64,000 bases of DNA, taken from NCBI GenBank assembly GCA_905178155.1, contig CAJINV010000005.1, positions 8,471,591 to 8,535,590 on the forward strand, written 5' to 3'. The notes beneath the pieces were generated by a model. It made no database searches. It worked only from the letters and a program-made list of their open reading frames with translations, and was not told the origin of the DNA. Both the position numbers and the translations under genes were made by a program. Source of the stretch: Amoebophrya sp. A120 (Eukaryota; Protista; Dinoflagellata). Below, piece after piece: positions 1-64,000 of this stretch (position 1 is its first letter; every line of letters begins with the position of its first letter).

Positions 1-199
1 CGGCATCATGGGTAGTCGAAGCCGATCCCCGGATCCGGTGTCTGCGTTTGCCGATGCGAGAACCGTAGCGCAGGAAAAAACGAAGTTCGCGATTACCAAT
101 TTGAACAGCAAGTTTCTGGCGAGCCACCCGTTGTACGGGGGATTGACAAGGGAGGATTGGGGCATTGTACCCGTGAAGGCGGAGGAGTCGCCTTATTGA
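1..199 (+). CDS. Probable 3' end of a gene starting upstream of the window (hypothetical protein)
   Basis: GC-rich open frame ...SAFADARTVAQEKTKFAITNLNSKFLASHPLYGG...ESPY* followed by AT-rich UTR-like sequence; same strand as all other genes. Confidence 0.4.
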   Translation, partial: GIMGSRSRSPDPVSAFADARTVAQEKTKFAITNLNSKFLASHPLYGGLTREDWGIVPVKAEESPY

Positions 200-1497
200 A
201 GTGGGAGTGAACAACGAACACATGGACATGTTAATGCGGCAACATGTCAGTACTTCTATGCATCGTCACAGACGGCTCTCTTACGGAAACGTGTAAGTAT
301 GTCTTGTTGAATTTACGATAAGATTTTTCTTCAATTGTTTTTCTCGCATACTAACGAACACAAGCAGATTTTCGATAATTTCCTCTAGAAACACGTATGA
401 ACCTTTCCGAGAAATCATTAATAGCACGACTTCGATTTTTCTTTGTATGCGAATGTGAATGCGATCACAATCTTCAGGTCGGTCGTTGGTATCTTTTAGC
501 GTGGTGTAATCTTCTTTTTGTTAATTTTTTGGAGATTCTGCTGGTTGAGCCCGATGAACATGATTTTATTGCTAACTATCATGCAAAATTTTTGTATGAG
601 CGCGACGTCCTAAGATCGCAATAAAGTGGTTTTCTTTTTTGAGTTACAAGCAATATTGGCGCATTGTGCCGAGTTCTTGCCATCAATCTGTTTATTACTA
701 TTGTGCATAGTTTTTTATCACGGTGGTCTAAACTGCTTTCTGTTTAACTTTCTGATTCTATTTTAGGCGGAGTTTCATCTATAGCAGCTGCAGCACTTAT
801 TGAGGTCGTTTCTGCATGATATCCTTCTTGCTTTGTTTCATTCAAACTGTACACAATTTGTTTCAAGAGTTGGATGCTGTACATTATACCAAGTTCGTTT
901 CCATTTATGTCAACGATCACTCTCATTGTCAACTTTCATCTCCCGCCATCTTACCACACGAGGAGAGGCCTATCCGTAATAATTGCCATTCGTCCACTTT
1001 TCGTCGTCGTATGAGGCTTGAGGGGAACAAGAATGCGGCGCAGCGAGAATTCCTAGCGTCATTCAGTTCGATCAGAGAAAACTTGAGCGGTACGGCTGGT
1101 GGAACAATTGGACGAGCTCAAAGTCATAGAAATCATTTTCTCGAGAGCGATCAGCGTTGCAGCAGCAATTGCAACGAGAGCCCACGACCGTGCCTACGTT
1201 AAGACCTTTGCAAGAGGTTGCAGCATTTGATGTGAACAATCGTGCCTCTGGACGACTGCAAGTGATTCAAGCACAAGATCACTCTTCCTCATTGAGATTT
1301 TTGTGAAAATGGTCGTACATTCAATGTCCCTCGTGTACCCCGCGCCGCAATTGTTCCGACGGTGGCAGACGGACATGGAATTGTTCATCCGAGCATCGCG
1401 TGTAGCCGGAGTTAGGGCACCTCCTGCTTTCCTCCGTCTTTTCGCAAGGAAAAGTTGCAGTTTCACATCTAAAGCGAAGGCCAGCCGCGGCCCGAAG

Positions 1498-4423
1498 ATG
1501 CTGCGCCAGGACCACTACCTCCGTCTCTTCGTGTTTCTGACGATTTTTGTTCTCGTAGTCGCGGCCGTGATCAACACCGACTTGCTCCACGACCACCACT
1601 TTGCGCAGCCAGTCTTCGCAATCGAACAGAAATCCATGCAGCAAGCTTCCCTGGTGCAGTCCCAGAATACCAAACATCTCCGCACAGAAAGAACAGGACA
1701 AGGCACGAGGTCTGCAACATCAGCAGCGTCGAATAGTAAAGCGCGAAGTACCATTTCCTCCGACGCTAGTACAGCAACATCCGCGTCGATGTTGGAACAA
1801 GACGCTGCAGCTACAGGAACATCAACCACAGCACAACAAGATGAAGACGTCACCCAACTTGTCGGCCAAGACCGGCCGGAGGACGAGGATTCCGGGAAGG
1901 AAATTATTTCCGGGCAACGGACTTACGAGCGGGAGAACACACCGACTTACGAGCCGAGCAGCATCCTATGCATTGCAAATGTGTCTGGGTCGGGAAGAGT
2001 GGAACTTGTAATGCTGACTGCGGATTCTAAAAACATTTGTGTTGCATGAGCAGCAAGAGGAGTCAGTTCTTGTTATGCGCAGAGGGCATTTCTCATGCGT
2101 CAGTAGCATCGAGAAGCTCTCAAAAAATCAGTGATGCCAGCATCAGCATCACAGACCTCACGGGTCATGCAAAATGTGCATGACAAGCCCCGACTCTTCC
2201 AGACCCAGACATATTTGCATTGGATACATCCGGCCGCCGATTGATTACGACCGGTTCCACAGCTACGGGCAACAGGTGTACATCCCCGATGGGACTGCGA
2301 GTGAAGAGGAAGTCGCGAACCACCAACTGCGACACAAACGAATGCTGTTTCAGCTGCAGATGGCGGAGCAGCTCGGGATGAAGGAGGAGGATATGAACAG
2401 CACAGGTGATCGAAACAACACGGACAGGAAAAAGTTCAAACTACCGTCAGTTGGCAACGTCGACGCGAGACAGACGCAGCGGAAACCCTACAATCTGGCG
2501 AAAGCGAGTTTGCCGTGGTCGGGCTACATCAAATTCTCCGACGTGCAGACTGGGCAGCAACAGTATAAATGAGATTTAAAAACTTATCATGCTGTACACA
2601 CACGACACAAAAGTGGAAGCAGCTTGCCTTGCATGATTTCACGCATGACAAAGACCTTTTCAAGTTACTGATCAACCCAAAAACCAAATCAAATCCCACA
2701 GCGACCTTTGCCTCGGCTACGTGGAGGACGCGAATATTTATCTCGGTGCGAAGCAAGCCCAATCCCAACTCGGAGATTTTGACGAGGTAAACATCCTGAC
2801 CTGGGGGTCCTGCCCGACCGCGAAATGGAGTTTGATCCCCCAGATGTTCCCGACCTACGACGGAAGATATTTGTTCAACATCGAGTGGAACCACACTGGG
2901 CTCTTCCTAGCCTCGTCCCGCTGCGAGCCGCCGGTCGGGTCCAACTTGTTATCCCTCGCGGCCTATTTGACGAACGAAACCATCGGAGCGGGCAAGAATA
3001 TTGCGTCGCTGATGGGCGATAGTGATACTAGTGCGGAGCAGAATGCTGGTGCGTCGAATTCAACCACAGACGGAGGTTCTTCTGCGTCCTCTAGTGCAGG
3101 AGCCGCGTCTTTGTCCGTGGAAGAGCAGCAACAACTGGCGAAGAAACTACTCCACTCCTGCTTCCAGTCTTTCCCGAAGGGTACGTATCCGATCTTACTT
3201 TCGCGAACCTCGCCCACTTTGTTCCAGCTAAAGTGGGACGGTACCTCTTTCCACCCGCGGATGTTCGAACTGCAGACGGCGTATGAGGAAGTCCCGGATC
3301 CGGATAAAAGCAATGTGAATGTGCACCTCGCACTGGACGAAACCAACCGGATGGTGCGGCACCGGTCGCAAACCGGGGGGACAGAACAGTTGAAGGTGGC
3401 GTTGTTTCCGCCGATCTACTGCGAGTGGGCGAATGACACGCTGTGCACCTACGAGGAGGTCAACGACTGGCAGTACGAGAAAAAGTTTGCGAAGAAGGGT
3501 TTGTTGGTGCTACTGACGAATCAAGTGAAGGAGTATGGTATAAACTAAAGTTGTTGCGTTTTTCTTTTTCATAATTAACTTTTTTGAAAAAGTTTAATGC
3601 AGTGATAAATACGGGAGTTACGCATCGTCCAGCTTCTGCAGCTTTCATGCACAGATGCATGTTTTTCTTCCGAGAGATGTTGTAGCCTCGTTGTGATTAA
3701 CACTTTCATATGTAGTCAGTGCATGCGATCAAAGAAGTGACTCCCCTCTACCACCCTAGTTTGACATTCGCATAGCATTTTACTCGAGAGAAATTTCATT
3801 TGATGATTGAGAAAAAAAACTCCAAATCAGTATCCATCGTGTTGTTCCACCCTTACTCCTACCTCTTCACGTTTTTCTACGCCATTGTGCTCGTCGCGTT
3901 GTATTTCTGTTGCAAGGGCGCAAGATTCCTCGTGAACCGGCACTACGCCCCGGGGGCGGTGAATCCAAAATCCGGCGGCACGGTGGCGCAGTTGGCGCAC
4001 GAAAGGTACCAACTACAACTCTCGGACATGGCTTTCGGCGTCCGCGCACACCCCCTGGACACACCGAGTACCAGCCGGTTTACGCATAGGAACAACGAGA
4101 AAGCGATCGAGGACCAAGAAGCGTTAGACGCGGCGCTCCCCGCGCCAGACCGCAGTACGAGATCAATCGGCGGGAACGTCGCGAGGGTGGGGTCGGTCAC
4201 GGTGACGGGATCAACATCTTCCGCGAATGAACAGGATAATGCAAATGAGCAAAGCAGGAATAGCGGTACTAGTCGAGCAAGTCGGAGAAGTTCAAAAAGT
4301 AAGAGGAATTTTGCTGAACTAAATCTAGAAGAAACAGCGGCGTTGTTAGGCGAGGACGACGCCAGCCCAGAAAGAAATTCAGTGTCGAGGAAGGGAAAGG
4401 GGAAGGGCAAGAAAGGAACGTGA
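1498..4423 (+). CDS. Hypothetical type I membrane protein (N-terminal hydrophobic signal, C-terminal TM and basic tail), 4 exons
   Basis: In-frame joins: introner 1967-2226 (EPSS|IRPPIDY), GT-AG 2563-2701 (GQQ|HDLCLG), GT-AG 3538-3830 (VKEY|VSIVLFHP). TM YLFTFFYAIVLVALYFCC. Frame is open from ~1303, so the start is uncertain. Confidence 0.75.
1967..2226. mobile_element. Introner family A (TIR TATnnnnTGCAAATATGTCTGGGTC)
   Basis: DR catcc/catcc. Confidence 0.95.
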
Positions 4424-5248
4424 ACGAAGAGGAAAACTTGAAAACTTCTTTCGCGTGCCTGTAAGATGATGAAACAAATTTATTAAAATGATCGTGTTTC
4501 GAATTATGCAGGGGCAAGAAACCGTATGGTCAGTAAAGTTTCCAAGAAGAAGAATTATATATTTGGTACTTTTTTAGTACAACTCTTCCACGAACACTTC
4601 ACAGTTTGTCTCAAGCTCTATCACGAGCTACACTCATCTGACTTGTTCCAGAAGGAAAGGCAGCGATCTTCTTCCCTCTCCTTGGGTTTTTAGACACAAT
4701 CGTGGTAAGTATGCACCGTAAAAACCCTAAACCGGTTCGTACTCGTAACTCGAAAATTTCGATGAGTCGCATGATTTGTCGTCGAGAGATAAGGCTGCAT
4801 GCTAAGTTCCTTAGTCTCTCGGGTGTTCTGTCGAAAATCGTATCAGCATGACTTCGTACGAATAGAGACGCGATCGCATAAAAATCATGTTTCGTTTCTT
4901 TCAATTTGTCGCTGAGAGAGGGTCGTGCTCGTGGTCGCAACCATGAACCATCGTGTTTTGCCTCTTCGAACTTTATCCTCGCACTCGCTTCGTATCATCT
5001 TGCAAATCGTCAGATGTGATTCAGAAGACAGTTGCAACGTGTCGTGTCAGAAAGAAGTAGTGATCTTCTACTAGCAGGCGTCCTAGTTGTCATAGTAAAG
5101 ACTAGAGCTTGCGATTGTGGTGTAGTAAAAAGTACTACCAAGCAGCCGCAAGAAAGAACAACTCAGCAGTGATGCGTTGAGAACAAATCTGCTATAGAGA
5201 AGCGTTGGAAGCTAACTTACTAAAATAATCGGCTAGACAAACAAGAAA

Positions 5249-8200
5249 ATGATTGCCACATCAGCGCAGCAAGCAGAACCGCAGCCAGCGACATCGTCGT
5301 CGCCTGCTGTGCCAGAGGAGGTCGTGGGTGCTGCCGCAGCTCCGGAGATCATGAACAGCATGGATATCGGCGGGATGAAGAACAATTCTGCAGAGGGAGG
5401 GGAGGCGCAGGTAAGTAATTGTATTTATGTTTTCGATCACATAATATGCTGGAACTTGTCATGCGCTTGGGCTTGGCCCAAAACTGAAGAATTCTGTCAT
5501 GCTTGAATTGCAATTAGTACCTACAGACACAAAGTCGAAGATATTCACTTTACCGACAGCAAATCATCCCGCAGCATTTGGACAACGGGAACAACCAAAA
5601 CACCGTATCCTAAGCAAAAACGTCTCCACCCCATAGTCAAGTTGGGAATCTTGCAACACAAATCTCCAAGTTTTGGGAGCTGTGCATCATGACAAGTTTC
5701 CCTCTGCAGTGTAGTACTGGTTGACAAGGGAAGCCGCATGAGAAAGCCACTTTCTCATCCTGTTTACAGCATTACAAATTCCAAAACACGATTGGAAATA
5801 CCTCTCGCTCTCATTGGAGCTGCGCATTACAAATGTTCCTGTCAGTGCACATTGGCATGACAGCCCTGGGGTGGGGACGTTTTTACTCAGGATACACCGC
5901 TTTCTCGCCCATCGATGTGGACGAGCAGCACAAAAATTTGCAGCAGCAACTGGCCCAGCTGCAGCAGTTGCAGTTCAACAACAAGTTTTGTTTTGAAAAC
6001 AACTTCCCCTTTTTCAACCTGATGAACAGCCTGCAGAACAACGGTACCGCAGCCGGTGCGACTAGTACTACCTATACGGGCGCAAACGCAGCCATCGGTG
6101 GTCCGATTTCGAATTCCACTACCTCCAACAGCTCCTCGAACGAGAGCCCGACGGAAGGTTTGACGATAGACGTCTCCAAACTGGTGAACTTTCTGTCCAT
6201 GTCCGCCGGGGCCGCAACCTCGCGGAACACCACCTCCACCACCGTTTCGGGCGCGACGTCTGCGGGGGGCGTTTTGAACGCTGCCAACATCGGCGCAGCC
6301 GCGATGGGAGCCGCGGGCGCGAATCCCATCACGAACAACGGCATGACCACCCACATCACGCCGACGGATTGCTCGCCCACAGATTCGGACATCAATGCGT
6401 TCAACATGCAGTTTTTCCAGAATCAGGTGCTGAATTTCCAACAAAATAACGCCCAGCAGCACTCATCTTCCCCAAACAATACTTTCGGGACGAACAGCGG
6501 TGTGGGGATTGGGACCATGAACGTCCAGAGTTTGGTGGAGCACCAGGAAAACAGTAAGATGGTGCACCGTGGTATGGTGTTCTCAACTGTTACACTCTCA
6601 GCTGTTGCGTGGATTTGTTACGCAAGAATGGGAAAAGTGAAAGGGGGAGGATTGCGCCTGTAGCATTACAAATTCCGGACAGATTTCGGTGCTGTGTAGC
6701 CCTAGGCAAAGTTGTCATGATGCGAAGCAGCTTGATCGGGTGGATGATGATGGTGCTTTTGCATGACAAACTCATGTAACAGTTGAGAATGTAACGGTTG
6801 AGAACCCCATACGTGGCGACAACAGTTCTTACCAGTTTCATCACAACATGCAGCAGCAGCAGATGCAAGGGACGAATGGTTATCAACAGTTCAATTACAA
6901 TCAGAACAACGGCGGGAATACTAACCACATGAACCACAACCGTTCGGGTTGTCGGGATAATCAGCACCAGATGCACAACAACTATCGTGGTGGTTCCCGA
7001 TCGAACTACCACTCCCGGAACCCGAGCCGGTCCGGCGAGCAACAAGGCTGCTCGTCATCCGAGCAACCAATGTACAACCAGCACCGCGAAAAATCGGTGA
7101 CCTACTGGAAGAACAAGCAGAAGGAAAACGGGCAGGGTGGCAACATGCAGACAAGCAACATCAACCGCGGTGGTTGTGGCACTAACCAAAATTCTACTGG
7201 CGGTTCCTGCGCAGCCCCGGGGTTCATCAATAATCAACAGCAGAATCAGACTACGACCAACTATGACACGTTCAACGGAAACAATAGTGGTTCTGGATAC
7301 AACAACGACCAAAATTACAACAACAACCAGCAGAACCAGTACAACAACTCGGACATGCAGAATAACATAAACCACAATCGGTGGAACACCCGTCCGGGAG
7401 GGAATCAGGGTGACAACGGAAACAACAACAATTGGGGAACAATGATGAATAACAACAACTCTTGGAACAACATCACAAATCAGAATAATTCCTACGGTAA
7501 CCAAAACCACAACCCGAATCAGCAACAGCAATTCCATCAAAACGATTTCTCTGTGAAAAAGTACCAGGAATTACTGCAAAAGTCCTACCACTCGATCGTC
7601 CCGGCGTCGAAGAATTTCAACCCGAGTATATGCATTGCAAATATGTCTAGGTCTGGAAACTTGTGATGCATGTCAGTGAGAAGAAAGCGCACTGTAATGC
7701 ACCGCCAGGCATGACAGATTTATCCTTGGCTCCGTGTTGCGTATTCCGCACGACAAACAGCGTTTTGGCATGACAGATAAGAGGAGCTCTTGCTGGCCAC
7801 GCAATACAGAGCTCAGTGTCATGCCCGACTAGCATGACAAATCCCGTATCCTTCCAGACCCAGACATATTTGCATTTGATAGAGCACGGATTTACCCAAG
7901 GACGGGCGGTATTCGCTGCAGAAGAAACCGACTATCAAGTGCAAATATCTATGCCTGGGTTTGGAAGAATGCAACTTGTAATGCTGCACTTGGATCCCAA
8001 AAAAATCTGTATTGCATGAGCAGCAAAGGCGGGAGTGTAATTTTTGCTACGCGGAGAGGGCATTAGCATTTGTCATGCGGAAGAGGCATCAAGAAGCCCT
8101 CAAGAAATATGTGATGCTAGGGCATGCATCACAGACATCATGGCTCATACAAAACTTGCATGACAAGTCTCAGAATGATTTCCAGACCCAGGAGACATAT

Positions 8201-9872
8201 TTGCACTTGATAACGACCTACTCGAAACAGAGTTTCCACTCAAAAAACACGACTGCTTCCTACAACGGGTCCGGTATGGGCGGGGATCATGGGGGAGATC
8301 AACATCAACCTGGGCACCAGAACTACAACGGAAATAATTCGCATCAGCCCAAGCGGTTCGTGTGTGTGTTCTGGATCTCGGAATGTACGACGTCCGATAA
8401 CAGTTACAACCACGGTGCTGCTTCCTACAAACAACACTATGGTTTTGGAAACAACAAGGAACAAAATCTCGACTTTGTGGTGGTCAAGCGGATCCTCGGG
8501 AAACACGGAAATTATGAATTGCAAAAGTATCGTACTCGTAGTAATTGCAGTCATGCGTTACAAATCCTTTGCCTTAACGTAAATCCGCATTACAAATTTT
8601 ATTTCTCATGCTGAAATGAAAATTTGTGATGCATTTATACGAGTACGATGCTTTTGCACAGGATAGAAACAACATGCGATCGATCTTCGAGGAGACCGGG
8701 TGCAATATGAGAGTGCGCAAGCCCCCCTCCTCCTCATTTGTATGGCATGAGCAGCAATACAAACACCAGCACATGTGGAGCCTATGCGTGACAAATTCAT
8801 GGGTCTCATGTAGAAGTACTGTTTGGGCTTCCAGAAGAATTTGTCATGCCAACAGTGCCACAAAGCAGCGACTGGGTTTAGGATTTTGCATCACAAATGA
8901 GGGCGGGGAGGCGGAGTTGTGCATTCTCATATGCAAGGTCCGGTTGCGCGGCCGGGGGTCCGGATTTTTGGAGGGACCGGATCGGAAGGAGTCGACGGAA
9001 CCCTTGCAGTTGCATGTTTCCTGCCTGGAGTATAGTTATTGATGTGGGTTGTTTGTTATGCGGAAAAATTTCAACTTTTTCGCAATATGGTGGAATGCAT
9101 TTTTGTCATTCAGGCGTTTCTTTGAATCACTTCACAGTCACAGAGCGGATTTGTCATGCATTTTCACACATCAATTCCAATTCAATATACAGGAACTTCG
9201 AGAAGTATCAGCAAGCGGTGGAGATGGTGACGAATTTGTTGACCGACATCTACTATGCATTGCAAATATCGATCTGGGTCTGGAAAAATTCCAACTTGTG
9301 ATGCAAACTCAGGATCTTACAGAAATTTGTGTTGCGTAAACGCCAAGACCGAGAGCCGCCAATTTTTTGCTAGGCAAATAGGGAGTTTCTTTCTCATGCA
9401 GCGCAGGCATGAAGAAGTAGCCCGCGCAAAACCTGTAATGCTTTTACGCGCATTCCAGATCAGCTGCTTGATGCGCAAGATGCATGACAAACAAGCGTAC
9501 TCTTGCAGACCCAGACCTATTTGCAGTCGATATCTACGATGGTTACAAGCGGTTCTGCAAGCGGCACAGCCTCCCGATCCCTACTGGTGAGGACCTGCAA
9601 GTTATGATGTTGAGGCAAAATATCATCTGATCTACTTGCTTCAGGAAGTCGAAGTTTGTGATGCGTGAATCGAAGGTGTTGCATGAAAGTTGAAAGAACA
9701 AACTCTGTGCCGCGCAGCTTTGCATCACAAATTCTTATACTGCTCGACGATGATGATGTTTTTGTCGTTCATAGAACTCCGTATGGAAGAGGTGCGACGG
9801 GATGATTTGAAGCAAGCCAATCAGGCGGCGCAGGTGCAGATCCCGGTCGCGCAGCAAGGAGTTGTGCAGTAG
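5249..9872 (+). CDS. KH-domain RNA-binding protein (SF1/BBP- or KHDC4-type KH) with long N/Q-rich low-complexity region, 11 exons
   Basis: Spliced product has VVKRILGKHGNNMRSIFEETGCKVRLRGRGSGFLEGPDRKESTEPLQLHVSC (GxxG loop, LRGRGS motif). GT-AG introns 5411-5526, 9030-9192, 9587-9774; 7 introners, all joins in frame. Confidence 0.9.
5606..5894. mobile_element. Introner family E (TIR TATCCTnAGnAAAAACGTCnCCACCCCA)
   Basis: DR caccg/caccg. Confidence 0.95.
6573..6811. mobile_element. Introner family I (TIR TATGGnGTTCTCAACnGTTACA)
   Basis: DR cgtgg/cgtgg. Confidence 0.95.
7629..7881. mobile_element. Introner family A
   Basis: DR gagta/gagca. Confidence 0.93.
7933..8212. mobile_element. Introner family A
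   Basis: DR ccgac/acgac. Confidence 0.93.
8513..8665. mobile_element. Introner family B (TIR TATnnnnTGCAAAAGTATCGTACTCGTA)
   Basis: DR gaaat/gaaac; at the end of the KH GxxG loop. Confidence 0.95.
8706..8931. mobile_element. Introner family C (TIR TATGAGAGTGCACAACTCCCCC)
   Basis: DR tgcaa/tgcaa. Confidence 0.95.
9254..9532. mobile_element. Introner family A
   Basis: DR tctac/tctac. Confidence 0.93.
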
Positions 9873-11817
9873 AGGGTTTGCATACGCACTTGATGACGTT
9901 GAGTTCTTCTATCTTGATTGCTCGTTGAAATTAAGCGAGAGGAAGAGTTTGAACTTAGGTTTACCACGAGCAACATGCCGCAGCTGCTATTCTTGAAATT
10001 GGCAGATGCGTAAAAAATTGAATGCTTTTACAAGAAATTAAGCACCGCAGTAGATACAACGACCGATGCAGGTATTGTAGTTATCGACATTGACTAGTAC
10101 GAAAAAAATGAAAAGTCAAGACGCAGTGAAAATTAGAATTCTGCGATTTTTATCGTATCATTTCTTCTTGAAATTAGGTATGTTAAGAAAATGGAAAGTG
10201 ATTTAGTACGACCAGATTCCTAGAAAACAGAACCGGATAGCAGACAGGATCAGACTTGACAGACGCTACAAATATTTCCTAACGTATGTTTTGAATTCAG
10301 ACTAATATTTATCATCATGGCCGCTGCAATCCAGTACGATTGGCGCGCTTGCGGCATCTCTGCTAGAATTTTATCAAAAGAATGTACAAAGTAAAAGAAG
10401 CGCACTTGCACTACTTGTTTTGAAATTTATATATTTTACACATCACAGCTACATCGATTTCTCTCCTAGCCCGAGTGGCTTCTATGCTTTATCTATTTGT
10501 AGAACACTTTTGTCTCACCACCGACCACATTCACGTACGTTTTCTGTTGTTGTAAAACTGTACCATTCTGAAATTTATTTCCCGATACGAACGACCTAGA
10601 CGTATTCGCTATCGCTAACTTTTGTAAATTCATTGAAGTTTCTGTCTCCTCAACTTCTAGAGGTCATTTCTATCACTGTTTTGTTTACCACTCTTGTTCA
10701 TGATTACAAAATTTGTTTCGACGACTCTTACGGCTTCACTACGACTACCATGTACGATTGAGATAACAGCCGCCCTAGTTCTACTGATCTTCTGAAAATT
10801 CATTGCTAAGATTTCTTTTGTACACAAATTCTAGCTAAATATCCTCAGATAGAGCCGAATAGCACTACATTCTAGGAGGACGAGTTTCACCGCTATCGAG
10901 GACATCCTCTCGCGGGGTTGGTTGTTGACGAGCAAACACAGCAGCAATATAAACTTTCCTTGATGCGAGAGCTGGGAAGGAGCTCTGTAGTTTATCCCGT
11001 CATCAGCAATCTGCGTGACGAGAAAGCAGCGGAGGTGGAAAATGAAGAGGAAATAAGTATCAGAAATCGAATTGTGCAAACTACTACTAAGTTATTTCCT
11101 ATGTCGTGCCACCGAAAAAAGGAAAGAGCGTCCTAGTAGTGCTGGACGCGCGGCGGGGTCCAGTTGTGGTGATGGTGCTGCCATGTTTTCACAAGTATTG
11201 TCGTGCTTTTCTCGAAGCAGAACGAAATGAACCACTGCATTCGCTCAGTCTCGTCGTCGTCATCGATACATATCTCTTGTCGCAGCTGATAGAAAGACCG
11301 TATTTACCGCGAGAGTGGGAGAGAAGAAGCTTTTCGTTTTCCAACAACTTAGCCCGTTGTTACACTGTAAATTGATCAAGCCATCGTGCACTTGCTGGAT
11401 GGTCTCGATTTTCACGATCAGCCTTTAAAGGAAAAAAGCGATCGTGACAACTCGTGCCTCTTCGTTCTAAATCGACTTCGTTTTCACGTTTGCTCGATCT
11501 CGTATCGCATCTTCAGAATGATCGCGATTTTTGACGATCGCTCTTTCTTTGTGGATCCCAATTTGTTCGAGAAGTTCGTGAACCTTTTTGTATACGAACG
11601 TTGAGTATACCTATTCTGCACATGTTGAATAACAACTTTTCTTAGCCACGAAAAAAGTTTTTTTCTGAAAACAACCACTACGTACGACAACCTGCTGAGC
11701 AGAGACAACCACCGAGTGAGCAGCAGCTCAAGAACCTTCAAACTCCTAACTGGTTTTCCGGAGCAGCTACCGGTTTGACTCCAATAAAACCAGCAGCAAC
11801 TACCCCCTGTCGACACG

Positions 11818-12659
11818 ATGCCGCAGTCTCCGTGCCTGAATGAGATCCTGGCCTCCCCGCTGGTTACCGGCGAAGGCCTGGGACTGGACCTGCCGAAGCC
11901 GGAGGTGTTTCAGGAGAACAAGAAGATCCAACTGGTCGAGTCGGTCGACGCTGGAAAGAAACTGTTCACCGAGTTTAAGCAGTCCGCGAGCAAGATGTCG
12001 GTGTTGGATTTTTCCGAATCCGAGATCGCGACCACGCCCTTGGACGCTCTGACCGACTGTATAATGATTCTGATAGTACAACTGATTTAGTGATCTGTCA
12101 TGTTGTATTGCTCTTGCTGCATGAATAAACCGTCTTTTCTTGCAAGGTGCGCATGACAAATCCAAATGTTCCTATCCATTATGAAAAAATCGAAAATCTT
12201 CACAGTGAAGTCGAAGAACTTCCCCTTCGATAAGGAGGCGGAGAAGTTTACTGCGGCCGGTTTTATGCGGGTTTTGAAGGAGCAGCGCGAGGAGAAAAGT
12301 ATACTTCGTTTTCTTTTGCAGTTTGTCTTTGTGCATGATACCCCAAAGATTAAGTACATCGTGACAAACAAGAACAACAAAACAAACTAACAGCCTGGGT
12401 CAAGCCGATTGCCCTGTCGCCCGCTATCTCAAAAGCGTCCTGCATGACCGCCGGTTCGGGAATGGCTGCGATTAAGGCCCCCTCGGTGGCGGGATTCGCG
12501 GTCAAGAATCGGGACTTGGCCAAGGCGGAGGAATTGAAGAAGGATGCGGTCAAGCGGTGGATCCAGGCGCAATTTTCTGCGATGAAGTTGCTCCCCACGC
12601 GGCGCGAGGTGATCGACGCGGTGGTCGAGATGGAGGAAAAACTGGACGGTTTGTTGTAA
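11818..12659 (+). CDS. Hypothetical protein, MP(Q/N)(S/T)P family member, 3 exons
   Basis: GT-AG introns 12059-12205 and 12299-12393 join three ORFs in frame; N-terminus similar to the genes at 17946 and 19898. Confidence 0.75.
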
Positions 12660-13187
12660 GGAAGAGAAGTCGCATTTGTTTTGAAATTGATTTGCACGGG
12701 CAACGATAATATTTAGATTTCTGCTTGACAGGACAATCGAAATGAAACTTCAAGTAGGATAGATCGAACAACACAATGCACAATCTCAATCTACTGGTAC
12801 TCCAACTTCATCTAGCTTTTATTACTATAACATCCTGGATATCGATACTTGTATTTACAACAAGCAAACATTGTTACTGTAGGGCTAGGACACTAACAAC
12901 GTTGTAACTTAAACAATCAAAAAAGTTTTCATCTTTCCTATCTTGCAAGACCTTTGATTTTGTGTTTCGTGGGGTGGAAAGGGGGAAGTGGAAAGCTCGT
13001 TGGTAATGCAGCGGCGCCGCTGCTTGTGCAGGCGCAGGGCTCGGGGCGACGGGATTGCTTTGCACAAAACATATGCGCAACCTTTGTAGCTTTCACGCAA
13101 AGATGCATTTTTCGGCAATATTTTGCAGCCGTCACGCAAAGAGTCATTTTTTATTGTCGGCACGCGATCAAGCATCAGGCATCTGGC

Positions 13188-13617
13188 ATCACCTGATATC
13201 ACCTGATATCACCTGATATCGCCTGATATCACCTTATATCACCTGATATCACCTGATATCACTTGATATTATCTGATATCACCTAATATCACCTGATATC
13301 ACCTAATATCACCTGATATCACCTGATATCACCTGATATCACTTGATATCACTTGATATCACCTGATATCACTTGATATCACCTGATATCACCTGCTATC
13401 ACCTGCTATCACCTGATATCGCCTGATATCGCCTGATATCACCTGATATCACCTGATATCACCTGATGTCACCTGGTATCACCTGATATCACTTGATATC
13501 ATCACCTGATATCACCTAATATCACCTGATATCACCTGATATCACCTGATATCACCTGATATCACCTGATGATATCACCTGATTTCACCTGATATCGCCT
13601 GATATCGCCTGGTGATA
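13188..13617. repeat. Tandem array of 10-mer ATCACCTGAT (~43 copies)
   Basis: Directly visible, with minor variants such as ATCACTTGAT and ATCGCCTGAT. Confidence 0.97.
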
Positions 13618-13625
13618 TGCCGCCG

Positions 13626-14050
13626 GCCTGGGCAGGTGACCTGCCTCTGACCTGGGCAGGTGACCTGCCCCCGACCTGGGCAGGTGACCTGCCTCTGACC
13701 TGGGCAGGTGACCTGCGCCTGCTCTAGGCAGGTGACCTGCCCCTGCTCTGGGCAGGTGACCTGCCTCCGCTCTGGGCAGGTGACCTGCATCTGACCGGGG
13801 CAGGTGACCTGCCTCTGACCTGGGCAGGTGACCTGCCTCCGACCTGGGCACGTGATCTGCCTCCGACCTGGGCAGGTGACCTCCTGCCTCCGACCTGGGC
13901 AGGTGACCTCCTGCCTCTGACCTGGGCAGGTGACCTGCCTCCGACCTGGGCAGGTGACCTGCACCCGACCTGGGCAGTTGACCTGCCTCCGACCTGGGCA
14001 GGTGACCTGCTCCCGGACCTGTGACAGGTACCTGTGACAGGTACCTGCTG
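13626..14050. repeat. Tandem array of 24-mer GACCTGGGCAGGTGACCTGCCTCY (~16 copies) with internal palindrome GGCAGGT-G-ACCTGCC
   Basis: 24-bp period visible; it generates the spurious GRRQVTCP-repeat ORFs. Confidence 0.95.
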
Positions 14051-15349
14051 CCGGACCTGTGCAGGCGGGTTGCGCAGGTATCTGCGCAGATCCCTGCTCT
14101 CGGATCTGTGCAAATACCTGCACAGCTCCCTGCACATGCATCAGTCGCGTGATGTAACTTCCAGGTTGCAGTCATCGCTAGGTGGTTCTAGGTTGGGCGG
14201 AATTGACCAATGTGCATTTTCCACCCATGGAAGACAGAAACTCGCCCTCGTTATTATCGCAAGCACAATAGAGAAGTTGAACAGGAGAACGAACAAGAAG
14301 ATCGTAGATCGGTATAACAGGTTTTACACGACCGTATTGCGCGGCTTTGTTTATAATCTATTTCGAATATGTGTTTCACAGGTGAAAATTGAATGTACAA
14401 CTACAGCAGATCGCTTCAACGACAACTATGATTCATTTCTTCAGGTTTTCTTGTACAAAACAAAAGAATAGACCAAAGCAGATTGTTTGATTTTTCTTGA
14501 AAAAACGTATGGTATCACGACCTTCTAACTTCGAATGCAATTGTATACCCGCAACTAGACCATCTCTACGCACCAGCTTTACTCGCTTGTGGTTCAGCGC
14601 CAGAGTATGGAGGACGGCACCAGAGGAAACAAGTATCGCCTGTGCGAGTACTAGTTTAGTAACGATCTTCGCGTGACTTATTTTACAACTATTCTGTACG
14701 ATTTCTGTTTCTCTTCAGACTAGGATCCCGATGTAAAAGTAGAGAAGCGCACCAGCGGCTTGCTTCCAGGCACATCAAGCTCCTGAGAATACCAGAAGGA
14801 GAACAAGATATTGCGGTGTCTGCGGCAGCCAGATTCAACGACACGGACTCTACAAAGGATTTTTGAAATTTGAGAACAATTCATTGAATTCACAAAGCAC
14901 CGTATCTTCAGAATTCTGCGCCTTTTTCCTTTCTATAAATCGCGTTCGCGCATAGGCAGGTGGAGCGACAGCTCCTTTCGTACTGGAGTACCATCTAGTG
15001 GACAAGAGAAATTAACGCCTCGTGGTCATCGTGTCTTGATCGCCGCTCGTTTATTTCTCTTTCGAAATCTGTATGTCTCGTTATCGTTTATCGTCGTTTC
15101 CCTCGCTCGATGTTGATCGTTATGTCGTTTCTCTTTGTCGTCCAATAAGGCCGTTCTGATTTTCTCGTCAACGCTCGCTTTGGGAGTAAAAATTGAGCTG
15201 TAATATTTTTGGTTTCTGCAGTCACACAAATGCCGAGAAAAAAAAAATACGGTAGAAAAAATCAAAAAGCACCTAGAAAAAATCAAACCGGGCTCCCACT
15301 GTAGAAAAACCCTGTCGGGTGCTTTGAGAAAAATCGAGAAGAAAGCAAG

Positions 15350-17450
15350 AAAAATTTTCTCCGCGCGCTCCGCGCGCGAGGTTGTTTCTCGGCGCTCCCC
15401 GCACATGGGGCGCGCCCCCACCTCCATCTGTCGCCTGAAAAAAATTCTCCGCGTGTTGTCTGTGCGCTCCCGCCTGGTTGCGTGGCCCCCTCGCCCGAGA
15501 AATTTTTTCCGGGCGGCCCTAGCGCACGCGGTGAGGCTGGTACTCAGCGTTCCCCGCAAATGGGACGCGCCCCGGCCTCCGTCTGTCGCTTGAAAAATTC
15601 TGCCCGCGCGCGCGTTGTTTCTCAGCGTTCGCCACACATCGGGCGCGCCTCCACCTCCGTCTGTCAGTTGATAAATTTCCTCCGCGCGCTGAGCGCGTGG
15701 CTTTGCTGCCTCTGCTTTTTTCTGGTTCGCGAAGTATGTTGCTTCGGTTTTTCTGCACCCAATTCGCGGCCCCGCCTGGTTGTGTGGCCCGCCGGTCGGG
15801 AAAATTTTCTCCGCGCGCTGCGCGCGCGGCGAGATTGCTTCTTAGCGTCGCGCGCGCATTACATGGGGCGCGCACGCACCTCCGTCCGCCTCTTGAAAAA
15901 TTTTCATTCTCCGCGCGTTGCGCGCGCGGCAAAGTTGCTTCGCAGCGATGCCCGTACATAGGGCGCGCCCCCACATCCGTCCGCTGCTTGAGAAATTTTC
16001 CCCGCGCGCTGCGCGCGCGGCGCGGTTGCTTCTCAGCGTCCCCCCCACATGGGGCGCGCACCCAGCTCCGCCCGCCGCTTCAGTTCTCCGCGCGCCGCCC
16101 GCGCTTCTCAGCGCCCCCCGCTCATAGGGCGCGCACCCACCTCCGTCTGCCGCTTGAAAAATTTTCTCCGCGCGCTGCGCGCGCGGCGAGGTTGGTTCTC
16201 AGCGTTCCCCGCATATGGCGCGCGCACGCAGCTCCGTCTGCCGCTTGAGAGATTTTTTTTCTCCGCGTGTTGCGCGCGCGGCAAGGTTGCTTCTCAGCGT
16301 TGCCCACATATGGGGCGCGCACCCACCTCCGTCGGCCGCTTGAAAAATTTTCTCCGCGCGCTGCGCGCGCGGCAAGTTTCATCTAGAGCGCGCACCCACC
16401 TCCGTTCGCCTGTTGAAAAATTTTCTCCGCGCGCTGCGCGCGCGGCGAGTTTTCTTCTCGGCGTTCCCCGCACATGGGACGCGCACCCACCTCCGTTCGC
16501 CGCTTGATTTGAAAAATTTTCTCCGCGCGCTGCGCGCGCGGCGCGTTTTCCTCTCAGCGTTTTCCGCCCCTGGGGCGCGCACCCACCTACGTCCGCCGCT
16601 TGAGAAATTTCCTCCGCGCGCGCTGCGCGCGCGGCGCGGTTGCTTCTCAGCGTTCCCCACACCTGGGGCGCGCACCCACCTCCGTCTGCCGCATGAGAAA
16701 TTTTCTCCGCGCGCCGCCCGCGCGCGCGCCGCGGTTGCTTCTCAGCGTTCCCCGCACATGGGGCGCGCACCCAGCTCCGTCTGCCGCTTGGTTGAGAATT
16801 TTTCTCCGCGGCGCGCGCTGCGCGCGCGGAGAGCTTGCTTCTCAGCGCCCCCCGCATATGGGGTGCGCACCCAACCCCGTCCGCCGCGTGAAAAATCTTC
16901 TCCGCGCGCGGCGAGGTTGCTTCTCAACGTCCCCCACACATGGGGCGCGTGCCCATCTACGCCCGTCGCTTGGAAAATTTTTTCCGCGCGCGCAAAGTTG
17001 TTTCTCGGCGTTCTCCCCACATGGGGCGCGCACGGCCCCCCTCCGTCTGCCGCTTGAAAATTTTTCTCCGCGCGCGCGCGCGGCGAAAATGCTTCTCAGC
17101 GTTCCCCACACATGGGGCGCGCACGGCCCCCCTCCGTCTGCCGCTTGAAAAATTTTCTCCGCGCGCTGCGCGCGCGGCGAGTTTGTTTCGCAGCGTTCCC
17201 CACACATGGGGCGCGCACGGCCCGCCTCCGTCTGCTGCTTGGAAATTAATTTTTTCTGCTCCCCCCGCATATCGGGCGCGCCCCCACCTCCGTCCGCCGC
17301 TTGAAAAATTCCCCCCGCGCGCTGCGCGCGCGGCGCGGTTGCTTCTCAGCCGTCCCCGCACATGGGGCGCGCACCAACTTCGTTCGCCGCTTGGGGAATT
17401 TTCTTCGCGCGCTACGCGCGCGGCGAGGTGGCTCCTCAGCGTTCCGGGTG
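15350..17450. repeat. GC/CpG-rich satellite, ~90-bp unit, ~22 copies
   Basis: Unit ~GAAAAATTTTCTCCGCGCGCTGCGCGCGCGGCGAGGTTGCTTCTCAGCGTTCCCCGCACATGGGGCGCGCACCCACCTCCGTCTGCCGCTT. Confidence 0.95.
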
Positions 17451-17634
17451 GAGGTCTTTTGATTTTCTCCGGAGGCGTTTGATTTTTTCTACAGTATTTT
17501 GGACGTTTTCGGCCGTTGGCCTCGAATGGGCGGGACGAGAAGACTTTCGAGAAAAAGCGAGAACTTCGAGAAAAGGTGAGAACTTCTCGAGTTCTTGCCG
17601 TTTTCTCGTTTCTCTCGGTTTCGGATGAGCGCTG

Positions 17635-17668
17635 TTTGATTTTTTCTACAGCTGTAGAAAAAATCAAA
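17635..17668. repeat. Perfect 34-bp palindrome
   Basis: TTTGATTTTTTCTACAG|CTGTAGAAAAAATCAAA. Confidence 0.9.
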
Positions 17669-17945
17669 ACGAGGCGTTTGCTTTTTGTAAGAAAAGTCGT
17701 CGTCTCTGTGTTTTCTCGTTTGATTTTCTCTTGATGTCTTTTCTCTTCTGTTTTCTCTTTTTTTCCCTTTTTGATTTTTTCTACCTGTTTTCGATTTTTT
17801 TTTTTTCTACAATCTGTAGAAAAAATCAAATATTTTATGCGCGGCGACTGACACAAATACACAACAAAGGAAAAATCCACGAGGCAGCTGGTCGTGCTTG
17901 CAAGAGCGTTGTCTTGGTTGAGCTTGACAAAGGAAAACTAATACC

Positions 17946-18502
17946 ATGCCCAATTCCCCCTGCAAGGCCGAGAACTTCTCCCTCGGCATCGAAGTGCCGA
18001 AGTTGAAGAAGCCGAGTAAGGAACCGTTGGTGCCCACCGAGAAGGTCGCGGGGTTCTTCCTGCAATTCAAGGAGTCCCTGCCGAAAAAGCTCGAGATTCC
18101 GGAGGAGAAAGACCTCCAGAAGGGACTGCAGAGCGGTAGAATGGTTTTTGTTATACAACTTTGAGTATGAAAAAAAAAGATAATGTAGTTTGACGACTTC
18201 ATGCTTGTCATGATGAAAATAATGTTGAGTAGGAAGGAGAAAGCAAAACTGCATCCTCTCTTACAGTGCCGGTCCCGAACTTTACGAAGTTTAATGTGGA
18301 AGCGCACAAGAAGATGGTCGAAAAACAGGAAGAGGAACGCGCGCAGCACAACAAGAAGTTCGTCGAGGCGCAGCGCGCGGCGGCGTTGAAGCCGGTGCAG
18401 CAACCGGTGTGCGCGTCCGCGCGCACCCCCTGGACACCCCGAGTACCAGCCGGTTTACGCATAGGAACAACGAAAAGGCGATCGAGGACCAAGAAGCGCT
18501 AG
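17946..18502 (+). pseudogene. Chimeric or truncated paralog of the 19898 gene, fused out of frame to a copy of the 3' end of gene 1498
   Basis: GT-AG intron 18136-18266 at the same position as in 19898; homology to 19898 stops at ...KPVQQPV (~18409), then the sequence switches to a copy of 4038 onward. Confidence 0.65.
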
Positions 18503-19535
18503 ACGCGGCGCTGCCCGCGCCGGACCGCAGTACGAGATCAATCGGCGGGAACGCCGCGAGGGTGGGGTCGGTCACGGTGACGGGATCAACATCTTCTGCA
18601 AATGAACAGGATAATGCAAATGAGCAAAGCAGGAATGCTAGCGGTACGAGTCGGGCAAGTCGTAGAAGTTCCAAAAGCAAGAGGAATTTTGCTGAACTAA
18701 ATCTAGAAGAAACAGCGGCGCTGTTAGGCGAGGACGACACCAGCAGCCCAGAAAGAAATTCAGTGTCGAGAAAGGGAAAGGGGAAGGGCAAGAAAGGAAC
18801 GTGAACGAAAAGACAATAAACTTGAAAACTTCTTTCGCGTGCCTGTATGATGAAACAAGATTAACTGTTGTGTTTCGAATGCTTGCAGGATGTGCCGCCA
18901 CAAAAAACCGTGTGGTCAGTAAAGTTTCCAAGAAGAAGAATTATTTTAGTACTTTTTTAGTACAACAGCTCCTGCAAAAGTTTGCCTGAAGCTCTATCAC
19001 GAACTACACTCATCTGTCTTGTTCCAGAACGGAAGGCAGCGATCTTCTTCCTCTTCTGGGGTTTTAGATATAATTACAATCGTGGTACGACGTATGCACC
19101 GTAGAAACCGTATTAGCCCGTTCATACTCATAACTCGTAAATTTCGATGAGTCGCATGATTTGTCGTTGAGAGATAGGGCTGCATGCTCAGTCCCTTAGT
19201 CTCTCGGGTGTGCTGTCGAAAATCGTATCAGCATGACTCTCGTACGAATAGAGACGGGATCGAATGAATAAAATCGTGTTTCGTGTCTTATTTCAATTTG
19301 TCGCTGAGAGAGGGTCGTGCTCGTGGTCGCAACGTCGATGAGCCATCGTGTTTTGCCTCTTCGAGCTTTATTTTCGCTTCGTGTTCGTATCTCGGAAATC
19401 GAAATCGTCAGATGTGAATCTTCCGAATACACAAAGACTGTTGCAACGTGTCTCAGAAAGAAATACCGATTTCTCCGTAGGCGTTCTAGTTGTGCCAGTA
19501 AATAAGAAGTTTCGCGTAGGCGTTCTAGTTGTGTA
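18413..19535 (+). repeat. Diverged duplicate of ~4038-5095 (last exon and downstream region of gene 1498)
   Basis: Near-identical translation RAHPLDTPSTSRF...KGKGKKGT* and colinear 3' flank with indels. Confidence 0.9.
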
Positions 19536-19897
19536 AGAAGTTTCGTGTAGTCGGCACCAGATTCTCGATCTCGAGTCGTCCTCGTCATTCGTTTTCGCTA
19601 CCTTCTGCCATCATCAGTTCGCCGTCGTTTGTCCGCTCGATCCTCGCTTCGTTTTCGTTCTCCCTGCATGGGGAGGTGCTCTGGTCAATGTTTGTTTCTG
19701 AAACTGTCTTTCATTCGCAAACAAAAAACTAGCAGAAGCAGACCGTCTAGTCTAGAGTAGAAGAAACGAACAGGAAACTTGTTTCGCTTGGAAACTTCTT
19801 TCTAGTACAAGCAAGGCAGCGAACTTCTTGTGTTCTTGCAAGAATAAATTGCTCACCTTCAACATCGCCTGTCTTTCAACATCCTGCTGTGTCGAAA

Positions 19898-20712
19898 ATG
19901 CCGAATACCCCGTCCAAAACGGAGATGCCGTCGCTGGGCCTCACCATGCCGCAATTTCGGGTCCCGTCGAAGGAGTTTCTCGTGCCGGATGAGAAGGTGG
20001 AACTGCTGACGAAAAAAGGCCTAAACGCCTTCAAACAGTCCTTGCCGAAGGGCATCGAAATTCCGGACGAAGAAAATCCGCACAAGGGTGTGTCCAGCGG
20101 TAGGAATTATATTATCTGATGTGTAAATTATTTATTTATATCAAATGTTTGTTGAGAATCTTCTCGATCTCGACCTCCTACCTTGATTTTGCTTTTTTCA
20201 CGTGAGGAGATACACGTAAGGAGAAAGCAAAACTGCATCTTCTATTACAGTGCCGTTTCCCAAATTCACGGAGTTCGACATCGAGGCGCACAAGAAGATG
20301 GTCGAAAAACAGGAAGAGGAACGCGCGCAGCACAACAAGAAGTTCGTCGAGGCGCAGCGCGCGGCGGCGTTGAAGCCGGTGCAGCAACCGGTGCAGCCGG
20401 AGGGCTCGGTGTACACCGGTCCGTCGGCGTTTTTCCCGTGCAATCCGAAGCTCGGTCTGGCCCAGTACATCGTGAAAACCGAATTGCAGAAACTGGTGGA
20501 CTATCCCTTGCAAAAGTATCGTCCTAGTAGAAATCCAAATCGCGTTGAAAATTCGGTCAGCATATATGGAATTTGTGATGCTGATTTCACTTCACAACTA
20601 GATTTGTACATACGAGTGCGATCCTTTTGCAATGCATATCGATGGTTCCGACGCGTCCTCGGACGTGAAACTGCAATTGCAGGAGATCATGGAGAAGGTC
20701 GCGAAAATCTGA
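19898..20712 (+). CDS. Hypothetical protein, MP(Q/N)(S/T)P family, 3 exons
   Basis: GT-AG intron 20100-20250; introner 20502-20638 (KLVD|GSDASSDVKLQLQEIMEKVAKI*). Confidence 0.8.
20502..20638. mobile_element. Introner family B
   Basis: DR tggac/tcgat. Confidence 0.88.
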
Positions 20713-21832
20713 TGAGGTTCTTGGTTTCAGGAATGAGTAGAACGAAGCTTCGGCTTCGTTTTATGGGAACTAGGGCTTTATTCACACCTTCGACATCCAC
20801 GAACAGCATGAGTTTCAGTGCGCATCAAATGATAGATTTTATTACTAGCAACCAGGAATGTTTGAGCGAGTTATGAGCAGATTGTGACAGTGAATTGACC
20901 TGTACGCTCTTGTTCTTTCTAGTGCGTTTAGAATGTGAATCTTCGTTTTTTGTAAACAATGAATTCAAAATCAAAAATATGGGAAAACTCTTCTAGATCT
21001 ACGTACCTAGCCGCACGTATTCAGCAGTTGGGTTTCCGATTGAAATCTGTACAGAAGCAAAAAAATCAAGGCACTACAATCAAAATTAATTTCAGTATTC
21101 TCCTTCAGACATTTTATTAGAGCCAGCTATGTATCGCTACGAAAAGGAAAAGAATAAAGAAAAACAATACAAAAATTGGACGCTCACTGTACATCTAAGA
21201 ACGTTGATGGATAAAGTCCCGCGCTTTCAGCATCGCCGCCGCTTTTTCAACGTGGAGCGTAATCGTTAGATTCTTGAAAGACAAACGGATAGGAAAAAAC
21301 TTTATCTCAATGATGTTGCTGGGCATGATGCGCACAGCATAGCACGCCCTACAACTTGTGAAGATGAAGGGTGTTTTAGTGTGCCGACCGTGTTTGTTTT
21401 TCCATGGTACCAGGAAGGCGAAGGTCGGTCATGGGTTTCTGTCTCCTGGGTAGCTACAAGTCGTGTTTTTTTCTTTTCGTCATTGGGGGAACTGAAATTG
21501 CAGAGCAAATGGGCGGTCCATGAGGATTTCAAAATCGTGTATGTGCTTTCGAAAACTACAGGCAAGGTAGCAAATACATTCGTCGTTTTACTCGTTCTTG
21601 ACGACGAAACAAAAGCAGGCACCCCTCATCTTTTCGCGACCCCCACCAAACACGCCTCTTAAACCCCCATAAAACTCCCTTTGTTTCTTTTCGCTTGACC
21701 TCGAAATGTAAGTGAGCAGGAGCCTCCTGTGAAGCTGAAACAAAATTCCGAATCAAGTCGCGTAACGTAAAAAGCTGTACGTCTTGTTGCATAAACCGTT
21801 GCTTTTTCAAGACAGAAAAGCCAAAGTCAACA

Positions 21833-22462
21833 ATGCTCCGTGACAAGTACCCCGCCCCCCGACGCGGCGCCCGGCCGCAAACTGGCACTTGTTTGCCCCA
21901 CTGCCAAATGACGGAAGAATCCTCCGAGGCGATATTCAAGGAATTCGTGGAAAGAGCGACAGAGATGCTGCAGGGAAACGACAAGGACGCGCTCGACTAC
22001 TGTGTCGAAGTGGGCCCAACGGGGATCAGCGTCCCGTCTACTTTCCCGGCGTTTCACTGGAATTCACGGACGATGAGGCCAGCAGGTAAAGACGGTGGCA
22101 TGAACACGATGAACACCAGGAATTGTTTTATGGTCGGTACCGAGTTCGCGCACATCCACGCGAAGTACTTTGAAAAAGATCCATTAAGAAGCGCAAAACA
22201 AGACACCCGAGAGCGAGACCGCCCCTGGCAGGTGTGGCAAGGCGGGGGGTTAGGATCAATGCATTTGACGCTGGATCTCCAAGACGCGGAGGAGCTGAAC
22301 CGCCTTGGGTGGACTGAATTCCATCTGCTAGCCGCGCAGAAGCACCCGGGAGTGCCGGCGGGGTTGGTGCTGGTTTACGCACCAAGGAATGAGGAGGAGA
22401 TTGAGGTTTGTTTGAAGATTTTACAAGCAAGTTTGGATTTCGTGGTAGCGCATTTTAGATAA
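21833..22462 (+). CDS. DUF5519 / fungal-luciferase-like family protein, intronless, copy 1
   Basis: Family motifs PxRxGxRP, PHxQ, EFAHIH, GSMHLxL, GWxExHxLA and VYAPRNEEEIEV..KILQAS. Confidence 0.85.
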   Translation: MLRDKYPAPRRGARPQTGTCLPHCQMTEESSEAIFKEFVERATEMLQGNDKDALDYCVEVGPTGISVPSTFPAFHWNSRTMRPAGKDGGMNTMNTRNCFMVGTEFAHIHAKYFEKDPLRSAKQDTRERDRPWQVWQGGGLGSMHLTLDLQDAEELNRLGWTEFHLLAAQKHPGVPAGLVLVYAPRNEEEIEVCLKILQASLDFVVAHFR

Positions 22463-22994
22463 AGATTTTAGGATCGAGTTTATTGAGGCTAAAAACGGTG
22501 GAAAAGAAAGGAACCAGCTGAACTCAACTTGTCTTCACCGCCTTTAGCTGCTGCTGCTGTAGTGCGCAGGTCTGTACGGTTCGGCTATGACTTGTGCACG
22601 AGTAGTGCAAGAACCCGTGTTCATCTTTTGTGGTGTGGCCACGTGGCCAGGTCGTCTCGTTTCGATGCGTTTCGTCTACAGGACAGGAAAGACTTCTGAA
22701 TCTGAGTTCAACAATGTTGATTCAGACGAGCGGAGAGGCAGGATAAAATGTTGAGTCAATCGAGCGAAAAACAGTTCTGTCGTATTCGTCGTGATAATAT
22801 GGAGGTTTGCACAGCTAGCGTCTCGTCGTTCGAGCGAAAGCTGAAGTTCCTCCACTATGATCGTAGGAACTTCTTCTACGCGTATATGAATGAAATTGAA
22901 AAGTAACTACTAGTAGTACTAGTACACACGACACCATCCAGCATACTACTGTGAAGAGCAACAGCACATCAAAAGAACACATCCCGAAAACAAA

Positions 22995-23585
22995 ATGGCG
23001 CCGAAAAAGAAGAGAGACAAGAATGGCGCCGAGGAAAAAGTAAAGCCGTCCTTCACCACCTTCGTTCGGCTACACGGGACTCTCGACGGTGATTCTGAAA
23101 ACTTGTCAATCAAAGAATCACGGGAAGAGTCTCTTGATGGAGGACGAAGCACGAGTAAATCCAGGTCAAAATCTCCGTCGCCGAAAAAGCACACGAAAAA
23201 GGCGAATTCGGTATCCACTGCATGAAGGCGCAGCGCGCGGCGCGCGGCGGCGTTGAAGCCGGTGCAGCAACCGGTGCAGCCGGAGGGCTCGGTCTACCCC
23301 GGTCCGTCGGCGTTTTTCCTGTGCAATCCGAAGCTCGGTCTGGCCCAGTACATCGTGAAAACCGAATTGCAGAAACTGGTGGACTATCCCTTGCAAAAGT
23401 ATCGTCCTAGTAGAAATCCAAATCGCGTTGAAAATTCGGTCAGCATATATGGAATTTGTGATGCTGATTTCACTTCACATACATACGAGTGCGATCCTTT
23501 TGCAATGCATATCGATGGTTCCGACGCATCCTCGGAGATGAAAGTGAAGCTCTTGGAGATTATGGAGAAGGTCGCGAAAATCTGA
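22995..23585 (+). pseudogene. Chimeric junction: 5' 72 codons of the 25842 gene, an introner stub, then the 3' part of the 19898 gene
   Basis: MAPKKKRDKNG...KANS, then TATCCACTGCATG (23212-23224), then a copy of 20350 onward. Confidence 0.7.
23385..23511. mobile_element. Introner family B (duplicate of 20502)
   Basis: DR tggac/tcgat; 10-bp internal deletion. Confidence 0.88.
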
Positions 23586-24698
23586 TGAGGCTGGTTTCAG
23601 GAGTGAGTAGAACGAAGCTTCGGCTTCGTTTTATGGGAACTAGGGCTTTCTTCACACCTTCGACATCCAAGAACAGCAAGAGTTTCAGCAAGTATTAAAT
23701 GGGAGACTTTATTACTAGCAACCAGGAATGTTTGAGCGAGTTATGAGCAGACTGTAACAGTGAATTGACCTGTACGCTCTTGTTCTTTCTAGTGCGTTTA
23801 GAATGTGAATCTTCGTTTTTTGTAAACAATCAATTCAAAATCAGAGATATAGCAAAACTTGTTCTAGATTTACATCCACCTAGCCTCGCGTATTCAGCAG
23901 TTGAGTTTTCTATTCGAAACTGTACAGAAGCAAAAAAATCAAGGCACTACAATCAAAATTAATTTCAGTATTCTTCTTCAGACAGTTTGTTATCTTATGG
24001 CCAGCTATGTATCGCTACGAAAAGAATAGAGAAAAACAATACAAAAATTGGACGCTCACTGTACATCTAAGAACGTTGATGGATATAGTCCCGCGCTTTC
24101 AGCATCACCGCCGCTTTTTCAACGCCGAGCGTATACTTAGATTCTTGAATGACAAACGGATAGGAAAAAACTTTATCTCAACGATGTTGCTGGGCATCAA
24201 GTGCGCGCAGCACAGCACCAACTACTTGTGAAGTTGAAGAGTGTTGTAGCGAGCCGACCGTGGTTGTTTGTGTGTATCAGGAAGAGAAGGTCGGCCATGT
24301 GTTTCTGTCTCGCGGGCACCACACCTACAAGTCGTGTTTTTTTCTTTTTGTCATCGGGGAAACTGAAATTCTCGGGAGCAAATGGGCGGTCAACGAGGAT
24401 TTCAAAGTCGTGCACAAGCACGTCGTGTTTTCGAAAACTACAGGCAAAGTACAAATCGCATTCGTATTCGTTCTTGAGGAAAAGCAGGCACCCCTCACCT
24501 TTTCGCGTCCCCCACCAAACACGCCTCTCAAACCACCATAAAACTCCTTTTGTTTCTTTTCGCCTGACCTCGAATTGGATAGTGAGGATGAGCTTATGTT
24601 GAGATTAAAAATTGTTCCGAAACAATTGCAACGCAAAAAGCTGTACGTCTTGTTGCGTCAACCCGTTTTTTTTCAAGACAGAAAAGGCCAAGTCAACA

Positions 24699-25319
24699 AT
24701 GCTCCGCGACAACTACCCCGCCCCGCGACCCGGCGCCCGGCCGCAAACCGGCACGTGCTTGCCCCACTGCCAGATGACCGAGGAATCCTCCGAGGTGATA
24801 TTCAAACAGTTTGTGGAAAAAGCGACAGAGATGCTGCAGGGAAAGAACGACAAGGAAACGCTTGATTACTGTGTCGAAGTGGGCCCAACGGGGATCAGCG
24901 TTCCTTCGACCTACCCTGCTTTTCACTGGAATCCGAAGACAATGAAACCAGCTAAAACCGGTGGCATGATGATGAGCACCAGAGATTGCTTCATGGTCGG
25001 TACCGAGTTCGCGCACATCCACGCCAAGTACTTTGAAAAAGATCCATTAAATGCAAAACAAAGGGGCCCAGTAGACCGCCCCTGGCAGGTGTGGCAAGGC
25101 GGGGGGTTAGGCTCGATGCACTTGACGCTGGATCTCCAAGATGCGGAGGAGCTGAACCGCCTCGGGTGGACAGAATTCCATCTTTTATCCGCGCAGAAGC
25201 ACCCGGGAGTGCCGCCGGGGTTGGTGCTGGTTTACGCACCAAGGAATGAGGAAGAGATTGAGGTCTGTCTGAAAATCTTAAAAGCGAGTTTGGATTTTGT
25301 GGTAGCGCATTTTCGATGA
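24699..25319 (+). CDS. DUF5519 / fungal-luciferase-like family protein, intronless, copy 2
   Basis: Same motifs as copy 1; intact frame with in-frame indels. Confidence 0.85.
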   Translation: MLRDNYPAPRPGARPQTGTCLPHCQMTEESSEVIFKQFVEKATEMLQGKNDKETLDYCVEVGPTGISVPSTYPAFHWNPKTMKPAKTGGMMMSTRDCFMVGTEFAHIHAKYFEKDPLNAKQRGPVDRPWQVWQGGGLGSMHLTLDLQDAEELNRLGWTEFHLLSAQKHPGVPPGLVLVYAPRNEEEIEVCLKILKASLDFVVAHFR

Positions 25320-25841
25320 GATTTTAGGATCGAGTTTGAGGCTAAGAACGGTGGAAAAGAAAGGAACCAGGTGAACTCAACTTGGTTTCACCCTTTAGCT
25401 GCTGCTGCTGTAGTTCGCAGGTCTGTCCGGTGCAGCTACGACTTGTGCACGAATAGTGCAAGAACCCGTGTTCAACATCTTCCGTGGTGTGGTCACGTGG
25501 CCATGTCGTCTCGTTTCGATGCATTTTGTCTAGAGGACAGGATAGACTTCTGAATCTGAGTTCAACGATGTTGATTTAGACGAGCGGAGAGAAAGGAAAA
25601 GACTTTGAGTCAATCGAGCGAAGAATAGAACAGTTGTCGTATTCGTCGTGATATAGAGGTTTGCATATCTAGTGTCTCGTCGTTCGAGCGAAAGCTGAAG
25701 TTCGTCTCCTATGATCGTAGAAACTTCTACGCGTATATGAATGAAAAGTAACTACTAGTAGTACTAGTACATCACACGACACCAGCATACTACTGTGAAG
25801 AGCAACAGGACATCAAAAGAACAAATCTCGAAAAAAACAAA

Positions 25842-28800
25842 ATGGCGCCGAAAAAGAAGAAAGACAAGAATGGCGCCGAGGAAAAAGTGAAGCCGTCCTT
25901 CACTACCTTCGTTCGCCTGCACGGGACCCTTGATGGCGATTCTGAAAATTTGTCGATCAAAGAATCACGCGAAGAGTCTCTTGATGGAGGACGAAGCACG
26001 AGTAAATCCAGGTCAAAATCTCCGTCGCCAAAGAAGCACACCAGCAAGGCTAATTCAGACGGGACGTACGATGTTGACCCCGAAGATGGTCGTAGGAGAA
26101 GCAGGAGCCGGAGCCGCTCCAACTCTCCGTCCAAATCCCCCAAACCACCACCCCCGAGAGGTCGGAAGCGAAGAAAATCCTCCATCGACAAACGAGAAGA
26201 CAGCATCATGCTGTTTCAGCACAAGATGCAAGATGACTACGTCAAAGCACTTCGGAGGGTATGAACTGCAAAAGTATCGTACTCGTAGTATCGCAATACA
26301 AATTTAGCTCAGCATGAGAAATGGAATTTCTCATGCTGATTTAGCTTGAAAAAAAAATTTGTCTTGCATGATTGCAATCACTACGAGTGCGATCATACTT
26401 TTGCACAGGATAGAGGGAAAACCTTTCCTACGTCGCCCAAGCGATATCGCCGATCCGGATTGCGAAGGAGGTGGCGAGCGGTGTGGCGAAGCGGATCAGT
26501 CCGGCGAAGAAACCGGCGTTTTTGGTGTCGAAGGAACAAGAGACGGAATCGAGTCAAAAACAGCGAGCGTTTGAAACGCTGGAACAATCAGCTGATAAAA
26601 AGAATAAAATCATCCCGCTCAGTAATTGGGCACCGGGGTCGACTAACAGTAGTTGGACCAGTGGCGCGTCGTATTCCACGACACAATCTGACGGGAACTA
26701 CACGGGAACAGGTGCAGGAGCCACTTCTAGTAGTAAACCAAAAAATAAACAGCAACCTTTTCTCTTCGCGCCAGAAGACGGAGACTACGGTCCGGACGAC
26801 CCAGTGAAGCAATCGACGCGGGAGAGCTTTTACCAACGCAGTCAAATGAGCAATGATCACGTCGTCAACATCCCGCCGCCGACGGAGGACGATAAGATTC
26901 TCTACCCGAATGAGACGGTGCAACAAAGGTACAGACGGCTGCAGAAGCAGGAATTGGATGAGATGTACATGAGCAGGAACGAGTACGACAGTTCACAACT
27001 CCCCCTCCTCCTCATTTGTTTTGCATGGACAGCAATACAAACACCCGCACCTATGAAGCCTGTGCATGACAAGTTCACACTCGTATTGTAGTTACTGTTT
27101 GGGCTTGCGGACGAATCTGTCATGCGAACAGTACCACAGTGCAGCGCTTGGACTTGGTATTTATGCATGACAAACGAGGGGGAGGGGGAGTTGTACGCTC
27201 TCATAACGAGAAGAAGATCCGGGAACTGGAGAAGCACGAGATAGCGACGAAGATCAAGTGGAACAAACAGAAAATAGAGGAAGATTCCAAGGAAGTCGAA
27301 GAGGACGAGAACCGGAGAGAACGAAGACGGATGAGGCTCGTGGCAAAATCCTCCGTCCCGGTAGCGAACTTGCCGCGGGAGCTGTCCGAGCTAGTGCAGG
27401 TTCGGGAACGGAACAATCCAAAAAACGGGGACGAGACGCTGATTAAAACACTGAAGAAATTCGGGATCAAAGATGCGAGATTAAAGTTGTCGCAATACAA
27501 GACGGCGTTATTGAGGTACTGATGATGTAGTTTTTTGACTTTGGTATAGTTTGTCGTGCACAATTTGCATCATCGGCTGTGTGTGTCATGCTCATCTGTA
27601 CATCACGCAGCAAACACTTTCATAGGTACACGCAATGGAAATCCCCCGTCTGCCCTCCCGACCCGATTTACAAAGCTAATGCAACCGAACGGCAAAACCT
27701 GGCTGGGGAAGTGCACGGCTCCGGATTAGTAACGATCAATAAGGACTTCGACGACGCCTTGGAGCACAAGCGACAGATGTACGTGAAAGATAAATTAGAA
27801 GCGAACTCCCCACTAGACAACCTCTCCACGCTATCGTAAGAAAAAACTGTTTCACTGTAAGGATTTTGCAAGTTTTGCATTACAAGTTCGCTACACATTA
27901 CAAAGAAAACTTGCCATGCAAGGATCCTAACGGAAAACACCACTAAAAATCATTTGTCTTGCATGTGTAGCAAGACAAACACTTCAGTGAGATGCATTTT
28001 CTGCGTCACAAGTTCACAGCGAAGCAGTTTTTTCTTGCGATACACGCCGGGAGACCATCATTCTGACACGGTGTCCGTGATCAGTTCCAAAGCGATGTTG
28101 GACCAAGTAGCAGCGGAGAACGAAACGCTGAATCCTTTGACAAGGGTGAAACACCCGGAGGAGGAGAAAAGACTAGCAAGGGAGCGGGAGAGGCTGAAAA
28201 AAGAAAAGCAAAGAGATCAGCAGTACTTGGAAGCTTATCGGGAGGAGAAGCGGATGCAGGGAGAATCGTCGACCGAAAATCCTTATGCATTGCAAAAGTG
28301 TGAACGTTTCTTGCAGCACTTTGCATGACAGGTCTGTTCTTTTTACGTGAATCCGCATCACAGATCTCATTTTTCATTTTGGAAAGATTTGTCATGCAAT
28401 CTACACTACTGGTACAACTGCGATACGCATACCGATACTTTTGCAATGCATACTCCCAATCTGGGTATCTTCACCAAGGAGGAACCAAAAGTCCGCTTTG
28501 CCGATGGAGTCAACCCCGGGGAAGATGAGAATTTTGATCTAAAATTCACGGGAAATAAGAGATCCGTGCGGGGGAAGGTGTTTGCCAAAGCGGTTGACAA
28601 AAAAGCAGAGTACCCCGCGCAGTTTTCACCGCAGAAAGGAGGGACCAAGCCGAGCGGGGCTTTGCGGAGTCAGAAAAGTTTGGACAACAGTGACTTAGAT
28701 GAGGAGGAACTTCCGGAAGAGGAGAATGATCCCCACTACGACCCGTGTTTGTCTCCAACGCAGAAACTAGACGTGGATAAACTGTACTATGCCGTTCTCA

Positions 28801-31800
28801 GACGTTACATTCTCAACAGTAATGCATGAATCTGTGATGCAAAGTAACCATAATCCACCACAAAATCAAGCTACCTCGCATGACAAGTTACCGAAGGGCC
28901 ACACAGCATCTGAATCTGCGTCATCAAGTTTGTGATGCGAGAGCTGCAAGCTTGCCCCTTTCACTGCCGCTGGTCTTGCATTACAAATTCATGCAACAGC
29001 AGCTGCTGGGAGTGTAACGTTTGGGAATCCCATATGTACCGGATGGACTCGATGGAACAACTACAGCAGCAGATCGGGTTGCAAATGAACCAGAGAAACA
29101 AAGGACCGAAGTTCTCGTTATTCAACGCGAGCTTCAAGTTCAAGGAGTTCCTAGCGCCCGTGGAAGATAACGGCCTGGACCCGAGAGTGACACGGAAAAA
29201 ACCACTCCCGCTCTATCCTGTGCAAAAGTATCGTACTCGTAGTAATTTCAATCATGCATTACAAATCTTTTCCTCAAGGTGAATCTGCATTACAAATTCA
29301 ATTTCTCATGCTGAAAAAATTTGTATTGCAATACTACGAGTACGATACTTTTGCAGAGCATACGCTCTTGATTCGGCCGCTCTTCGTGGGGATCTATGCC
29401 ATGATCGCCGGCATCTACTTCTGCACGGTGCCGCTGCGATATGAAAGTGCACAATTCCCCCTCCCCCTCGTTTGTCATGCAAGATCTCAAATCCAGCTGC
29501 TGCCCTGTAGCACTGTTTGCATCACAAATTCTGCAAGTCCAAACAGTACCACACGAGGCGCATGAATTTGTCATGCATAGGCTCCATGTGTGCTGATGTC
29601 TGTATTGCTGCTTATGCCATACAAATGAGGGGGAGGGGGGGTTGTGCACTGTCATATGCGAGAGGCCGAACAGGCGGGGAGGCACTTCTGGCAGTGGACC
29701 AACGCAAACTGCTATGCAAGAAAAAAACTGTGTAGGTGTTGTAAGTCTGTCATGCAAAGCATGCAACACAGCTGCGCCTGTCATGCTGGTCAGCCATGAA
29801 GTCCTCTTTTCATATCTGTTTTCATGTGGGAGCTGCGCATGGCAGGCTTTCTCTGTCATGCACAGCAAATTTGTCATGCTCTCACCCCAAGAATAAACCT
29901 AAAGCTAAACCAATACACTTTTTTGTCGGGATAATTGCCGGATCTGGAGGTTTACCGACATATGCTCGGTTTGCGCTTTGAAATCCGACGGGGGCGCGGA
30001 GCGGTGCGGGGTTAGTGACGTCGCGCGGTACAGTAACGGGTGTCAGTTCGACATTCTAATCCGGTATGATAGTGACGGCGGGGAAGAAGACTCGCAGGTG
30101 GCCGAGGGCAATTGGTATCCCGAGTACGAATGGGACGGGAAAGAATACGATTTAGCGCCCAGGGAATACTTCAACCAGTGTCCGGGCGGGAAAGGTATAG
30201 ATTTTTTACGTTTAGTTAATTTCACGTTTTTGAGGATGCATGACAAGCAGGCTGTCTCTTGTACGATTTCGCATGACAAATCCAAATCAAAACAGCCACC
30301 TCCCCCGCCTCTCTCCGCCTTCCCCGCGCGGAGATGGAAAAACTCGAAAACTGCTGCATCTACCACAACCCCACCACCGATCTGTTCTGCGACATGTGGT
30401 CCTACGGGAACACCAAAGGCTCCTGGCCTTGCCGGGTGGCGGAGGGGGACATCTTACCGGCAACCACCACCGAGCGCCCCAGGTTTGCCCAGGTCTGGAT
30501 CTTCGGCCACAACCAGTCCGAGTGGTGGACCTACGCGGGGCTGTGCTTCGCGCTGATGTTGGTCTTGTGGAAATTTTGGCTGTGGCCGCTTTGGATTTAC
30601 CAGCTATGCATTGCAAACGTATCGTACTAGTATAAATCACATGACAAATTTACTCAGCATGAGAAATAAATTTTGTAATGCGGACTGAACTTGAGAAAAA
30701 AACTTGCAATGCAGGAATGCGATTACTACAAGTGCGGTACTTTTACACTGGATACCAGCGGTACGAAGACAAAAGGTTGGAGCAGAGGAGGGAGTTAGAG
30801 GAGATGAAAAGGAGAACGGGGAAAGGGTTCTTTGATAAAGCAACGGGCAAATTCGTCACCTTCGATCCGAACGAGTATTACGAAGAGCAGGAGAATAGCA
30901 GTGGTTACGGCTACGGCGGGTCGTCCCCTGCCCTGTACTACGCGGAACCCCCTTCTGTCTCCGAAGATTTCGATAGTGAAGACATCAAGCCCAGAAGTAA
31001 ACCTTCCAACTACCATATCCACTGCAAGTATGTCTGGGTCTGGACGGTTGCGAGATTTGTCATGCTTGTCTCCCATGACGCTGGGCTTTGTGTTGCGTGG
31101 CTACGAACAGCTCCGCTTGCCTGTTATGCAAAAACGCTGTTTCTCATGCGGAAAAGGCAACACAGAGCGACGGAAAAGCCTGTCATGCTTGGCGGTGCAT
31201 CACAGAGGGCTATACTATTCACTGGCTTACATCAGAACCTTCCAGACCACCCAGACGTATTTGCAATGCATATACCACAATAAAATGCTGAAAGCTTCGA
31301 TGAAGGGCTTGCTGTCACCGAAGAGATATCCTGTGCAAAAGTATCGTACTCGTAGTAATTCTTGCAGTCATGCATTACAAATCTCTTCGTTAGGGTAAAT
31401 CCGCATTACAAATCTAATTTCTCATACTGAGAAAATTTTTGTTGCATTTCTACGAGTACGATACTTTTGCAATTCATAAGAGAAGGCCGAACAAGGATGG
31501 AGAGATAGTGGAAATTAGTCTGGAAAACCAAGTCCCTGCGCGGTCTCTGAACAACCCAGACACCACCTTTGCCTATGACTCCGCACGGAACCCGTTCCGC
31601 GTGGCGTATGCATTGCAAAAGTATCGCACCAGTGGAAATTGCATTACAAATTGGCTCAGCATTACATGATATGCGAAGTTTGTCATGCTGTCTCAGTTTC
31701 GGAGCGAGATTTGTCATGCGCGTCAGCAATTAGTACGAGTACGATACTTTTGCAAGGCATATGGCGCACAATGAGACGATCGGCGGTGTTAACGAGATAA

Positions 31801-34555
31801 TAGATCCACGGTACCCCGAGGGGCAGCGACCCGGGAGCAGAGGGCAGAACCTCGGGAATAAGCCGGTGAGGATGACGCGAGCAGATATATCGAATGCAAA
31901 ATGTTGACATCGTACTCCTCGTAGACTCATCGCAGTACAGCATGACAGATCTAGTTTCTTAGCTAGTTCAGCATTACAAATTCCATTTTTCGTTGTGGAA
32001 AAATTTGTGATGCTATTTCTACGTAGTGCGACCTTTTTGCACTGCATAAGACAGGATGATGGACAAATTCCGCTTGTTGAAGTCCAAAGTTTCCGACCAT
32101 CTCTTCCACCAGCCCGGGAAAATCGCGAACCAGTCACAGCAGGACGTAATAACCGCGCAGGAGAGAAACATTGAAAGAATGCAGTTCGACGGGGACGACT
32201 ATTACTCGCAGACCGCGATAAGACTCGCCGGGGTTCCGCCACCGTTGTACTTGCAGGGGAAATTCATAGAAGACGTCGGAGGAGGACCTGCTGCTTCGAA
32301 AAAAGAGGTGGATAATAGCAACATTCTCATCACAGCAGAAAACAACAACATCGACGCAAAAGGCGGACGGAACCGAAAGACCAGTAAAGACCGCGGCCGA
32401 TCCCAAGAAAACAAAAACCTCTCGCACATGAGGAAAGCGAACAAAAACGAGCATTTGGTGCCACTTATGCATTGCAAAAGCATCGTACTAGTATAAATTG
32501 CATTACAAGTTGACGTAGCATTACAAATTGAATTTGTATTGCGGATTTGCCTGAACAAAAAGATTTGTAATGCATAAACGCAATTAGTACGAGTACGATG
32601 CTTCTGCACAGGATACCGCTACCGGGTGGGTTTCAGGAACAGAGAAGCACAATAATCCGGATATGCTGTGCAAAAGTATCGTACTCGTATAAATGCAGGT
32701 CTTGCATTACAAATTTCTTTGTCAAGGCAAATCAGCATTACAAATTTTCTTTCTCATGCTGAGGAAATTTGTAATGCATTTATACGAGTACGATACTTTT
32801 GCACAGCATACCGGATGCAGGATAGCAAGGACACTATTGGGCGATCAAATGTGTACGATAACGCGCCGGTCGTGGAGACCAGAGGAGATCAAGCGAGGAG
32901 TGCCGAGGAACAGGAAGACTCCTTATGCATTGCAAAAGTATAATGTTCCTCGCGCTAGTAGAAATCGTTTCACCAATTTGATTAGCATGGAAAATGGAAT
33001 TTGTTGTGCGTGTTAGTGTACAAAGGTGATCATCTCTCATGCCTGATTGCCATTAGTACGAGTGCGATACTTTTGCGATCCATACTCCTTCGAATTCTAC
33101 AATGACGTCGATGCGACGTTTCAGCACGTGCGGAAAGGTATCAAATGCAAATAGGTCTGGGTCTGGAAACTTGTGATGCTGGCCGGAAAATCTTGAGGAC
33201 GTCCCAAGTGGTGGCCCTCGCATGACAAGTTTTTGAGCTGCTAGGTGTTGCGTGTTCAGCATGGCAACCTGTGTTTCCGCATGACAGAAAACTGGGACGC
33301 TTGGCTAACGCGCATGACAGACTTGAGAGTCATGCTGGCCGAGCATGACAAAGTCTGCACTCTTCCAGACGCAGAGAGATTTGCAATGCATAAAAGGAAG
33401 CAGCTCCTCTTCTAGCTCCTCGGCACGACACCAAGATACAGTCTCTTACCCCGCCAGCCAGTTTCTTGGACGAAACAAGACGCAGTTCCACCCGGGGCCA
33501 GACGCGCCAGTCTACGACCAGCCCCACATGTTCTCGCAGGACAGCTCGCAAGGCGTGTCGACAAGTACAACCGCTGGTAATCTTCATGCGAGAATCAATC
33601 CCGCGTCCATGCTCGGACCTAACGGCGGTTCCACTTCCACGTCCTCCCGCGCCACAAGGGTCGGGGTCTTTGGCAACCCGGGACCTGGACCCGCGTATTA
33701 CGACGTTGGCGGGGTGAAAGAGGAGGTGATTCTAGGCTCGGAAATGGTGAAGAAGAACTGGACGCATTCGGAACTCCGGGCGAAATCACCCTTGAAAAGG
33801 CGCATCGAGGCGTGCGGAGATAATGTGTTGGGGGAGAACGAATTATATCACAGGAAAAAGTGTTAACGTTAACGGAATTTGTGATGCAACAATGCATCGC
33901 AAAACGTGCCAGAATTTGTCGTGCATAGCATGCGTATTGGACTACATTTGTGATGCATGACTGTAATCTGTGAAAACCGTTAACGTATAACGCTTTTTCT
34001 TGTGATAGATTAAGGAAGATGTTCAAGAAAGCAAAAGCGAAAAACAAGCTGCAAACTGCGGAAGAGAAGTTTTGGCCGAAGCCAGGGGCTACAATACAGA
34101 ACACCAGTGCTAATAATTCTGCGAACCGCAGTCGGGCAAACAGTAAAGACAGTGCGTTTTCATCCTCCGGGAATAGCTCGGATGAAGGAGGGGGTAATGG
34201 TCCCCTGTTTTCCCGAAACAGCTCGAAAGTTTTACCAAGGATCCAGGAGAACGAGGAGTTATTTCCGTATGGAGGAGGAGGCGGGTTCGGTGCTGGTAGC
34301 GTCGAGGAAGAGAATTCGTCCATGGTGTTTCCACCAAATAATAACATCAGCGCACAGCATAACCATAACAATTCAACTTCATCTGTGCTGTCGCAATCCG
34401 AGGAAGATGAACAAACCTGGAACAAATACGTGGAGAACGGACTAGTCGTCGCAAAGGCGAAACCAAAAGCAAAGCAGCGGTACAAAATGCCCGCGGCGGC
34501 TACGAAAATGCAGACGCGGAACGCTGGTGGGGGATTGAATTCAGGGTTTTTGTAA
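25842..34555 (+). CDS. Large hypothetical protein with two TM helices around a Cys-rich loop, 21 exons
   Basis: 18 introners and GT-AG introns 27516-27625 and 30195-30295; all 20 joins stay in frame (e.g. LRR|ENLSY, ANC|RIWRF, EDS|FEFYN, NEL|RKMFK). TM1 PLFVGIYAMIAGIYFCTV, TM2 WWTYAGLCFALMLVLWKFWLW. Confidence 0.85.
26260..26412. mobile_element. Introner family B
   Basis: DR gaggg/gaggg. Confidence 0.95.
26984..27205. mobile_element. Introner family C
   Basis: DR acgag/acgag; left end TAC. Confidence 0.92.
27832..28042. mobile_element. Introner family D (TIR TATCGnAAGAAAAAACTGTTTCACTGT)
   Basis: DR cacgc/cacgc. Confidence 0.95.
28284..28452. mobile_element. Introner family B
   Basis: DR atcct/ctccc. 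Confidence 0.88.
28788..29034. mobile_element. Introner family I
   Basis: DR tgtac/tgtac. Confidence 0.92.
29214..29362. mobile_element. Introner family B
   Basis: DR cgctc/cgctc. Confidence 0.95.
29440..29656. mobile_element. Introner family C
   Basis: DR tgcga/tgcga. Confidence 0.95.
29713..29933. mobile_element. Introner group G (heterogeneous, TATnnnAnGAAAAA ends)
   Basis: DR actgc/attgc. Confidence 0.88.
30605..30754. mobile_element. Introner family B
   Basis: DR ccagc/ccagc. Confidence 0.95.
31016..31272. mobile_element. Introner family A
   Basis: DR tacca/tacca. Confidence 0.95.
31327..31478. mobile_element. Introner family B
   Basis: DR agaga/agaga. Confidence 0.95.
31607..31761. 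mobile_element. Introner family B
   Basis: DR tggcg/tggcg. Confidence 0.95.
31888..32048. mobile_element. Introner family B (degenerate)
   Basis: DR agata/agaca. Confidence 0.9.
32466..32615. mobile_element. Introner family B
   Basis: DR ccact/ccgct. Confidence 0.93.
32662..32810. mobile_element. Introner family B
   Basis: DR ccgga/ccgga. Confidence 0.95.
32924..33084. mobile_element. Introner family B
   Basis: DR ctcct/ctcct; empty site in the paralog at ~36676. Confidence 0.97.
33139..33392. mobile_element. Introner family A
   Basis: DR aaagg/aaagg; empty site in the paralog at ~36725. Confidence 0.97.
33846..34007. mobile_element. Introner group G
   Basis: DR aatta/gatta; TIR TATCACAnGAAAAAGnGTTA. 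Confidence 0.92.
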
Positions 34556-35458
34556 AAAGATATTTCTTTACGTTTACGATCTGTGGAACAGCTGCGAATT
34601 ATGCTGGTTTCAATTTTGACAATAAAGAACTTCTCTTTATTCAGTTTCAACAAATAGTTCACTGCCGTGATTTGACTTCCGTTTCCGTTTCAGAACTTGA
34701 ATCGCTGGATTATCTTGCAGGCACCGGCGGATGCTGGCTCTCTTCTAGCTGCACCGAAGCCGCCCAAGAGCGCTTGCTCGACACTGGTGGTGATTCTGAT
34801 TGTGAGGACCGATCTAAACATCAGTTCTTGAGAGAAGAAGTATTTCAATCAAATTTGAACTACAGGCGTAGAAGGGTAAGTTAGAAGTAGCTTCTTCCAC
34901 AGCAGCATCGTCGTGAAGATGCGTGTGTTCTTCGCGTTCGAACGCCCAACGAAGATTTTGTTGCTCTCTGTGGTGACACTGCCGCTTGTTTGTGCTCTTT
35001 TTTTTGTTCTGGCCCATTGTATCGTGACGGAGATCTTGTTGATCTTCACGGTCGCCCCCCGCAAGGATGATCAGGAGACGGAAACAATGGATCCTCCAAC
35101 CTACTTTCTACTTGTATGTAGAGAATGAAGACGAAAAGCAGGAGCATCTTCCTAGGTAGCTACTTAGTTGCTATCGCAGGTACTACAAACCATGTCCTTT
35201 ATTTGAAAAGGATTGGAATGATTTCATTTATGCATATGCACTAAAAAAGGCGGGTAGTATAGTTGCAAACGTCGATCCGGTTCTTGTTCCCATGTTGCCC
35301 GATCATCTCTTTTCCAACATAAATTTGATTTTCACGAAGAAAATTCTTCCCTTTTTCGAACAAACCACCATGTCTTGGAAGGACGCGTTTGGCCTGGCGC
35401 AGAAAGTGGTTAGTACGAGCCCCGACGTGTGCCAAGTAACGGTGAAAAACGCGACAGA

Positions 35459-35677
35459 TATGAGAGTGTACAACTCCCGCTCCCCCTCATTTGTCATGCA
35501 AAATTCCAAATCCACCCTCAGCCTGTTAGTAGTGTTTGCATGACAGATTCCGGAATCCAAAACAGCACTACAATCCTCTATGAATTTGCCATGCGAATAA
35601 AGCTGCATCTTTGCCAGCGCTTGTGTTGCTGTTCATGCAACACAAATGAGGGGGAGGAGGAGTTGTGCAGTCTCATA
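35459..35677. mobile_element. Introner family C
   Basis: DR acaga/acaga. Confidence 0.95.
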
Positions 35678-35729
35678 ACAGAAGAGTACCGTTTAAAAGT
35701 GAAGTCCTACAATCGGCACGACGCGGTTG

Positions 35730-35991
35730 TATCAATTGCAAATATGTCTGGGTCTGGAAGGCGGCAACTTGTCATGGTAAATCTGAAGCATGCAAAAATC
35801 TGTGTTGCCTGAGTGCCAAAAGCTGTCCACTTTTGACCAAGTTGGAAGGGAGTTTCTCATGCAGGATAGACATGATAGGGATCTCACAGAAACTGTCATG
35901 CTAGGTCCTGCACTCCAGACGACATGGATCATATAAAAATCTGCATGACAAGTTTACAATTTTCCAGACCAAGACATTTTTGCAGTGCATA
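35730..35991. mobile_element. Introner family A
   Basis: DR ggttg/ggttg. Confidence 0.95.
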
Positions 35992-36220
35992 GGTTGGGTT
36001 GTGGCACCACGCGGAGATGCAGTTAAAACCGGGGCAGTCTGACGGAAAAGGCAACACAGAGAGACGGAAAAGCCTGTCATGCTTGGCGGTGCATCACAGA
36101 GTACTATACTATTCACTGACTTGCATCACAACCTTCCAGACCACCCAGACGTATTTGCAATGCATATACCACAAGAAAATGCTGAAAGCGTCGATGAAGG
36201 GCTTGCTGTCACCAGAGAGA

Positions 36221-36375
36221 TATCCTGTGCAAAAGTATCGTACTCGTAGTAATTGTTCTTGCAGTCATGCATTACAAATTTTTTTCTTAATGTAAATCCA
36301 CATGACAAATTTTATTTCTCATGCTGAGGGAATTCGTCATGCATTTATACGAGTGCGATACTTGTGCAATGCATA
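36221..36375. mobile_element. Introner family B (same site as 31327)
   Basis: DR agaga/agaga. Confidence 0.93.
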
Positions 36376-36462
36376 AGAGAAGGCAGAACAAGGATGGAGA
36401 AAATGAGGAAATTAGTCTGGAAAACCAAGTCGCCGCACGGTCTCTGAACAACCCGGACACCA

Positions 36463-36559
36463 TATGCATTGCAAATATGTCCTCTGGGTCTGGAAGGTTG
36501 GAACTTGTAATGCTAGCTTTCCATACCTAGGAAACCTGTATTGCGTAAGCAACAAAAGT
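36463..36559. mobile_element. Truncated family A introner (left part only)
   Basis: Left TIR after cacca; the site is empty at 31561; right part lost at a deletion junction. Confidence 0.8.
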
Positions 36560-36859
36560 CGGATGCAGGATAGCAAGGACACTATTGGGCGGTCGAATGT
36601 GTACGACAACGCACCGGTCATGGACCAAGCCAGAGAAGATGATCGACAAGCGAGGAGTGCCGAGGAACAGGAAGACTCCTTCGAATTCTACAACGACGTG
36701 GATGCCACGTTTCAGCACGTACGCAAAGGGAGCAGCTCCTCTTCTAGCTCCTTCGCACGACAAGATACGGTCTCTTACCCCGCCAGCCAGTTTCTCGGGC
36801 GGAACAAGACGCAGTTTCACCCGGGACCCGACGCCCCGGTGTACGACCAACCCCACATG

Positions 36860-37124
36860 TATCAAATGTAAAAATGTCTGGGTCTGGACGAATGCAACTT
36901 GTCATGATAAATCTGAAGCATGAAAAAATCTGTGTTGCATGATTACCAAAAGTCGTCCAGTTTTGACCAAGTCGGGAGGGATTTTCTCATGCAGGATAGG
37001 CTGGCATGAGAGAGATCGCACAGAATCTGTCATGCTGTGTCCTGCATTCCAGACCTCATGGGTCATGGAAAATCTGCATGACAAGTTTACAATTTTCCAG
37101 ACCAAGACACTTTTGCAGTGCATA
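36860..37124. mobile_element. Chimeric family A introner
   Basis: Flanks acatg and ggttg come from two different genes. Confidence 0.88.
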
Positions 37125-37494
37125 GGTTGGGTTGTGGCACCACGCGGAGATGGAGTTGAAGCCGGGGCAGGAGTCTAGCCAATTCTCATAGGATTGCGCA
37201 TGACAGGTTCCGGAGCATCAAACCCCACTACAATCTGGCGAAATTTGTATTGCAGAAAGTGGAACGCTCTGCGAGTCTGTCATGCTCATCATGCAAGACA
37301 AATCTCAGATTCTATTGTATCGGATGTGATTTCCGCGACCGATGGGTTGTTTATGGCCATGAAGCAGTGTACCTCGATTCAGCTACAGGTTTGCGTGGAC
37401 CGGAATGCATTGTCGTATTATATATGATGACGATGGAACAAGACGAAAGAAGCCGGCTCGTTCCTGCGTCTGGCACAGCAACGCGCGGAACGAC

Positions 37495-37755
37495 TATCAA
37501 ATGGAAAAATGTCTGGGTCTGGAAGAATGCAACCTGTCACGCTAAATCTGAAGCATGCAAAAATCTGTGTTGCATGAGTGCCAAAAGCTGTCCACTTTCG
37601 ACCAAGTTGGGAGGGAGTTTCTCATGCAGGATAGGCATGAGAGAGACCTCACAGACTCTGTCATCCTAGGTCCCGCATTCCAGACCTCAAGGGTCATGGA
37701 AAATCTGCATGACAAGTTTACACTCTTCCAGACCCAGACACTTTTACAATCCATA
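37495..37755. mobile_element. Introner family A
   Basis: DR acgac/acgac. Confidence 0.95.
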
Positions 37756-39007
37756 ACGACAAAACGTACACCATTTCCGAGCGGTTTGAGGTGGATTCTG
37801 ATTCTTGGTGGCCATCTGCGCGTGCGGGCAAGGGTAGTTCGGCCGAGCTTGAAGTTGTTGGATCATGAGAAACATGTGATAATGAACGAACTCCTTGCGA
37901 AGAAAGCGATTTGATGTTTAGCTTAGCCCGCCTTCGTACAGAGAGAAATGTCCTGTTCTTGAAGCGCTGTTTTTCATCATAAAAATGAAAATTATGAACT
38001 CCCTAGTAAATAATCTGCAGCCGAAGGGAGAACGCGAAGAACACAACTTACATGACAAAGTTTTTTACCTCTTGGTGGAGGTCACAAGAGCATCATGTTG
38101 CTACCTGGATGAAACCGAATTCTGTGTCTGGAGTTCCTGTGCTAGGGTCGCAAGTTTACTGGACAGCATCATCATGATAATGTCGGTCAAACTTACTAGT
38201 CGATTTTCACGAAGCTGCGTAGAGGTAGAAATATACAAAAAAAGGTTCTCCACCACTATCATTCGGTTAATATGATCGTGGCGTGATCTTCCCATTCATA
38301 TCTGATTCGGTTTGGTTTTTCATCGAAGAAGAAATTTATGCAGCAGCAGATTCTCGGTGACGGTGTGGTCGCTCTTCGCTTACTTCGGTGTGAATGAAGA
38401 TGTCTGCTTACTGCTTTATTTGTCCTCTCGGTTATTTTTCATCCGGATGTTAGGTGGATGCTTCGGTCGACCACACGGTCTGTGTGGAAATTCCACGCAG
38501 CGCAGTGCTGCTGTTGCCGCATGTCGCTGCTACTCGGGTAGTCTGTTTGATGTCCTAAGGACCACCTCCAAGAAGGGACGGAAAATGCAGTGGCAAATAC
38601 TTATGCGGCGATTGAAGATGTGCCATGGCCCAGACGTTTTGTACATTCATTAAGCAGCAGCTTGCCATGGAAATCTATTTTTGTATTTCTTCCTCGATTA
38701 TGTAGGATTCATCATCTTCGTACATTTTTACAACTTTTTTCGCCCTCCATTGATTCGCTAAAGACGGGCCTTTGTTGATAGGATGTGATTGGCCCTGGCG
38801 GCCAGCGGCTGGTCCCTGAGTTACAACTCCCAGCACAAGATGATTTTAAAGCACGGACGAGGAAATTGTGCCGCGGGGCAGTACTACATCGGTAGTAGAA
38901 GACCATTACAACACGGAAGGATATTGAACGACAAATCCGAGGATGTTATGGAGATCTCCTCCCTGTTTGTCCCGCCACGGAAGATAATCGCGAGCAGGCG
39001 GGGTTTC

Positions 39008-42000
39008 ATGGTGCAGCTTTTGTCCTCGCGCATCATATTTGCCCTGCTTGTAGTAGTTCTTCCCACACTGCAAATCGGATGTGATGATTGGAAACAAGTA
39101 GCCAATGCTGTCACGATCCTGACCAGCAGGGCAGGAGAAGCCTCTACAACTTCCAGTAGATCATCATTCTCCGAGGAAAGCGAACAAGTCACCGCGTACG
39201 AACAGAAAAACACCAACGGGACTAAATCGCCGTTGATGTCGACGAAGAGTTTAATAAGCTCTTGGGAAAGCGATAGCGAAAGACAAAGTAGAGATGAACG
39301 TGAAGCTGCGACGTCACCTCTTGACAACATTAAAAGCAGCCTGCTCCAGCAGCAGGGGGCTGGGAACACCGCACTTCAACAAGCCGCGATTGAGCAAATC
39401 AGGACCGGCGTTGACCCGAACCTGTATGAATGGACGGAGAACGGCTACTGTTCCTGCCAAGGAAACTTCTGCCCGACGCGCTTCGCCAATGGTTTCGGCG
39501 GTCCGCTTGGTTTCGCGAATTGCCAACGCAATTGCACAGAAAACCCCGCATGTATGGGATTTGCCTACTCAGGGAACTGTGTGTACTCCGTCCAGCACAA
39601 ACTGGTCGACGGCGTCATCGGTCCAGACGGTGATGCGTTTTTAGCTGGCCCGCTTTTGTCTGATCCTATGAACCGTTTGCGGGGGGATGAGACAGGCGAC
39701 GACTGTATTGTGAGGAAAAATCCCCCCTCCCCATGTCGAGAAGGAGACTTGTGATGCTGATTTGTGACCACACAGCAGCTCTGTCTTGCATATGGGGCAA
39801 ATGGGATCCGTTTAGCGCATTTCACCGCCAATCTGTGATGCGGTTTTACATACTGCAAAGGTGTCTGCCATGCCTAAGTCCTAGCCTGCTGCATGCCCAA
39901 TCAGGCTCAGGAATTGCCTGTCCAAGCGCCTTCTGCACTACAGCGGTGATTTGTGTACAGAAATCCAGCAACAGAAATTTCCTTTTTTCTATGGGGTGGG
40001 AGCTTTTTTCACTTTGATAGACTGGACCAAAAGACTCCGCATGGCAACGTGGATAAGATACGGCTGCGTGCGAAAAATATTAAAGCCGGAAACTGCTTCA
40101 ACCTCTCGGAGCCCCCAAGCGGAGCAGGCCCTTGTAAGCAAGTACCGCTCGGTCGTCGCGTTTCAGGGCCTCTGCGGATGCGGGCCGCTCAGCGTATGCA
40201 AAACGAAACGCTTCGCGCACCTCGGCCTGCACTCGTCACAGCTAGACTGCGAGCGGCTATGCGAGGAAGACCGGAACTGTGCGGCTTATCAATTTGGCGT
40301 GGTGTCGGAAGCGCTTGGGCGGTACCACCCGCTATCCCGCGAAAAAACTGTTTCACTGTGATGGTTTTGCAAGATTCGCATGACAAGTTTGCTACACATG
40401 ACACAGAAAATTTGCCATGCGCTTTTCCCAAGGGAAAACACGCTTAAAAATCCATTGTGTTGCAGGTGTAGCAAGACAAACCCTTTGGTGTTTCGTTCTC
40501 TGCATCACAGGTTCACAGTGAAACAGTTTTTTCTTGCGATACCCGCATGGCCTGAACTACAACGCAAAAATTGCTGGAACGTGTCGCCTATCCTGTGCAA
40601 AAGTATCGCACTCGTATTGCAATCATGCGTTACAAATCTTTTTCTCAAGCTAATCAGCATTACAAATTTTATTTCTCATGCTGAGGAAATTTGTAATGCA
40701 TTTGTACGAGTAGGAGTACGATACTTTTGCAGTTCATATCGCCTGTATGAGTCCACGTGGAACAGCCAGACAAGTACCGTGAGTGCGCCCGACCGAGCCT
40801 TTGGGCCGTATGAGATTTACAACACTCCTACGAGAGTGGTGCACAACTCCTCCTCCCTCTCGTCAATTGTCATGCAAAATCCCAAATCTTCCAGTTGGTG
40901 CCTTGTGGCACTCTTTCCATGACAAATTTCAGAAGTCCAAAGAGTACTACACTCGGCGCGTGAAGTTGTCATGCACAAGCTCCACGCGTGGTGGTGGTTG
41001 TGGTGCTGTTCATGCTATACAAATGAGGAGGAGGGGGAGTCCGTTGTGCGCTCTCATAGCCCCAGCGGGGACCTGGTACTCAGATGTGAACGAGGACAAT
41101 TATCCTACGTAAAAACGTCCCCACACCATAGTCAAGATGGGAAATCTGCAAGACAAATCTCCAAGAAGTTCTGGGAGTTCTGCATGACAAGTTTCCATCT
41201 GCAGTGTAGTGCTGGTTAGCAAGGAAAGCCGCATGAGAAAGCCATTTACTCATCCTGTTTACAGCATTACAAATTCCAAAACACGACTGGGGATGCCTCT
41301 CAAGGAGATGTGCACTACAAATATTCCTGTCATTGCGCATTTGCATGACAACTCTGGGGTGGGGATGTTTTTCCTCAGAATAACAATGTTTTCATGTTTC
41401 CGAGAAAAACCGACGACGACGGGAAGGTGCTAGAAATCGACAACTTTTTATCCCACGAAAAAAGTGGTACAGTTACACATCTGCTGTAACTTCAGCATCA
41501 CAAGTTTCCTCTGCATGACAGAGAAAACTTGCAATGCAAAGATCATGAGGGAAAACAGGAAGGAAACGAGGCTCCAAAGCATTTCCTGCATGAGAAAGGT
41601 TGTCTGTGTTGCCGGTCTTGCATGACAATGTGTAACTGTAACACTTTTTTCTCCCCATACTTTTCTCCAGTGGAGGACTTTTGGTGGGTTAACGAATTCT
41701 GCATGAAGAAAATGCCTGCGGGTACTACAGGATATGCATTGCAAATATGTCTGGGTCCTCGTCTGGAAGAATGAAGCCTGTCATGCGAAATCTGGATCAC
41801 AAAAGAATCTGTGTTGCATGAACGGCAACAGTTTTGTTCGCGAATTTTTTTTATACGGAATAGGCATGAGGAAGGTCTGAAAATAAAATCTGTGAAGATG
41901 CTTGTGTGTGCATTACAGACCATAAGTCGTGTGGTCCGCGAGATGCATGACAAATCTTGCAACTTCTTTCCACACCCAGACACTTTTGCACTTGATACAG

Positions 42001-43519
42001 GAACAACAAACGCCAACAGCAACGGGAAGAACACTGGCGAGGGGTTCTTGGCCAACGCGAACGCAACAAATAAAACCATTACGGGAGCAGGTGTACTAGA
42101 TCAAGATGCTTTAACCTTTCTCGATTGCTGCTTCTACGGAACCATTGTCATTGCAGTCTTGCTGATATGCACTGCAAAAACATCGTACTTACTAGTATGA
42201 GTCGCATGACAGATTTCCTCAGCTTGAGAAATGAAATTTGTAATGGAGATTTAACTTGAGAAAGAAATTTGTAATGCAGGAATGCGATTAGTACGAGTGC
42301 GATACTTTTGCAGTGCATGACTGACACTCGCATTGGTCTTTGTGCTCTTCCTCTTCCGCAAGGAATTGCAACAGCTGCGAGGGTATGGATTGTAAAAATG
42401 TCTGGGTCTGGAAGAATGCAAGATTTGTGATGCAGCTTTTCCATGACCCATGAGGTCTGGAATGCAGGACCTAGCATGACAGATGCTGCGCGATCTCTCT
42501 CATCCTCATGCCTATCCTGCATGAGAAACTCCCTCCCGACTTGGTCAAAACTGGACGGCTTTTGGTAGTTATGCAACACAGATTTTTGCATGCTTGAGAT
42601 TTAGCATGACAAGTTGCAATCTTCCAGACCCAGACATTTTTACAATCCATAGAGGGACAGGCAAGCAGAAGCGACGAGGCCCGGCGGCGCAGCGGTGGCG
42701 CCACAGGAGCAGAGCCTACGCAAAAGATGCACAGCAGCACCCTCTTTACAACAAGAAGTACGAGCAGGTTGATGAAGTTGGAGGGAAGATGTTGAAAAGG
42801 ACCACGGCAGTCGTCCCGACGGCGCATCACCGGCAGGGAAGAAGAACTCCTTCTGCCCCCCGCGGGGGTGATCATGAAGATCATCATCCGCGTGCTGGAC
42901 GAGGAGGTACTGTCAGCACAGCGACGCTGAGAGATCGAAGGCCAGGGATGAACAAAGGGAGACATCAACCCGGTAGTTCCCCAACAACTGGTGCGCAGCA
43001 GGGGTCGCGACGTGGAGTAGACGTTGTAAACAAGAGCGCCAAGAAAATGAATACTGGTGCGACCACAACTACCTCGTCCCGGCCGGTAGACGCCTTGTCA
43101 CGAAAAATGGTTCTCAACGTACAACAAGAACCACCACCACGGCAGCTGTCGGGGGTTTCTGAGGAGGCAGGAAACACGACGCATGCCATGGAAACAACAG
43201 CTGCGACTACAGCGCATGAAGATCGAAACGTGTCCATCCCGATTATCGCGGTCGGAAATATGCATTGCAAAAGTATCGTAATATAGTAGAAATGGAAATC
43301 GCGTTACGAAAACGAACTGGCTCAGCATTACAAAGAAATGGAATCTGTCATGCTGATTTAAATTAGAAGGAAAATAAGAATTTGTCATGCATAGCTGCAA
43401 TTACTACGAGTGCGATACAACTTTTGCGGTTCATAGGAAGGAAAGAACAGCAACAACTGCAGGACGCGATGGATTTTGACAAAGCTATGCTGGCGGCGGA
43501 AATGAATGACAGGAGATGA
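39008..43519 (+). CDS. Type I membrane protein with two PAN/apple-like Cys domains (candidate adhesin), 11 exons
   Basis: Signal-like IIFALLVVVL; CQRNCTENPACMGFAY..NCVY and CERLCEEDRNCAAYQF...GTCRLY; TM FYGTIVIAVLLTLALVFVLFLF appears only after removing introner 42166; 10 introners, no canonical intron; alternative start 38948. Confidence 0.8.
39706..40019. mobile_element. Introner family F (TIR TATnnnnnGAAAAATCCCCCCTCC)
   Basis: DR gactg/gactg. Confidence 0.92.
40333..40541. mobile_element. Introner family D
   Basis: DR cccgc/cccgc. Confidence 0.95.
40589..40738. mobile_element. Introner family B
   Basis: DR tcgcc/tcgcc. Confidence 0.95.
40829..41058. mobile_element. Introner family C
   Basis: DR actcc/gcccc; left end TAC. 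Confidence 0.87.
41101..41382. mobile_element. Introner family E
   Basis: DR acaat/acaat; internally similar to 5606-5894. Confidence 0.95.
41449..41659. mobile_element. Introner group G
   Basis: DR ctttt/ctttt; TIR core GAAAAAAGTGnTACAGTTACACA. Confidence 0.92.
41733..41997. mobile_element. Introner family A
   Basis: DR cagga/cagga. Confidence 0.95.
42166..42319. mobile_element. Introner family B
   Basis: DR gctga/actga; right end ATG; splits the TM helix. Confidence 0.9.
42384..42651. mobile_element. Introner family A, reverse orientation
   Basis: DR gaggg/gaggg; interior is the reverse complement of the 37495 type. Confidence 0.95.
43259..43435. mobile_element. Introner family B
   Basis: DR ggaaa/ggaag. 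Confidence 0.9.
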
Positions 43520-44534
43520 AGCAGATGATACTACGTCCTCACACTATGTTCTCTGACGCAGATGAAACTACTTCCTAATCCTAAATGCTATAGCAGAGAC
43601 AACAGTGGATCGTGCTGTGGCATAGGAAGTAGATCAAAAGAGGACCACGGAGTTTACTTATTTCCAAAACCACGACCGTCGTTTCTTTTCGAAATTATTT
43701 TGTTTTCTGGTACTGGATACTGCGATCATTTGAAGACCACGGGATTCTTGTGTCGCGACATGATCACGACCACGTGGCTCCTGCGACGCAAGACAACACA
43801 AATTTTGAAAAGTACTTTGATTTTTTCGTTTCCAAATTTAATATTCCTGAACTACGATAGGACCACGAGCTCCTGCGCACTTGTTGGGACATTTTTGTCT
43901 CCGTTTTGATGTTCATTTGGATTTGGGATGAGGACCTGCAGCTGTTTCACAAGCAAGCAGACGACCGCACGGTTTTTGCGGTGCAAGAAAAACGATAAAT
44001 TCAAATGGCGAGAAAGAGAGCAGGGGTCTTCTCTACTCGGGCATCAGGGTGACGTTTTCTTTTTTTCGTGCATATAGTTGGATGAGAGAAGGTTTATTTT
44101 CACACACTGAGTAGAGCAGCGCAGGTGGAGGTGGCACCTGGAAAGGAGGGTCTTCGTAACTTGTGCGGAGTAGAGATCAAGCACAAATGCTGTCAGGCCT
44201 GAGCGATGGCATGATATTATGTGTGAAGATAATATTATCGGTTTCATCATCGGTCCTGCTCATCTCCAACTGCTGTCGTGACTGACTGCCGTAGAAGAGA
44301 CGCAGCTCCTTTGCTCGACAGATGTTCAAAATACAGAAAACTAACGTGGAAAGAAAGCTTGGATCATCATCATTCTCAGAACTTGCCTGCTGTGTGGTCT
44401 CTCGTTAGGTTACACACGACTGGCTTCTTATGCTCTTCAGACGCGGGCACAGCTGCTGGAACTGCGGGACAGAAGAACAAAAGAACCACAAGCTGCTGCG
44501 TCTACTACCGTAAAGTAAGATAATAAACCATCAG

Positions 44535-47500
44535 ATGGGTAGTTCTTCGCCGCCAGAGGGAACAACAAGTAGAAACACGGAGAAAAAAGTAGACACGCGA
44601 AGAACTACAAGTAGAGCACGACAGCACGACACCACGAGACGGCATATAGAGCCACGTAGCAGCAGCAGTTCTTCACCTTCGATCGAGAGTAGTGTTTTGA
44701 GCACTTCTTCTAGCAGCCTGAGTTCTTCTAGCAGGAGTAGGAAAAATCTTCGCGGCGCTGCAGGAGGACAGCAGCATCGAGCATCCCCTACTTCGCGGAT
44801 TGAGAAAACTGAAGGAACATCAGAAGTCGTACCCAAAATATCAAATCGAGCTGGTGGAACAACTGGGCCATCATCAACTCGTGCAGGAAATACTAAAAAC
44901 ATCCTGTCGCACCGCAGCCGCAGCCGCACTCGGAGTAGTCGGACCGTGGAGACAACTGCTAGAGCCGCTGCAGTTCCTCGGGTCGGCGGGGAGGACAAGA
45001 AGAGAAATACGTCGCCTGGTGCTTCGAAGGACGACGACGAAGACGAACGAGAAGAGGACGGTGACGCAATCATGTCGAGCTCCAGCAGCTCCGGAGCGGC
45101 GCCGACGGCGGGAAAAAAAACCACAAATGATGTTCCCAACACGGCCGGGCGTCGCACGCTGCAGGAATTGAAACAAGCGTCGCCGTATCAATTGCAAAAG
45201 TAGCGTACTTGTATAGATGCATTACAAATTTCCAGAGCATGAGAAATGAAATTTGTAATGCGGATGTAGCTTCAGAACAAGATTTGTGACGCATGCTTGC
45301 AATTACTACGAGTGCGATGCTTTTGCACAGGATACACTGCCGTTTTTTCACCCGGAGGCGGTAACCAGCTGGCGGAAAATTTCCAAGTCTTCCTCGTCGA
45401 AGAGCGGAGAGAATTCGATCGACTCCATCTACTCGATATCAACTGGTGAAATATGTATGGGTCTGGAAGGTTGCAAGACTTGTCATGCAGGTTTTCCATG
45501 AGGACGCATTAGGTCTGTCATACGTGCAGCTCTGGCATGACAGATTCTGCGCGAGGACCTGTATCACGCCTTCTCTGCATGACAAACTGCCTCTCAAGAA
45601 CTTGGTCAAATAAAGTAGGGAGCTTTTGGTATAATCACGCAACACAGATTTTTGCACTATCCAGAATCAGCATGACAAGTTCCAGCGCTCCAGACACCCA
45701 GGGAGATTTGCAAGGAATACTCGATCGGCGGGTCTCTGCTCCCAGACAGCGACGACAGCGACAAGTACTGCAAGAGCGCACTGCTATCCTGAGCAAAAGT
45801 ATCGTACTCGTAGTAATCGCAGACATGCATTACAAATCTTGCTCTCAAGGTAAATCCGCATTACAAATTTCATTTCTCATGCTGAGGAAATTTGTAATGC
45901 ATTCATACGAATACGATACTTTTGCAATGCATAACTGCGACGGTCCGACAAAACGGAGGTGGTGTTGAAGGGCAGGCACAAACTGCGGGGCTTCAAGGAT
46001 GAGGAAGAGCTCGAGGATTGGAAAGTGTCTATGGCTTTGATGCACTACGTAACAAACAACAACGGAAGCAGTGGTAGCAGTAGCAGCACGTCTACTTCAG
46101 CTGGTGGAGCCAAAACCTCTGGGGATAAGAGGATAGCGCAAAACAACCCGCTGCCAAACATCGCACAAATGTATCCTCGAATTTTTGCTTTGTGTGATGT
46201 AAGACTGAGGAGTTAAAGTGAATTTTCATGTGCAATAAATGCAAAAATAAAACTACAAAGAATGTTCAAACAAAAATCAGCTCCGAGCTTTTGGAAGTAT
46301 GGAGAGAAAAAAGTTTGTCACAGTCACTCACTTGCAGGTTTTGCATTACAAATTTTCTCAGCATCACAAACTTTCCTTGTATTGCAGAAACACTAGGGAG
46401 ATCCCTGATGAAGTTTGGCTGTGATGCATTTTTACGCATGACAGGCAATTTTGTATTGCAAGAATGCGCATGAGTGATCGTGACGAACTTTTTTTCTTTG
46501 ATAGGAAGACGAAAAGTGGTACTATGCGGTGATGGAAAAAGTCCACGGGCGCGACATGTTTGACTTCTTCATAGAAGATATCAGATGCAAATATGTTTGG
46601 GCGGTCTGAAACAAGAATGCAAGTTTGTGATGCTTGGTCGACAATACAGAAAAGTCTGTCATGTTTGTTGCGCTACAGAAGTGCCGCTGGTTTGTCATGC
46701 AAAAATGCCATTTGTCATGCGGTTACGCTAGATGTAGCCGCTCAGAAACTTGTCGTGCGCGGTTCTGCAATACAGTTTTATGATTCGGATATTAGCATGA
46801 CAACTTTCCAGACTCAGACATATTTGCAACGCATAGAAGAGAAGCTGGCCAAAACGGACGACCTGAACTTAATCCACAAGATCGCACTGAACTTCATCCG
46901 GCAAGTCTGCAATGCGCTGCACGCACTACACTCCAAGGGCATCGTGCACCGGGACCTGATATCAAGATGAAAAATCCCCCCTCCTCATTTATTACTAAAA
47001 CGGAGATTTGTGTAGCATGATTTGCTACCACATATCATGTTGTCATGCTGGAAGGCAAAAGGTGCGGACTGTAGTGCTGGCTGGCGTGGGAAAGCCTTGC
47101 GCCTTCAGCATGACAGGAGGCAACTGGAACTGGGAAACAGCATGAAAAATTGCCTGCAATTCAGGCCAATAGTGCGGCTCTGGGCCTTCTAGCAAAATAC
47201 AAGTCGACGTGTGTACGCAAATCCAGCATCACAAATGTCCTTTTCAATATGGGGAGGGGGGATTTTTCCCCTGAATATCTGAAGTTCGAGAACATCGTGG
47301 TGGTAGAGAACGGCGGAAGTTGTCTATGGGAAGAAAAAACTGTTTCGCCGTGAAGGACTTGTGATGCATAGATCGGTACACAGAACTATTTGTCTTGCTA
47401 CACCTGCAATGCCAGGACTCTTCAAAGGTGTTTTCCCTTTGGAAGCGCGCGTGGCAAATTTTCTGTGTCATGTGTAAGTATAGAAACTTGTGATGCAGAT

Positions 47501-49663
47501 CTTGCAAATAAAAATCATCACAGTGAAGCATTTTTTCCTGCGATATTGTCACAACGGCTCATCGTCTCCAAAAAGGGCCTCGCCGGTCTTTGACCCAGCA
47601 AGAATGGAGGTATGATTCATGGTCATGCGCAGGTCTGACAGCATCGCTGACTGTGTTTTTTTTTGTCATGCGCAAATAGCACCATTGGCATTGGATCATC
47701 GAATCTGTGATGCAGTAGACCCGGCTTCTTTTGACAGTCAAATTTTACCTATGAGAAAGCTCTCCACCTCTCAGGTAAAGCTAATCGACTTCGACACGGC
47801 GGAGATTTTTGACGCGATATGACCTGCGAATATGTCTGGGTCCCATGGAAGAGTTGTGCACTGTTTGTCATGCACGGCTAGGATGCCTCCCAAGCCTGTC
47901 ATGCACGTTACCCGAAAGTAGCCACATTTCTCTGTCATGTACGAACGCAGTGGGTGAAGATGCTGATAGAAGACAACACTGACTATTGTAATCAAAAAAT
48001 TTCGCATGCTTGGCTGTCAACGTAGGCATAGGCGTTCGCATGATTCGCCGAAATACACCAGCCTCCACAAGTTTCCACACAATCCAGGGATATTTGCAGT
48101 GGATACGCGAACCGCATATACTACCATGTTCTCGGGTATGGAAGTGTCAGGATCGAAATCGGCAAAATCAAAAAATTTGTGATGCATAAAATGTAGGGCA
48201 CTGGAGGCCTGCATTGGGGAGCAGGCAAATGAGACCGATTGCAAGCCTGTTTAGGGGTATGCAATGTGCTGCCAGAGTAGCACGACAGGAGCAGTCTTCT
48301 TTGCCCAAACAACATGGCAGACTGGATTTGAGTGCTCCCGAAATTTGTCATGCGCCACTTACAAATTGAGGCTCCAACTGGTATCAATTTTTTGCATCAC
48401 AAATTTTTCGATTTTGTCAATTTCGATTCTGACACTTCCATATCAGGACGGATCAGTACATCGCACCTGAAGTGTACGCCGGAATGGTGACGCCCGCTTG
48501 CGTAGGCTTTGCGAAAATCATATCGTACGAGTAAGTAGTATTACTGCATTACAAATTTGGATTATTTCTTGCCCAGCATGAGCAATGCAAATGCAATTTG
48601 TAATGCGGTGGATTCAGCTCAAAAAAGAGAATGCAATGCACAAATGCAATTGCTTTTCCTACGAGTGCGATATTACTTTTGCAGAGGACATTGTGACATG
48701 TGGGCCGTGGGAGTGATGCTGTACACGCTTTTCACCGGAACTTTGCCCTATGCATTGCAAATATGTAGTCTGGGTCTGGAAACTTGTGTTGCTGATTCTC
48801 GCATTGCAGAGCGGTCGCTTGTACAGTATCACAGCATCAGAAGTTATTTTGCCAGGCTTCTTGCAGCAGGTCTCAATTCCTAAAACGCATGACAAACTAT
48901 ACCATATCCAGCACGACAAAAAATTAGAATTACCCAACCGCATTTTATGCATCACAAATCCTTGTTGTCCTTCACATCCCGCATGACAGATCGATATTTG
49001 CAATCCATATGCCCTTTCACAACGCGATATTTGACGACGAGCCGGGGGAGAATTGGGTCGGAAATCCGGCCATGGAAAAGATCCGCAGGAGGCTGAAACT
49101 GGTCAAGATTGACTGGTCGCACCCTGTATCAAATGCAAAAATGTCTGGGTCTGGAAGGTTGGAACTTGTGATGCTAACTCTGGACTGTAAAAACATCTGT
49201 ATTGCATGACCAGCAAGAGGAGTCCAGTTTGTGCTACGCCGGGAAGGAATTTGTCATGCGGAGTAGGCATCAGGAAGGAAGATCTGTGATGCTAGGTAGT
49301 GCATTACAGGATCCTGGGTCATGCAAAATATGCATGACAAACCCGGCAACATTCCGGACCCAGACACTTTTGCATTTGATACCCTGTGTGGAGCGAAAAA
49401 AGACCGTCGAGTCAATCCATCTATCCTGTGCAAAAGTAATATTTTGCATATAGTCGTAGTCACTGCGGAAACCAGATTTGTCATGCAACTTATTGCACCG
49501 AACAAACTACTTCTACGACTGCGATAATGTTTTTGCACTGCATACCATCGTGCAGCCAGAGTCTTTGGTCAAGGATTTTTGCCGCCGGTGCTTCGCGTTT
49601 GAACCGAGCCAGCGCTTGACTGTAGTGGAGGCTCTGGCGCACCCGTGGCTAAGCGGAAAATAG
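44535..49663 (+). CDS. Ser/Thr protein kinase, CAMK/CDPK-like but atypical (DFD, no GxGxxG), 16 exons
   Basis: After splicing: VVLK, PNIAQISELLEDEKWYYAVME, HSKGIVHRDLKFENIV, VKLIDFD, VLGTDQYIAPE, CDMWAVGV, RLTVVEALAHPWL. 13 introners; GT-AG introns 46171-46280 and 47610-47774. Confidence 0.93.
45186..45334. mobile_element. Introner family B, opposite orientation to 45785
   Basis: DR cgccg/cactg. Confidence 0.9.
45437..45719. mobile_element. Introner family A, reverse orientation
   Basis: DR ctcga/ctcga. Confidence 0.92.
45785..45933. mobile_element. Introner family B
   Basis: DR actgc/actgc. Confidence 0.95.
46298..46503. mobile_element. Introner group G
   Basis: DR ggaag/ggaag; TIR core GAAAAAAGTTnGTCAC. 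Confidence 0.92.
46579..46835. mobile_element. Introner family A
   Basis: DR gaaga/gaaga. Confidence 0.93.
46960..47277. mobile_element. Introner family F
   Basis: DR cctga/tctga; splits HRDL|K. Confidence 0.96.
47325..47545. mobile_element. Introner family D, opposite orientation to 40333
   Basis: DR ttgtc/ttgtc. Confidence 0.93.
47818..48105. mobile_element. Introner family A (degenerate)
   Basis: DR cgcga/cgcga. Confidence 0.9.
48137..48442. mobile_element. Introner family H (~50-bp TIR TATGGAAGTGTCAGnATCGAAAT)
   Basis: DR tcggg/tcagg; splits VLG|TDQY. Confidence 0.95.
48503..48690. mobile_element. Introner family B, decayed ends (TAG...ACA)
   Basis: DR ttgcg/ttgtg; splits AC|DMW. Confidence 0.88.
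48749..49009. mobile_element. Introner family A
   Basis: DR tgccc/tgccc. Confidence 0.93.
49127..49381. mobile_element. Introner family A
   Basis: DR ccctg/ccctg. Confidence 0.95.
49422..49544. mobile_element. Introner family B (short)
   Basis: DR ccatc/ccatc. Confidence 0.9.
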
Positions 49664-50318
49664 AGCGCCGGTTTGTGAAAAGTGCCGGACAGGATCGATT
49701 GTAGTCGTGCCGCCGGACGAGAGACGTGTAACTACATGCGTGATTTTTAGTAGTAAGTACTAGAACGGAAGTAGCTGTCAAGAAGTTACAGCCAGCACGC
49801 GAGGAAAAAACGAAATGTCAATTGATGATATAGCCTTAGACCACCATCCAGTCTCGACTTGTTGTAGCTGTTATTCAGTCGGTTACTTACTTTATTCTTT
49901 CAACAGCAAAAGCAAAAGCAAAACCATGAAAATCTAATGAGGTGAAATACAACAGCATCAGCAAATACACATAAGACAGGCAAAGCGCAAAAGTTTTATC
50001 CCGCTACGGCCACCATGACGTGAAAGAAAAAAGCGTGAGAAGTATACATGATCGTCAACATCGCGTGAAGGTCAGACAGGGAGCGCAAAAGCACCTTCTA
50101 AATTTGTAAATATTGGCCAGCTGCTTCTCTATTCAGAGCTGAGATAAAAGTTCAACACGTTCACCAAGTAGAATGCTGCTGCGAGAAAATAAAGAAATTT
50201 TCTTCTGTAGAACCAGTGCTAGAATAAATTATTAGGGAGTTGTAAATCACATGACGTATAATTCGGGCTTGTAGTTTCATTTCTAGTGAGGGGCAAGTGA
50301 AGTATAAAAGTTTATCGA

Positions 50319-50367
50319 AAACAAGCATTTAGTTGGAAAATCTGATTTTCCAACTAAATGCTTGTTT
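50319..50367. repeat. Perfect inverted repeat, 24-bp arms, 1-nt spacer
   Basis: AAACAAGCATTTAGTTGGAAAATC-T-GATTTTCCAACTAAATGCTTGTTT. Confidence 0.9.
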
Positions 50368-50557
50368 GGCTTGGATCGGTGGATCGGTGGGCTGCAGCTG
50401 CCTGCAAAAGAAGTCTATGCTGGTGCAGTGTCAATCCAGATGAGTCAGTTTCAAAAATAAATCGAGTAAGTAATTTTCATCTCCGGTGGCGCATTGTACA
50501 ACTTATCACGAGTGCATAGAATTTGAATTAGAGAAGCTCCAGTCTCGTCCTGACCCC

Positions 50558-50876
50558 AGGTTTCAATCAATGCACAGAGCAGTAGGTGGCTAGCCAAGGT
50601 GGAGCCGAGTAAAAGACACAAGGCACCATTGAAAAAGACCACAATTGCGAAATACGCCGAAGGGGGGATAGCCGTAAATTATCATCCCTTGTAGAGAACA
50701 AGGCTGAAGACAGGAGGCAAAAAAATAATCTGAAGTACAGCCCGATGCGCTGATTCAGTGTCGGTGCCTCTTGTGGTAGTCGAATTTATTTATCAAGTTA
50801 CACCATCAATAGATGATCGGTCATTCGATCTTTCACCAAATTTTACTAAAAGTGACGACCTAATAAAAAGCCATAA
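50558..50876. repeat. Dispersed intergenic repeat, copy 1
   Basis: Aligns with 58410-58757 and partly with 59135-59230. Confidence 0.85.
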
Positions 50877-53294
50877 TAGGCCGCGCCCGCTGCGTTTCAG
50901 CATGCTCTCCCAGTTCTGTTTTTTTGAAAGTTGCTACATTTTGAATTCAGTTTGAATTCAGTTCGATATCGACTTCGATAAGGAGTTTTCGCATGAGATT
51001 TCGAATAGGAGGTGAAGAGGAGATAAGATAGAATCGATCGCAGTTTCTTATCGCGGTTACCTGCGTTAGAATTGTGTTCGATTGGCTAGAAAAATAAAAG
51101 AAAAAAACTTAACAAGATACTAACCTCGAGGGGCACATGAAGGGATGTGGTGTGGCTGCTTCTTGGCGCATTGATCAAACATCACCCCGGATGCCCCTGA
51201 GGGCATCAATTTTCCTCTCATTAATTAAAAACAGCTTCCGCCCTTTTTTTTATTTGGTGCTGCATGATAGACGGATGCGAAAAGCAAAAGAAAAGACTCA
51301 GCAGGGGCTCAAATCCATAACTAGCGCGAGGCCGAGGAGATCAACGACATCGAGGGCGCATGATTCCGATTTCTTTTTTCAAGAAGAAGAAAGGGGGGAA
51401 ATTGAGCATCAACTGAATAGGCATGATAATATGTATGCGGGGCCCCTTTTTTGCTCTTGCTTCTTGGCTACAAGGTCTTGTAGGGACTGTTTCTCTCGGA
51501 ATTTGCTTCTGTTCCCTCCTTTGAGTTGTATTTTTTGAGAAGTCCATACTAGATGTGTCTGTGCAATAGGAGCCTCTTCTTAGCTCCTAGTAGCCAGCGG
51601 AGTCATGCAGTTCACTACTGGCAAACCCGCACCGAACTTCCTCAAATGAGATTTTTGACTTGTAGGCAGTAAGCAAAAAGCTCCAAAAGTTATAGAGACG
51701 ACGAAGCGCATACGAGTTGCCCATATGTGATTCTTGTATGACTCAAAATCCCTCCCAATTAATAACTGGAAAGCTTTATTGTAAAAAAGTATAACAAGAC
51801 AAAGAAACAAAAGCTGAGTCCAGTAAAGCTTTCCTGTATCCGTCTCTCTATAACAGCGCCAAAGAGCAGCGCTGCCCGTCCAGATGCACGCAGCATCTAC
51901 AGCTCTCCATCTAGAGTCCACAAAATTGCAAAGATCCCTGTGATCATTTTTTTCCGCCCTTTAGGTTAGATAGGAGGTGTCAGGGGGCGAGGTAGTGATA
52001 TAGGCTCGCACACCTGAGGACGTAGGCTCCCTTACTAGCTGTATGTGGGTCATTCCCGACGGTGGAGCGTGGTTTTATATGAGAACCAGGTAAGGCTTCA
52101 CTGCCGAAACGACGAAGAGACGTTGGCCCAGCGTAGCACTGTCAAATGGCGACCGAACCTATGCACAGCTAAGGTTTTCTAGCCACGGCAGTGTTGCTCA
52201 CTCCGTACCGGGTCCCGTGCGAGCAACCGTAGCCAGCGAAGTGGAGAGGGAAACCACTGCTCGGACGTTACCGGAGAAATTTGGTAGCGATTGGATCCCG
52301 GGAGCGCACCCACAGAACTTGTCCATGAACCTGTGAAGAACACGACGGCAGCGATCCCCGATCATTTTCATCAAAACTCCGATCAGAAGTTGCTATTGTG
52401 ATCTTTATAAGTTTATGGCTAAGATTATGTTTTCAAAAAAAAATAAAAAAATAAAAAGCCATGACCAGAACTTTTTTTGAAGAACCCTTCTTGATCTTGG
52501 CAAGAAACATCTCTTCGTTTCCCGTCCAAAGAAAAGTTCGCATAGCACGCGAGAGCAAACTGACAGAAAAATAAGTGGATCTGCATCGGGATGGTCCTGT
52601 GGACGATTGGTCACCTCCAATAAATCTGACCAATGTATGCAAACCCAAAGATCGGTATGTACGCTTCTCGATGCCAACCCGAGCATCGGTTAATAAAGTA
52701 TTTGCAAAATCTTCAAGATCGATCTTCCAAAATTTCGGGAGAAAAATCGTAAGGTAAGAGAAGATCAGCTCGACTCGGTTTCGGTAGATCGACAGCGATC
52801 ATTGAAAATCCGCCTTCCAGAAGGATCCTACTAGTAGTAGTAAGACCCGTCCCTTGTGGTCGACTGCTAAGTTGTGCCGCTTATGATCTAGTATGACTGT
52901 GAATTTGTGCACGATGAAGTCGAAGATTATTTTGGTGATCTGGTAAAATGTAAGACCACCCGAAATTTAAATTTGAATTTCCAAGCAACAAAAAAAAAAC
53001 AGCGTCGCATCTTGTATACTTCACAGAATCAGAAATAGAAGTACACCTACAACCTCCATAACAATCTTCATCACGAATTTTGACGACACCAAATTTTACG
53101 AAAGTAACCCAACTTTTCTTAAAGTGCTACAGTGCACAGGCATAACCTAAACGAACCTACCAACAAGCTTTCAGATTTTACTACAAAGGCAGAAGTTCTA
53201 CTTCCTTTAGATCCATCGAAAAACTACAGAAACCGGAGCATTTTTTCCTTTTCGTATTCAGAACATACATAACAAGCACCAAGATCTTCGAAAG

Positions 53295-56200
53295 ATGAAC
53301 AAGATGTTGTCTTCGTGTGCTGTTTTATTCTTTTCCCTAGCGGGCGGCCATCAAGTCGCAGTCCTGGCCGCCGAGTCGCCGACTTCCCCAGGAGGTGGTC
53401 CTCGTGGTCCCGCGCTGAGTATTCTTAATTTTCACGGCCAAGAGATGCAGAGGATTCCGTTTGCAGAATTATGCATTGCAAATATGTCTGGGTCTGGAAA
53501 CTTGTGATGTAAGTCTGTGAATCGTGGGCCCACTACAATATGCAGCCAAGCATGACAAGCTTTTGCATGTGCCATGTGCTTCGTTTTCCGCATGGCAAAC
53601 TGCGTTTTTGCATGACCACAGGGTGTCCGTCTCAACGATACGATACGATGACAGACAGGAGGCCCCGTTCCTGCTTACGCATCGCAGATCCAAGAGTCAT
53701 GCCAGACAAGCATGACAAGCCCTGCATTCTTCCAGACCCAGGCATTGTTGCAATGCATAAGATTGGTGGTACAACAACCGGACAGTTGCGGACCTTTTCA
53801 ACAAGGTGGAGACCGGCGAATGGGAGCCAGCGTCGGCGCACGAGGAGGATGCGGTGTTTGATTGTGGAAGTACCGCGCAGCTCCTCGCGGTCGATATTGT
53901 CCCCGTTCGCTTTGATAATACCTTATCACAAGAAAAAAATGTAGTCACAGGCAGTTACACACGACCCTACGGATGCAAGACCAGCAAGACGTCATGCAGG
54001 AAATGCGTGGCAGTCTCATTTCATGCGTGTTTCTTTCCCTTATAGTCTGCGCACCACAACAAGTTTTCTTTGCCATGCAGGACAACATCTTTGTGATGCT
54101 GAAACTACAACATCAAATGTGTAATAACTGTGGAGCCTTTTTTTTCCGGTGATATCCATGCGTCTTAGGAAAGTACCAACTGACAGATCCGCAGGTACTT
54201 GGGGGGTTTCCACAAGTACGGAAGGCTGCGCTTTTCTCTTCTTCGTCCACGCCCCCAGAGAGCAAAGATATACGGCTCCGATATGTCCGTGCTACGCGCC
54301 AGAAGCTAGCTTTTGCCACCCTGCTCAGAAAAATGTACCGCTTACTCACGGTATCCAGGAACGCCCCGCTACTTGAGTCTTCCGGTCCCACAGCGGAGAA
54401 GGCGGACCTGAAAAAGTTGCTGGGCGACTTCTGGTATGCTCTGCAAAAGTTGTGTCTGACACTCGTACGAATCGCACGCGTGCATGAAAACATCGGAGCT
54501 ACTTTCTTTTTACCTAATTCTGCATCACAATAAATTTTCATCTTCTTCTTGGAGAAATCATTTGCCAAATGCGATTTCACTACCAGTACGAAATAGTACT
54601 TTTGCAATGCATATCTGGCACGAGCATACGCACGCACCAGAAGTTGTAGAGGTGCAAGATGGGCAGCCTGGTCGTTTAGAGCACCAGCTTCGAGCCTTTT
54701 TGATGGGCCCCGGTCGGAGCACAAGATCGCCGCATGATCCGGCGCCCGCAGCGTATTTACTACCCGACGACGCGGAACTTCGTTGGTTTCTGAATCAGAT
54801 TATGAAATCCAAATGTGTCTGGGTCCTCTGGAACATGATGGCAACTTGTCATGCCAAATTTGAATCATGCAAAAATCTGTGTTGTATGATTGCCAACAGC
54901 TGCCCAGACTTTTGACCAAGTTGAGGGGAGGTTTGTTTCTCATGCAGGATTTTTGGCATTTGAGGTTGATAAAGTAGATCTCCCTCTTCACAGAATCCAA
55001 TCTGTCGTGGTCCTGAGTCCTGCATTTCAGACCTCATGAGTCATGTAAAACCTGCATGACCACGACGCCAATCTTTCCAGATCGGCAGATCGATATTTGC
55101 AATGCATACAGGTGGACCGTGCTCTCCTGTCGGCTGCAGCGGAGCCTCAAGAACAGGCGGAAGCGGAGTCGAAGATTGTCCTGCGTTATGGTTCTCCCGG
55201 ACAAGGAGTGAAGGTGTACTCAGCAGGGGAAATTAATCCTGGACACGTTAGAGTTAGCATTGAGGTGGGCGGCCCCCGCCCCGGCCCGGCCGCCGCAGAA
55301 AATCCTAGGCCCCGCCAGGGACGCGGCAGAGGACGTGGCAGGGGCCGCGGCCGGCGGGACAACGAGGTGGACCCGCAGCCGAAGGCGGAGCCGGTCATTT
55401 CCAACTATCCCAGAGAAAAAAGCAGGCAGGGCATATAATTTGTATATATGCAAAAACAATAAATACGCAAAAATAAAAATCTGTCACGGGCGGCCTTGTA
55501 GCATGCTGTTTAGGATCATTCGCAATACAGATTTTTTTGTGTATTTATTCTTGCATAATTATCTGCCTGCTTTTTGTTTTTTCTGTGGGATAATAGTACC
55601 AACCAAACTGTGCATATACCTCCAGAAAGCATGCCGGCGAAGATTTTGGCGAAAATTTCTCGGGAACAAGAACAACGGCGCGACCCACGAATGCGTGGAC
55701 GACACCTCAACTTATCAATAGGAAAAATCCCTCCTGCTCCCCATATCGAAATAAAGGCATGCTTCCGAGATGAATTTGTGTTGCTGATTTGAGGCCACAA
55801 ATCACATTTGTTTTGCAAGAAGACACGGGCACCAGAAGCTTCCGCCCCATTAACATTATGGAAGCGAGCTGCCATGCTGTTGGGCCTAAAAGTGGCCAGC
55901 CGCTTGCCGTGCTGCACAACTAGACCCAGACGGTCCTTCTACCTAGCTTGGGGAAGATCTGGCCGCAAGAGTGCCTCTCTGCAATACAAACCTGATTTCT
56001 TGTGTACACAAATTGAGCGTGAGATGAAAATCCGTTGTGATATGGGGAGGGGGGATTTTTCCATACGATACCACTCTCCTTTTCCTCCCGCGTGGCTCCG
56101 CACCTGGGATTATGGATTGTAAAAATGTCTGGGTCTGGAAGAATGCATGTTTGTCATGCTTGTCTGGTATGACTCTTAAATCTGTCATGCACGTTACCCA

Positions 56201-56815
56201 GGAGCTCTGTTTTTCTGTGATGCAGGAACGCAGTTTGTCATGCAGAATAGGCAACACCTAGAAGCTCAGAAACTTTTCATGCTGAGCGAGCATTTGTGGC
56301 CTCACATGAGACGCCACCCAGCATCACAAGTTTCCAGACCCAGACATTTTTACATTTGATAGGGGTTTGAGTGTGGTGGAGGACGGTTTTGAGATGGACC
56401 ATCGGCATGGAGTTGGGGCGCTTCTTCTATGCATTGGAAATATGTCTGGGTCTGGAAGAATGCAACCTGTCATGCTGATACTGGATAGTGCAAAAATCTG
56501 TGTAGCATGATTACCAAAAGCTGCCCACTTTTGTTGACCAAGCAGCGAGGGAGCTTCTCATGCAGACGAGGCATGATAGAGGTCGGGGAGGAGCAGAATC
56601 TGTCATGCTGGTGGGTCATGTATATGACAGAGGACCTCACGTGGTCGCGACATGGATGAAAACTGCCATGACAAGTCTTGTAACCTTCCAGACCCAGATA
56701 TTTTTGCAATCCATATCTAAGCATCACATGCGAGTTGGAGCTGCGTGAGGAGAACCGCTATGGCCTGACGCTCTCCTTCACCTTTCGTTTAGTTTTTCAT
56801 CACGGCATCCCCTGA
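53295..56815 (+). CDS. Hypothetical secreted protein with internal RG repeat, 9 exons
   Basis: Signal peptide MNKMLSSCAVLFFSLAGG; 8 introners, all joins in frame to ...FRLVFHHGIP*. Confidence 0.8.
53470..53759. mobile_element. Introner family A
   Basis: DR agaat/agatt. Confidence 0.92.
53924..54154. mobile_element. Introner group G
   Basis: DR tacct/tccat. Confidence 0.85.
54435..54613. mobile_element. Introner family B
   Basis: DR tctgg/tctgg. Confidence 0.93.
54801..55108. mobile_element. Introner family A
   Basis: DR cagat/caggt. Confidence 0.9.
55406..55592. mobile_element. Introner group G-like (TIR TATCCCAnAGAAAAAA..GCAGGCAG)
   Basis: DR lost (ccaac/atagt), but removing 5 nt still restores frame. 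Confidence 0.82.
55713..56070. mobile_element. Introner family F
   Basis: DR caact/ccact. Confidence 0.9.
56111..56361. mobile_element. Introner family A
   Basis: DR gggat/ggggt. Confidence 0.92.
56428..56715. mobile_element. Introner family A
   Basis: DR tcttc/tctaa. Confidence 0.9.
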
Positions 56816-58409
56816 CGCCCTCTTTGACTTATGTTTCCTAAAACTCTATGCTTTTAGGAGCCTTGAGCCTGAAGAGGACACGGAGGGGGTGGTCCTCTCC
56901 TGGCGTTTACTTACGTGAGTGGTACTGTTGGAGGGATGAAAAGTGATGTTGCAAAGAAGGTTGATCAGCATAGTAGATCTTGTTTTTTTGACTGCAAACA
57001 AGGTTTATCAGCAGCACCGCGGAGGTTTTTTGACTAGTACAACCTACCGCAGCTAGAGCTAGCGTAACAAGTCGTGCTTTTCGAAATTAATCATATGTAC
57101 TTTTTCAAGCGATGAACAATCAAAGGGGCCCGGGCCGAGGGAGTGGTCAGGGTCGTCTTCGTCTTCCCAAAACAAGCATTGTCCTATTCTACTAAGGATA
57201 AAAATCCACGTATTGAAGTTTTTGAAGTTGAAGACCACGAGGCAGTTGAAGTTTTTACAGTTTTTGAAGTTGAAACTATACAACAAAATTATGCAGCGGA
57301 CGAAGTAGCGCCAGCACCGGGAGTGGCATGCAGCTTCTGACATTGCAGGAAATGAATTTATCTTGTTTAGCACGTTTACTTTATAGGCCACGGAAGCAGG
57401 TCCGACTCAGAAGATCAAGGTAGTTGTATGATTTTTGAACTTGATCCCTATGGGAAGTGCAAAATTCAAGCTTCCCAGTGGGATTTTTTGTGGCAAAAAT
57501 GTATGATTTTTATTTACCCTTTTTTGGCTTGAGCAAGATGGACCTGTTTTTATTCCAAGGTCGTGTAGTTGTTGGCGACATTCTACACGGCAACTTGTAA
57601 GATCATTATATTGACCCCCTACTGGTACTAAAAAGGGATACTTCTTCTAGGGAAGAAGAAGTGGACCTTGATTTTGAACCTCAAAAATTTTTCGAACCGG
57701 CAGTCAAAAATTTAGATCGCGTGGAGTGTGTGACGAGAGCAAGTACTATAACATTAAATCCGTCAGTTCATCTTCTACTTGGAAATTTGCATACCTTGGG
57801 CGTGGTCTCCAGAGTTGGTCGCTGAACATTTATTTTCCGCCAAAATAAAGCTGAAAGCGCCCACATAATGAACATGTTGTATTATCTTCACATAGTGCGG
57901 ACCAGCAGCAGCTCCAAGAAGAAGGAAAAAGGATGACGATAGCCATGCACGCACATGATCCACGATAATTCGATCCATTATTGCAGACTACAGACACGAC
58001 TTTTTGCTAAACCAGGATACAACTAACGCGTGTGAGCTGTGAACTGAAATAAACGGAACACGGGAAGAACCTCCTCCAGCACGACAAGGACAATGATGTA
58101 GAAGAGCAAGAAGTTTGTGTGTAGTCAAGTTTGCGATTGCAAAGCCGAATCCACCGTCGAAATCAATGATCGTCTACGACGGCCCCTTGAAAGCGAAACG
58201 AGCCGGGACGAAAGCTCAGGAATTCAGAGGAAAGTCTGTTGTTCTACTAGTACTCGCGTAATATTTGTTCTTTTTCTTGTTCCGCTATAATTTAAGACAA
58301 CACGACGCTGCCCGCTATAATTTAAGACCCGTCCCGTCGGAGGTCGTCAGCCACGAAAAAGGCATAGATTTTTCTTGGTCGGGAAGATTCAAACTTGTCA
58401 TGCTCGGGA

Positions 58410-58757
58410 AGGTTTCAATCAATGCACAGAGTAGTAGGTGGCTAGCCAAGGTGGAGCCGAGTAAAAGATACAAGGTAGTACCATTGAAAAAGACCACAAT
58501 TGCGAAATACGCCGAACGAGGGGGGATAGCAGTAAACTATCCCTTGTAGAGAACAAGGCTGAAGACATCAGGAGGCAAAAAAATAATCTGAAGTGCTGCC
58601 CGATGAATGTTGGTGCTGCCCGATGTTGATGTGATTCAGCGTCCTCGGAGGCTCTTGCGGTAGTCGAGTTTATTTTATCAAGTTACAACATCACTAGCTG
58701 ATTGGTCATTTGATCTTTCGCCAAATTGTACTAAAAGTGACGACCTAAAAAGCCATG
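58410..58757. repeat. Dispersed intergenic repeat, copy 2
   Basis: Aligns with 50558-50876; followed by a ~128-bp-period duplication (58778/58906). Confidence 0.85.
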
Positions 58758-59411
58758 ATCTCGCTCCTAAGTTCGGTGCGCCCACTACCCACCGGTCCTC
58801 AGCCGTGAAAACGCTGATTTTTGATTTTTTCCCGGCAATTTTAGAGCTCGAGCGCTGTCCATTTTTCCAAAATCGGCCTAGATTTGTTTTTCGTCTCAGC
58901 CCCCTGCGCCCGCTACCCACCGGTCCTGAGCCGTGAAAGCAGTGATTTTTCATTTTTTTCTTGCATTTTATGGCGACTGGACGCTGGCCAATTTTGCAAA
59001 ATTGCTTTGATTTTGCCTTTCGCTTTAGCCGCATGCGCCAGCTAATCCAACAGGGGTCCAACATGGGAGATGTGGTTTTTTGCTCCCGTTAAGTAAGAAT
59101 AATCTCGAGTGCTGGTGGTCGTGTTCAGTTTTGGTGGCTCTTGCGATAGTCGAATTTTATCAAGTTACATTCATGACCAAGAACACTCGGTCTTTCGCCA
59201 AATTTTACTAAAAATGCGGACCTAGTAAATAAGATCTCGTTCGTCCTAACTTATCGATGAAAAGGATCAATCCACGTCGGTTCAACTCCGCCTGACAAGG
59301 TTGATGCAGGCAGCGAGGAAGTGGAGAAAAGCCAAAGCGATATCAGTCGGTCCGTCGGCAGCTGCATAAGTTCGTGGAAAGAGTCTCCACCTCACTGCGG
59401 TAGAGGAAGGG

Positions 59412-59523
59412 GTAATCATGCATTACAAATCTTTTTCTTGAGGTAGATCAGCATTACTCATGCTGAGGAAATTTGTAGTGCATTTATTTTATTTATACGA
59501 GTACGATACTTTTGCACTGCATA
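59412..59523. mobile_element. Orphan family B introner fragment (left TIR missing), apparently intergenic
   Basis: ...GCATTACAAATC...TATACGAGTACGATACTTTTGCACTGCATA. Confidence 0.8.
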
Positions 59524-62500
59524 TAGAAGTACCCGTACCGTACGCAAATATTAAAAGAGCAACCCAATCATGCTTACGTAAAAAGGGTACATACTGTTGG
59601 GAAAATAAACCAAAATGATGTTGAAAACAAGCATTGTCCTACCTGTTGTACCAAGCAAATGAACGTATTTTTTGAGCGCTGAAGTAAGTTTTGAAGAGCA
59701 TGACACGATGAAACTATAATACAAAACGCAGCGAAAGCACATGCACAAGCACTCCTGGCATGCTGCTTCTGACGATAGTTTATTTTGTTTACCACGTTTA
59801 TTATTATTTTTGAAACCACGGGAGGTGGTCCAGGTCCGACTCAGAAGTCAGACGGAGGAGAATTGATACAAGAATAGTTTTGTCGTTGAGAAGCAACTAT
59901 TCGTTTTATGTGTAGTACTTACTTGTACTACGCTTTGGAGGCTGCAGTAGTTTTGGTGTTTTGCTCTATCCTACTTGTTTTGAAATGCTTGTTTTGAACG
60001 GAAGTCAAGTGTACTGCTACTTTTACTTTATTGTGCACTTAGTTTTGAAGGAACGACATACAACTGAATTTTTGTCCGTAGAAGCAAGTAGAGCTTTGGC
60101 GTAAAGGATGAAGTTCTTCATCGTGTAAGATTTTTGACCACAGAAAATAAATTTTCTTTTTACCGATGCACAAGAACTCCTGTGATATAACGGGGTATTT
60201 TAGAAAAACAACCTGAGTTTTTACTCAGGTTGTTCCACAACTTGCACCTCACAGGAGAAGAATCAGCTCCTAGCGTCGTCGACGAGTCCTCAGATAGCTC
60301 CCCACGTCGTCAAATCAGAAAAGGCAGACAGAAAAATCCGATGAATAGCGAGAAGATCAACACGCGAGATTCTTCTTGAAGATCAACACATAGCGAGAAG
60401 ATCAACACACGTGTGTTTGAAAGTAGCTCGCTCTCTAGCAAAAGTCAAGCGGAGCATTACGCTTGCCTTTTTTTAGTTTTTTTCCTTCTTCCTTTTTTCT
60501 CCAGGGGTGTAGAGTTTGTGCCTGCTCTCACTAGCAAGCCATCGCTCGAGAAACTTTGTTTTTTGTTTTTTCCTAGTACTAAACTGTCTTACAGCTCTTT
60601 TGATTACAAACATGTTCATTAATTTCACATGTGCTCTTACCACGTTACGTTTCAGCTTGCTTGTCACGTTATCTCTTTTTCTAGACAAAAGTTACAAAAG
60701 CCAAGATCTCCCGATGTAAGAAGGACTGTGTAAAAGCACTTTATGTTGTTTTGTTGCGTCTTCCGGTCGGCCTTTACGAAACTGACTACAAAAAACCGCG
60801 CCGGTAGATAGGGGGCGGTCTAGTCTACGGTCTAGATCGTCTCCGCTACCATTCGAAAACGCATGTCCCAGCTATAGTACAACACGAGCGGCAACCGACC
60901 CGAGTGTAGTCAGCCGGACCATTTTTAGAAGCCGTTGCGAGGTGGGCGGAGAGGCATCACGCGTGCAGAGGAACGAGAGGAAGGCCAGCGTTCAACTGTG
61001 TGATGTTCGTCGTATATTGTCCTGCCTAGTTCACTATGTCCTTTTGATACTCTCTGCACCTTTGCACCACTGTTCCTTCTGTTAGTTTGAAAATCACTTT
61101 GGAAAATAAAAACGTGGCTTGTAGTGCTTATTTGTCGCATTTTCGCAGATTTTGCTGTAAAATTCTTTAAAATTCACGCGCCACCGCTGTGAGACCCCTA
61201 TATGGATCCTCATAATGTTGCCGCGCACCTCAACCCTGTAGCGCTACGGCGTTTTAGTCGTCATTTTGTGTCTAGCATTGGCTTCTAGTGTTTACAGGTG
61301 GCAAAATCCCAGGGCGATAACAACGCGAACCGAAGTTGCAAACTTAGTTCCGAAATCAGCTGACCCGGGCACCTCCGTGCCAGCAGAAGTAAAATCTTTT
61401 GGCACGACTGTAAAAAATCAGTAATTTTTAGGCGTAAACTGCCGTCAGCGATTTTCCTTAGTTTTTGTAGCTTTTTCTTGTTAAAATTGATCGCCGTAAC
61501 AATAGAAAACAGCAATTTTTAGGCGTAAACTGCCGTCAGGATCTTCATCCAAGCTTCTAGTTATTATTGTGGAAGGTACTACTCTTAGGGTTCATCATAT
61601 TTTTCCTCATGTTTTGGTCTTGTAAGCTCATGCTTAATGATCCATGCCACAGCGCCTCTTTACGCTTTACCGGGCTAGCATTGTAGGCGCACAGCAATTT
61701 TCAAAAACCAAAAAACAGAAGTCGCCAAGAGAAGCAATCGCAACCCCCGGCTCTTTTAGTTCTATCATATATTTTTGCGCATTCAGTCATAATCCGCATG
61801 TAGACCTAGCATCGCCCGCCGTGGCTCCGGTTTCTGCTTCCACTTCTTCTGCTCGGCCATTCGGATTCTTGGCGATATTACGGCGGATTCACTCGCTTGG
61901 AGGCGATGGTAGCGACGGTTACAACAATCTGACCCCCAGATGTTCTCGCAAAGCCCGTGCTGGCGATCCGGTCGAGGTCTCGCTCCCGGTCTGTATTTCT
62001 GGCTGCGTGCACACCGACTTCGACGACTGGCGGTCCAGGTGCTCCGAACAACCACCGTGGGCATTTACTCTAGTGTATAGCACAATTCCGAAAGAGTACA
62101 TTTGTCATGCGCACTGCTCATGCTTTTCTTTTGTATTTTATCGGCTGATCGGCCCCATTTAGCCTGTACTACAAACTTTCATACATGCAGCACTACCAAG
62201 CTCGTGTAGATTTTCCCCGACCCGGATACACGCTTCCCCCGCTGCTGCCTCTCGGTTGGACACCTCTTGGGTGCTCAGCTGTTTGTCAGGGCTTTTTACA
62301 TGCGCGTGAGATCCGGTGGTGCAGAAAAATGCGCCACGATGGAGGTAATCCCCCGGTGTTTCCCCCCGTCTCGCCCTTGCACACTCGGGTTCCACCGTGG
62401 ACATGAAAACTTTATATGATGATCGGAGGCTTGTTTGTTGTCTGCGGAGTTCCACCATGGCGTCTGATCGTAGATATTTTTGGGTCAGGTCTGCTAATCC

Positions 62501-64000
62501 TGGCAAGTAGATTCATTTGGCGCCGGAACTCTAAACAGCTTACTTGTTCCTCAGCGCTAGTGCGCTCGCTATTGCTCTGCTCGTGTATATGAATGTTTTA
62601 TTGTTTGGTCTCCGCTTGTGGATGACCGGCGATTCGCGCCTGCTCTGGTCTACTAGCCGCGCGTTACTCTTTCAGTTCGTGTGGGCTCCTGGTGCTGCGA
62701 TCACCGTCGGGAGTTGAACAACACGAGAACATAAGGACGTCGGAGGTTTGAGAGCTTTATACTATTCGACTTCTTACTGCATTTTGATCCTTTTGCATCC
62801 CTCACGCACGACCAGGATCTTTCAGTAGTTTGAAGCCCGCCGAAGTTTTGCGCGCGGATTTAGCTTTCTTACCCCCCTCGAAAAAAGGGGAGTCTCCTGA
62901 CCCTTATGGTCGTCCCTGCCGCCGGTGGTAGCGTGCGCGTCGCCACTCTGATCTGATCTGACTATGTAGGTTATCTCTCTCTCTCTCTGTTGTTTTGTTG
63001 GGGTATGTTTTAATTTATTTCGCTAAGCTTATGTTGTACTTCTCTTAGATTGAAAATGTTTTACAAATGGTAGCGTTTTGAAAGATCCAGAAAAATGAGG
63101 CTCCTCGTCCTAGCTGAAGACGAACAAAGCTTGTTTTTCTTTTAGAAAGTGGCCCCCTTACCTTTAAGTAAAGATCCAGAAAAATGGAGATTCCCGCCCA
63201 TTCTAGACAGGAACAGAAGGGTCCACAAGAGTGCGTTTTTCTACTTCTTTTTTCCATATTTCACTTCTTTCTCGATTAGTTTTGTTTTCTCTATTAGTCT
63301 TTGTGCTTGTTGCTTCATTTTTTTTTCCTTGCTATAATCTCTTGAGTTCTATCGTAGTTGTAGGTCACTGCTATTTTTTTTCCTCTTCCATTGCCATTGC
63401 GGTTTTCACCATTGCCAACGCTGACTACTCGTAGTTCTGTCTGTGCAAACGAGATGTAAAAGGAAGCACTACACGACAAACATCGCGCGGCAAAGGAGTA
63501 GAAGAAATTAGTTGTCACGATGAAAACGTTTTAAAGTTGGGAAGTGGCTTTACAAACTGCGTTCTCTATGGTTTTGGCATATGTAAGTAGAGTACTACGT
63601 GTGGGAGTACATTTTTTTGGCTTAAGTTCTTTCACAGGGGTCGAAGTCGAATAGTTTGAACATACTTGCTACACGCATTTTTACAAGCTGACGCAAATTT
63701 TGTGTATGTTCGAACTTCCCCCGTGTTTTGTTTAATACTTTAGTAGTTTACTTCAAAATGCTTTTATTGTTGTAACTCTCTTAGCATCGGTCCGTGCGTA
63801 GCATTGCAAGCTCGCAAGCATCCGTGCATCTGAGCGCCATTCTCTAAATTTAGCGAGCGCTGGAAGTGGATGGAAGGCTTTGCATTACAAGCGAAAATGT
63901 AAAACACGTCCATCCAACCCGATCTCTAATGAAACACTTTCGCGTGAAGTATGACATTACTGTCAACAGCGCTACGCGCTAAAGCTTGCACTCGCGCCAT

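Follow-up and report, generated by a model that had tools for sequence, protein, structure and literature searches.

Described introners and related elements

Introner elements of Amoebophrya sp. A120 as such are already published; those described here are real and belong to that known system. Farhat et al. (2021; PMC7789003), in the accessible part of the paper, report 29,850 copies in A120. These form repeated families without an internal transposase, end in inverted repeats made up of TAT, seven variable bases and at least three A, and have direct repeats of 3–5 nt spanning their boundaries (5 bp in the legend of Fig. S19). RNA-seq-supported junctions reported there indicate removal at the RNA level, no transposase was found in A120, and mobilization by one is argued against. 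The same ends, repeats and transposase-less families are found in the stretch analysed here (the window), 64,000 nt of the same organism. An earlier note on this DNA had pointed to these published introners, and ends and repeats indeed match, but it overstated the novelty of the observation; section 11 of the paper gives the TAT-N7-AAA ends and the Fig. S19 legend the 5-bp repeats. Relative to the accessible published text, the additions made here are a motif shared across families and its spacing, empty paralogous sites, the lack of selection for GT or AG, and an ambiguity of register within the direct repeat from which the splice dinucleotide spectrum can arise; figures S19 and S25 may show some of this. 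No paper on the motif or on a later mechanism was present among the best-ranked matches of literature searches.

The A120 TIR (terminal inverted repeat) introners of Gozashti 2025 (PMC12130899, in its accessible tables) belong to the TIR DNA class, and their lengths of about 149, 208, 260, 278 and 305–320 bp match families in the window. Most families in the 58 A120 rows have an unknown superfamily and automated target-site duplications (TSDs) of 2–6; one A120 family is assigned to Ginger (row 580 of SD07): family 38, compared here by description only, is annotated with “5-bp TSD, TA/TA Termini” and integrase-like homology. The earlier view that the mobilizer is unresolved was thus too strong, since this source already implicates a family that is integrase-like and has TA/TA ends, though it shows no enzyme. 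An integrase-like enzyme is the leading candidate mobilizer. Ginger2/Tdd elements likewise have long TIRs, and the 5-bp duplications of TDD-4/5 match those here, although this likeness extends to the Tdd subgroup only (Bao et al. 2010, PMC2836005, as far as accessible). Ginger termini read TGTNR rather than TAT, and most Ginger elements make 4-bp duplications with a target preference, whereas those in the window are 5 bp with no target consensus (PMC2836005).

The nonconventional introns of Euglena (Nomura et al. 2025, PMC12501133, accessible text) are alike in that the majority lack GT-AG, their origin is MITE-like, they coexist with GT-AG introns, and the short inverted triplets at their ends lie at an offset from where the cuts fall. 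Their code N3CDG...CHGN5-6 and purine exon start are not found here, where the ends are TAT...ATA, the 5-bp duplication is intact and the interior holds a motif array. The reading preferred here, with a probability of roughly 60%, is that A120 introners are non-autonomous TIR transposons inserted into exons with 5-bp duplications, likely spliced without GT or AG and likely mobilized by one shared motif-binding transposase.

Elements and host genes in the window

Curation gives 65 TAT…ATA inverted-repeat elements within positions 1967–56715 (14,254 bp in total; median length 221 nt), all 65 of them in coding exons; the span given in the earlier note stands, and its count of 64 does not. An automated scan picked 53 elements, while each of 20 dinucleotide shuffles yielded 0–2 passing pairs. 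The shared ends claimed previously are present, with 5′ TAT in 62 and 3′ ATA in 63 of the 65, figures that are partly a matter of ascertainment. The termini read TAT[GC], and divergence is 1.7% in TAT, 27% in N7 and 3.7% in AAA. The direct repeat is perfect in 39 elements, 4/5 in 16 (hence at least 4/5 in 55 of 65), 3/5 in seven and at most 2/5 in three. Among 326 copies paired through their TIRs alone, with no repeat filter, 250 have a perfect 5-bp repeat, and perfect repeats of 4, 6, 7, 8 and 9 bp number 2, 0, 0, 0 and 0. A base consensus is absent from the repeats, as had been stated. A proposal that TIR positions 4–7 are copied from the target site was rejected, as no relation was found. 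Clustering of interiors gives nine clusters at 55% identity, in agreement with the roughly nine families first recognized, and 16 at 60%.

Element positions are given here without strand; the genes listed below with both ends lie on the forward strand. An element of the 260-bp family (1967–2226), with a perfect 5-bp repeat and no GT-AG register, lies in the gene starting at 1498. Eight elements (5606–5894, 6573–6811, 7629–7881, 7933–8212, 8513–8665, 8706–8931, 9254–9532 and 9621–9773, the last with a 2/5 repeat) interrupt a predicted 799-aa KH-domain (KHDC4/BBP-like) gene at 5249–9872, and two (20502–20638 and 23385–23511) occupy the same site of duplicated genes. A single predicted 1690-aa ORF (25842–34555) contains 18 within 26260–34007, starting at 26260, 26984, 27832, 28284, 28788, 29214, 29440, 29713, 30605, 31016, 31327, 31607, 31888, 32466, 32662, 32924, 33139 and 33846. 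Five more (starts 35459, 35730, 36221, 36860 and 37495, within 35459–37755) lie in a predicted gene of about 130 aa (35370–37915), which includes a composite intron of 1.4 kb (35730–37124) whose outer repeat is perfect and duplicated fragments of the 1690-aa gene (36040–36859, forward strand, about 90% identical). The PAN-domain membrane-protein gene (38840–43519) has ten within 39706–43435 (starts 39706, 40333, 40589, 40829, 41101, 41449, 41733, 42166, 42384 and 43259), and the 594-aa protein-kinase gene (44535–49663) has 13 within 45186–49544 (starts 45186, 45437, 45785, 46298, 46579, 46960, 47325, 47818, 48137, 48503, 48749, 49127 and 49422). The last eight (starts 53470, 53924, 54435, 54801, 55406, 55713, 56111 and 56428, within 53470–56715; 55406 has a 1/5 repeat) lie in a predicted 462-aa gene at 53295–56815, for which a search with one exon as query found no deposited protein.

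The elements are nearly restricted to coding DNA, with 65 in genes and none intact in 30 kb of intergenic sequence, where a truncated copy of the 150-bp family (59414–59523, unstranded) is the sole clear remnant outside genes; 91% of 306 copies have coding-like flanks. For an ordinary MITE this confinement is unexplained. A scan for periodic spacing between elements gave nothing convincing (the best period, 12, had z 5.5 after the scan), and an Rfam search gave no match.

Removal, splice junctions and the position of the cut

Two deposited A120 proteins, P0001 and P0003, match window exons at 100% identity, which identifies A120 as the source, and deletion of each element with one repeat reproduces them at 22 of 23 sites. 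The kinase model P0003 does not differ from the spliced model (13 of 13 elements removed), and the PAN-domain model P0001 has nine of ten removed and reads into the tenth, 43259; both models are output of the depositing authors' pipeline. With the element plus 5 nt removed, 51 of the 65 sites fall inside ORFs of at least 200 aa, compared with 11–23 for out-of-frame lengths. Other in-frame lengths pass the same test (57 for element + 2, 49 for element + 8), so it sets the removed length only modulo 3, and the exact +5 removal derives from the two deposited proteins. The four junctions singled out in the earlier note (8513, 42166, 46960 and 48137) all restore frame when the element and one direct repeat are removed. 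The paralogous copy at 36556–36859 lacks elements 32924 and 33139 and keeps one copy of each 5-bp repeat (two cases), as predicted for a target-site duplication; with the TIRs and the 5-bp duplication, these empty sites support the non-autonomous DNA-transposon origin that had been proposed. It is likely that the elements are cut out of pre-mRNA precisely, with neither GT nor AG as a signal.

Ciliate internal eliminated sequences are absent from the transcribed somatic genome, and TA-type ends, the precise loss of one repeat copy and the confinement to coding DNA would all suit a comparable DNA excision in part of the life cycle, with transcripts made from the excised copy. This is nevertheless highly improbable: the elements persist in two independent assemblies, that of A120 and an environmental (metagenomic) one of a relative, gaps of less than 30 nt between neighbouring elements are rare (7 of 416), which fits a minimum exon size, eroded copies turn into GT-AG introns, and no germline/soma split is known in this group. 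Together with the RNA-seq-supported junctions (Farhat et al. 2021, accessible text), this makes DNA elimination unlikely.

GT-AG is possible in some register at only three of the 65 sites (33139, 35730 and 48137). The earlier statement that many sites allow no such register is therefore correct, but its named example 48137 can be read as GT-AG. The canonical U2 boundaries GT...AG are not enriched in 242 copies, of which 84 have G before TAT and 25 have AG at the predicted acceptor, against 15–22 at other offsets; neither GT nor AG is under selection at the junctions. In-frame GT-AG alternatives lie close to 23 of the 65 sites, but the deposited proteins use none of them.

The kinase glycine at 48137 requires at least three upstream repeat bases to be exonic, the deposited model at 45186 requires at least four, and a cut directly at TAT is weakly disfavoured. 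The cut most likely would fall a single base upstream of TAT and four bases downstream of ATA, in which case TAT would occupy +2 to +4 of a local GTAT donor. Seven of the 12 predicted GT-AG introns (2563–2701, 5411–5559, 9030–9192, 12059–12205, 12299–12393, 18136–18266, 20100–20250, 27516–27625, 30195–30295, 37173–37388, 46171–46280 and 47610–47774; forward strand) begin with GTAT. When the most GT-AG-like register is picked in 192 perfect repeats, T at +2 and A at −2 have frequencies of 0.68 and 0.69, and the values for published family 2, from the accessible data, are 0.69 and 0.68. The published spectrum is thus reproduced by register choice and does not locate the cut, so such tables were rejected as evidence for it, and the comparison is a control showing that reported splice-dinucleotide diversity can come from register choice within a repeat. 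The window has 26 imperfect repeats, among them those of 43259, 45186, 53470, 54801, 56111 and 56428, at which reads could reveal where the cut really falls. Repeat mismatches show a synonymous excess (17 of 32 distinct ones, counted by hand in the window, omitting 9621 and the duplicate 23385), which is compatible with one free copy and uninformative about the cut; no stop-codon case was found among repeat mismatches in related loci, and ab initio GT-AG prediction there was not counted, being too imprecise on the window control.

Splicing may be carried out by a relaxed, U1-less spliceosome or an accessory factor, which would read a symmetric end, TAT followed by AAA at 11–13, on a long terminal stem. 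Whole elements fold as long hairpins (z −7.4 to −11.2; 5 of 5 folded), and TIR positions 14–20 covary within elements (306/399 vs. 287.5 ± 5.4). These properties, the lack of selection for G or AG and the Euglena precedent (PMC12501133, accessible text) also favour a non-spliceosomal route, in which separate machinery cuts and ligates the terminal stem and releases a circle. It departs from the preferred explanation in the splicing step only and is quite improbable, as positions 4–7, which adjoin the junction, do not covary (113/228 vs. 120.6 ± 7.3) and show heritable mismatches in the largest family (a seed-biased result), and as a single continuous machinery is suggested by GTAT donors and by eroded elements whose boundaries are now GT-AG. 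Below-null pairing of positions 4–7 in the relative's copies was set aside as confounded by the search seed.

A shared motif array and the candidate mobilizer

The family interiors, formerly thought unrelated, have one repeated, regularly spaced 11-base motif in common: GCA[TA]BACAAA sites are present in all 65 window elements and, by a matrix derived from the window, in 318 of 321 copies from the metagenomic relative. Exact matches number 49 against 0.12 expected, and motif density is 19.2/kb in elements, 0.12/kb in exons and 0.33/kb in intergenic DNA. Same-orientation sites are spaced 31–32 bp apart in seven of eight families; in element 29214, for example, two such sites 31 bp apart are followed by two inverted ones (29256–29330, unstranded). 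Leave-one-out divergence is 10.6% in the motif vs. 28.5%. In a set of 128 copies, the motif has five-fold fewer shared variants (0.29 vs. 1.39 per column) but only slightly fewer rare ones (0.89 vs. 1.21), so its conservation is seen chiefly between source elements, as transposase sites would be expected to show. It is likely, judging from sequence, that the motif is the predicted binding site of one shared mobilizing protein. Emigrant/Lemi1 MITEs, which are similarly short and non-coding, with TIRs and with motifs repeated in their interiors, reportedly have subterminal repeats with demonstrated transposase binding; they are not introns, while here binding is predicted and one motif spans otherwise unrelated families.

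Motif sites also occur outside the elements. Their density is 10.1/kb in GT-AG introns without TIRs, strong sites are present in eight of the 12 predicted GT-AG introns, unmasked hits lie within 60 nt of GTAT at a fraction of 0.41 (0.20 for random positions), and sequence that resembles no element still keeps the spacing (31–33 bp in 11 of 32 pairs). A role purely in transposition explains these sites only as remnants. The array might instead be a splicing or intron-marking signal, read on DNA or RNA by a host factor that defines TIR introns and many GT-AG introns and that may or may not also be the mobilizer; the roughly 0.7-fold level of rare variants in the motif and the failure to find U1 snRNA in A120 (Farhat et al. 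2021, accessible text) would fit. This is possible but rather unlikely: four of the 12 GT-AG introns have no strong site, four of the 12 resemble element interiors beyond the motif and so may be remnants, the constraint is mostly on shared variants, strand bias is absent (491 vs. 484 in the relative's copies), and the variable motif base is unpaired between mirrored sites in alignments examined by eye.

On the preferred transposon reading, insertion would be by a DDE enzyme with a 5-bp staggered cut, possibly integrase-like, and the motif would be its subterminal binding site. It is conceivable, though unlikely, that the phased array, present in every introner family and in eroded GT-AG introns, is bound by a single protein of A120, probably an integrase-like transposase that was domesticated, which would both insert the elements into exons and mark them for precise removal, in place of U1 and of GT/AG recognition. 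In that case the binding code of a transposase would define tens of thousands of introns. A120 is among the few eukaryotes whose introns mostly ignore GT-AG. The shared motif could be used as a bait to capture the trans-acting protein. No transposase or integrase family was found in the 149 of 149 unspliced window ORFs of at least 110 aa, as the earlier note had held for the window, and no transposase in the 79 examined of 158 long ORFs from related loci. An 815-bp element (L007:4528–5342) was rejected as an autonomous copy; its four ORFs have no Pfam hit, and it consists of 240-bp-family ends around a nested insert. A Gypsy-integrase-like transposase of the Ginger type was likewise not found in the window or in the related-locus ORFs examined. 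The 150-bp family is inserted in both orientations (70 forward, 41 reverse and 35 unoriented; n = 146).

Introners of the window and the genes they interrupt

Searching the window for TAT…ATA pairs whose termini are complementary and which are flanked by a repeat gave 53–54 candidates, against 0–2 in each of 20 shuffled sequences, and the curated set comprises 65 elements, from 1967 to 56715, that cover 14,254 bp. Their 5 bp direct repeats are perfect at 39 elements, matched at 4/5 in 16, at 3/5 in seven and worse in three. The text of Farhat 2021 (PMC7789003) describes A120 inverted repeats in which TAT is followed by seven variable bases and then three or more A's (TAT-N7-AAA ends), with direct repeats of 3–5 nt, counts 29,850 introns with such inverted repeats, leaves mobilization and splicing open, and reports no U1 snRNA; that of Gozashti 2025 (PMC12130899) assigns most of 58 A120 families to TIR DNA elements of unknown superfamily, and family 38 to Ginger (“5-bp TSD, TA/TA Termini”). 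The window elements are thus a rediscovery of published A120 introners; the earlier note, too, cited Farhat et al. 2021 for introners in Amoebophrya. The observation is real and already known; three modest additions are made here, which render open questions testable. Ginger membership of the window elements was considered and fails on the termini (Ginger termini as given in the text of PMC2836005).

The earlier note counted 64 elements in about nine families with unrelated interiors. The numbers hold up well (65 elements; nine interior clusters at 55% identity, 16 at 60%, and eight multi-copy families plus five singles by hand grouping), but the interiors are not wholly unrelated, a motif being common to all 65. 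Each of the 65 falls within a predicted coding region, and the ∼30 kb of intergenic window DNA contains no intact element. Family members occur in both orientations, even within a single gene (45186 and 45785). Every predicted gene between 1498 and 56815 is on the + strand, and spacing between neighboring elements peaks at 40–80 nt, values below 30 nt being rare.

Spliced models were made by deleting each element plus one repeat copy, together with 12 predicted GT-AG introns. This gives ORFs of 1690, 789, 594, 462 and 799 aa that span 18, 10, 13, eight and eight elements, respectively, a test that determines the removed length modulo 3 only. Two exon searches hit proteins deposited for Amoebophrya sp. 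A120, each with 100% identity; a third, with the 462-aa gene, found no protein match. The deposited protein kinase (P0003; gene 44535–49663) equals the spliced model at 13 of 13 elements and the PAN-domain protein (P0001; gene 38840–43519) at nine of ten, the deposited models being the output of a transcript-based pipeline and not reads themselves. The restoration of frame by such deletions, claimed earlier, is borne out by long ORFs and deposited proteins alike. The PAN-domain protein reads into its last element up to a stop, which could reflect either retention or an annotation miss; in this element (43259–43435) the TIR is weak (13/20) and the repeat matches at 4/5, and it is a candidate for intron retention. 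At 9621–9773 and 55406–55592 the repeats, through decay, match at only 2/5 and 1/5, yet removal of element plus 5 bp still keeps the frame, which suggests that the repeat is not required for removal.

An Asn/Gln-rich gene with a KHDC4/BBP-like KH domain (5249–9872) is split by eight elements; its product is possibly a splicing-related RNA-binding protein. A 1.4 kb composite intron (35730–37124) with a perfect outer 5 bp repeat holds captured fragments of the neighboring 1690-aa gene, a nested element and a duplicated 49 bp exon start, and its deletion restores an ORF of ∼130 aa.

Probable target-site duplication and the likely position of the cut

In a duplicate at 36556–36859 (90% identical, 268/297 aligned bases), elements 32924 and 33139 are missing, and each empty site shows a single copy of the respective 5 bp repeat. 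The simple reading is that these sites point to target-site duplication, although precise loss of the elements from the duplicate, rather than their never having been inserted, is a possible alternative. With one element end as search pattern, 129 related loci (390 kb of metagenome contigs) were recovered, in which the window's families recur with identities as high as 97%. Among their 326 elements, whose ends were paired on the TIR alone, 250 have a perfect 5 bp repeat and none a perfect 6–9 bp repeat. The reading frames upstream and downstream, taken independently, fit removal of element plus 5 bp at 212 of the 235 related sites that were oriented, a partly circular figure because orientation drew on the spliced segment. 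Flanks are coding-like at 91% of 306 elements, compared with 91% of 134 exon controls and 19% of 207 intergenic controls; the first value leans genic because the loci were picked around an element. Four related loci (L030, L031, L063 and L065) have elements within or adjoining conserved genes (topoisomerase II, kinesin and ribosomal L4 domains), where homology could help fix the register.

A GT-AG pair is possible at just three of the 65 window sites when any of six registers is tried, in agreement with the earlier statement that many sites allow none. In 242 oriented copies neither a G before TAT (84) nor an AG four bases after ATA (25, versus 15–22 at other offsets) is enriched. The published splice-dinucleotide tables at first seemed to confirm a cut one base before TAT and were then dropped as register support, since they are matched nearly exactly when, for each of 192 perfect repeats, the register closest to GT-AG is chosen, and they are thus uninformative on the cut. 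The cut was bounded through mismatched repeats: the kinase glycine at 48137 requires the exon to keep three upstream repeat bases, and the deposited residue at 45186 requires four. These bounds, and the seven of 12 local donors that start with GTAT, make a cut one base before TAT the likeliest register; a cut directly at TAT is weakly disfavored by one coiled-coil site in related locus L022. Long hairpins formed in all five elements folded and not in 12 GT-AG introns (z +1.4 to −2.4). Within elements, TIR positions 14–20 covary and positions 4–7 do not, so the stem is loose immediately next to the junction, and the invariant TAT and AAA have the look of recognized sequence.

A shared motif array and the search for a mobilizer

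Sites of the GCA[TA]BACAAA type are present in all 65 window elements, in both orientations, and one exact form occurs 49 times (0.12 expected). Scored with a matrix trained on the window elements, density is 19.2 sites/kb in elements, 10.1 in GT-AG introns (eight of 12 introns), 0.12 in exons and 0.33 in intergenic DNA; the same matrix matches 318 of 321 elements in related loci (491 sense, 484 antisense). Neighboring motifs of the same orientation lie 31–32 bp apart in seven of eight window families, and inverted pairs at 16, 34 and 47–49 bp. Three turns of B-DNA span 31 bp. The spacing persists in sequence unlike any known element (31–33 bp in 11 of 32 pairs). Leave-one-out tests gave 10.6% divergence in motif cores and 28.5% at other interior positions. 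Among 128 copies of the 150 bp family, the motif has five-fold fewer of the variants that more than three copies share, whereas rarer variants are still at ∼0.7-fold there; such a difference suggests that selection acted on the source elements as they amplified, and hence a putative transposase site, although it comes from a single family and later constraint may also contribute. In four GT-AG introns the resemblance to element interiors extends past the motif, so some canonical introns probably derive from elements by erosion. Literature searches and the Farhat and Gozashti texts, figures aside, yielded no description of the motif.

The earlier note's view that the window encodes no transposase was upheld: no transposase or integrase family turned up in any of the window's 149 unspliced ORFs of at least 110 aa, all of which were scanned, or in the 79 scanned of 158 long related-locus ORFs, the spliced models in the scan being P0001 and P0003 only. 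The sole long perfect-ended element is one of 815 bp with perfect TIRs and repeat in related locus L007 (4528–5342). It was rejected as autonomous, since it resembles a member of the 240 bp family that carries a nested insert; the insert (∼570 bp) has a trinucleotide-repeat tail, apparently lies between short direct repeats (by eye) and resembles a truncated retroelement, which cautions against calling similar 800 bp families autonomous.

Other features of the window

Two intronless paralogs with a Pfam “Luciferase” domain (PF17648; 21716–22462 and 24609–25319) lie in a tandem segmental duplication (∼19900–25900) that also contains truncated copies of neighboring genes. Three adjoining tandem arrays (10 bp, 24 bp and ∼91 bp GC-rich units) occupy intergenic, element-free DNA at 13188–17440. 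About 1 kb is duplicated (by eye) between 3946–4900 and 18420–19450, in place of the 3′ end of the gene that starts at 17946.

Follow-up and report, generated by a model that had tools for sequence, protein, structure and literature searches.

Introner elements of Amoebophrya sp. A120 with unrelated interiors share one short motif (full form approximately HGCAWBACARRYY, 14.8 bits), often set as same-strand sites 31-33 bp apart. Our best explanation, which we put at about an even chance, is that it is a putative double-stranded DNA site for a mobilising protein shared by all families, like subterminal repeats. In the window, i.e. the whole analysed stretch of 64,000 nucleotides, GCATNACA has 185 exact matches (96 plus, 89 minus), compared with 9.0 ± 2.9 and a maximum of 18 in 100 shuffled windows; its N position is G in 94, C in 44, T in 44 and A in 3 of them. 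Exact matches are concentrated in introns with a terminal inverted repeat (TIR; 159 in 14,101 bp, expected 5.2; 60 of 64 elements positive) and in GT-AG introns (13 in 1,909 bp, expected 0.56; 8 of 13 positive). Exons have 1 in 18,571 bp (expected 1.6), intergenic DNA 5 in 24,602 bp (expected 2.7) and satellites 1 in 3,082 bp, which bears out an earlier note on this DNA that the motif is rare there; 6 lie in a rearranged gene, most of them within element fragments. Of the 18 motif positions quoted in that note, 16 are exact within 1 bp (2006 is 2007, 2145 is 2146, 12150 is 12151) and two are one-mismatch variants (GCGTTACA at 8555/6 and GGTCATGC at 47621). Both orientations occur, as had been claimed, but in TIR elements this is partly a consequence of insertion in either direction with respect to transcription.

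Introners of A120 have been described as non-canonical, MITE-like introns of about 150-320 nt in many families, whose inverted repeats begin with TAT-N7-AAA and whose junctions carry short direct repeats (Farhat et al. 2021, PMC7789003; Gozashti et al. 2025, PMC12130899); among 21 of the 58 A120 rows of the supplement, 17 are classed as TIR DNA, superfamily unknown. The elements studied here match them: they have the same repeats, TAT...ATA ends with a 5-bp duplication at the junction, multiple repeated families and removal without GT-AG. The set of 445 elements combines the window (64 elements, curated by their TIR and TSD with an ORF check; Table 1) with a related assembly, from which 93 loci (486 kb without overlaps) were sampled with one family 0 TIR pattern as seed; the sample over-represents family 0 and introner-rich regions. 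It comprises 15 multi-copy families and 33 singletons, all TAT...ATA TIR units with a 5-bp TSD, in either orientation. All families have TAT-N7-AAA ends in the position table of the 445 elements, a result that is partly by construction because the finder itself requires TAT-like ends and an A run. The TSD is perfect in 319 of 445 elements, empty paralogous sites have a single TSD copy, and GT..AG is available at any shift in only 21 of 445. Of the 15 joints listed, 13 excise the TIR element plus one TSD copy (runs X3 and X5, putative RNA); the raw RNA runs X9 and X10 gave only 35 and 5 partial reads and were uninformative. For families 0, 1 and 4, putative transcript contigs contain both orientations spliced.

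Table 1. Introns and motif sites of the window, left to right (intron calls within 1300-13100 are based on frame restoration).
Feature	Positions	Strand	Basis, members and sites
TIR intron, family 0, ~260 bp	1967..2226	+	TIR, 5-bp TSD, removal opens ORF; 4 exact sites
Predicted GT-AG intron	2563..2701	+	frame restoration; 1 exact site (2643 +)
Predicted GT-AG intron, 293 nt	3538..3830	+	exact site absent
Predicted GT-AG intron, acceptor uncertain	5411..5526	+	tandem sites 5457 -, 5495 -, 38 bp apart
Seven TIR introns	5606..9532	+	TIR, TSD, removal opens ORF; 5606-5894 (family 3), 6573-6811 (6), 7629-7881 (0), 7933-8212 (0), 8513-8665 (1), 8706-8931 (4), 9254-9532 (0)
Predicted GT-AG intron	9030..9192	+	sites 9054 -, 9152 -
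Intron, GT-AG or decayed TIR element at 9603-9773	9587..9774	+	sites 9657 -, 9722 +
Predicted GT-AG intron	12059..12205	+	site 12151 + and weaker - sites
Predicted GT-AG intron	12299..12393	+	exact site absent
Predicted GT-AG intron	18136..18266	+	boundaries from paralog and gene model; exact site absent
Predicted GT-AG intron	20100..20250	+	no site even with one mismatch
Two family 1 TIR introns at one and the same site of paralogous genes	20502..23511	+	20502-20638, 23385-23511
1,690-codon gene with 18 TIR introns	26260..34007	+	26260-26412, 26984-27205, 27832-28042, 28284-28452, 28788-29034, 29214-29362, 29440-29656, 29713-29933, 30605-30754, 31016-31272, 31327-31478, 31607-31761, 31888-32048, 32466-32615, 32662-32810, 32924-33084, 33139-33392, 33846-34007; joints for 26984, 33139 and 33846 in putative transcript contigs
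GT-AG intron, 110 nt, without TIR	27516..27625	+	joint in putative transcript contigs X3, X5; tandem - sites 27552 (variant), 27584 (exact)
Predicted GT-AG intron, 101 nt	30195..30295	+	tandem + sites 30238, 30271, 33 bp apart
Paralog, rearranged and probably broken, holding TIR introns and element fragments	35459..37755	+	35459-35677, 35730-35991, 36221-36375, 36860-37124, 37495-37755; empty sites matching insertions 32924 and 33139
Ten TIR introns, 790-codon ORF	39706..43435	+	all ten plus one TSD copy removed, X5 contigs; 39706-40019, 40333-40541, 40589-40738, 40829-41058, 41101-41382, 41449-41659, 41733-41997, 42166-42319, 42384-42651, 43259-43435
13 TIR introns	45186..49544	+	45186-45334, 45437-45719, 45785-45933, 46298-46503, 46579-46835, 46960-47277, 47325-47545, 47818-48105, 48137-48442, 48503-48690, 48749-49009, 49127-49381, 49422-49544
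Basic unit, example	45827..45869	+	same-strand sites 45827, 45858, 31 bp apart
GT-AG intron	46171..46280	+	joint 46170-46504 with short exon between, X3; exact site absent
Predicted GT-AG intron	47610..47774	+	sites 47664 -, 47706 -, 42 bp apart
Eight TIR introns, 463-codon ORF	53470..56715	+	53470-53759, 53924-54154, 54435-54613, 54801-55108, 55406-55592, 55713-56070, 56111-56361, 56428-56715
Intergenic family 1 element fragment	59416..59523		blastn to 36265-36375; explains match at 59420

The claim that every TIR family carries the motif held up for the major families: seven families of the 445-element set, with unrelated interiors, have 4-8 sites each. Once the sites are masked, family interiors are unrelated, and TIR similarity is seen between families 3 and 5 only. 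The sites are spread over the whole interior rather than the ends alone, and lie inside the TIR itself at 97 of 820 ends, in families 3-6 at 0 of 154. In the loci, elements reach a site density of about 21/kb, against 2.2/kb for predicted canonical introns and 0.1-0.3/kb for exons and intergenic DNA; genic elements have 21.9 and 'non-genic' ones 20.0 sites/kb, the latter class being probably mostly gene-model failure. Viral contigs match a 17-mer 11 times, with no site arrays there, and a 20-mer not at all.

Same-strand pairs at 31-33 bp reach a family-weighted 22.3 against a null of 2.7 ± 1.7, and 22 of the 48 families and singletons have them; some opposite-strand pairs are found at about 16, 35 and 46-47 bp. 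The second spacing noted before, 42-43 bp, could not be upheld for TIR elements (0.6 at 41-43 bp against a null of 2.5), nor are 20-22, 52-53 and 62-65 bp enriched in them. With one fixed spacing there is therefore no general 10.5-bp phase as had been suggested; Fourier analysis gives significance at almost all periods tested because the single peak drives it. The proposal of a strand-symmetric protein site gains support from this fixed geometry, together with conservation above the flanks, and we regard such a site as probable on the sequence evidence.

Motif and flanks were compared among family copies. Private substitutions affect 408 of 12,268 motif core positions (3.3%) compared with 2,714 of 30,115 in the interior (9.0%), and the difference points the same way in all 7 families; the free N position has 8.7%, and TIR positions 11-25 (5.3%) are less conserved than the motif. 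Sequence context predicts 8.3% change at the core, and the observed change is 2.5 times less. It is most improbable that the families merely inherited the site, without current function, from one motif-rich ancestor or owe it to a mutational artefact. Their common TAT-N7-AAA ends would fit such an ancestor, but the masked interiors are unrelated, one spacing recurs in nearly half of the families or singletons, and the conservation contrast, with the N position behaving neutrally, has already largely refuted this explanation.

TSD mismatches (126 of 1,940) give a post-insertion divergence of about 3.2-3.8%, near the motif's 3.3%; two core positions (1.6% and 2.1%) are lower than this TSD clock. 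Three same-site duplicate pairs differ at 9 of 91 motif and 43 of 319 interior positions (p=0.48), and at 7 of 125 TIR positions (p=0.02 versus interior); they discriminate weakly because all three involve a probably broken gene. Copies with a mismatched TSD show equal extra changes in motif and interior, +0.8% each, with wide intervals; the test is powerless. The near-identical pairs 20502/23385 and L010/L008 are uninformative on substitution, the pair 35730/36860 shares the right flank alone, and a further same-site pair, W46960/L067, was false and discarded. Since in duplicated copies the motif changes about as much as the interior while TIRs are protected, and since the TSD divergence is close to that of the motif, selection on the motif looks tied to mobility.

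We therefore favour the mobilising-protein site. A dimer or oligomer may contact a pair of sites separated by three turns of the helix and so help to build the excision or insertion complex; the binder could be the transposase itself, an accessory protein of the TnpA type or a protein of the host that has been recruited for mobility. A copy that has lost sites would cease to spread, which would keep the sites intact, and it would be the TIR hairpin and the ends, rather than the motif, that set the splice boundaries. Short GT-AG introns hold weaker arrays, which could be relics of older insertions or reflect a secondary use that the host makes of this protein. The alternative raised earlier, in which one transposase serves every family, accounts for the elements no less well, given the duplicate pairs, but no transposase was found: Farhat et al. 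report none for A120 (PMC7789003), no transposase domain was present in 147 of 158 long ORFs of the 486 kb (at least 230 aa, unsplit; the 11 longest excluded), and three long elements of the same 486 kb have no convincing ORF. The stronger conservation of the motif than of TIR positions 11-25 and the TIR that seldom holds a site also speak against the favoured explanation, as do the two core positions under the TSD clock and the spread of sites over the whole interior.

That the motif is read on DNA rather than RNA is indicated by family 3, in which 26 of 30 introns confine their sites to a single strand (plus in 14, minus in 12), by the insertion of families in both orientations and by the splicing of both. 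An RNA-level signal, with opposite copies forming stacked stems that bring the intron ends together or an RNA-binding protein reading the motif, is improbable. Predicted folds do pair core with core at 29-68% in six of seven families, but inverted copies are bound to give such pairing. In family 3 it is 9%, and the sites of an intron mostly lie on a single strand, which can be either one. The two members of family 0's outer pair agree at N in 23 of 114 copies, with 49 expected from permutation, and although 2 of 15 opposite-strand slot pairs beat permutation at p<0.05 (0.048 and 0.004), neither is the outer pair. The stacked stems proposed earlier find no support. In canonical introns, too, same-strand pairs outnumber opposite ones 13:1, without strand bias of the sites (+16/-15).

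The set of canonical introns is mostly predicted; a relaxed gene-finder filter recovered 11 of the 13 curated window introns (one with another acceptor) with 3 false calls, a benchmark that is optimistic because the curated introns were also in training. The exact motif occurs in 14 of 63 predicted GT-AG introns of the related assembly, and a strong site (PWM score of 11 bits or more) in 23 of 72 predicted TIR-free GT-AG introns, a set overlapping the 63. That most canonical introns carry the motif is hence true of the window but not of the wider predicted set, and the enrichment of canonical introns over background, though real, is confined mainly to short ones: 16 of 29 introns of 150 nt or less have a site, compared with 7 of 43 long ones (p=0.0008), and density drops with length (rho -0.49). 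The motif is not a general intron code, because few long and about half of the short predicted ordinary introns carry it, and the claim that it defines introns fails for about two thirds of the predicted canonical set. A general splicing signal of the branch point or enhancer type was likewise rejected: a strong site is absent from most predicted TIR-free GT-AG introns, the sites are strand-neutral, and their distance to the splice sites varies (18-165 nt for the 3' end, 27-167 nt for the 5' end).

A narrower role in host marking is possible, since tandem sites with the same spacing occur in short GT-AG introns that have no TIR. Despite a tenfold higher density in elements, short predicted GT-AG introns have 24 sites where 0.8 are expected, and in them same-strand pairs again prevail (13:1) and spacings of 31-35 bp occur 5 times against 0.9 (p=0.0015). 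Mobility alone fails here, since these introns seem unable to transpose: those with sites have neither a TIR nor masked homology to the 445 elements, and compared among themselves yield one 20-bp match only. It is possible, with a probability well short of even, that a host DNA or chromatin factor binds tandem sites in short introns and aids co-transcriptional splicing, and that introners gained the site independently; equally tentative is the benefit to them, namely that the site gets them spliced and tolerated in exons. The shared tandem grammar without TIRs or homology argues for this, as do the transcript-supported intron 27516-27625 with its 32-bp pair, the AG|G signature of in-register element origin, which is not in excess (7 of 23 introns with a site, 16 of 49 without), the two core positions under the TSD clock and the failure to detect U1 in A25 or A120 (PMC7789003). 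Against it stand the 49 of 72 predicted canonical introns without a strong site in a set that is mostly predicted, not RNA-verified, the variable distance to splice sites, whose strength is the same with and without motif sites (p=0.42), the motif's lack of significant protection after duplication and its +0.8% gain, equal to that of the interior and with wide intervals, in TSD-mismatched copies, and the 4 of 64 window elements without an exact site. In a more specific form, which we consider rather doubtful, a host protein would read tandem GCATBACARR sites three turns apart on double-stranded DNA and mark short introns, and unrelated introners would have hijacked this mark. No less doubtful is the corollary that the mark would permit precise splicing without GT-AG ends and invasion of coding exons in a lineage that lacks U1 snRNA. 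Alternatively, the DNA-binding domain of a domesticated transposase could be the marker. Decayed elements make up at least 2 of the 21 predicted canonical introns with a site, which speaks for the mobility explanation.

The motif would bear on both introner movement and U1-less splicing in A120 (PMC7789003). A site of about 15 bits with 31-33 bp geometry, present in all major families, is a ready bait for the mobilising protein or a DNA-level splicing helper, and its presence in short TIR-free introns offers a way to trace introners becoming ordinary introns. As far as searched, the motif was not found in the literature: the text of PMC7789003 and PMC12130899, figures aside, mentions no family-shared internal motif, no 31-33 bp spacing and no occurrence in short GT-AG introns. 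Its closest known parallels are subterminal repeats. TNPA binds the subterminal repeats of En/Spm (CACTA), short reiterated internal motifs apart from the TIR and uneven at the two ends, which are a cis-determinant of mobility for non-autonomous copies (PMC2613891). Unlike En/Spm as described there (CACTA ends, 3-bp TSD), the elements here have TAT ends and a 5-bp TSD, and a single motif serves seven or more families whose interiors are unrelated, fills the element and occurs in TIR-free introns. Membership in the CACTA/En-Spm superfamily was ruled out by these termini and TSD (CACTA/G and 2-3 bp in that superfamily). On the Emigrant MITE, Lemi1 binds cooperatively to internal motifs present in several copies and, as for the internal repeat of Sleeping Beauty, arrangement and orientation matter (PMC1636448). 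In contrast to Emigrant as presented there, the TIR here seldom carries the site. We know of no cognate transposase for the motif. The letters GCATG are shared with the Rbfox site (U)GCAUG, an intronic enhancer, and with TGCATGCA, an apicomplexan ApiAP2 site, which we regard as leads only. Unlike in these, the fifth base of the motif is G, C or T and free to evolve, ACARR is required and both strands serve alike; nor is the motif the TGCATGCA palindrome.

The co-oriented genes on the + strand of this eukaryotic window are interrupted by inserts of 120-360 bp that start with TAT, finish with ATA and have 5-bp direct repeats on both sides. These ends agree with the introner elements of Amoebophrya sp. 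A120 as described in the text of PMC7789003, whose inverted repeats open with TAT, seven variable bases and AAA; it is this likeness that assigns the organism. Once 64 elements (plus one repeat copy each) and 13 GT-AG introns were removed, 10 of 11 modelled genes had uninterrupted frames of up to 1,690 codons. In contigs of two putative RNA runs, exactly these units are excised; the 15 joints listed are 13 elements with terminal inverted repeats (TIRs), one GT-AG intron (27516-27625) and one repeat artefact. Each of the 64 complete elements is placed in a coding region, and the 24.6 kb of intergenic DNA holds one fragment only (59416-59523).

The motif GCATNACA has 185 matches in the window, where 9.0 ± 2.9 were expected. 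TIR introns, of which 60 of 64 carry it, have 11.3/kb; for GT-AG introns, where 8 of 13 carry it, the density is 6.8/kb. In exons and intergenic DNA it is no commoner than chance. The coordinates quoted for it in the earlier note were correct to within 1 bp, two of them being one-mismatch variants. A set of 93 loci of a related assembly, pulled out by one TIR pattern, carries the same element families and a copy of one of the window's two satellites (see table). Window and loci together yielded 445 oriented TIR introns, which fall into 15 families plus 33 singletons, and a weight matrix built on 2,112 sites has 14.8 bits (approximately HGCAWBACARRYY). The consensuses of the seven large families have 4-8 sites each, spread over the whole interior, and their interiors are unrelated after site masking.

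Same-strand pairs of sites peak sharply at 31-33 bp (22.3 versus 2.7 ± 1.7, each family weighted once), a spacing found in 22 of 48 families; in the same weighting, no excess is seen at 20-22, 41-43, 52-53 or 62-65 bp. Opposite-strand pairs are in excess at 45-48, 34-36 and 15-17 bp, in windows picked post hoc. The geometry is a fixed three-turn dimer arrangement rather than open-ended helical phasing: of the spacings noticed earlier, ~31-33 bp was borne out and 42-43 bp was not.

Element families occur in both insertion orientations (e.g. 51:43, 19:12), and spliced forms of three families were observed in both. Of the 30 family 3 introns, 26 carry their sites on a single strand, which is plus in 14 of them and minus in 12. 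For the outermost opposite-strand pair in family 0, the free position N agreed in 23 of 114 cases, less often than under permutation (49). The simplest reading is that the site would act as double-stranded DNA; RNA structure, proposed earlier as stacked stems, is improbable in view of families 3 and 0.

A copy was scored as different only in columns that are uniform among its three nearest relatives. On this measure, the seven core positions differed in 3.3% (408/12,268), the interior in 9.0% (2,714/30,115), N in 8.7% and TIR positions 11-25 in 5.3%; the core was below the interior in 7 of 7 families, although these counts are not independent because the copies are akin to one another. At this level of comparison the motif does not decay at the neutral rate, and neutrality is scarcely credible: given its trinucleotide context, the core would be expected to differ in 8.3%. 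Across all 445 elements (window and L001-L092), the conserved TIR parts are TAT, AAA and a family-specific stem at 11-25; positions 4-10 are unlike at the two ends and change as quickly as the interior (9.6%).

Canonical introns mostly lack the motif. The GT-AG introns of the loci are all predictions, made by a self-trained gene finder whose background model had the exact motif masked out. Of 63 such introns, 14 carry the exact motif and 21 a site of at least 11 bits (26 matches, 2.1 expected), these 21 including two decayed elements and two borderline cases. The decayed elements, modelled as GT-AG introns, are possible intermediates of conversion into canonical introns. In a second, overlapping set, from which matches to family profiles and TIRs had been filtered out, only 23 of 72 have a site, at odds with the claim that most do. 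The site occurs in 16 of 29 predicted introns of up to 150 nt (24 matches, 0.8 expected) versus 7 of 43 longer ones (7 matches, 1.25 expected; p=0.0008, length split chosen post hoc). Most introns of the window are short, the likely reason for the earlier impression. In the short site-bearing introns, neither a terminal inverted repeat nor, after masking, homology to the elements was seen. Neighbouring sites in these introns are on the same strand in 13:1, and 5 of 13 adjacent same-strand pairs are 31-35 bp apart (0.9 expected). Phase 1 is uncommon among site-bearing canonical introns (2/23 versus 17/49). At L026 (~3930-4912, minus strand), three successive predicted GT-AG introns, excluded by the filters and from the counts, have same-strand site arrays spaced 33-51 bp.

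When does selection act? In three pairs of duplicates sharing an insertion site, differences amount to 9/91 in the motif, 43/319 in the interior and 7/125 in the TIRs, and the clock given by the target-site duplications (TSDs; 126/1,940 mismatches) indicates ~3.2-3.8% divergence after insertion, close to the 3.3% of the motif. Both observations argue for selection on mobility only. Selection by the host is favoured by two core positions at only 1.6% and 2.1%, by the short TIR-free introns, which appear immobile, and by the duplicates lying in a probably broken gene. A host mark on short introns, taken over by introners, is in our view possible but doubtful. Copies with mismatched TSDs show the same excess of changes in motif and interior (+0.8% each, with wide intervals). 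We put at about even the chance that the motif is the binding site of a shared mobilising protein, that TIR ends set the intron boundaries and that the copies in canonical introns are relics or in secondary use. No transposase was found among 147 long ORFs and three long elements, the latter having no convincing ORF. Of the earlier interpretation, site geometry and conservation above the interior favour a protein site; a general intron code was not supported.

The elements themselves are known, and so, as a type, are repeated internal motifs to which transposition proteins bind, with precedents in passages of PMC1636448 and PMC2613891. The motif, its spacing and its presence in short canonical introns were not found in the text, figures (including the logos of Farhat Figs 3 and S19-S25) aside, of PMC7789003, PMC12130899, PMC12005148 and PMC11282704; for the supplement of PMC12130899 the comparison covers 21 of 58 A120 rows.

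Features located in the window and in loci (L) of the related assembly
Feature	Location	Strand	Remarks
Long TIR element	L067 1892-4752		2.9 kb, perfect TSD; six-site array at one end only
Long TIR element	L059 2079-3384		1.3 kb, perfect TSD
Long TIR element	L009 632-1465		0.8 kb, perfect TSD
Decayed family 4 element	L024 5156-5436	+	modelled as GT-AG intron
Decayed family 1 element	L035 1695-1941	+	modelled as GT-AG intron
Satellite	window 13170-14130		10-bp, then ~20-bp tandem repeat
Satellite	window 15330-17450		GC-rich, unit roughly 100 bp; 94% identical to L078

In four elements with mismatched TSD copies (33846-34007, 40829-41058, 42166-42319, 43259-43435), the splice junction falls after base 3 or 4 of the TSD, assuming one register common to all four. 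A junction after base 4 would start the intron with N-TAT, the register of the common canonical donor G-TAT, in which case donor positions +2 to +4 may come from the TIR. Over the 445 elements, mismatches at the middle TSD base are about half as frequent as at the others (18 versus 32-40, p=0.002), and the donor shows no drift to G, nor the acceptor to AG. The 435 oriented TIR introns are unevenly spread over the codon phases at the TSD start (200:119:116).

The paralog at window 35371-37800 is a patchwork matching 31149-31565 and 32811-33530, with empty sites where the 32924 and 33139 elements stand; its pieces are linked via element sequences, suggesting recombination between introners. Two paralog pairs of the loci (L010 ~4900-5300 with L008; L002 with L078 ~4941-5300) are 88-90% identical overall and 100% identical over TIR elements and nearby exon, which is gene conversion or assembly collapse. 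Paralogous gene blocks stand in tandem at 17947-25320. Two of their genes (21836-22461 and 24699-25320) are intronless, and at ~18409-18805 they hold a copy of the exon found at 3831-4423.

Follow-up and report, generated by a model that had tools for sequence, protein, structure and literature searches.

A hybrid introner, likely the product of recombination between two genes, is still spliced in Amoebophrya sp. A120

Two versions of a gene block in an introner-rich window

We analysed a window of 64,000 nt from the marine parasite Amoebophrya sp. A120; the translation of 35993–36220 has a 100% identical protein recorded under that name. We named its genes C (19898), D (21833 and 24699), A (25842) and B (35370); these genes, their pieces and junctions J0–J2 are given on the plus strand. 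The block C-D-A-B is present in two versions, which we call outer and inner. The outer version comprises gene C (19898–20710, repeated at 23226 from position 20350 onwards), an intact gene D with a PF17648 luciferase domain (21833–22462), a 5′ piece of gene A (22995–23225), further pieces of gene A downstream of the inner block, and a 3′ part of gene B (37125–37870). The inner block (23226–36044), which had single-copy depth, carries the 3′ part of C, a second intact D, also with PF17648 (24699–25319; dS 0.44 and dN 0.06 relative to outer D), the whole of gene A (25842–34555; intact, introner-rich and spliced) and the 5′ part of B. No copy of gene B in the window appears to be intact, and five exon pieces of inner gene A gave no Pfam match at gathering score.

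Self-comparison of the window paired 20352–23209 with 23235–26056 (87% identity), 31149–31565 with 36043–36462 (90%) and 32812–33531 with 36560–36860, the last in three pieces of 88–91% separated by gaps that correspond to two absent introners. It also paired 35728–36037 with 36858–37170.

The window contains at least 59 elements of 123–358 bp that are bounded by TAT…ATA inverted ends and flanked by 5-bp repeats. Their inverted ends consist of TAT, 7 variable nucleotides and an A run, direct repeats of 3–5 nt mark their boundaries, and they form repeated families that are spliced out of mRNA. Farhat et al. (PMC7789003) define A120 introners by TAT + 7 nt + AAA inverted ends and short flank repeats, describe many families removed by splicing and count 29,850 repeated introns in the genome; on that description, the window elements are the known A120 introners. 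After two boundary corrections, the two flanks agreed at 5/5 positions in 38 of the 59 catalogued elements, at 4/5 in 14, at 3/5 in 6 and at 2/5 in a single one, the element at 36860–37124; no other element scored 2/5 or lower. Elements cover 0.20 of the window, 0.31 of 23226–36042 and 0.57 of 31016–33531.

Most junctions between the block pieces lie in introners

An initial annotation of this DNA had placed five junctions, four of them inside introners, with 18410 as the exception. Alignment bore out this placement. At 18409–18413 (J0), an exon of paralogue C′ is followed, in a different frame, by a diverged copy of gene X (4038–5099), the two gene X copies differing by 16 synonymous and 3 non-synonymous changes, and elements are absent on either side.

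At J1 (23212–23222), homology to the gene at 25842 stops at 23211, and TATCCACTGCA then occupies 23212–23222. As had been proposed, this is the stub of a left terminal inverted repeat (TIR): an 11-bp introner end at a site that is empty in intact gene A. The stub scored 16.3 bits on a matrix built from 79 element ends (median 15.3), 2 of which are identical to it; none of 46,670 non-element positions reached this score, and the random chance of doing so is 2e-6. The stub opens a 14-bp element-derived filler, and the break lies 11–14 bp inside the element end. The first 290 bp past J1 differ from outer gene C at only 3 sites, so conversion or an additional template switch is required there. J0 and the right side of J1 both fall within one 45-bp span of element-free exon.

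At J2 (36043–36044), an exon of gene B is joined mid-element, as annotated, with 2 bp of microhomology (CG). The junction enters a copy of the family-2 introner at 31016–31272 at about base 134 of that element, the right half of which reappears at 36043–36166. At J3 (36559/36560), a family-2 introner reduced to its left ~97 bp (36463–36560), at a site empty in inner gene A, is joined with 1–2 bp of microhomology to a point 1–2 bp beyond the right end of element 32662–32810; the sequence that follows is a copy of 32812 onwards. Thus, the deletion near 36559 does start inside an element. The copy at 36560–36859 precisely lacks two inner-only introners (32924–33084 and 33139–33392), with one flank repeat left, a feature missed in the initial annotation.

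The fourth junction within an introner, J4, is the element at 36860–37124 itself. Its flanks are unrelated, in agreement with the earlier description: the left flank, ACATG, is that of gene A position 33531 and the right flank, GGTTG, that of gene B position 35992. A further introner remnant at 37174–37319 (J5 and J6) had been overlooked. It is the interior of an element of another family, both ends of which are gone: relative to whole members in loci L059 and L069, ~75 bp are missing at its left end and ~35 bp at its right. No exon sequence was lost with them, and the gene B frame meets a stop inside the remnant.

The element at 36860–37124 is a mosaic

We compared the element at 36860–37124 with the family-2 introner of inner gene B (35730–35991), whose outer-version counterpart is the source of the hybrid's right end. 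Identity was 177/213 over the first four fifths of the element and 52/53 in the last fifth (Fisher p 0.003). Two subfamily controls showed no such rise towards the end: 37495 gave 186/212 and 47/53 (p 1.0), and 42384, read in reverse, gave 195/214 and 42/54. The left part of the hybrid is therefore nearer to reversed 42384 (195/214) than to 35730 (177/213). An identical tract of 23 bp at ~37069–37091 is the probable crossover site. From this pattern of identity, the left end, left flank and interior of 36860–37124 come from one element and the right end and right flank from another.

Judged from its sequence, 36860–37124 is likely the crossover or annealing product of two introners of the same subfamily in direct repeat; its left parent is inferred. 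The event deleted the last part of gene A together with the first part of gene B, a length of ~2.2 kb by the inner map. The mosaic rules out deletion adjacent to a whole element at this site.

The expected signature of ectopic recombination or single-strand annealing, namely same-family repeats in the same orientation on both sides, joined in register with a mosaic product, is present at J4 only. It is absent at J0–J3, where at least one side of each junction is unique exon sequence. The proposal that introners drive ectopic recombination is thus supported at 36860–37124, and a general causal role is so far a hypothesis. Of all the junctions, only the in-register crossover at J4 indicates causation by introners; breaks at element ends do so more weakly.

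The hybrid introner is spliced and joins exons of two genes

The RNA evidence consists of contigs from three runs of one sample; a further run of raw RNA reads (X9) gave 1 read on the window. A splice joint from 36857 to 37128 was present in 3/3 RNA runs, with 121–127 letters on its short side. The skip removes 270 nt, which is 5 more than the element itself; the ordinary element 37495 behaves likewise (266 = 261 + 5). This held for the hybrid even though its flanks share only TG. The hybrid folds back on itself (z −6.3), while the end-less remnant at 37174–37319 shows no such fold (z −1.4) and was retained in the RNA contigs listed.

Five elements with imperfect flanks jointly permit a single splice register, and the hybrid agrees with it. 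If one register holds for all elements, the imperfect flanks place the cuts one nucleotide ahead of TAT and four nucleotides beyond ATA. Removal does not depend on the 5-bp flank repeat, which bears on the mechanism by which these non-canonical introns are spliced.

The spliced transcript contains an exon of gene A joined to an exon of gene B in 3/3 RNA runs. The earlier suggestion that a hybrid element with both TIRs could shuffle exons is therefore correct in that the hybrid is removed and links two genes (36857 to 37128). Productive shuffling is not supported: the 3′ part of gene B is spliced out of frame to the gene A piece, and the A-to-B fusion stops after 9 codons. The phase of this fusion is fixed by the two insertion sites.

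We also considered whether the segment 35730–37124, which is bounded by GGTTG on both sides, behaves as a composite. A Pack-MULE has a TIR pair and a target repeat that enclose captured gene pieces and acts as one unit. Here, the listed RNA contigs splice the parts separately, the pieces are in genomic order and depth is single-copy, and capture of this kind was rejected. A composite splice from 35729 to 37130, skipping the whole insert, was absent among the joints listed, and its product, made in silico, stops in the 37174 remnant.

Two other junctions also create chimeric reading frames. At J2, a transcribed open reading frame at 35370–36532 encodes 169 amino acids from the ATG at 35370 (195 amino acids as annotated, P0001) and consists of the 5′ exons of gene B, an exonised half-introner of 41 codons, exons of gene A in frame, and a tail of 22 codons from the truncated introner. 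Selection need not be invoked for this in-frame chimera: among comparable element frames, 30 of 108 stay open by chance, and a phase match is expected one time in three. At J1, the gene A piece at 22995–23225 has 72 stop-free codons and then continues for 4 codons through the stub to an in-frame TGA.

Elements at the other junctions may be bystanders

Four of five junctions lie inside introners, as the initial annotation stated, but this is no clear excess over chance. Counting each junction with two sides, the probability of four or more of five falling in elements is 0.21 at the local cover of 0.31 and 0.064 at the window-wide cover of 0.20; 2 of 6 junction sides lie within 14 bp of an element end (p 0.10). 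It is possible, although we do not favour it, that introners were bystanders everywhere except at J4, ordinary microhomology joins having fallen in elements because these are so abundant. Elements fill up to half of these genes (cover 0.31 in the inner block, and 0.57 at 31016–33531), the probability of four or more of five is 0.21, J2 and J3 have 1–2 bp of microhomology, and the 45-bp span of exon that contains J0 and the right side of J1 is free of elements. Against mere coincidence, the J1 stub stands exactly where homology ends, in a 5.7-kb stretch with an introner cover of 0.046; the right side of J3 is 1–2 bp off a terminus, as are 2% of positions; and the 37174 remnant has lost both ends without loss of exon.

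The inner block is likely a long-diverged version nested in outer gene A

The broken pieces of genes A and B were compared with their intact or partner versions over 230 codons, which yielded 49 synonymous and 16 non-synonymous differences (dS 0.42, dN 0.03). A copy dead from birth should give a ratio of 0.5, which these data reject at p 2e-10. They contain no stops, their indels are all in frame, and their dS matches that of the intact D pair (0.44). With dN so low at a dS of 0.42, both versions of the block must have been functional for nearly the whole time since they diverged, and the junctions formed much later.

The outer A pieces (matching 25842–26058 and 31149 onwards) do not overlap, as expected of pieces of one gene. 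The simplest layout is outer C, D and A 5′, then inner C 3′, D, A and B 5′, then outer A 3′ and B 3′. On sequence grounds, the inner block is likely a long-diverged homologue that was recently nested inside outer gene A and then trimmed. This layout explains why the stub, 36463–36560, the left end of 36860 and the 37174 remnant occupy positions where the intact genes have no element. All of these would be insertions private to the outer version, as 32924 and 33139 are to the inner. Across the aligned parts, 4 introners are shared, 2 are inner-only and 4 are outer-only. A cDNA origin of the piece that lacks two introners was rejected, since its neighbour keeps an introner and the fragment stops short of the exon before it; its dS of 0.47 and dN of 0.025 fit presence and absence between versions.

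A lesser possibility, still to be taken seriously, is an old full tandem duplication without any diverged haplotype, in which both copies worked and were scrambled later through deletions and translocations. Such a history also predicts low dN/dS and makes J1 a simple deletion from gene A of copy 1 to gene C of copy 2, and the locus has a further diverged copy, that of gene X at 18413. An extra move is needed, however, for the 3′ piece of outer A and the outer piece of B to end up downstream of inner B, and self-comparison reveals no leftover second B 3′ or C 5′ downstream.

Among at least 162 loci from a related public assembly, none was orthologous to the window, which had 7 weak matches outside elements and none in 18–38 kb. 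The 3′ piece of gene B found no homologue, and gene D had 5 matches, with only two close D proteins and the non-self ones at 42–48%, none of which polarises the two versions.

No clean signature of aberrant transposition at the junctions

The initial annotation had offered aberrant transposition as a second cause. Alternative transposition of the maize Ac type produces junctions flush with intact element ends at a new target; at J1, J2 and the left side of J3, the breaks lie inside elements. The right side of J3 is 1–2 bp outside an element end on the inner map, a position that by itself does not decide flushness, and a clean signature is found at no junction.

Events driven by a transposase (alternative transposition, adjacent deletion or abortive excision) are thus an unlikely source of the junctions. 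In their favour, the left ends at 23212, 36463 and 36860 are at sites empty in the intact gene, the breaks at J3 and J5 are at or beside termini, and PMC12130899 ascribes A120 introners partly to TIR DNA transposons. On the other side, J1 breaks 11–14 bp inside an end, and J2 and the left of J3 are mid-element. The left four fifths of the hybrid are no closer to 35730 than to other subfamily members, which speaks against an attack on a new site by the end of a single element. Private elements are to be expected, given that the intact gene has two of its own in the same exons. In addition, PMC7789003 reports putative transposases in A25 only; the two papers differ in emphasis on this point.

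Birth of the copies at the junctions and misassembly are both very unlikely

The duplicates had implicitly been taken to originate at the junctions themselves, a view contradicted by the dS and dN of the broken pieces. It is highly improbable that the copies arose as simple tandem duplications at 23212 and 36043 whose truncated products then decayed: the geometry is compatible with two tandem units, but truncated copies should show a dN/dS of ~0.5 or more (observed, 0.07), and the 230 codons contain no stop or frameshift.

Assembler jumps at repeats had been named as the main alternative. The duplicated copies are 87–90% identical, with the 10–13% of differences mostly at synonymous sites; because assembler-made copies would be near-identical, such an origin is disfavoured. 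DNA contig depth was 41.6–47.9 in 8/8 listed contigs of run X1, which cover both versions and the flank, so the depth check that had been called for returned single copy among the contigs listed. Run X3, whose contigs skip introners, is RNA. An RNA-type contig of this run, from a second sample, crosses J1 (22903–23269) with 0 differences, and contigs at 35992–36215 cross J2 with 0 differences in 3/3 RNA runs (one sample). At J3, RNA contigs of X3 and X6 (36501–36589) have 59 + 30 letters across the junction and a DNA contig of X1 (36515–36589) has 45 + 30, the 30 on the right being 1 short of our bridging rule. The sole DNA contig listed at J2 (327 bp) lacks 35992–36042 and has 134 other letters at its left; its length fits a contig that starts at 31016 and passes from one copy to the other within an identical tract of 39 bp. 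This putative copy switch and the lack of a contig bridging J0 (18410) among those listed are what misassembly would predict, but with copies 10–13% apart, single-copy depth, and second-sample contigs that cross J1 and J2 without a difference and splice across J4, assembler jumps are very unlikely, to the point of being scarcely tenable.

A model for the hybrid and its relation to known systems

We consider it probable that 36860–37124 arose by crossover or annealing between introners of genes A and B and has kept its splicing, likely in the course of a recent nesting and trimming of diverged blocks. Two C-D-A-B versions exist, each with private introners, and purifying selection acted on both for nearly the whole time since they diverged. 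By this model, two unequal exchanges or template switches would then have placed 12.8 kb of one version (23226–36044), from a diverged haplotype or a former paralogous locus, within the other version's gene A, with ends at J1 and J2. The stranded remainder of outer A and B may have been trimmed by microhomology joins (J3, J5 and J6) and by one homology-driven deletion at J4. The hybrid folds back through its ~30-bp inverted ends, and the element plus 5 nt is removed without a flank repeat. Palindromic ends prone to breakage could perhaps account for J1, J5, J6 and the right side of J3, where the breaks lie at termini or close to them. The outcomes are fusions that stop after 9 codons (J4) or 4 codons (J1) and one in frame (J2).

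Alu–Alu exchange in introns is a form of repeat-mediated ectopic recombination. Such recombination is known to yield chimeric genes (Yang et al. 2008, PMC2211543), and the hybrid resembles such cases in that a crossover between dispersed repeats joins parts of different genes. Unlike in those cases, the repeat here is a whole intron that brings the signals for its own splicing at either end, and the scar is therefore self-removing. In maize, alternative (reversed-ends) transposition of Ac likewise puts TIR elements at the junctions of duplications, of deletions and of chimeric genes between linked paralogues (PMC1592236, PMC3744419); unlike those, the window junctions are not flush with intact ends at a new target. 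Solo-LTR introners (PMC12130899) are also products of ectopic recombination that still work as introns. Only a single element takes part in forming a solo LTR, and its flanks and host gene stay the same, whereas the hybrid arises between two elements in two genes with the intervening DNA deleted. Compared with the A120 introners of PMC7789003, the hybrid is a recombinant and splices without a flank repeat; the word 'recombination' is absent from the main text of that paper, which infers a low rearrangement rate for Amoebophrya. Repeat-mediated exon shuffling is already known; for hybrid introners that join two genes, we found no report in the passages and listings covered by our literature search, which included PMC4540971.

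Roles of intron-generating transposons beyond intron gain have so far been a matter of speculation. With one natural recombinant now observed at the DNA level and its splicing at the RNA level, exon shuffling mediated by introners can be counted, through elements with unrelated flanks and RNA support. The nested diverged block provides a within-genome record of introner gain and loss and may reflect hybridisation. Tentatively, introners might serve as self-erasing recombination cassettes, at a locus that also records a recent mixing of lineages at a dS of ~0.4; we regard this as conceivable rather than probable. Were it true, any two same-subfamily copies among ~30,000 could cross over and be spliced at a fixed register with no flank repeat needed, about one third of events would fuse genes in frame, and the process would help to explain the fast protein turnover in Amoebophrya.

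Flank agreement in the related assembly gives an idea of how frequent hybrids are. In the same family, sampled at 162 or more loci (266 kb) in a way that favours intact ends, the flanks of 138 paired elements matched at 5/5 positions in 119, 4/5 in 13, 3/5 in 4, 2/5 in 1 and 0/5 in 1. Among 20 unpaired ends, 13 had a partner and a flank repeat and 7 were truncated. Hybrids thus make up at most ~1% of the elements in this sample, the 0/5 case being a candidate only; in a genome with 29,850 repeated introns, the count given in PMC7789003, even ~1% could mean many hybrids.

Possible exchange between diverged gene copies

The paralogue C′ (17946–18409), which precedes the junction at ~18410 (J0), has 48% protein identity with gene C (compared region 19898–20393) in exon 1, and the DNA of the two is identical in the last ~115 bp ahead of J0. 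Past the junction at 23212 (J1), where the 3′ part of gene C is repeated, the first 290 bp show only 3 differences from gene C. The stretch of identity before J0, together with the near-identity after J1, suggests that gene conversion or template switching took place recently near the C/C′ exon.

Gene X (4028–5099) has a second, diverged copy on the other side of J0 (18413–19502), which lacks only the first codons and has an intact frame. The two copies differ at 16 synonymous and 3 non-synonymous sites. The mosaic of diverged versions may therefore reach past the rearranged stretch itself (23212–37129).

Possible conversion and local hopping among introners

The orthologous introners 31327–31478 and 36221–36375 are identical in their first 44 aligned bases and 19% different in the remainder. 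In each, the right part most resembles element 45785 (74/85), a hint that conversion has occurred between family members. Among introners of family-2, the most similar in the window are 35730 (in gene B), 36860 (the hybrid with unrelated flanks), 37495 and 42384 (82–88%; median of all pairs, 61%). All four are found in a stretch of less than 7 kb. This clustering suggests that elements hop locally, which, if true, would favour crossovers between nearby elements.

The window's introner families also occur in a related assembly (loci L001–L162), with best matches of 80–92% among the matches listed. Among these listed matches, 7 of the 156 family-2 elements scored were truncated and two (L053 and L055) carried internal insertions; the flanks of L073:561–826 matched at 0/5 positions.

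Splice register of the introners

Provided that one register is common to all elements, introner splicing keeps 4 bases of the left repeat; the intron then starts 1 nt ahead of TAT and ends 4 nt past ATA. This register was derived from the ends of RNA contig pieces, which, with the imperfect flank repeats of elements 23385, 28284, 31888, 32466, 33846 and 36860, leave no other common one.

Other repeats

The window also holds a 10-bp tandem array (13180–14035), a degenerate, GC-rich tandem array (15300–17450) and a further diverged repeat pair (50558–50870 and 58410–59233; 83%).

Follow-up and report, generated by a model that had tools for sequence, protein, structure and literature searches.

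In a window of 64,000 nucleotides of Amoebophrya sp. A120 DNA (the whole stretch that was analyzed), two copies of one gene, here called gene X, differ by two intron-like elements that are present in copy 1 and cleanly absent from copy 2 (Table 1). Where copy 1 carries elements 32924 and 33139, copy 2 reads a single CTCCT and a single AAAGG, with no base extra or missing, which bears out the earlier note's claim that both elements are lacking there with one copy of the direct repeat left at each site. Since one 5-mer is found at both filled/empty pairs, the repeat is a target-site duplication, as the note had also proposed, and every insertion lengthens the site by the element and 5 further bp. 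The observation is nevertheless overstated: of five claimed differences between the copies, two are clean, both in the same direction (present in copy 1, absent from copy 2), and the other three are remnants at junctions, one of them an informative, likely chimera. The best explanation of the whole, to which we give a probability of about 0.68, is that elements were inserted independently after the copies split and that copy 2 was later broken, with formation of the chimera.

Table 1. Features of the gene X locus and its surroundings (window positions)
Feature	Coordinates	Strand	Length, repeat	Remarks
Gene X copy 1	25842..34555	+		intact, long multi-exon; ~17 TAT-type elements; at least one GT-AG intron (30195-30295)
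Element	31016..31272		257 bp, TACCA	3′ half common to copy 2 (36043-36166)
Element	31327..31478		152 bp, AGAGA	whole in copy 2 (36221-36375), 13.8% different
Element	32924..33084		161 bp, CTCCT	absent in copy 2 (empty site 36677-36681)
Element	33139..33392		254 bp, AAAGG	absent in copy 2 (empty site 36725-36729)
Gene Y 5′ part	35151..36037	+		elements 35459-35677 and 35730-35991 (repeat GGTTG); truncated at 36037, fused to copy 2
Gene X copy 2, first piece	36043..36462	+		equals 31149-31565, 89.8% over 420 bp; begins inside element
Left part of ~255-bp-type element	36463..36559		97 bp	after CACCA; joined to equivalent of 32812
Gene X copy 2, second piece	36560..36859	+		equals exons of 32812-33530, 86.9% with elements masked; both empty sites
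Element, probable chimera	36860..37124		265 bp	5′ ~210 bp probably from one family member (site ACATG), 3′ end from 35730 counterpart (GGTTG)
Gene Y exon counterpart	37125..37170	+		equals 35992-36037; then repeated element-like fragment ~37174-37330
Element end	23212..23222		11 bp	junction of duplication 20352-23209 / 23235-26056; directly after gene X 5′ fragment 22995-23211

Elements of 120-360 bp with inverted ends, starting with TAT and finishing with ATA, crowd the window. Among 44 element pairs selected on inverted ends alone (a set that leaves out the 10-bp satellite at 13.1-14.15 kb and includes one mispairing, the chimera 36860-37124 and two duplicated elements), 27 are flanked by an exact 5-bp repeat and none by one of 4, 6, 7, 8 or 9 bp, while 2000 shuffles of the flanks gave a mean of 0.12 exact 5-bp repeats and a maximum of 2. 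The identification of the 5-mer as a target-site duplication rests on this exclusive length together with the two clean empty sites. The motif TAT, seven bases, AAA is found at 36/44 left ends and 36/44 right ends, and in the four complete elements of the locus, save for AAG at the left end of 31016. All seven elements that were folded form end-to-end hairpins (z −2.1 to −7.9, mononucleotide shuffles), and element families recur within the window with members in both orientations. A120 introner elements have been described with inverted ends of TAT, seven variable bases and AAA, and with border repeats of 3-5 nt (Farhat 2021, PMC7789003), the legend of Fig. S19 of that paper giving direct repeats of 5 bp. 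Here the border repeat is found as 5 nt, the chimera at 36860 being an exception in which 2/5 bases match. GT...AG borders of the canonical U2 or Micromonas introner type are absent in the +5 register, where TAT opens each element and the part removed closes with a 5-mer of free sequence. The fixed-length target-site duplication of a MITE or other non-autonomous DNA transposon with terminal inverted repeats (TIR) is seen at two exact genomic empty sites. Judged from these sequence features, namely TAT...ATA inverted ends, 5-bp direct repeat, hairpin, non-canonical removal and families, the elements agree with the A120-type introners already described from Amoebophrya, and they are likely non-autonomous DNA-transposon introns.

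The elements are introns, the element plus 5 nt being removed at non-canonical borders. Taking out each element with 5 nt leaves 819 open codons on the plus strand from 30295 to a stop at 34555, with the upstream parts likewise open, and retaining element 32924 or 33139 brings a stop at codon 479 or 494, respectively. Removal of the element plus 2 nt also preserves the frame, so the frame test alone does not fix the removed length. The lengths of spliced RNA contigs fit +5 (966/966 and 711/711 nt) and do not fit +2 or +8, and the contigs skip 155, 167, 266 and 270 nt, in each case an element plus 5. One RNA contig spans gene X from upstream of 29936 to past 32463, and the 711-nt contig, over 35151-36512, has the length of that stretch minus three elements, each with 5 nt. 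This RNA evidence consists of assembled contigs from runs X3-X6, all of one sample, whose label as RNA is a guess backed by their skipping of the GT-AG intron 30195-30295; raw RNA run X9 yielded five matching reads, all partial, which carry no weight either way. Near 32924 and 33139, RNA contigs begin at 33393 with additional upstream letters, which is indirect evidence for the removal of these two elements. Copy 1 has two other introns near 27516-27625 and 29735-29935 (approximate boundaries). The three exons of gene X that were scanned gave no Pfam match, and over six stretches scanned the sole match was PF17648 in a neighboring gene, the other five stretches showing no family.

Copy 2 is genomic. 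In DNA run X1, a 232-nt contig lies on 36652-36883 with 0 differences and a depth of 43, unique DNA nearby standing at 40-45 and being unspliced; it covers both empty sites, with 25 letters to the left of the first 5-mer. A 75-nt DNA contig of the same run (36515-36589) crosses the stub junction with 45 + 30 letters, and RNA contigs pass the junctions 36037/36043, 36559/36560 and 36859/37130 with 0 differences. X1 is possibly the window's own source sample and is then not independent of the assembly; the joints listed for it derive from repeats and were disregarded. One X1 contig that joins copy-1-only sequence to copy-2 alleles was read as a mosaic of contig building and used solely as a sign of copy-2 alleles in DNA. 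The earlier note had named two outcomes that would change its reading, and neither holds: copy 2 is not cDNA or contaminant, as the genomic contig of depth 43 with 0 differences indicates, and a half-depth haplotype is ruled out by the full depth of both copies in one DNA run.

Copy 2 is a shredded, once-functional copy and now likely a transcribed pseudogene. It had been described as sharing elements 31016 and 31327 with copy 1; 31327 is indeed there whole, but only the 3′ half of 31016 is, since the copy starts inside it. At the 36463 stub, copy 2 lacks the right element end and anything that corresponds to 1,246 bp of copy 1; the second piece remains open over 100 codons. No long frame was created by the fusion of transcripts: the reading from gene X ends 9 codons past the joint and the gene Y fusion stops inside the stub. 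A retrocopy would lack all introns; copy 2 retains 36221-36375, half of 31016 and the element ends at 36463 and 36860. An intact block of 12.8 kb separates the fragments 22995-23211 and 36043-37170, which belong in collinear order to a single copy. Other duplicates lie elsewhere in the window (4038-5099 / 18413-19502; 50558-50877 / 58410-58759). We also considered an enrichment of breakpoints in elements: 5/5 junctions touch an element or element-like fragment, but elements make up 35% of 25842-36042, and the excess is not significant.

The remaining claimed differences were reciprocal sites, filled in copy 2 and empty in copy 1, at 36463, 36860 and 23212. Left halves of elements are present at these positions, but none is a clean insertion and all lie at rearrangement junctions. 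After CACCA, the left 97 bp of an element stand at 36463, but the second repeat is gone with the 1,246-bp jump. After ACATG, a complete element stands at 36860, but the right half and repeat of the one first inserted there are probably lost, and the right flank, GGTTG, comes from element 35730. The proposed empty counterpart of 23212 at 26058 does not stand as such, for homology with 26058 ends at the junction; the end motif of the 23212 stub occurs 39 times in the window, almost always at element starts.

The element at 36860-37124 is likely a chimera of two recombined elements with deletion of 2,199 bp, and not a repeat-flanked insertion, to judge from its alignment. Its right flank and the following 46 bp are those of element 35730-35991. 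Compared with 35730, 31 of 32 mismatches fall within the first 209 nt, whereas the 6 alleles that only these two share (with 37495 and 42384 as references) are all confined to positions 233-261, within the last 33 nt; two true element pairs, used as a control, have such alleles spread over the full length. A Fisher test on the split gives 2e-5, the split point having been picked after the alignment was seen, and the longest identical run between the two is 41 bp at 37069. The reading in which 36860 just corresponds to 35730, with a deletion beside it, is disfavored by the positions of the alleles, unless the 5′ part of 36860 was converted.

The new point is that this likely chimera is skipped at exactly element plus 5 nt in RNA contigs of one sample despite a 2/5 flank match. 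A 321-nt contig, with 194 + 127 matching letters and 0 differences, joins 36857 to 37128 in three of three RNA-like runs of that sample, the 270 nt skipped being 265 + 5, and the flanking 5-mers match only at their last two positions. The contig retains the upstream 5-mer to at least its third base, and elements with imperfect repeats retain the upstream copy through position 4 (31888), 3 (32466) or 1 (33846), as read from the listed ends of contig pieces under leftmost joint placement. The chimera and these three joints indicate that positions 1-4 need not match; given a uniform register, the 5′ cut would fall at TAT or one base before it. Removal likely does not need the direct repeat and, as the chimera is removed in the +5 register without one, it is likely the distance to the hairpin ends that determines where the cuts fall. 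A ruler-like removal that would read only the hairpin ends, cutting at TAT or one base before it and 5 (or 4) nt past the far end whatever the flank, is a tentative extension to which we give slightly less than even odds. Reverse transcriptase can jump hairpins at short repeats. The chimera region 36850-37135 folds into a strong hairpin (z −6.05, dinucleotide shuffles), which with the 2-base overlap leaves skipping by reverse transcriptase as a possible source of the joint. Were the ruler true, any compatible ends joined by recombination would make an instant working intron, introners would both break genes and splice the pieces into fused transcripts, the chimera would be a natural proof of it, and paralogue pairs across the genome would yield dated gain rates and the exact cut register.

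The copies are older than their similarity suggests, their 87-90% DNA identity hiding a dS of ~0.4 (dN ~0.04). Between copy 1 and copy 2, the first piece (36043-36462) has dS 0.26 and dN 0.064 over 45 codons, the second (36560-36859) dS 0.49 and dN 0.024 over 97 codons, and the third (37125-37170) dS 0.41 over 13 codons; pooled, the three copy 2 pieces give dS 0.41 and dN 0.036. The gene X 5′ fragment 22995-23211 stands at dS 0.43 and dN 0.018 from the intact gene (72 codons). Elements shared by the copies differ by only 5% and 14%. In the upstream duplication, to which the 5′ fragment belongs and which differs by 9% overall, a neighboring gene with a luciferase domain has dS 0.47, and the halves of a third gene fragment have dS 0.03 and 0.49. 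The ratio dN/dS is 0.04-0.25 in five of six exon sets and 0.39 in the sixth, which includes a nearly identical tract. With dN low against a dS of ~0.4, purifying selection acted on both copies through the greater part of their existence, and copy 2 was broken up only recently. Over 1.52 kb of aligned exon, two to five events amount to 3.1 (0.4-11.1) to 7.7 (2.5-17.9) per kb and unit of dS, a rate biased upward because the locus was chosen for its differences. In core dinoflagellates the figure is about one event per kb per dS (Roy et al., bioRxiv 10.1101/2020.10.14.339549). The very fast turnover that had been proposed is therefore borne out insofar as the rate lies above that order of one, but the divergence it was set against was underrated, dS 0.41-0.49 far exceeding what 87-90% identity suggests.

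Gain of elements quite probably explains the differences between the copies, on grounds of parsimony and a rough age model; the choice first offered, gain or precise loss, thus narrows, because gain alone fits the pattern and loss is unneeded. The 5-bp repeats have decayed to 0.095 mismatches per site (n=42 elements). A rough clock based on this decay puts the mean element age at 0.8-1.3 times that of the split, with 37-71% of elements younger than the split under gain alone. The copy-specific slots, counted element by copy, number 5/11 (45%) when the pair 20502/23385 (nearly identical tract) and 32662 (at a breakpoint) are left out, or 5/13 counting 20502/23385; since 5/11 falls within the predicted 37-71%, gain alone is enough. 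No outgroup was found: a protein search with exon 30295-30603 of gene X gave no match among 37 candidates of 182-2000 aa, which is weak evidence, and the neighboring gene 21833-22459 gave 24 matches, of which the best two are the window's own copies and the next is 50% identical, with no intron information. Dating 32924 and 33139 by the decay of inverted repeats or 5-mers offered too few sites to separate them from shared elements, and dating by nearest relatives in the window too small a sample.

In the history that we favor, a transposase would make a 5-nt staggered cut and insert the element, and the cell would remove the element with the downstream 5-mer and so restore the original coding sequence, by which exonic insertions would be tolerated. 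Both copies would have remained functional up to a dS of ~0.4, each continuing to gain elements: 32924 and 33139 in copy 1; those behind the left halves at 36463 and 36860, and probably 23212, in copy 2. Deletions would then have broken copy 2, one likely through recombination of same-direction family members within the 41-bp identical stretch, in which copy 2's own element after ACATG would have recombined with the 35730 counterpart, deleting the 2,199 bp and leaving the chimera.

An unlikely alternative as to the origin of the copies, itself compatible with gain, is that they are not old paralogues but alleles of two diverged lineages recombined into one chromosome, the differences then being polymorphisms between lineages. 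The evenness of the divergence speaks for it, dS being 0.41-0.49 in 5/7 exon stretches over three neighboring genes and gene Y, all under purifying selection, broken fragments too; so do the collinearity of 22995-23211 and 36043-37170 on both sides of the 12.8-kb intact block and the higher-identity tract with which both duplicates start. However, the picture would be equal if a local duplication or triplication of old date had been overlaid by gene conversion and by deletions that are recent, the duplicates 4038-5099 / 18413-19502 and 50558-50877 / 58410-58759 misfit one simple insertion, and the full depth of both copies in one DNA run means that they are not half-depth alleles of a mixed culture.

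Loss was weighed in two forms. The two clean differences concern neighboring introns missing from one copy, a pattern also to be expected of one conversion by a reverse transcript. It is improbable, at perhaps a chance in five or six, that 32924 and 33139 predate the split and that copy 2 lost them jointly by recombining with a reverse-transcribed form of its own spliced mRNA. The two are neighbors across a 49-nt exon and both are exactly gone with one 5-mer left, as in mRNA; more 5′ elements are retained in copy 2, 33139 has few close relatives, and retroelements are present in these genomes (Farhat 2021, PMC7789003). Such a history adds a loss to the gains, although gains by themselves are sufficient; copy 2 had an element of its own ~130 nt downstream of the second empty site, the element ages predict about half of the sites to be copy-specific anyway, and the copy-2-only element ends are left unexplained. 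The 49-nt exon between the empty sites differs from copy 1 by six synonymous changes, so there was no recent cDNA patch from copy 1. Very unlikely is a departure of the elements from copy 2 by transposase excision, or by break repair through the 5-bp repeat, with an exact empty site as the result: inverted ends and a 5-bp repeat suit cut-and-paste elements and several copy 2 breakpoints lie in or at elements, but two independent footprint-free events are needed, and the visible breaks here left stubs and deletions, not clean sites. Finally, it is barely credible that copy 2 stems from faulty assembly, contaminating cDNA or a haplotype left uncollapsed. High-copy repeats do surround its junctions, none of the listed DNA contigs covers the whole copy, and at two junctions the shorter arm of the crossing DNA contig measures only 30 and 24 letters. 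But copy 2 has elements, stubs, a dS of 0.4 from copy 1 and a DNA depth of 43 with 0 differences, and RNA contigs cross three of its junctions unchanged.

What is already known comprises the elements, the 5-bp repeats, the hairpins and introner presence/absence in other algae; what is new here is evidence, not the system. The non-canonical introns of Amoebophrya number in the tens of thousands; how they are inserted, and how they are spliced when U1 snRNA is apparently missing, was left as an open question (Farhat 2021, PMC7789003). The A120 introner elements of that study have the same hairpin, non-canonical borders, lengths of ~150-320 nt and many families per gene (PMC7789003). In its available portion, the study presents no within-strain filled/empty pair and no test of the need for the repeat in splicing; it held gain and loss to be indistinguishable and doubted a general mobilization by transposase (Farhat 2021, PMC7789003). 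The two sequenced strains are too distant for empty sites, which diverged duplicates within one genome do show. Fixing the insertion as element plus 5 bp favors a transposase with a 5-nt staggered cut, and the chimera together with the imperfect repeats offers a sequence-only route to the splice register and to the role of the repeat. Several transposon classes have been reported among A120 introners, and TIR elements with an integrase-like frame in A120 (Gozashti et al. 2025, PMC12130899), and a review already names the repeats target-site duplications (PMC11282704). In the literature covered, which included few subscription journals, we found no report on Amoebophrya empty sites or repeat-independent splicing.

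Among other systems, Micromonas introners likewise vary in presence among closely related genomes and include remnants as well as elements that are nested or merged, but their splice sites are canonical, one of them supplied by a 3-nt repeat, and the elements are sense-oriented (Verhelst et al. 2013, PMC3879977). The elements here, in contrast, occur in both orientations, their borders are not GT-AG and the sequence of the repeat is free. Huff et al. 2016 reportedly also treats Micromonas introner elements. The introner-like elements of Polarella and Symbiodinium are transposon-made, with a fixed repeat length per class (one of 5 nt) and dS-scaled gain rates, and take their splice sites (GT/GC/GA, AG) from the repeat or the element end (bioRxiv 10.1101/2020.10.14.339549), whereas the borders here need no such dinucleotides. 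Non-canonical introns of Fritillaria and euglenids share the inverted ends, the target repeats and a hairpin-guided non-canonical removal, but have end motifs of their own, borders AG-AC/AG-AT and a pyrimidine/purine preference (PMC11282704).

Summed DNA depth over elements reaches up to several thousand times the unique level, a figure that is not a copy number; it is 1,391 in the bin 33212-33512, taken for element 33139, and 371,534 in 36824-37124. Close relatives of element 33139 are thus few in the DNA run, as would suit a family of small size or an element of greater age.

The collinear pieces at 22995-23211 and 36043-37170 are parts of one diverged copy of gene X, a long multi-exon gene, and of gene Y, the next gene downstream (within 19900-37500), and they flank, on both sides, a 12.8-kb intact block (23226-36037). 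Over most exon stretches, dS is approximately 0.4-0.5. Such a copy could have originated as a segment captured from a diverged lineage, or else by an old duplication. In the duplicated pairs of the window, the synonymous divergence of 0.4-0.5 is three to four times the overall divergence that intergenic DNA and shared introner elements show between the same copies (0.05-0.15).

Identity along the duplicates is uneven, as they start with or include tracts that differ by 0-5%, versus 10-15% elsewhere in the same duplicates. Because these tracts are much more alike than the remainder, their sequences suggest subsequent gene conversion or crossover between the copies. For the gene at 19900, a third fragment lies at 18234-18409.

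Other segments of the window are also duplicated. Both copies of a luciferase-domain gene are intact and intronless, encoding proteins that are 85% identical; most of their relatives come from environmental data, and bacteria have weakly similar ones. Two further local duplicates show no element differences, and an element-like fragment (~58373-58404) precedes one of them, 50558-50877 / 58410-58759. Tandem arrays were located in the window at 13188-14065 and 15350-17445.

Duplicated segments and tandem array units
Feature	Coordinates	Details
High-identity tract pair	20352-20640 / 23235-23513	
High-identity tract pair	31149-31390 / 36043-36280	
High-identity tract pair	18300-18409 / 20284-20393	
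Luciferase-domain gene, two copies	21833-22462 and 24699-25319	Pfam PF17648
Local duplicate	4038-5099 / 18413-19502	82-85% identity (range for both local duplicates)
Local duplicate	50558-50877 / 58410-58759	82-85% identity (same range)
Tandem array unit		10 bp, ~42 copies
Tandem array unit		24 bp, ~17 copies
Tandem array unit		GC-rich, ~91-95 bp

The 9-mer GCAT(G/T)ACAA, counted in either strand orientation (including the reverse complement), occurs 97 times window-wide; 81 of these occurrences fall in the listed elements, which represent 21% of the window, and 50 of the 63 elements, from different families, carry it. It is found in introns too (29871, 30238 and 30271), and is possibly a transposase or splicing-factor site.

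The element at 37495-37755 is skipped, together with 5 further nt (266 nt in all), in assembled contigs from one sample, presumed to be RNA, while a repeat fragment at ~37174-37330 is, unlike this element, retained in them. The stretch holding the element displays no long clear frame.

Follow-up and report, generated by a model that had tools for sequence, protein, structure and literature searches.

Spliceosomal introns are polar, having a donor, a branch point and an acceptor. This locus in Amoebophrya sp. A120 raises the question of whether one and the same introner can be removed from transcripts in either orientation, as an earlier note on this DNA had claimed. More than 60% of Amoebophrya introns lack GT-AG ends, and how they are removed is an open question in the available text of PMC7789003. 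Were the elements reversible, their splicing signal would have to survive inversion.

Inverted-repeat introners in the window

The window, meaning the whole 64-kb stretch of DNA analysed, contains 64 inverted-repeat elements that run TAT…ATA, with target duplications (TSDs) of 5 bp. They are short (123-358 nt) and non-coding, and none is long enough to encode a transposase. Most counts below use 278 copies, made up of window copies and 217 copies from a related assembly, of which 238 were assigned to families. Position 3 of the terminal inverted repeat (TIR) is T in 267/277 copies at the 5' end and 275/277 at the 3' end, and positions 11-13 are A in 248-262 of 277, while positions 1-2 were preset by the detector used to find the loci and are invariant by construction. 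The base profile of the 5' end equals that of the 3' end. A perfect 5-nt TSD is present in 200 of the 278 copies, and because no TSD base is fixed the flanks were never brought along from a donor. Empty paralogous sites match the filled site once the element and 5 nt are taken out, which proves the 5-bp duplication.

These elements are very likely the published A120-type introners (PMC7789003, seen in excerpt). They share an inverted repeat in which TAT is followed by seven less strict positions and then three or more As, a direct repeat of 3-5 nt at the exon/intron boundary (here the 5-nt TSD), and repeated spliced introns with non-canonical ends, seen in the family membership above and at 16/16 joints. 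They also have the features of a MITE, or non-autonomous TIR DNA transposon, namely TIRs, a TSD of constant length, a short non-coding body and either orientation. A search of Rfam over positions 35000-50000 returned no match at gathering score, and a viral-contig search returned none.

Copies of one family lie in both orientations

The copies at 42384, 45437, 45186 and 47325 had been called inverted relative to their sisters, and BLASTN matches on the opposite strand bear this out. The element at 42384-42651 matches 37495-37755 in reverse complement at 86.6% over 269 nt and 35730-35991 at 82.6% over 264 nt, and 45437-45719 is reversed relative to the same two copies at about 72%. Similarly, 45186-45334 is reversed relative to 45785-45933 (86.8% over 144 nt) and 47325-47545 relative to 40333-40541 (76.6% over 222 nt). 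The host genes and elements are given below with their joints in the transcript-like contigs X5-X8, which come from one study, are presumed to be RNA and give neither efficiency nor strand; in the kinase region 15 of 235 joints were listed, so counts are at least those stated and a joint missing there carries no weight.

38840-43519, + strand: host gene for an unknown protein that is Cys-rich in one part and contains a hydrophobic stretch; 806 open codons; RNA joints for each of its 10 introners
44535-49663, + strand: Ser/Thr protein kinase host gene, start codon uncertain; 13 introners and 2 GT-AG introns (46171-46280, 47610-47774)
35730-35991, + strand: family A1 introner, forward; TSD GGTTG; no RNA joint among those listed
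37495-37755, + strand: family A1 introner, forward; TSD ACGAC; joint 37488>37755 (266) in X5, X6, X7
42384-42651, - strand: family A1 introner, reversed relative to its host; TSD GAGGG on both sides; predicted intron 42383-42655 on +; joint 42378>42652 (273 = 268+5) in X8
45437-45719, - strand: family A1 introner, reversed, kinase gene; TSD CTCGA; joint 45429>45718 (288) in X5
49127-49381, + strand: family A1 introner, forward, in the kinase gene with reversed 45437; probably removed, from the 626-nt length match in X5 contig 15
45186-45334, - strand: family B introner, reversed; diverged TSD CGCCG/CACTG; joint 45184>45339 (154), 1 ambiguous base, in X5
45785-45933, + strand: family B introner, forward, in the same gene as 45186; TSD ACTGC; joint 45779>45934 (154) in X5
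40589-40738, + strand: family B introner, forward; joint 40583>40739 in X5, X8
42166-42319, - strand: family B introner, reversed, in the same gene as 40589; joint 42161>42321 in X8
43259-43435, - strand: B-like introner, reversed; diverged TSD GGAAA/GGAAG; joint 43253>43436, 4 ambiguous bases, in X5 and X8
40829-41058, no strand assigned: family D introner; diverged TSD; joint 40826>41062 in X5 and in X8 (depth 154)
40333-40541, + strand: family C introner, forward; joint 40326>40541 in X5, X8
47325-47545, - strand: family C introner, reversed, kinase gene; TSD TTGTC; probably removed, from the frame test and, on the RNA side, solely the exact 626-nt length match

After trimming 35 nt from each end, the best interior match of each copy has no opposite-strand hit, and the orientation edges within families contain 0 inconsistencies. 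The terminal repeats therefore do not account for the orientation calls. All hosts were said to be on the + strand, and the longer open frame is indeed on + at 62/62 junctions tested, elements 36860 and 55406 having been excluded from the 64 for want of a target duplication. Weak open frames were obtained at 55713, 56111 and 56428.

A count of orientation per family, which had been proposed as a check, was made across the window and related assembly: family B is balanced at 46:43, and family A1 shows a mild bias at 28:11 (p=0.009; about 0.1 after allowing for 11 families). Nearest sequence neighbours are opposite-oriented in 127 cases and same-oriented in 111, and no alignment column differs by orientation apart from 2 of 149 in family B at p<0.02. 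The host-5' half has diverged less than its host-3' counterpart (3646 vs 3928, p=0.002), which indicates that the symmetry of the element is incomplete.

Both orientations are removed from transcripts

At 16/16 element joints seen in the transcript-like contigs, the element and 5 nt are missing, in both orientations of A1 and of B, as the earlier note had expected. Reversed copies with joints include 42384, 45437 and 45186, and their forward sisters include 37495 and 45785. One further joint, 39734>39948 (1/12 in the second joint set), was not counted, as 24 other letters lie between and it does not represent element removal. The raw RNA runs X9 and X10 gave 35 and 3 partial reads, uninformative on the locus.

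The claim that the joins restore the reading frame is confirmed in the kinase gene, where 601 codons are open only if all 13 elements leave with 5 nt each. Removing 0, 3, 4 or 6 extra nt, or retaining an element, shortened the frame every time. In the kinase transcript-like contig one GT-AG intron is also gone, and the 626-nt middle equals the predicted sum of exons. Pfam Pkinase matches were found on + for 2/4 kinase exons tested, with scores under the curated cut-off. Since an insertion into an exon would be erased from the mRNA whichever way it faces, such elements could spread fast.

A non-polar element with apparently polar cuts

The joints and frames point to polar removal of a non-polar element, in which 1 nt upstream and 4 nt downstream of it leave too, as set by the direction of transcription. 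It is quite probable that a single register applies everywhere, exon N1-N4 / N5-TAT…ATA-N1-N4 / N5 exon, set by transcription direction. Unequal fixed spacers of 1+4 fit 5/5 informative junctions, five being the whole sample. Diverged TSDs permit a cut after TSD base 4 or 5 at 45186, after base 3-5 at 40829 and at 0-4 at 43259; a cut of at least 3 is needed at 48137 for the kinase GT motif to survive, and one of at most 4 at L047_3365 to avoid TGA. The three RNA junctions that narrow the register most have one contig each, and two of them are reversed B-type copies, none being a forward B copy with a diverged TSD. In the stop-codon test 2 of the 3 first cases were wrong-frame calls, and a stricter run left one. 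Codon usage, a weak test of the register, gave 49 vs 34, and synonymous mismatches at N4 (11/16 vs 18/49, p=0.04) provide a hint only. Together, reversibility and the 1+4 register make this unexplained splicing testable.

Splice signals, pairing and an internal motif

Removal does not need GT-AG. At the inferred register 80 of the 278 copies start with GT, 20 end with AG and 4 do both, so that the GT/GC donor and AG acceptor of a U2-type intron do not describe this set. Nor do the copies show a branch-point consensus, as just 9/128 A1/B copies have YTRAY at a distance of 12-60 nt from the 3' end, although the lineage's own consensus may differ.

Recognition had been attributed to symmetric features, a TIR hairpin among them. 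The equal end profiles support this idea; the search for selection on pairing and the polar cuts do not. TIR positions 9-14 are predicted to be paired in 54/61 sense and 53/61 inverted copies, and the hairpin z is -8.1 for the 42384 copy and -5.5 for the 37495 copy. The G·U to A·C comparison gave no sign of selection on hairpin pairing (197 vs 169, p=0.16), stems showed no G·U excess (476 G·U-forming vs 483 A·C-forming; p=0.049 for B stems alone), and at TIR positions 4-7 pairing was no better than with shuffled partners in the covariation test. Sense folds are slightly stabler than inverted ones in 39/61 (p=0.02), which we do not count as evidence.

The internal motif GCATNACA/TGTNATGC occurs at 11.2 per kb in the elements, balanced between strands (75 vs 81), and 0 times in 16.6 kb of exon. 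It also occurs at 7.0 per kb in 11 GT-AG introns, a set chosen by eye in which some boundaries are off and only two introns are RNA-supported. A motif common to elements and canonical introns favours one machinery. An orthologous copy in L129 differs at 12/150 sites, vs 14/51 fourfold sites (p=0.001), and this slower change suggests that the element, the one compared, is constrained after insertion.

Insertion, excision and alternative explanations

There is good support for insertion in the form of double-stranded DNA. The TIRs, the 5-bp duplication and the random orientation argue for double-stranded DNA integration rather than reverse splicing, and the claim of a DNA intermediate therefore stands. 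Our working model, which we hold somewhat more readily than not, is that the TAT…ATA elements are double-stranded-DNA transposons in either orientation, excised by machinery that places its cuts by distance from their symmetric ends. Insertion regardless of host strand would, we think with considerable confidence, be the work of a transposase of the cut-and-paste or integrase type. Each end reads TAT-N4-(TGC)AAA inward, so that reversal would restore both the 5' and 3' signals and the long terminal stem, and the strand-balanced motif GCATNACA/TGTNATGC may help recognition in both orientations. The chances seem even that a modified, U1-less spliceosome is the catalyst, with an A of the terminal ATA as a possible branch point. 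U1 is reported undetected, with U2, U4 and U6 present and, in A120, U5 as well (PMC7789003, in excerpt).

It is possible, but we consider it rather doubtful, that the transposon origin and the register are right and that a separate non-spliceosomal nuclease and ligase, of the kind proposed for the nonconventional introns of Euglena, makes its cuts at set distances from where the terminal stem begins. Such an enzyme would suit elements that follow no dinucleotide rule and lack a branch-point consensus, with long stems predicted on both strands (54 and 53 of 61) and with an N1-TAT…ATA-N4 arrangement that parallels the tested Euglena code N3-CAG…CTG-N5 (PMC12501133, in excerpt). It would not explain why the internal motif is also found in GT-AG introns, and it sits poorly with the failure to detect selection for RNA pairing and with the tunicate Fritillaria, whose TIR-derived non-canonical introns require the U2 spliceosome (10.1101/2025.08.15.670264, in excerpt). 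Equally tentative is a strand-symmetric, position-measuring code N-TAT…ATA-NNNN with no donor, acceptor or branch consensus, read by a non-spliceosomal or deeply rebuilt machine. If true, any TIR element with such ends would be a seamless intron in either landing direction, the code would have converged on that of Euglena, and insertions would be erased exactly because the spacers (1+4 here, 3+5 in Euglena) sum to the target duplication.

Spread through RNA seems improbable, be it by reverse transcription of an element transcript and integration of the double-stranded cDNA or by reverse splicing into one or the other DNA strand of a transcribed gene. What moves (TAT…ATA) differs from the excised unit (1+element+4 nt), the flanks are always host duplications, and orientation does not follow sequence kinship; reverse splicing in its plain form inserts in sense only and leaves no duplication. 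On the other side, 5-bp duplications are also typical of integrases, and the elements are restricted strongly to exons, absent from three long stretches of the window, where they avoid long intergenic DNA, and never nested. Gene bias has been counted as a signature of an RNA route (PMC9860276), and the available text of PMC12130899 tells of a family in A120 that has TIRs and is homologous to LTR retrotransposons. It is very hard to believe that the elements are cut from DNA before transcription, like the TA-bounded internal eliminated sequences of ciliates. They are TA-bounded, symmetric and orientation-blind, the host is an alveolate and the RNA nature of X5-X8 is presumed, but the kept bases track transcription direction (upstream 1-4, downstream 5), an unspliced piece stands beside a spliced one at 40829 (X8 record 24, depth 8.8), and the DNA-like run X3 has depth 0 at six kinase joints among those listed, where exon cover is thin.

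Comparison with known systems

The elements themselves are already known, as are either-orientation introners in general. What appears to be new is reversible removal in Amoebophrya with no need for GT-AG, the polar 1+4 register and the shared internal motif. The A120 introners of PMC7789003, as far as its available text goes, are alike in the TAT inverted-repeat motif set out above, the hairpin, the short direct repeats (5 bp in the legend of Fig. S19), the lack of fixed splice dinucleotides and the co-oriented genes. They differ in that their splice sites are called variable, where the single 1+4 register gives exact cut sites. That text holds no statement that we found on either-orientation splicing, the 1+4 register or a shared internal motif, 'orientation' there meaning gene order, and a literature search on Amoebophrya found no statement of either-orientation introners.

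The elements of Polarella glacialis (classes 2, 3, 6, 7, 8, 10) and the introners of Aureococcus are also transposon-like, with TSDs and introns in either orientation with some bias (10.1101/2020.10.14.339549). They recruit GT/GC/GA and AG sites from the element or TSD (Roy et al., 10.1101/2020.10.14.339549), so their register moves with sequence, and they demonstrate that spliceosomal polarity is no bar to either-orientation introners. In contrast, window-type elements have GT and AG in only 4/278 copies and a register seemingly fixed by position. Fritillaria borealis also has TIR-derived non-GT/AG introns, for which the U2 spliceosome was shown to be necessary (10.1101/2025.08.15.670264, in excerpt), whereas the catalyst in Amoebophrya is only proposed; its preferred termini are AG-AC/AT (PMC11282704), and the elements here have no terminal preference.

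Nonconventional introns of Euglena offer a further parallel, and repeated families in both orientations are not reported in the available portions of PMC12501133 and PMC3935182. According to the same portions, their terminal triplets are self-complementary, their ends pair, the spacers are of fixed but unequal length, direct repeats are present and a MITE origin has been proposed. Terminal stems are predicted here too, but with no G·U excess or covariation. Our elements lack CAG at +4 and CTG at -8, and the two systems differ in using CAG/CTG with 3+5 nt spacers in Euglena and TAT/ATA with 1+4 nt in Amoebophrya, an unrelated lineage.

Reversed introners and their host genes

By scanning and hand curation we found 64 elements of 123-358 nt in the window, which start with TAT and end with ATA, a few of them degenerate, and nearly all bordered by direct repeats of 5 nt. 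After end trimming the best interior match of each was confined to one strand, so orientation is unambiguous. The four reversals named in the earlier note (elements are called by their start positions) were borne out, with identities of about 72% to 86.8%:

42384, reverse-complement match to 37495 (86.6% over 269 nt)
45437, reversed relative to its family A1 relatives (about 72%)
45186, reverse-complement match to 45785 (86.8% over 144)
47325, reverse-complement match to 40333 (76.6% over 222)

That all hosts lie on the + strand and that the joins restore frame also held: removal opened long frames on that strand at 62 of the 62 junctions tested, three frames near 55.7-56.7 kb being weak (36860 and 55406 lack a target duplication and were excluded). 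In the Ser/Thr kinase gene, the 601-codon frame requires the loss of exactly 5 nt with each of 13 elements. This one gene contains both family A1 (45437 reversed, 49127 forward) and family B (45186, 45785) both ways, making the either-orientation claim independent of strand. It also has a 17-nt micro-exon (46281-46297), flanked by a GT-AG intron and an introner.

A scan of metagenome contigs for family B end motifs gave at least 142 loci, and the matches listed all came from one assembly. One of these loci is orthologous to window 30430-31015 at 91%, placing the assembly in a related strain. Our detector, which recovered 52 of the 64 window elements and none extra, found at least 265 elements in 81 long loci among the matches listed; 218 had a clear host strand, 47 were dropped and one duplicate was removed afterwards. 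Combining these with 60 window copies, strong bias was absent, in keeping with the idea that the same introner works either way (family B 46:43, A2 8:14, other families balanced or small), but A1 leaned 28:11 (p=0.009 before and about 0.1 after correction for 11 families). The nearest relative was oppositely oriented for 127 copies and had the same orientation for 111, again over the window and the matches listed.

Removal and cut register

Joints were read from X5-X8, assembled contig sets of a single study, whose origin from RNA is a guess and which show joints rather than splicing efficiency or strand. X5 contig 15 omits 45186, 45437, 45785, 46579 and 46960, with no extra letters in the pieces listed, and likewise the GT-AG intron at 46171. 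Its middle part, at 626 nt, is exactly as long as the predicted exons together if every remaining element has gone, among them reversed 47325 and forward 49127. The 37495 joint is present in X5, X6 and X7, and further joints were seen for 39706, 40333, 40589, 40829, 41101, 41449, 41733, 42166, 42384 (in X8) and 43259. The loss was the element plus 5 nt at 16 of 16 element joints among those listed; for 40829 one unspliced piece has a depth of 8.8 against 154 for the spliced joint. The elements at 48503-48690 and 42166-42319 have damaged terminal triplets (TAG…ACA; TAT…ATG) yet are removed all the same, so that TAT/ATA is no absolute requirement.

At sites with unequal duplication copies, one can tell from the contigs which base is retained. 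The cut is permitted after base 4-5 at 45186, 3-5 at 40829 and 0-4 at 43259. Element 48137 must retain upstream base 3, giving GTDQYIAPE, which we take to be a kinase motif, and not RTDQ; in L047_3365, from the related assembly, keeping upstream base 5 would put a TGA into the long frame, so this base must go. The sole register fitting all five junctions is exon N1-N4 / N5-TAT…ATA-N1-N4 / N5, and we infer from them that it holds everywhere. Removal is polar. At this register GT starts 80 of 278 introns, AG ends 20 and both occur in 4, close to chance.

Symmetric and polar features

The earlier note had attributed recognition to symmetric features, a terminal hairpin and a motif. Symmetry itself was upheld: the 5' and 3' ends agree in base profile at all but one of 22 positions (the exception being position 3, p=0.037), long terminal stems are predicted on folding either strand, and the motif GCATNACA/TGTNATGC occurs 75 and 81 times by strand, often spaced 31-33 nt. 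Selection on the hairpin found no support, and the polarity of removal departs from the claim. Element stems show no excess of G·U over A·C, and positions 4-7 of the terminal repeat are hypervariable and unpaired between ends (family B, 106 of 356 paired against 106.6 shuffled); both count against the hairpin as a selected feature. This block takes a few recurring forms, and in all elements is a bubble separating TAT/ATA from the long stem. In A1 and A2, pairing at positions 8-14 exceeds the shuffled level, an excess that kinship can account for.

The motif reaches 11.2 per kb in elements and 7.0 in GT-AG introns (11, chosen by eye), whereas 16.6 kb of exon contain none and the remaining sequence has 0.3 per kb. 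Candidate GT-AG introns carrying it lie at 5411-5559, 9601-9774, 27516-27625, 47610-47774 and others, where it is either a general intron mark or a relic of decayed introners. An orthologous element changed at 12 of 150 sites compared with 14 of 51 fourfold sites (p=0.001), and this greater conservation implies that the interior is important once the element has inserted. Divergence is slightly lower in the half towards the host 5' end than in the other (p=0.002), which points to polar constraint. A branch consensus was not found, 9 of 128 copies matching.

Insertion and the mechanism of removal

A partial duplicate within the window lacks elements 32924 and 33139, each empty site equalling the filled site minus the element and 5 nt. 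Target duplications were perfect in 200 of 278 cases (window and matches listed), without any fixed base. The moving unit is thus TAT…ATA and not the excised RNA, and the donor flank is never carried. Together with random orientation, the empty sites and host duplications favour the DNA intermediate put forward earlier, and argue for what would be integration of double-stranded DNA. Full elements are absent from 9533-20501, 49545-53469 and 56716-64000 while exons are densely hit, none is nested in another in the window, and cut phase is skewed 113:65:88 (window and matches listed), all of which count against a plain blind transposon.

Element fragments lie near 58370-58410 and 59417-59523. The duplicate, 35992-37170, is a rearranged partial copy of the 31160-33530 gene; beside the empty sites it holds half-elements (36047-36166 and 36463-36570), and its element 36860 shares a right flank with 35730, which suggests recombination between copies or mis-assembly. 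Elsewhere there are tandem arrays of 10-nt and 24-nt units and of GC-rich units of about 90 nt (13108-14056 and 15365-17445) and, in 17950-25300, several tandem gene duplicates (20352-20989 against 23235-23859, and the genes near 21834 and 24700), some of which look chimeric.

The account we lean towards, at slightly better than even, is that DNA would insert regardless of orientation, after which a machinery would read the identical ends and measure 1 and 4 nt from them. The remover is likely a U1-less spliceosome, favoured because the motif is common to GT-AG introns, because U2, U4 and U6 are retained in Amoebophrya according to PMC7789003, and because Fritillaria (10.1101/2025.08.15.670264) is a precedent for spliceosomal reading. 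A separate nuclease and ligase, as proposed for Euglena, could instead remove the elements, a less probable course. Spread mediated by RNA is unlikely, the moving unit being other than the excised RNA, and excision from DNA is highly improbable.

Comparison with known systems

The features of the window elements match those of the A120 introners described in the text of PMC7789003. In the accessible parts of the open-access literature compared, including PMC12130899 with supplements, PMC11282704, PMC3935182, PMC8469720 and PMC12621601, we found no statement on reversibility or a fixed register in Amoebophrya. The reversal is a real observation. PMC9860276 describes a method permitting matches in opposite orientation, and 10.1101/2020.10.14.339549 reports introns created in either orientation in Polarella and Aureococcus, with ordinary splice dinucleotides. 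For Euglena, the code given in PMC12501133 is N3-CAG…CTG-N5.
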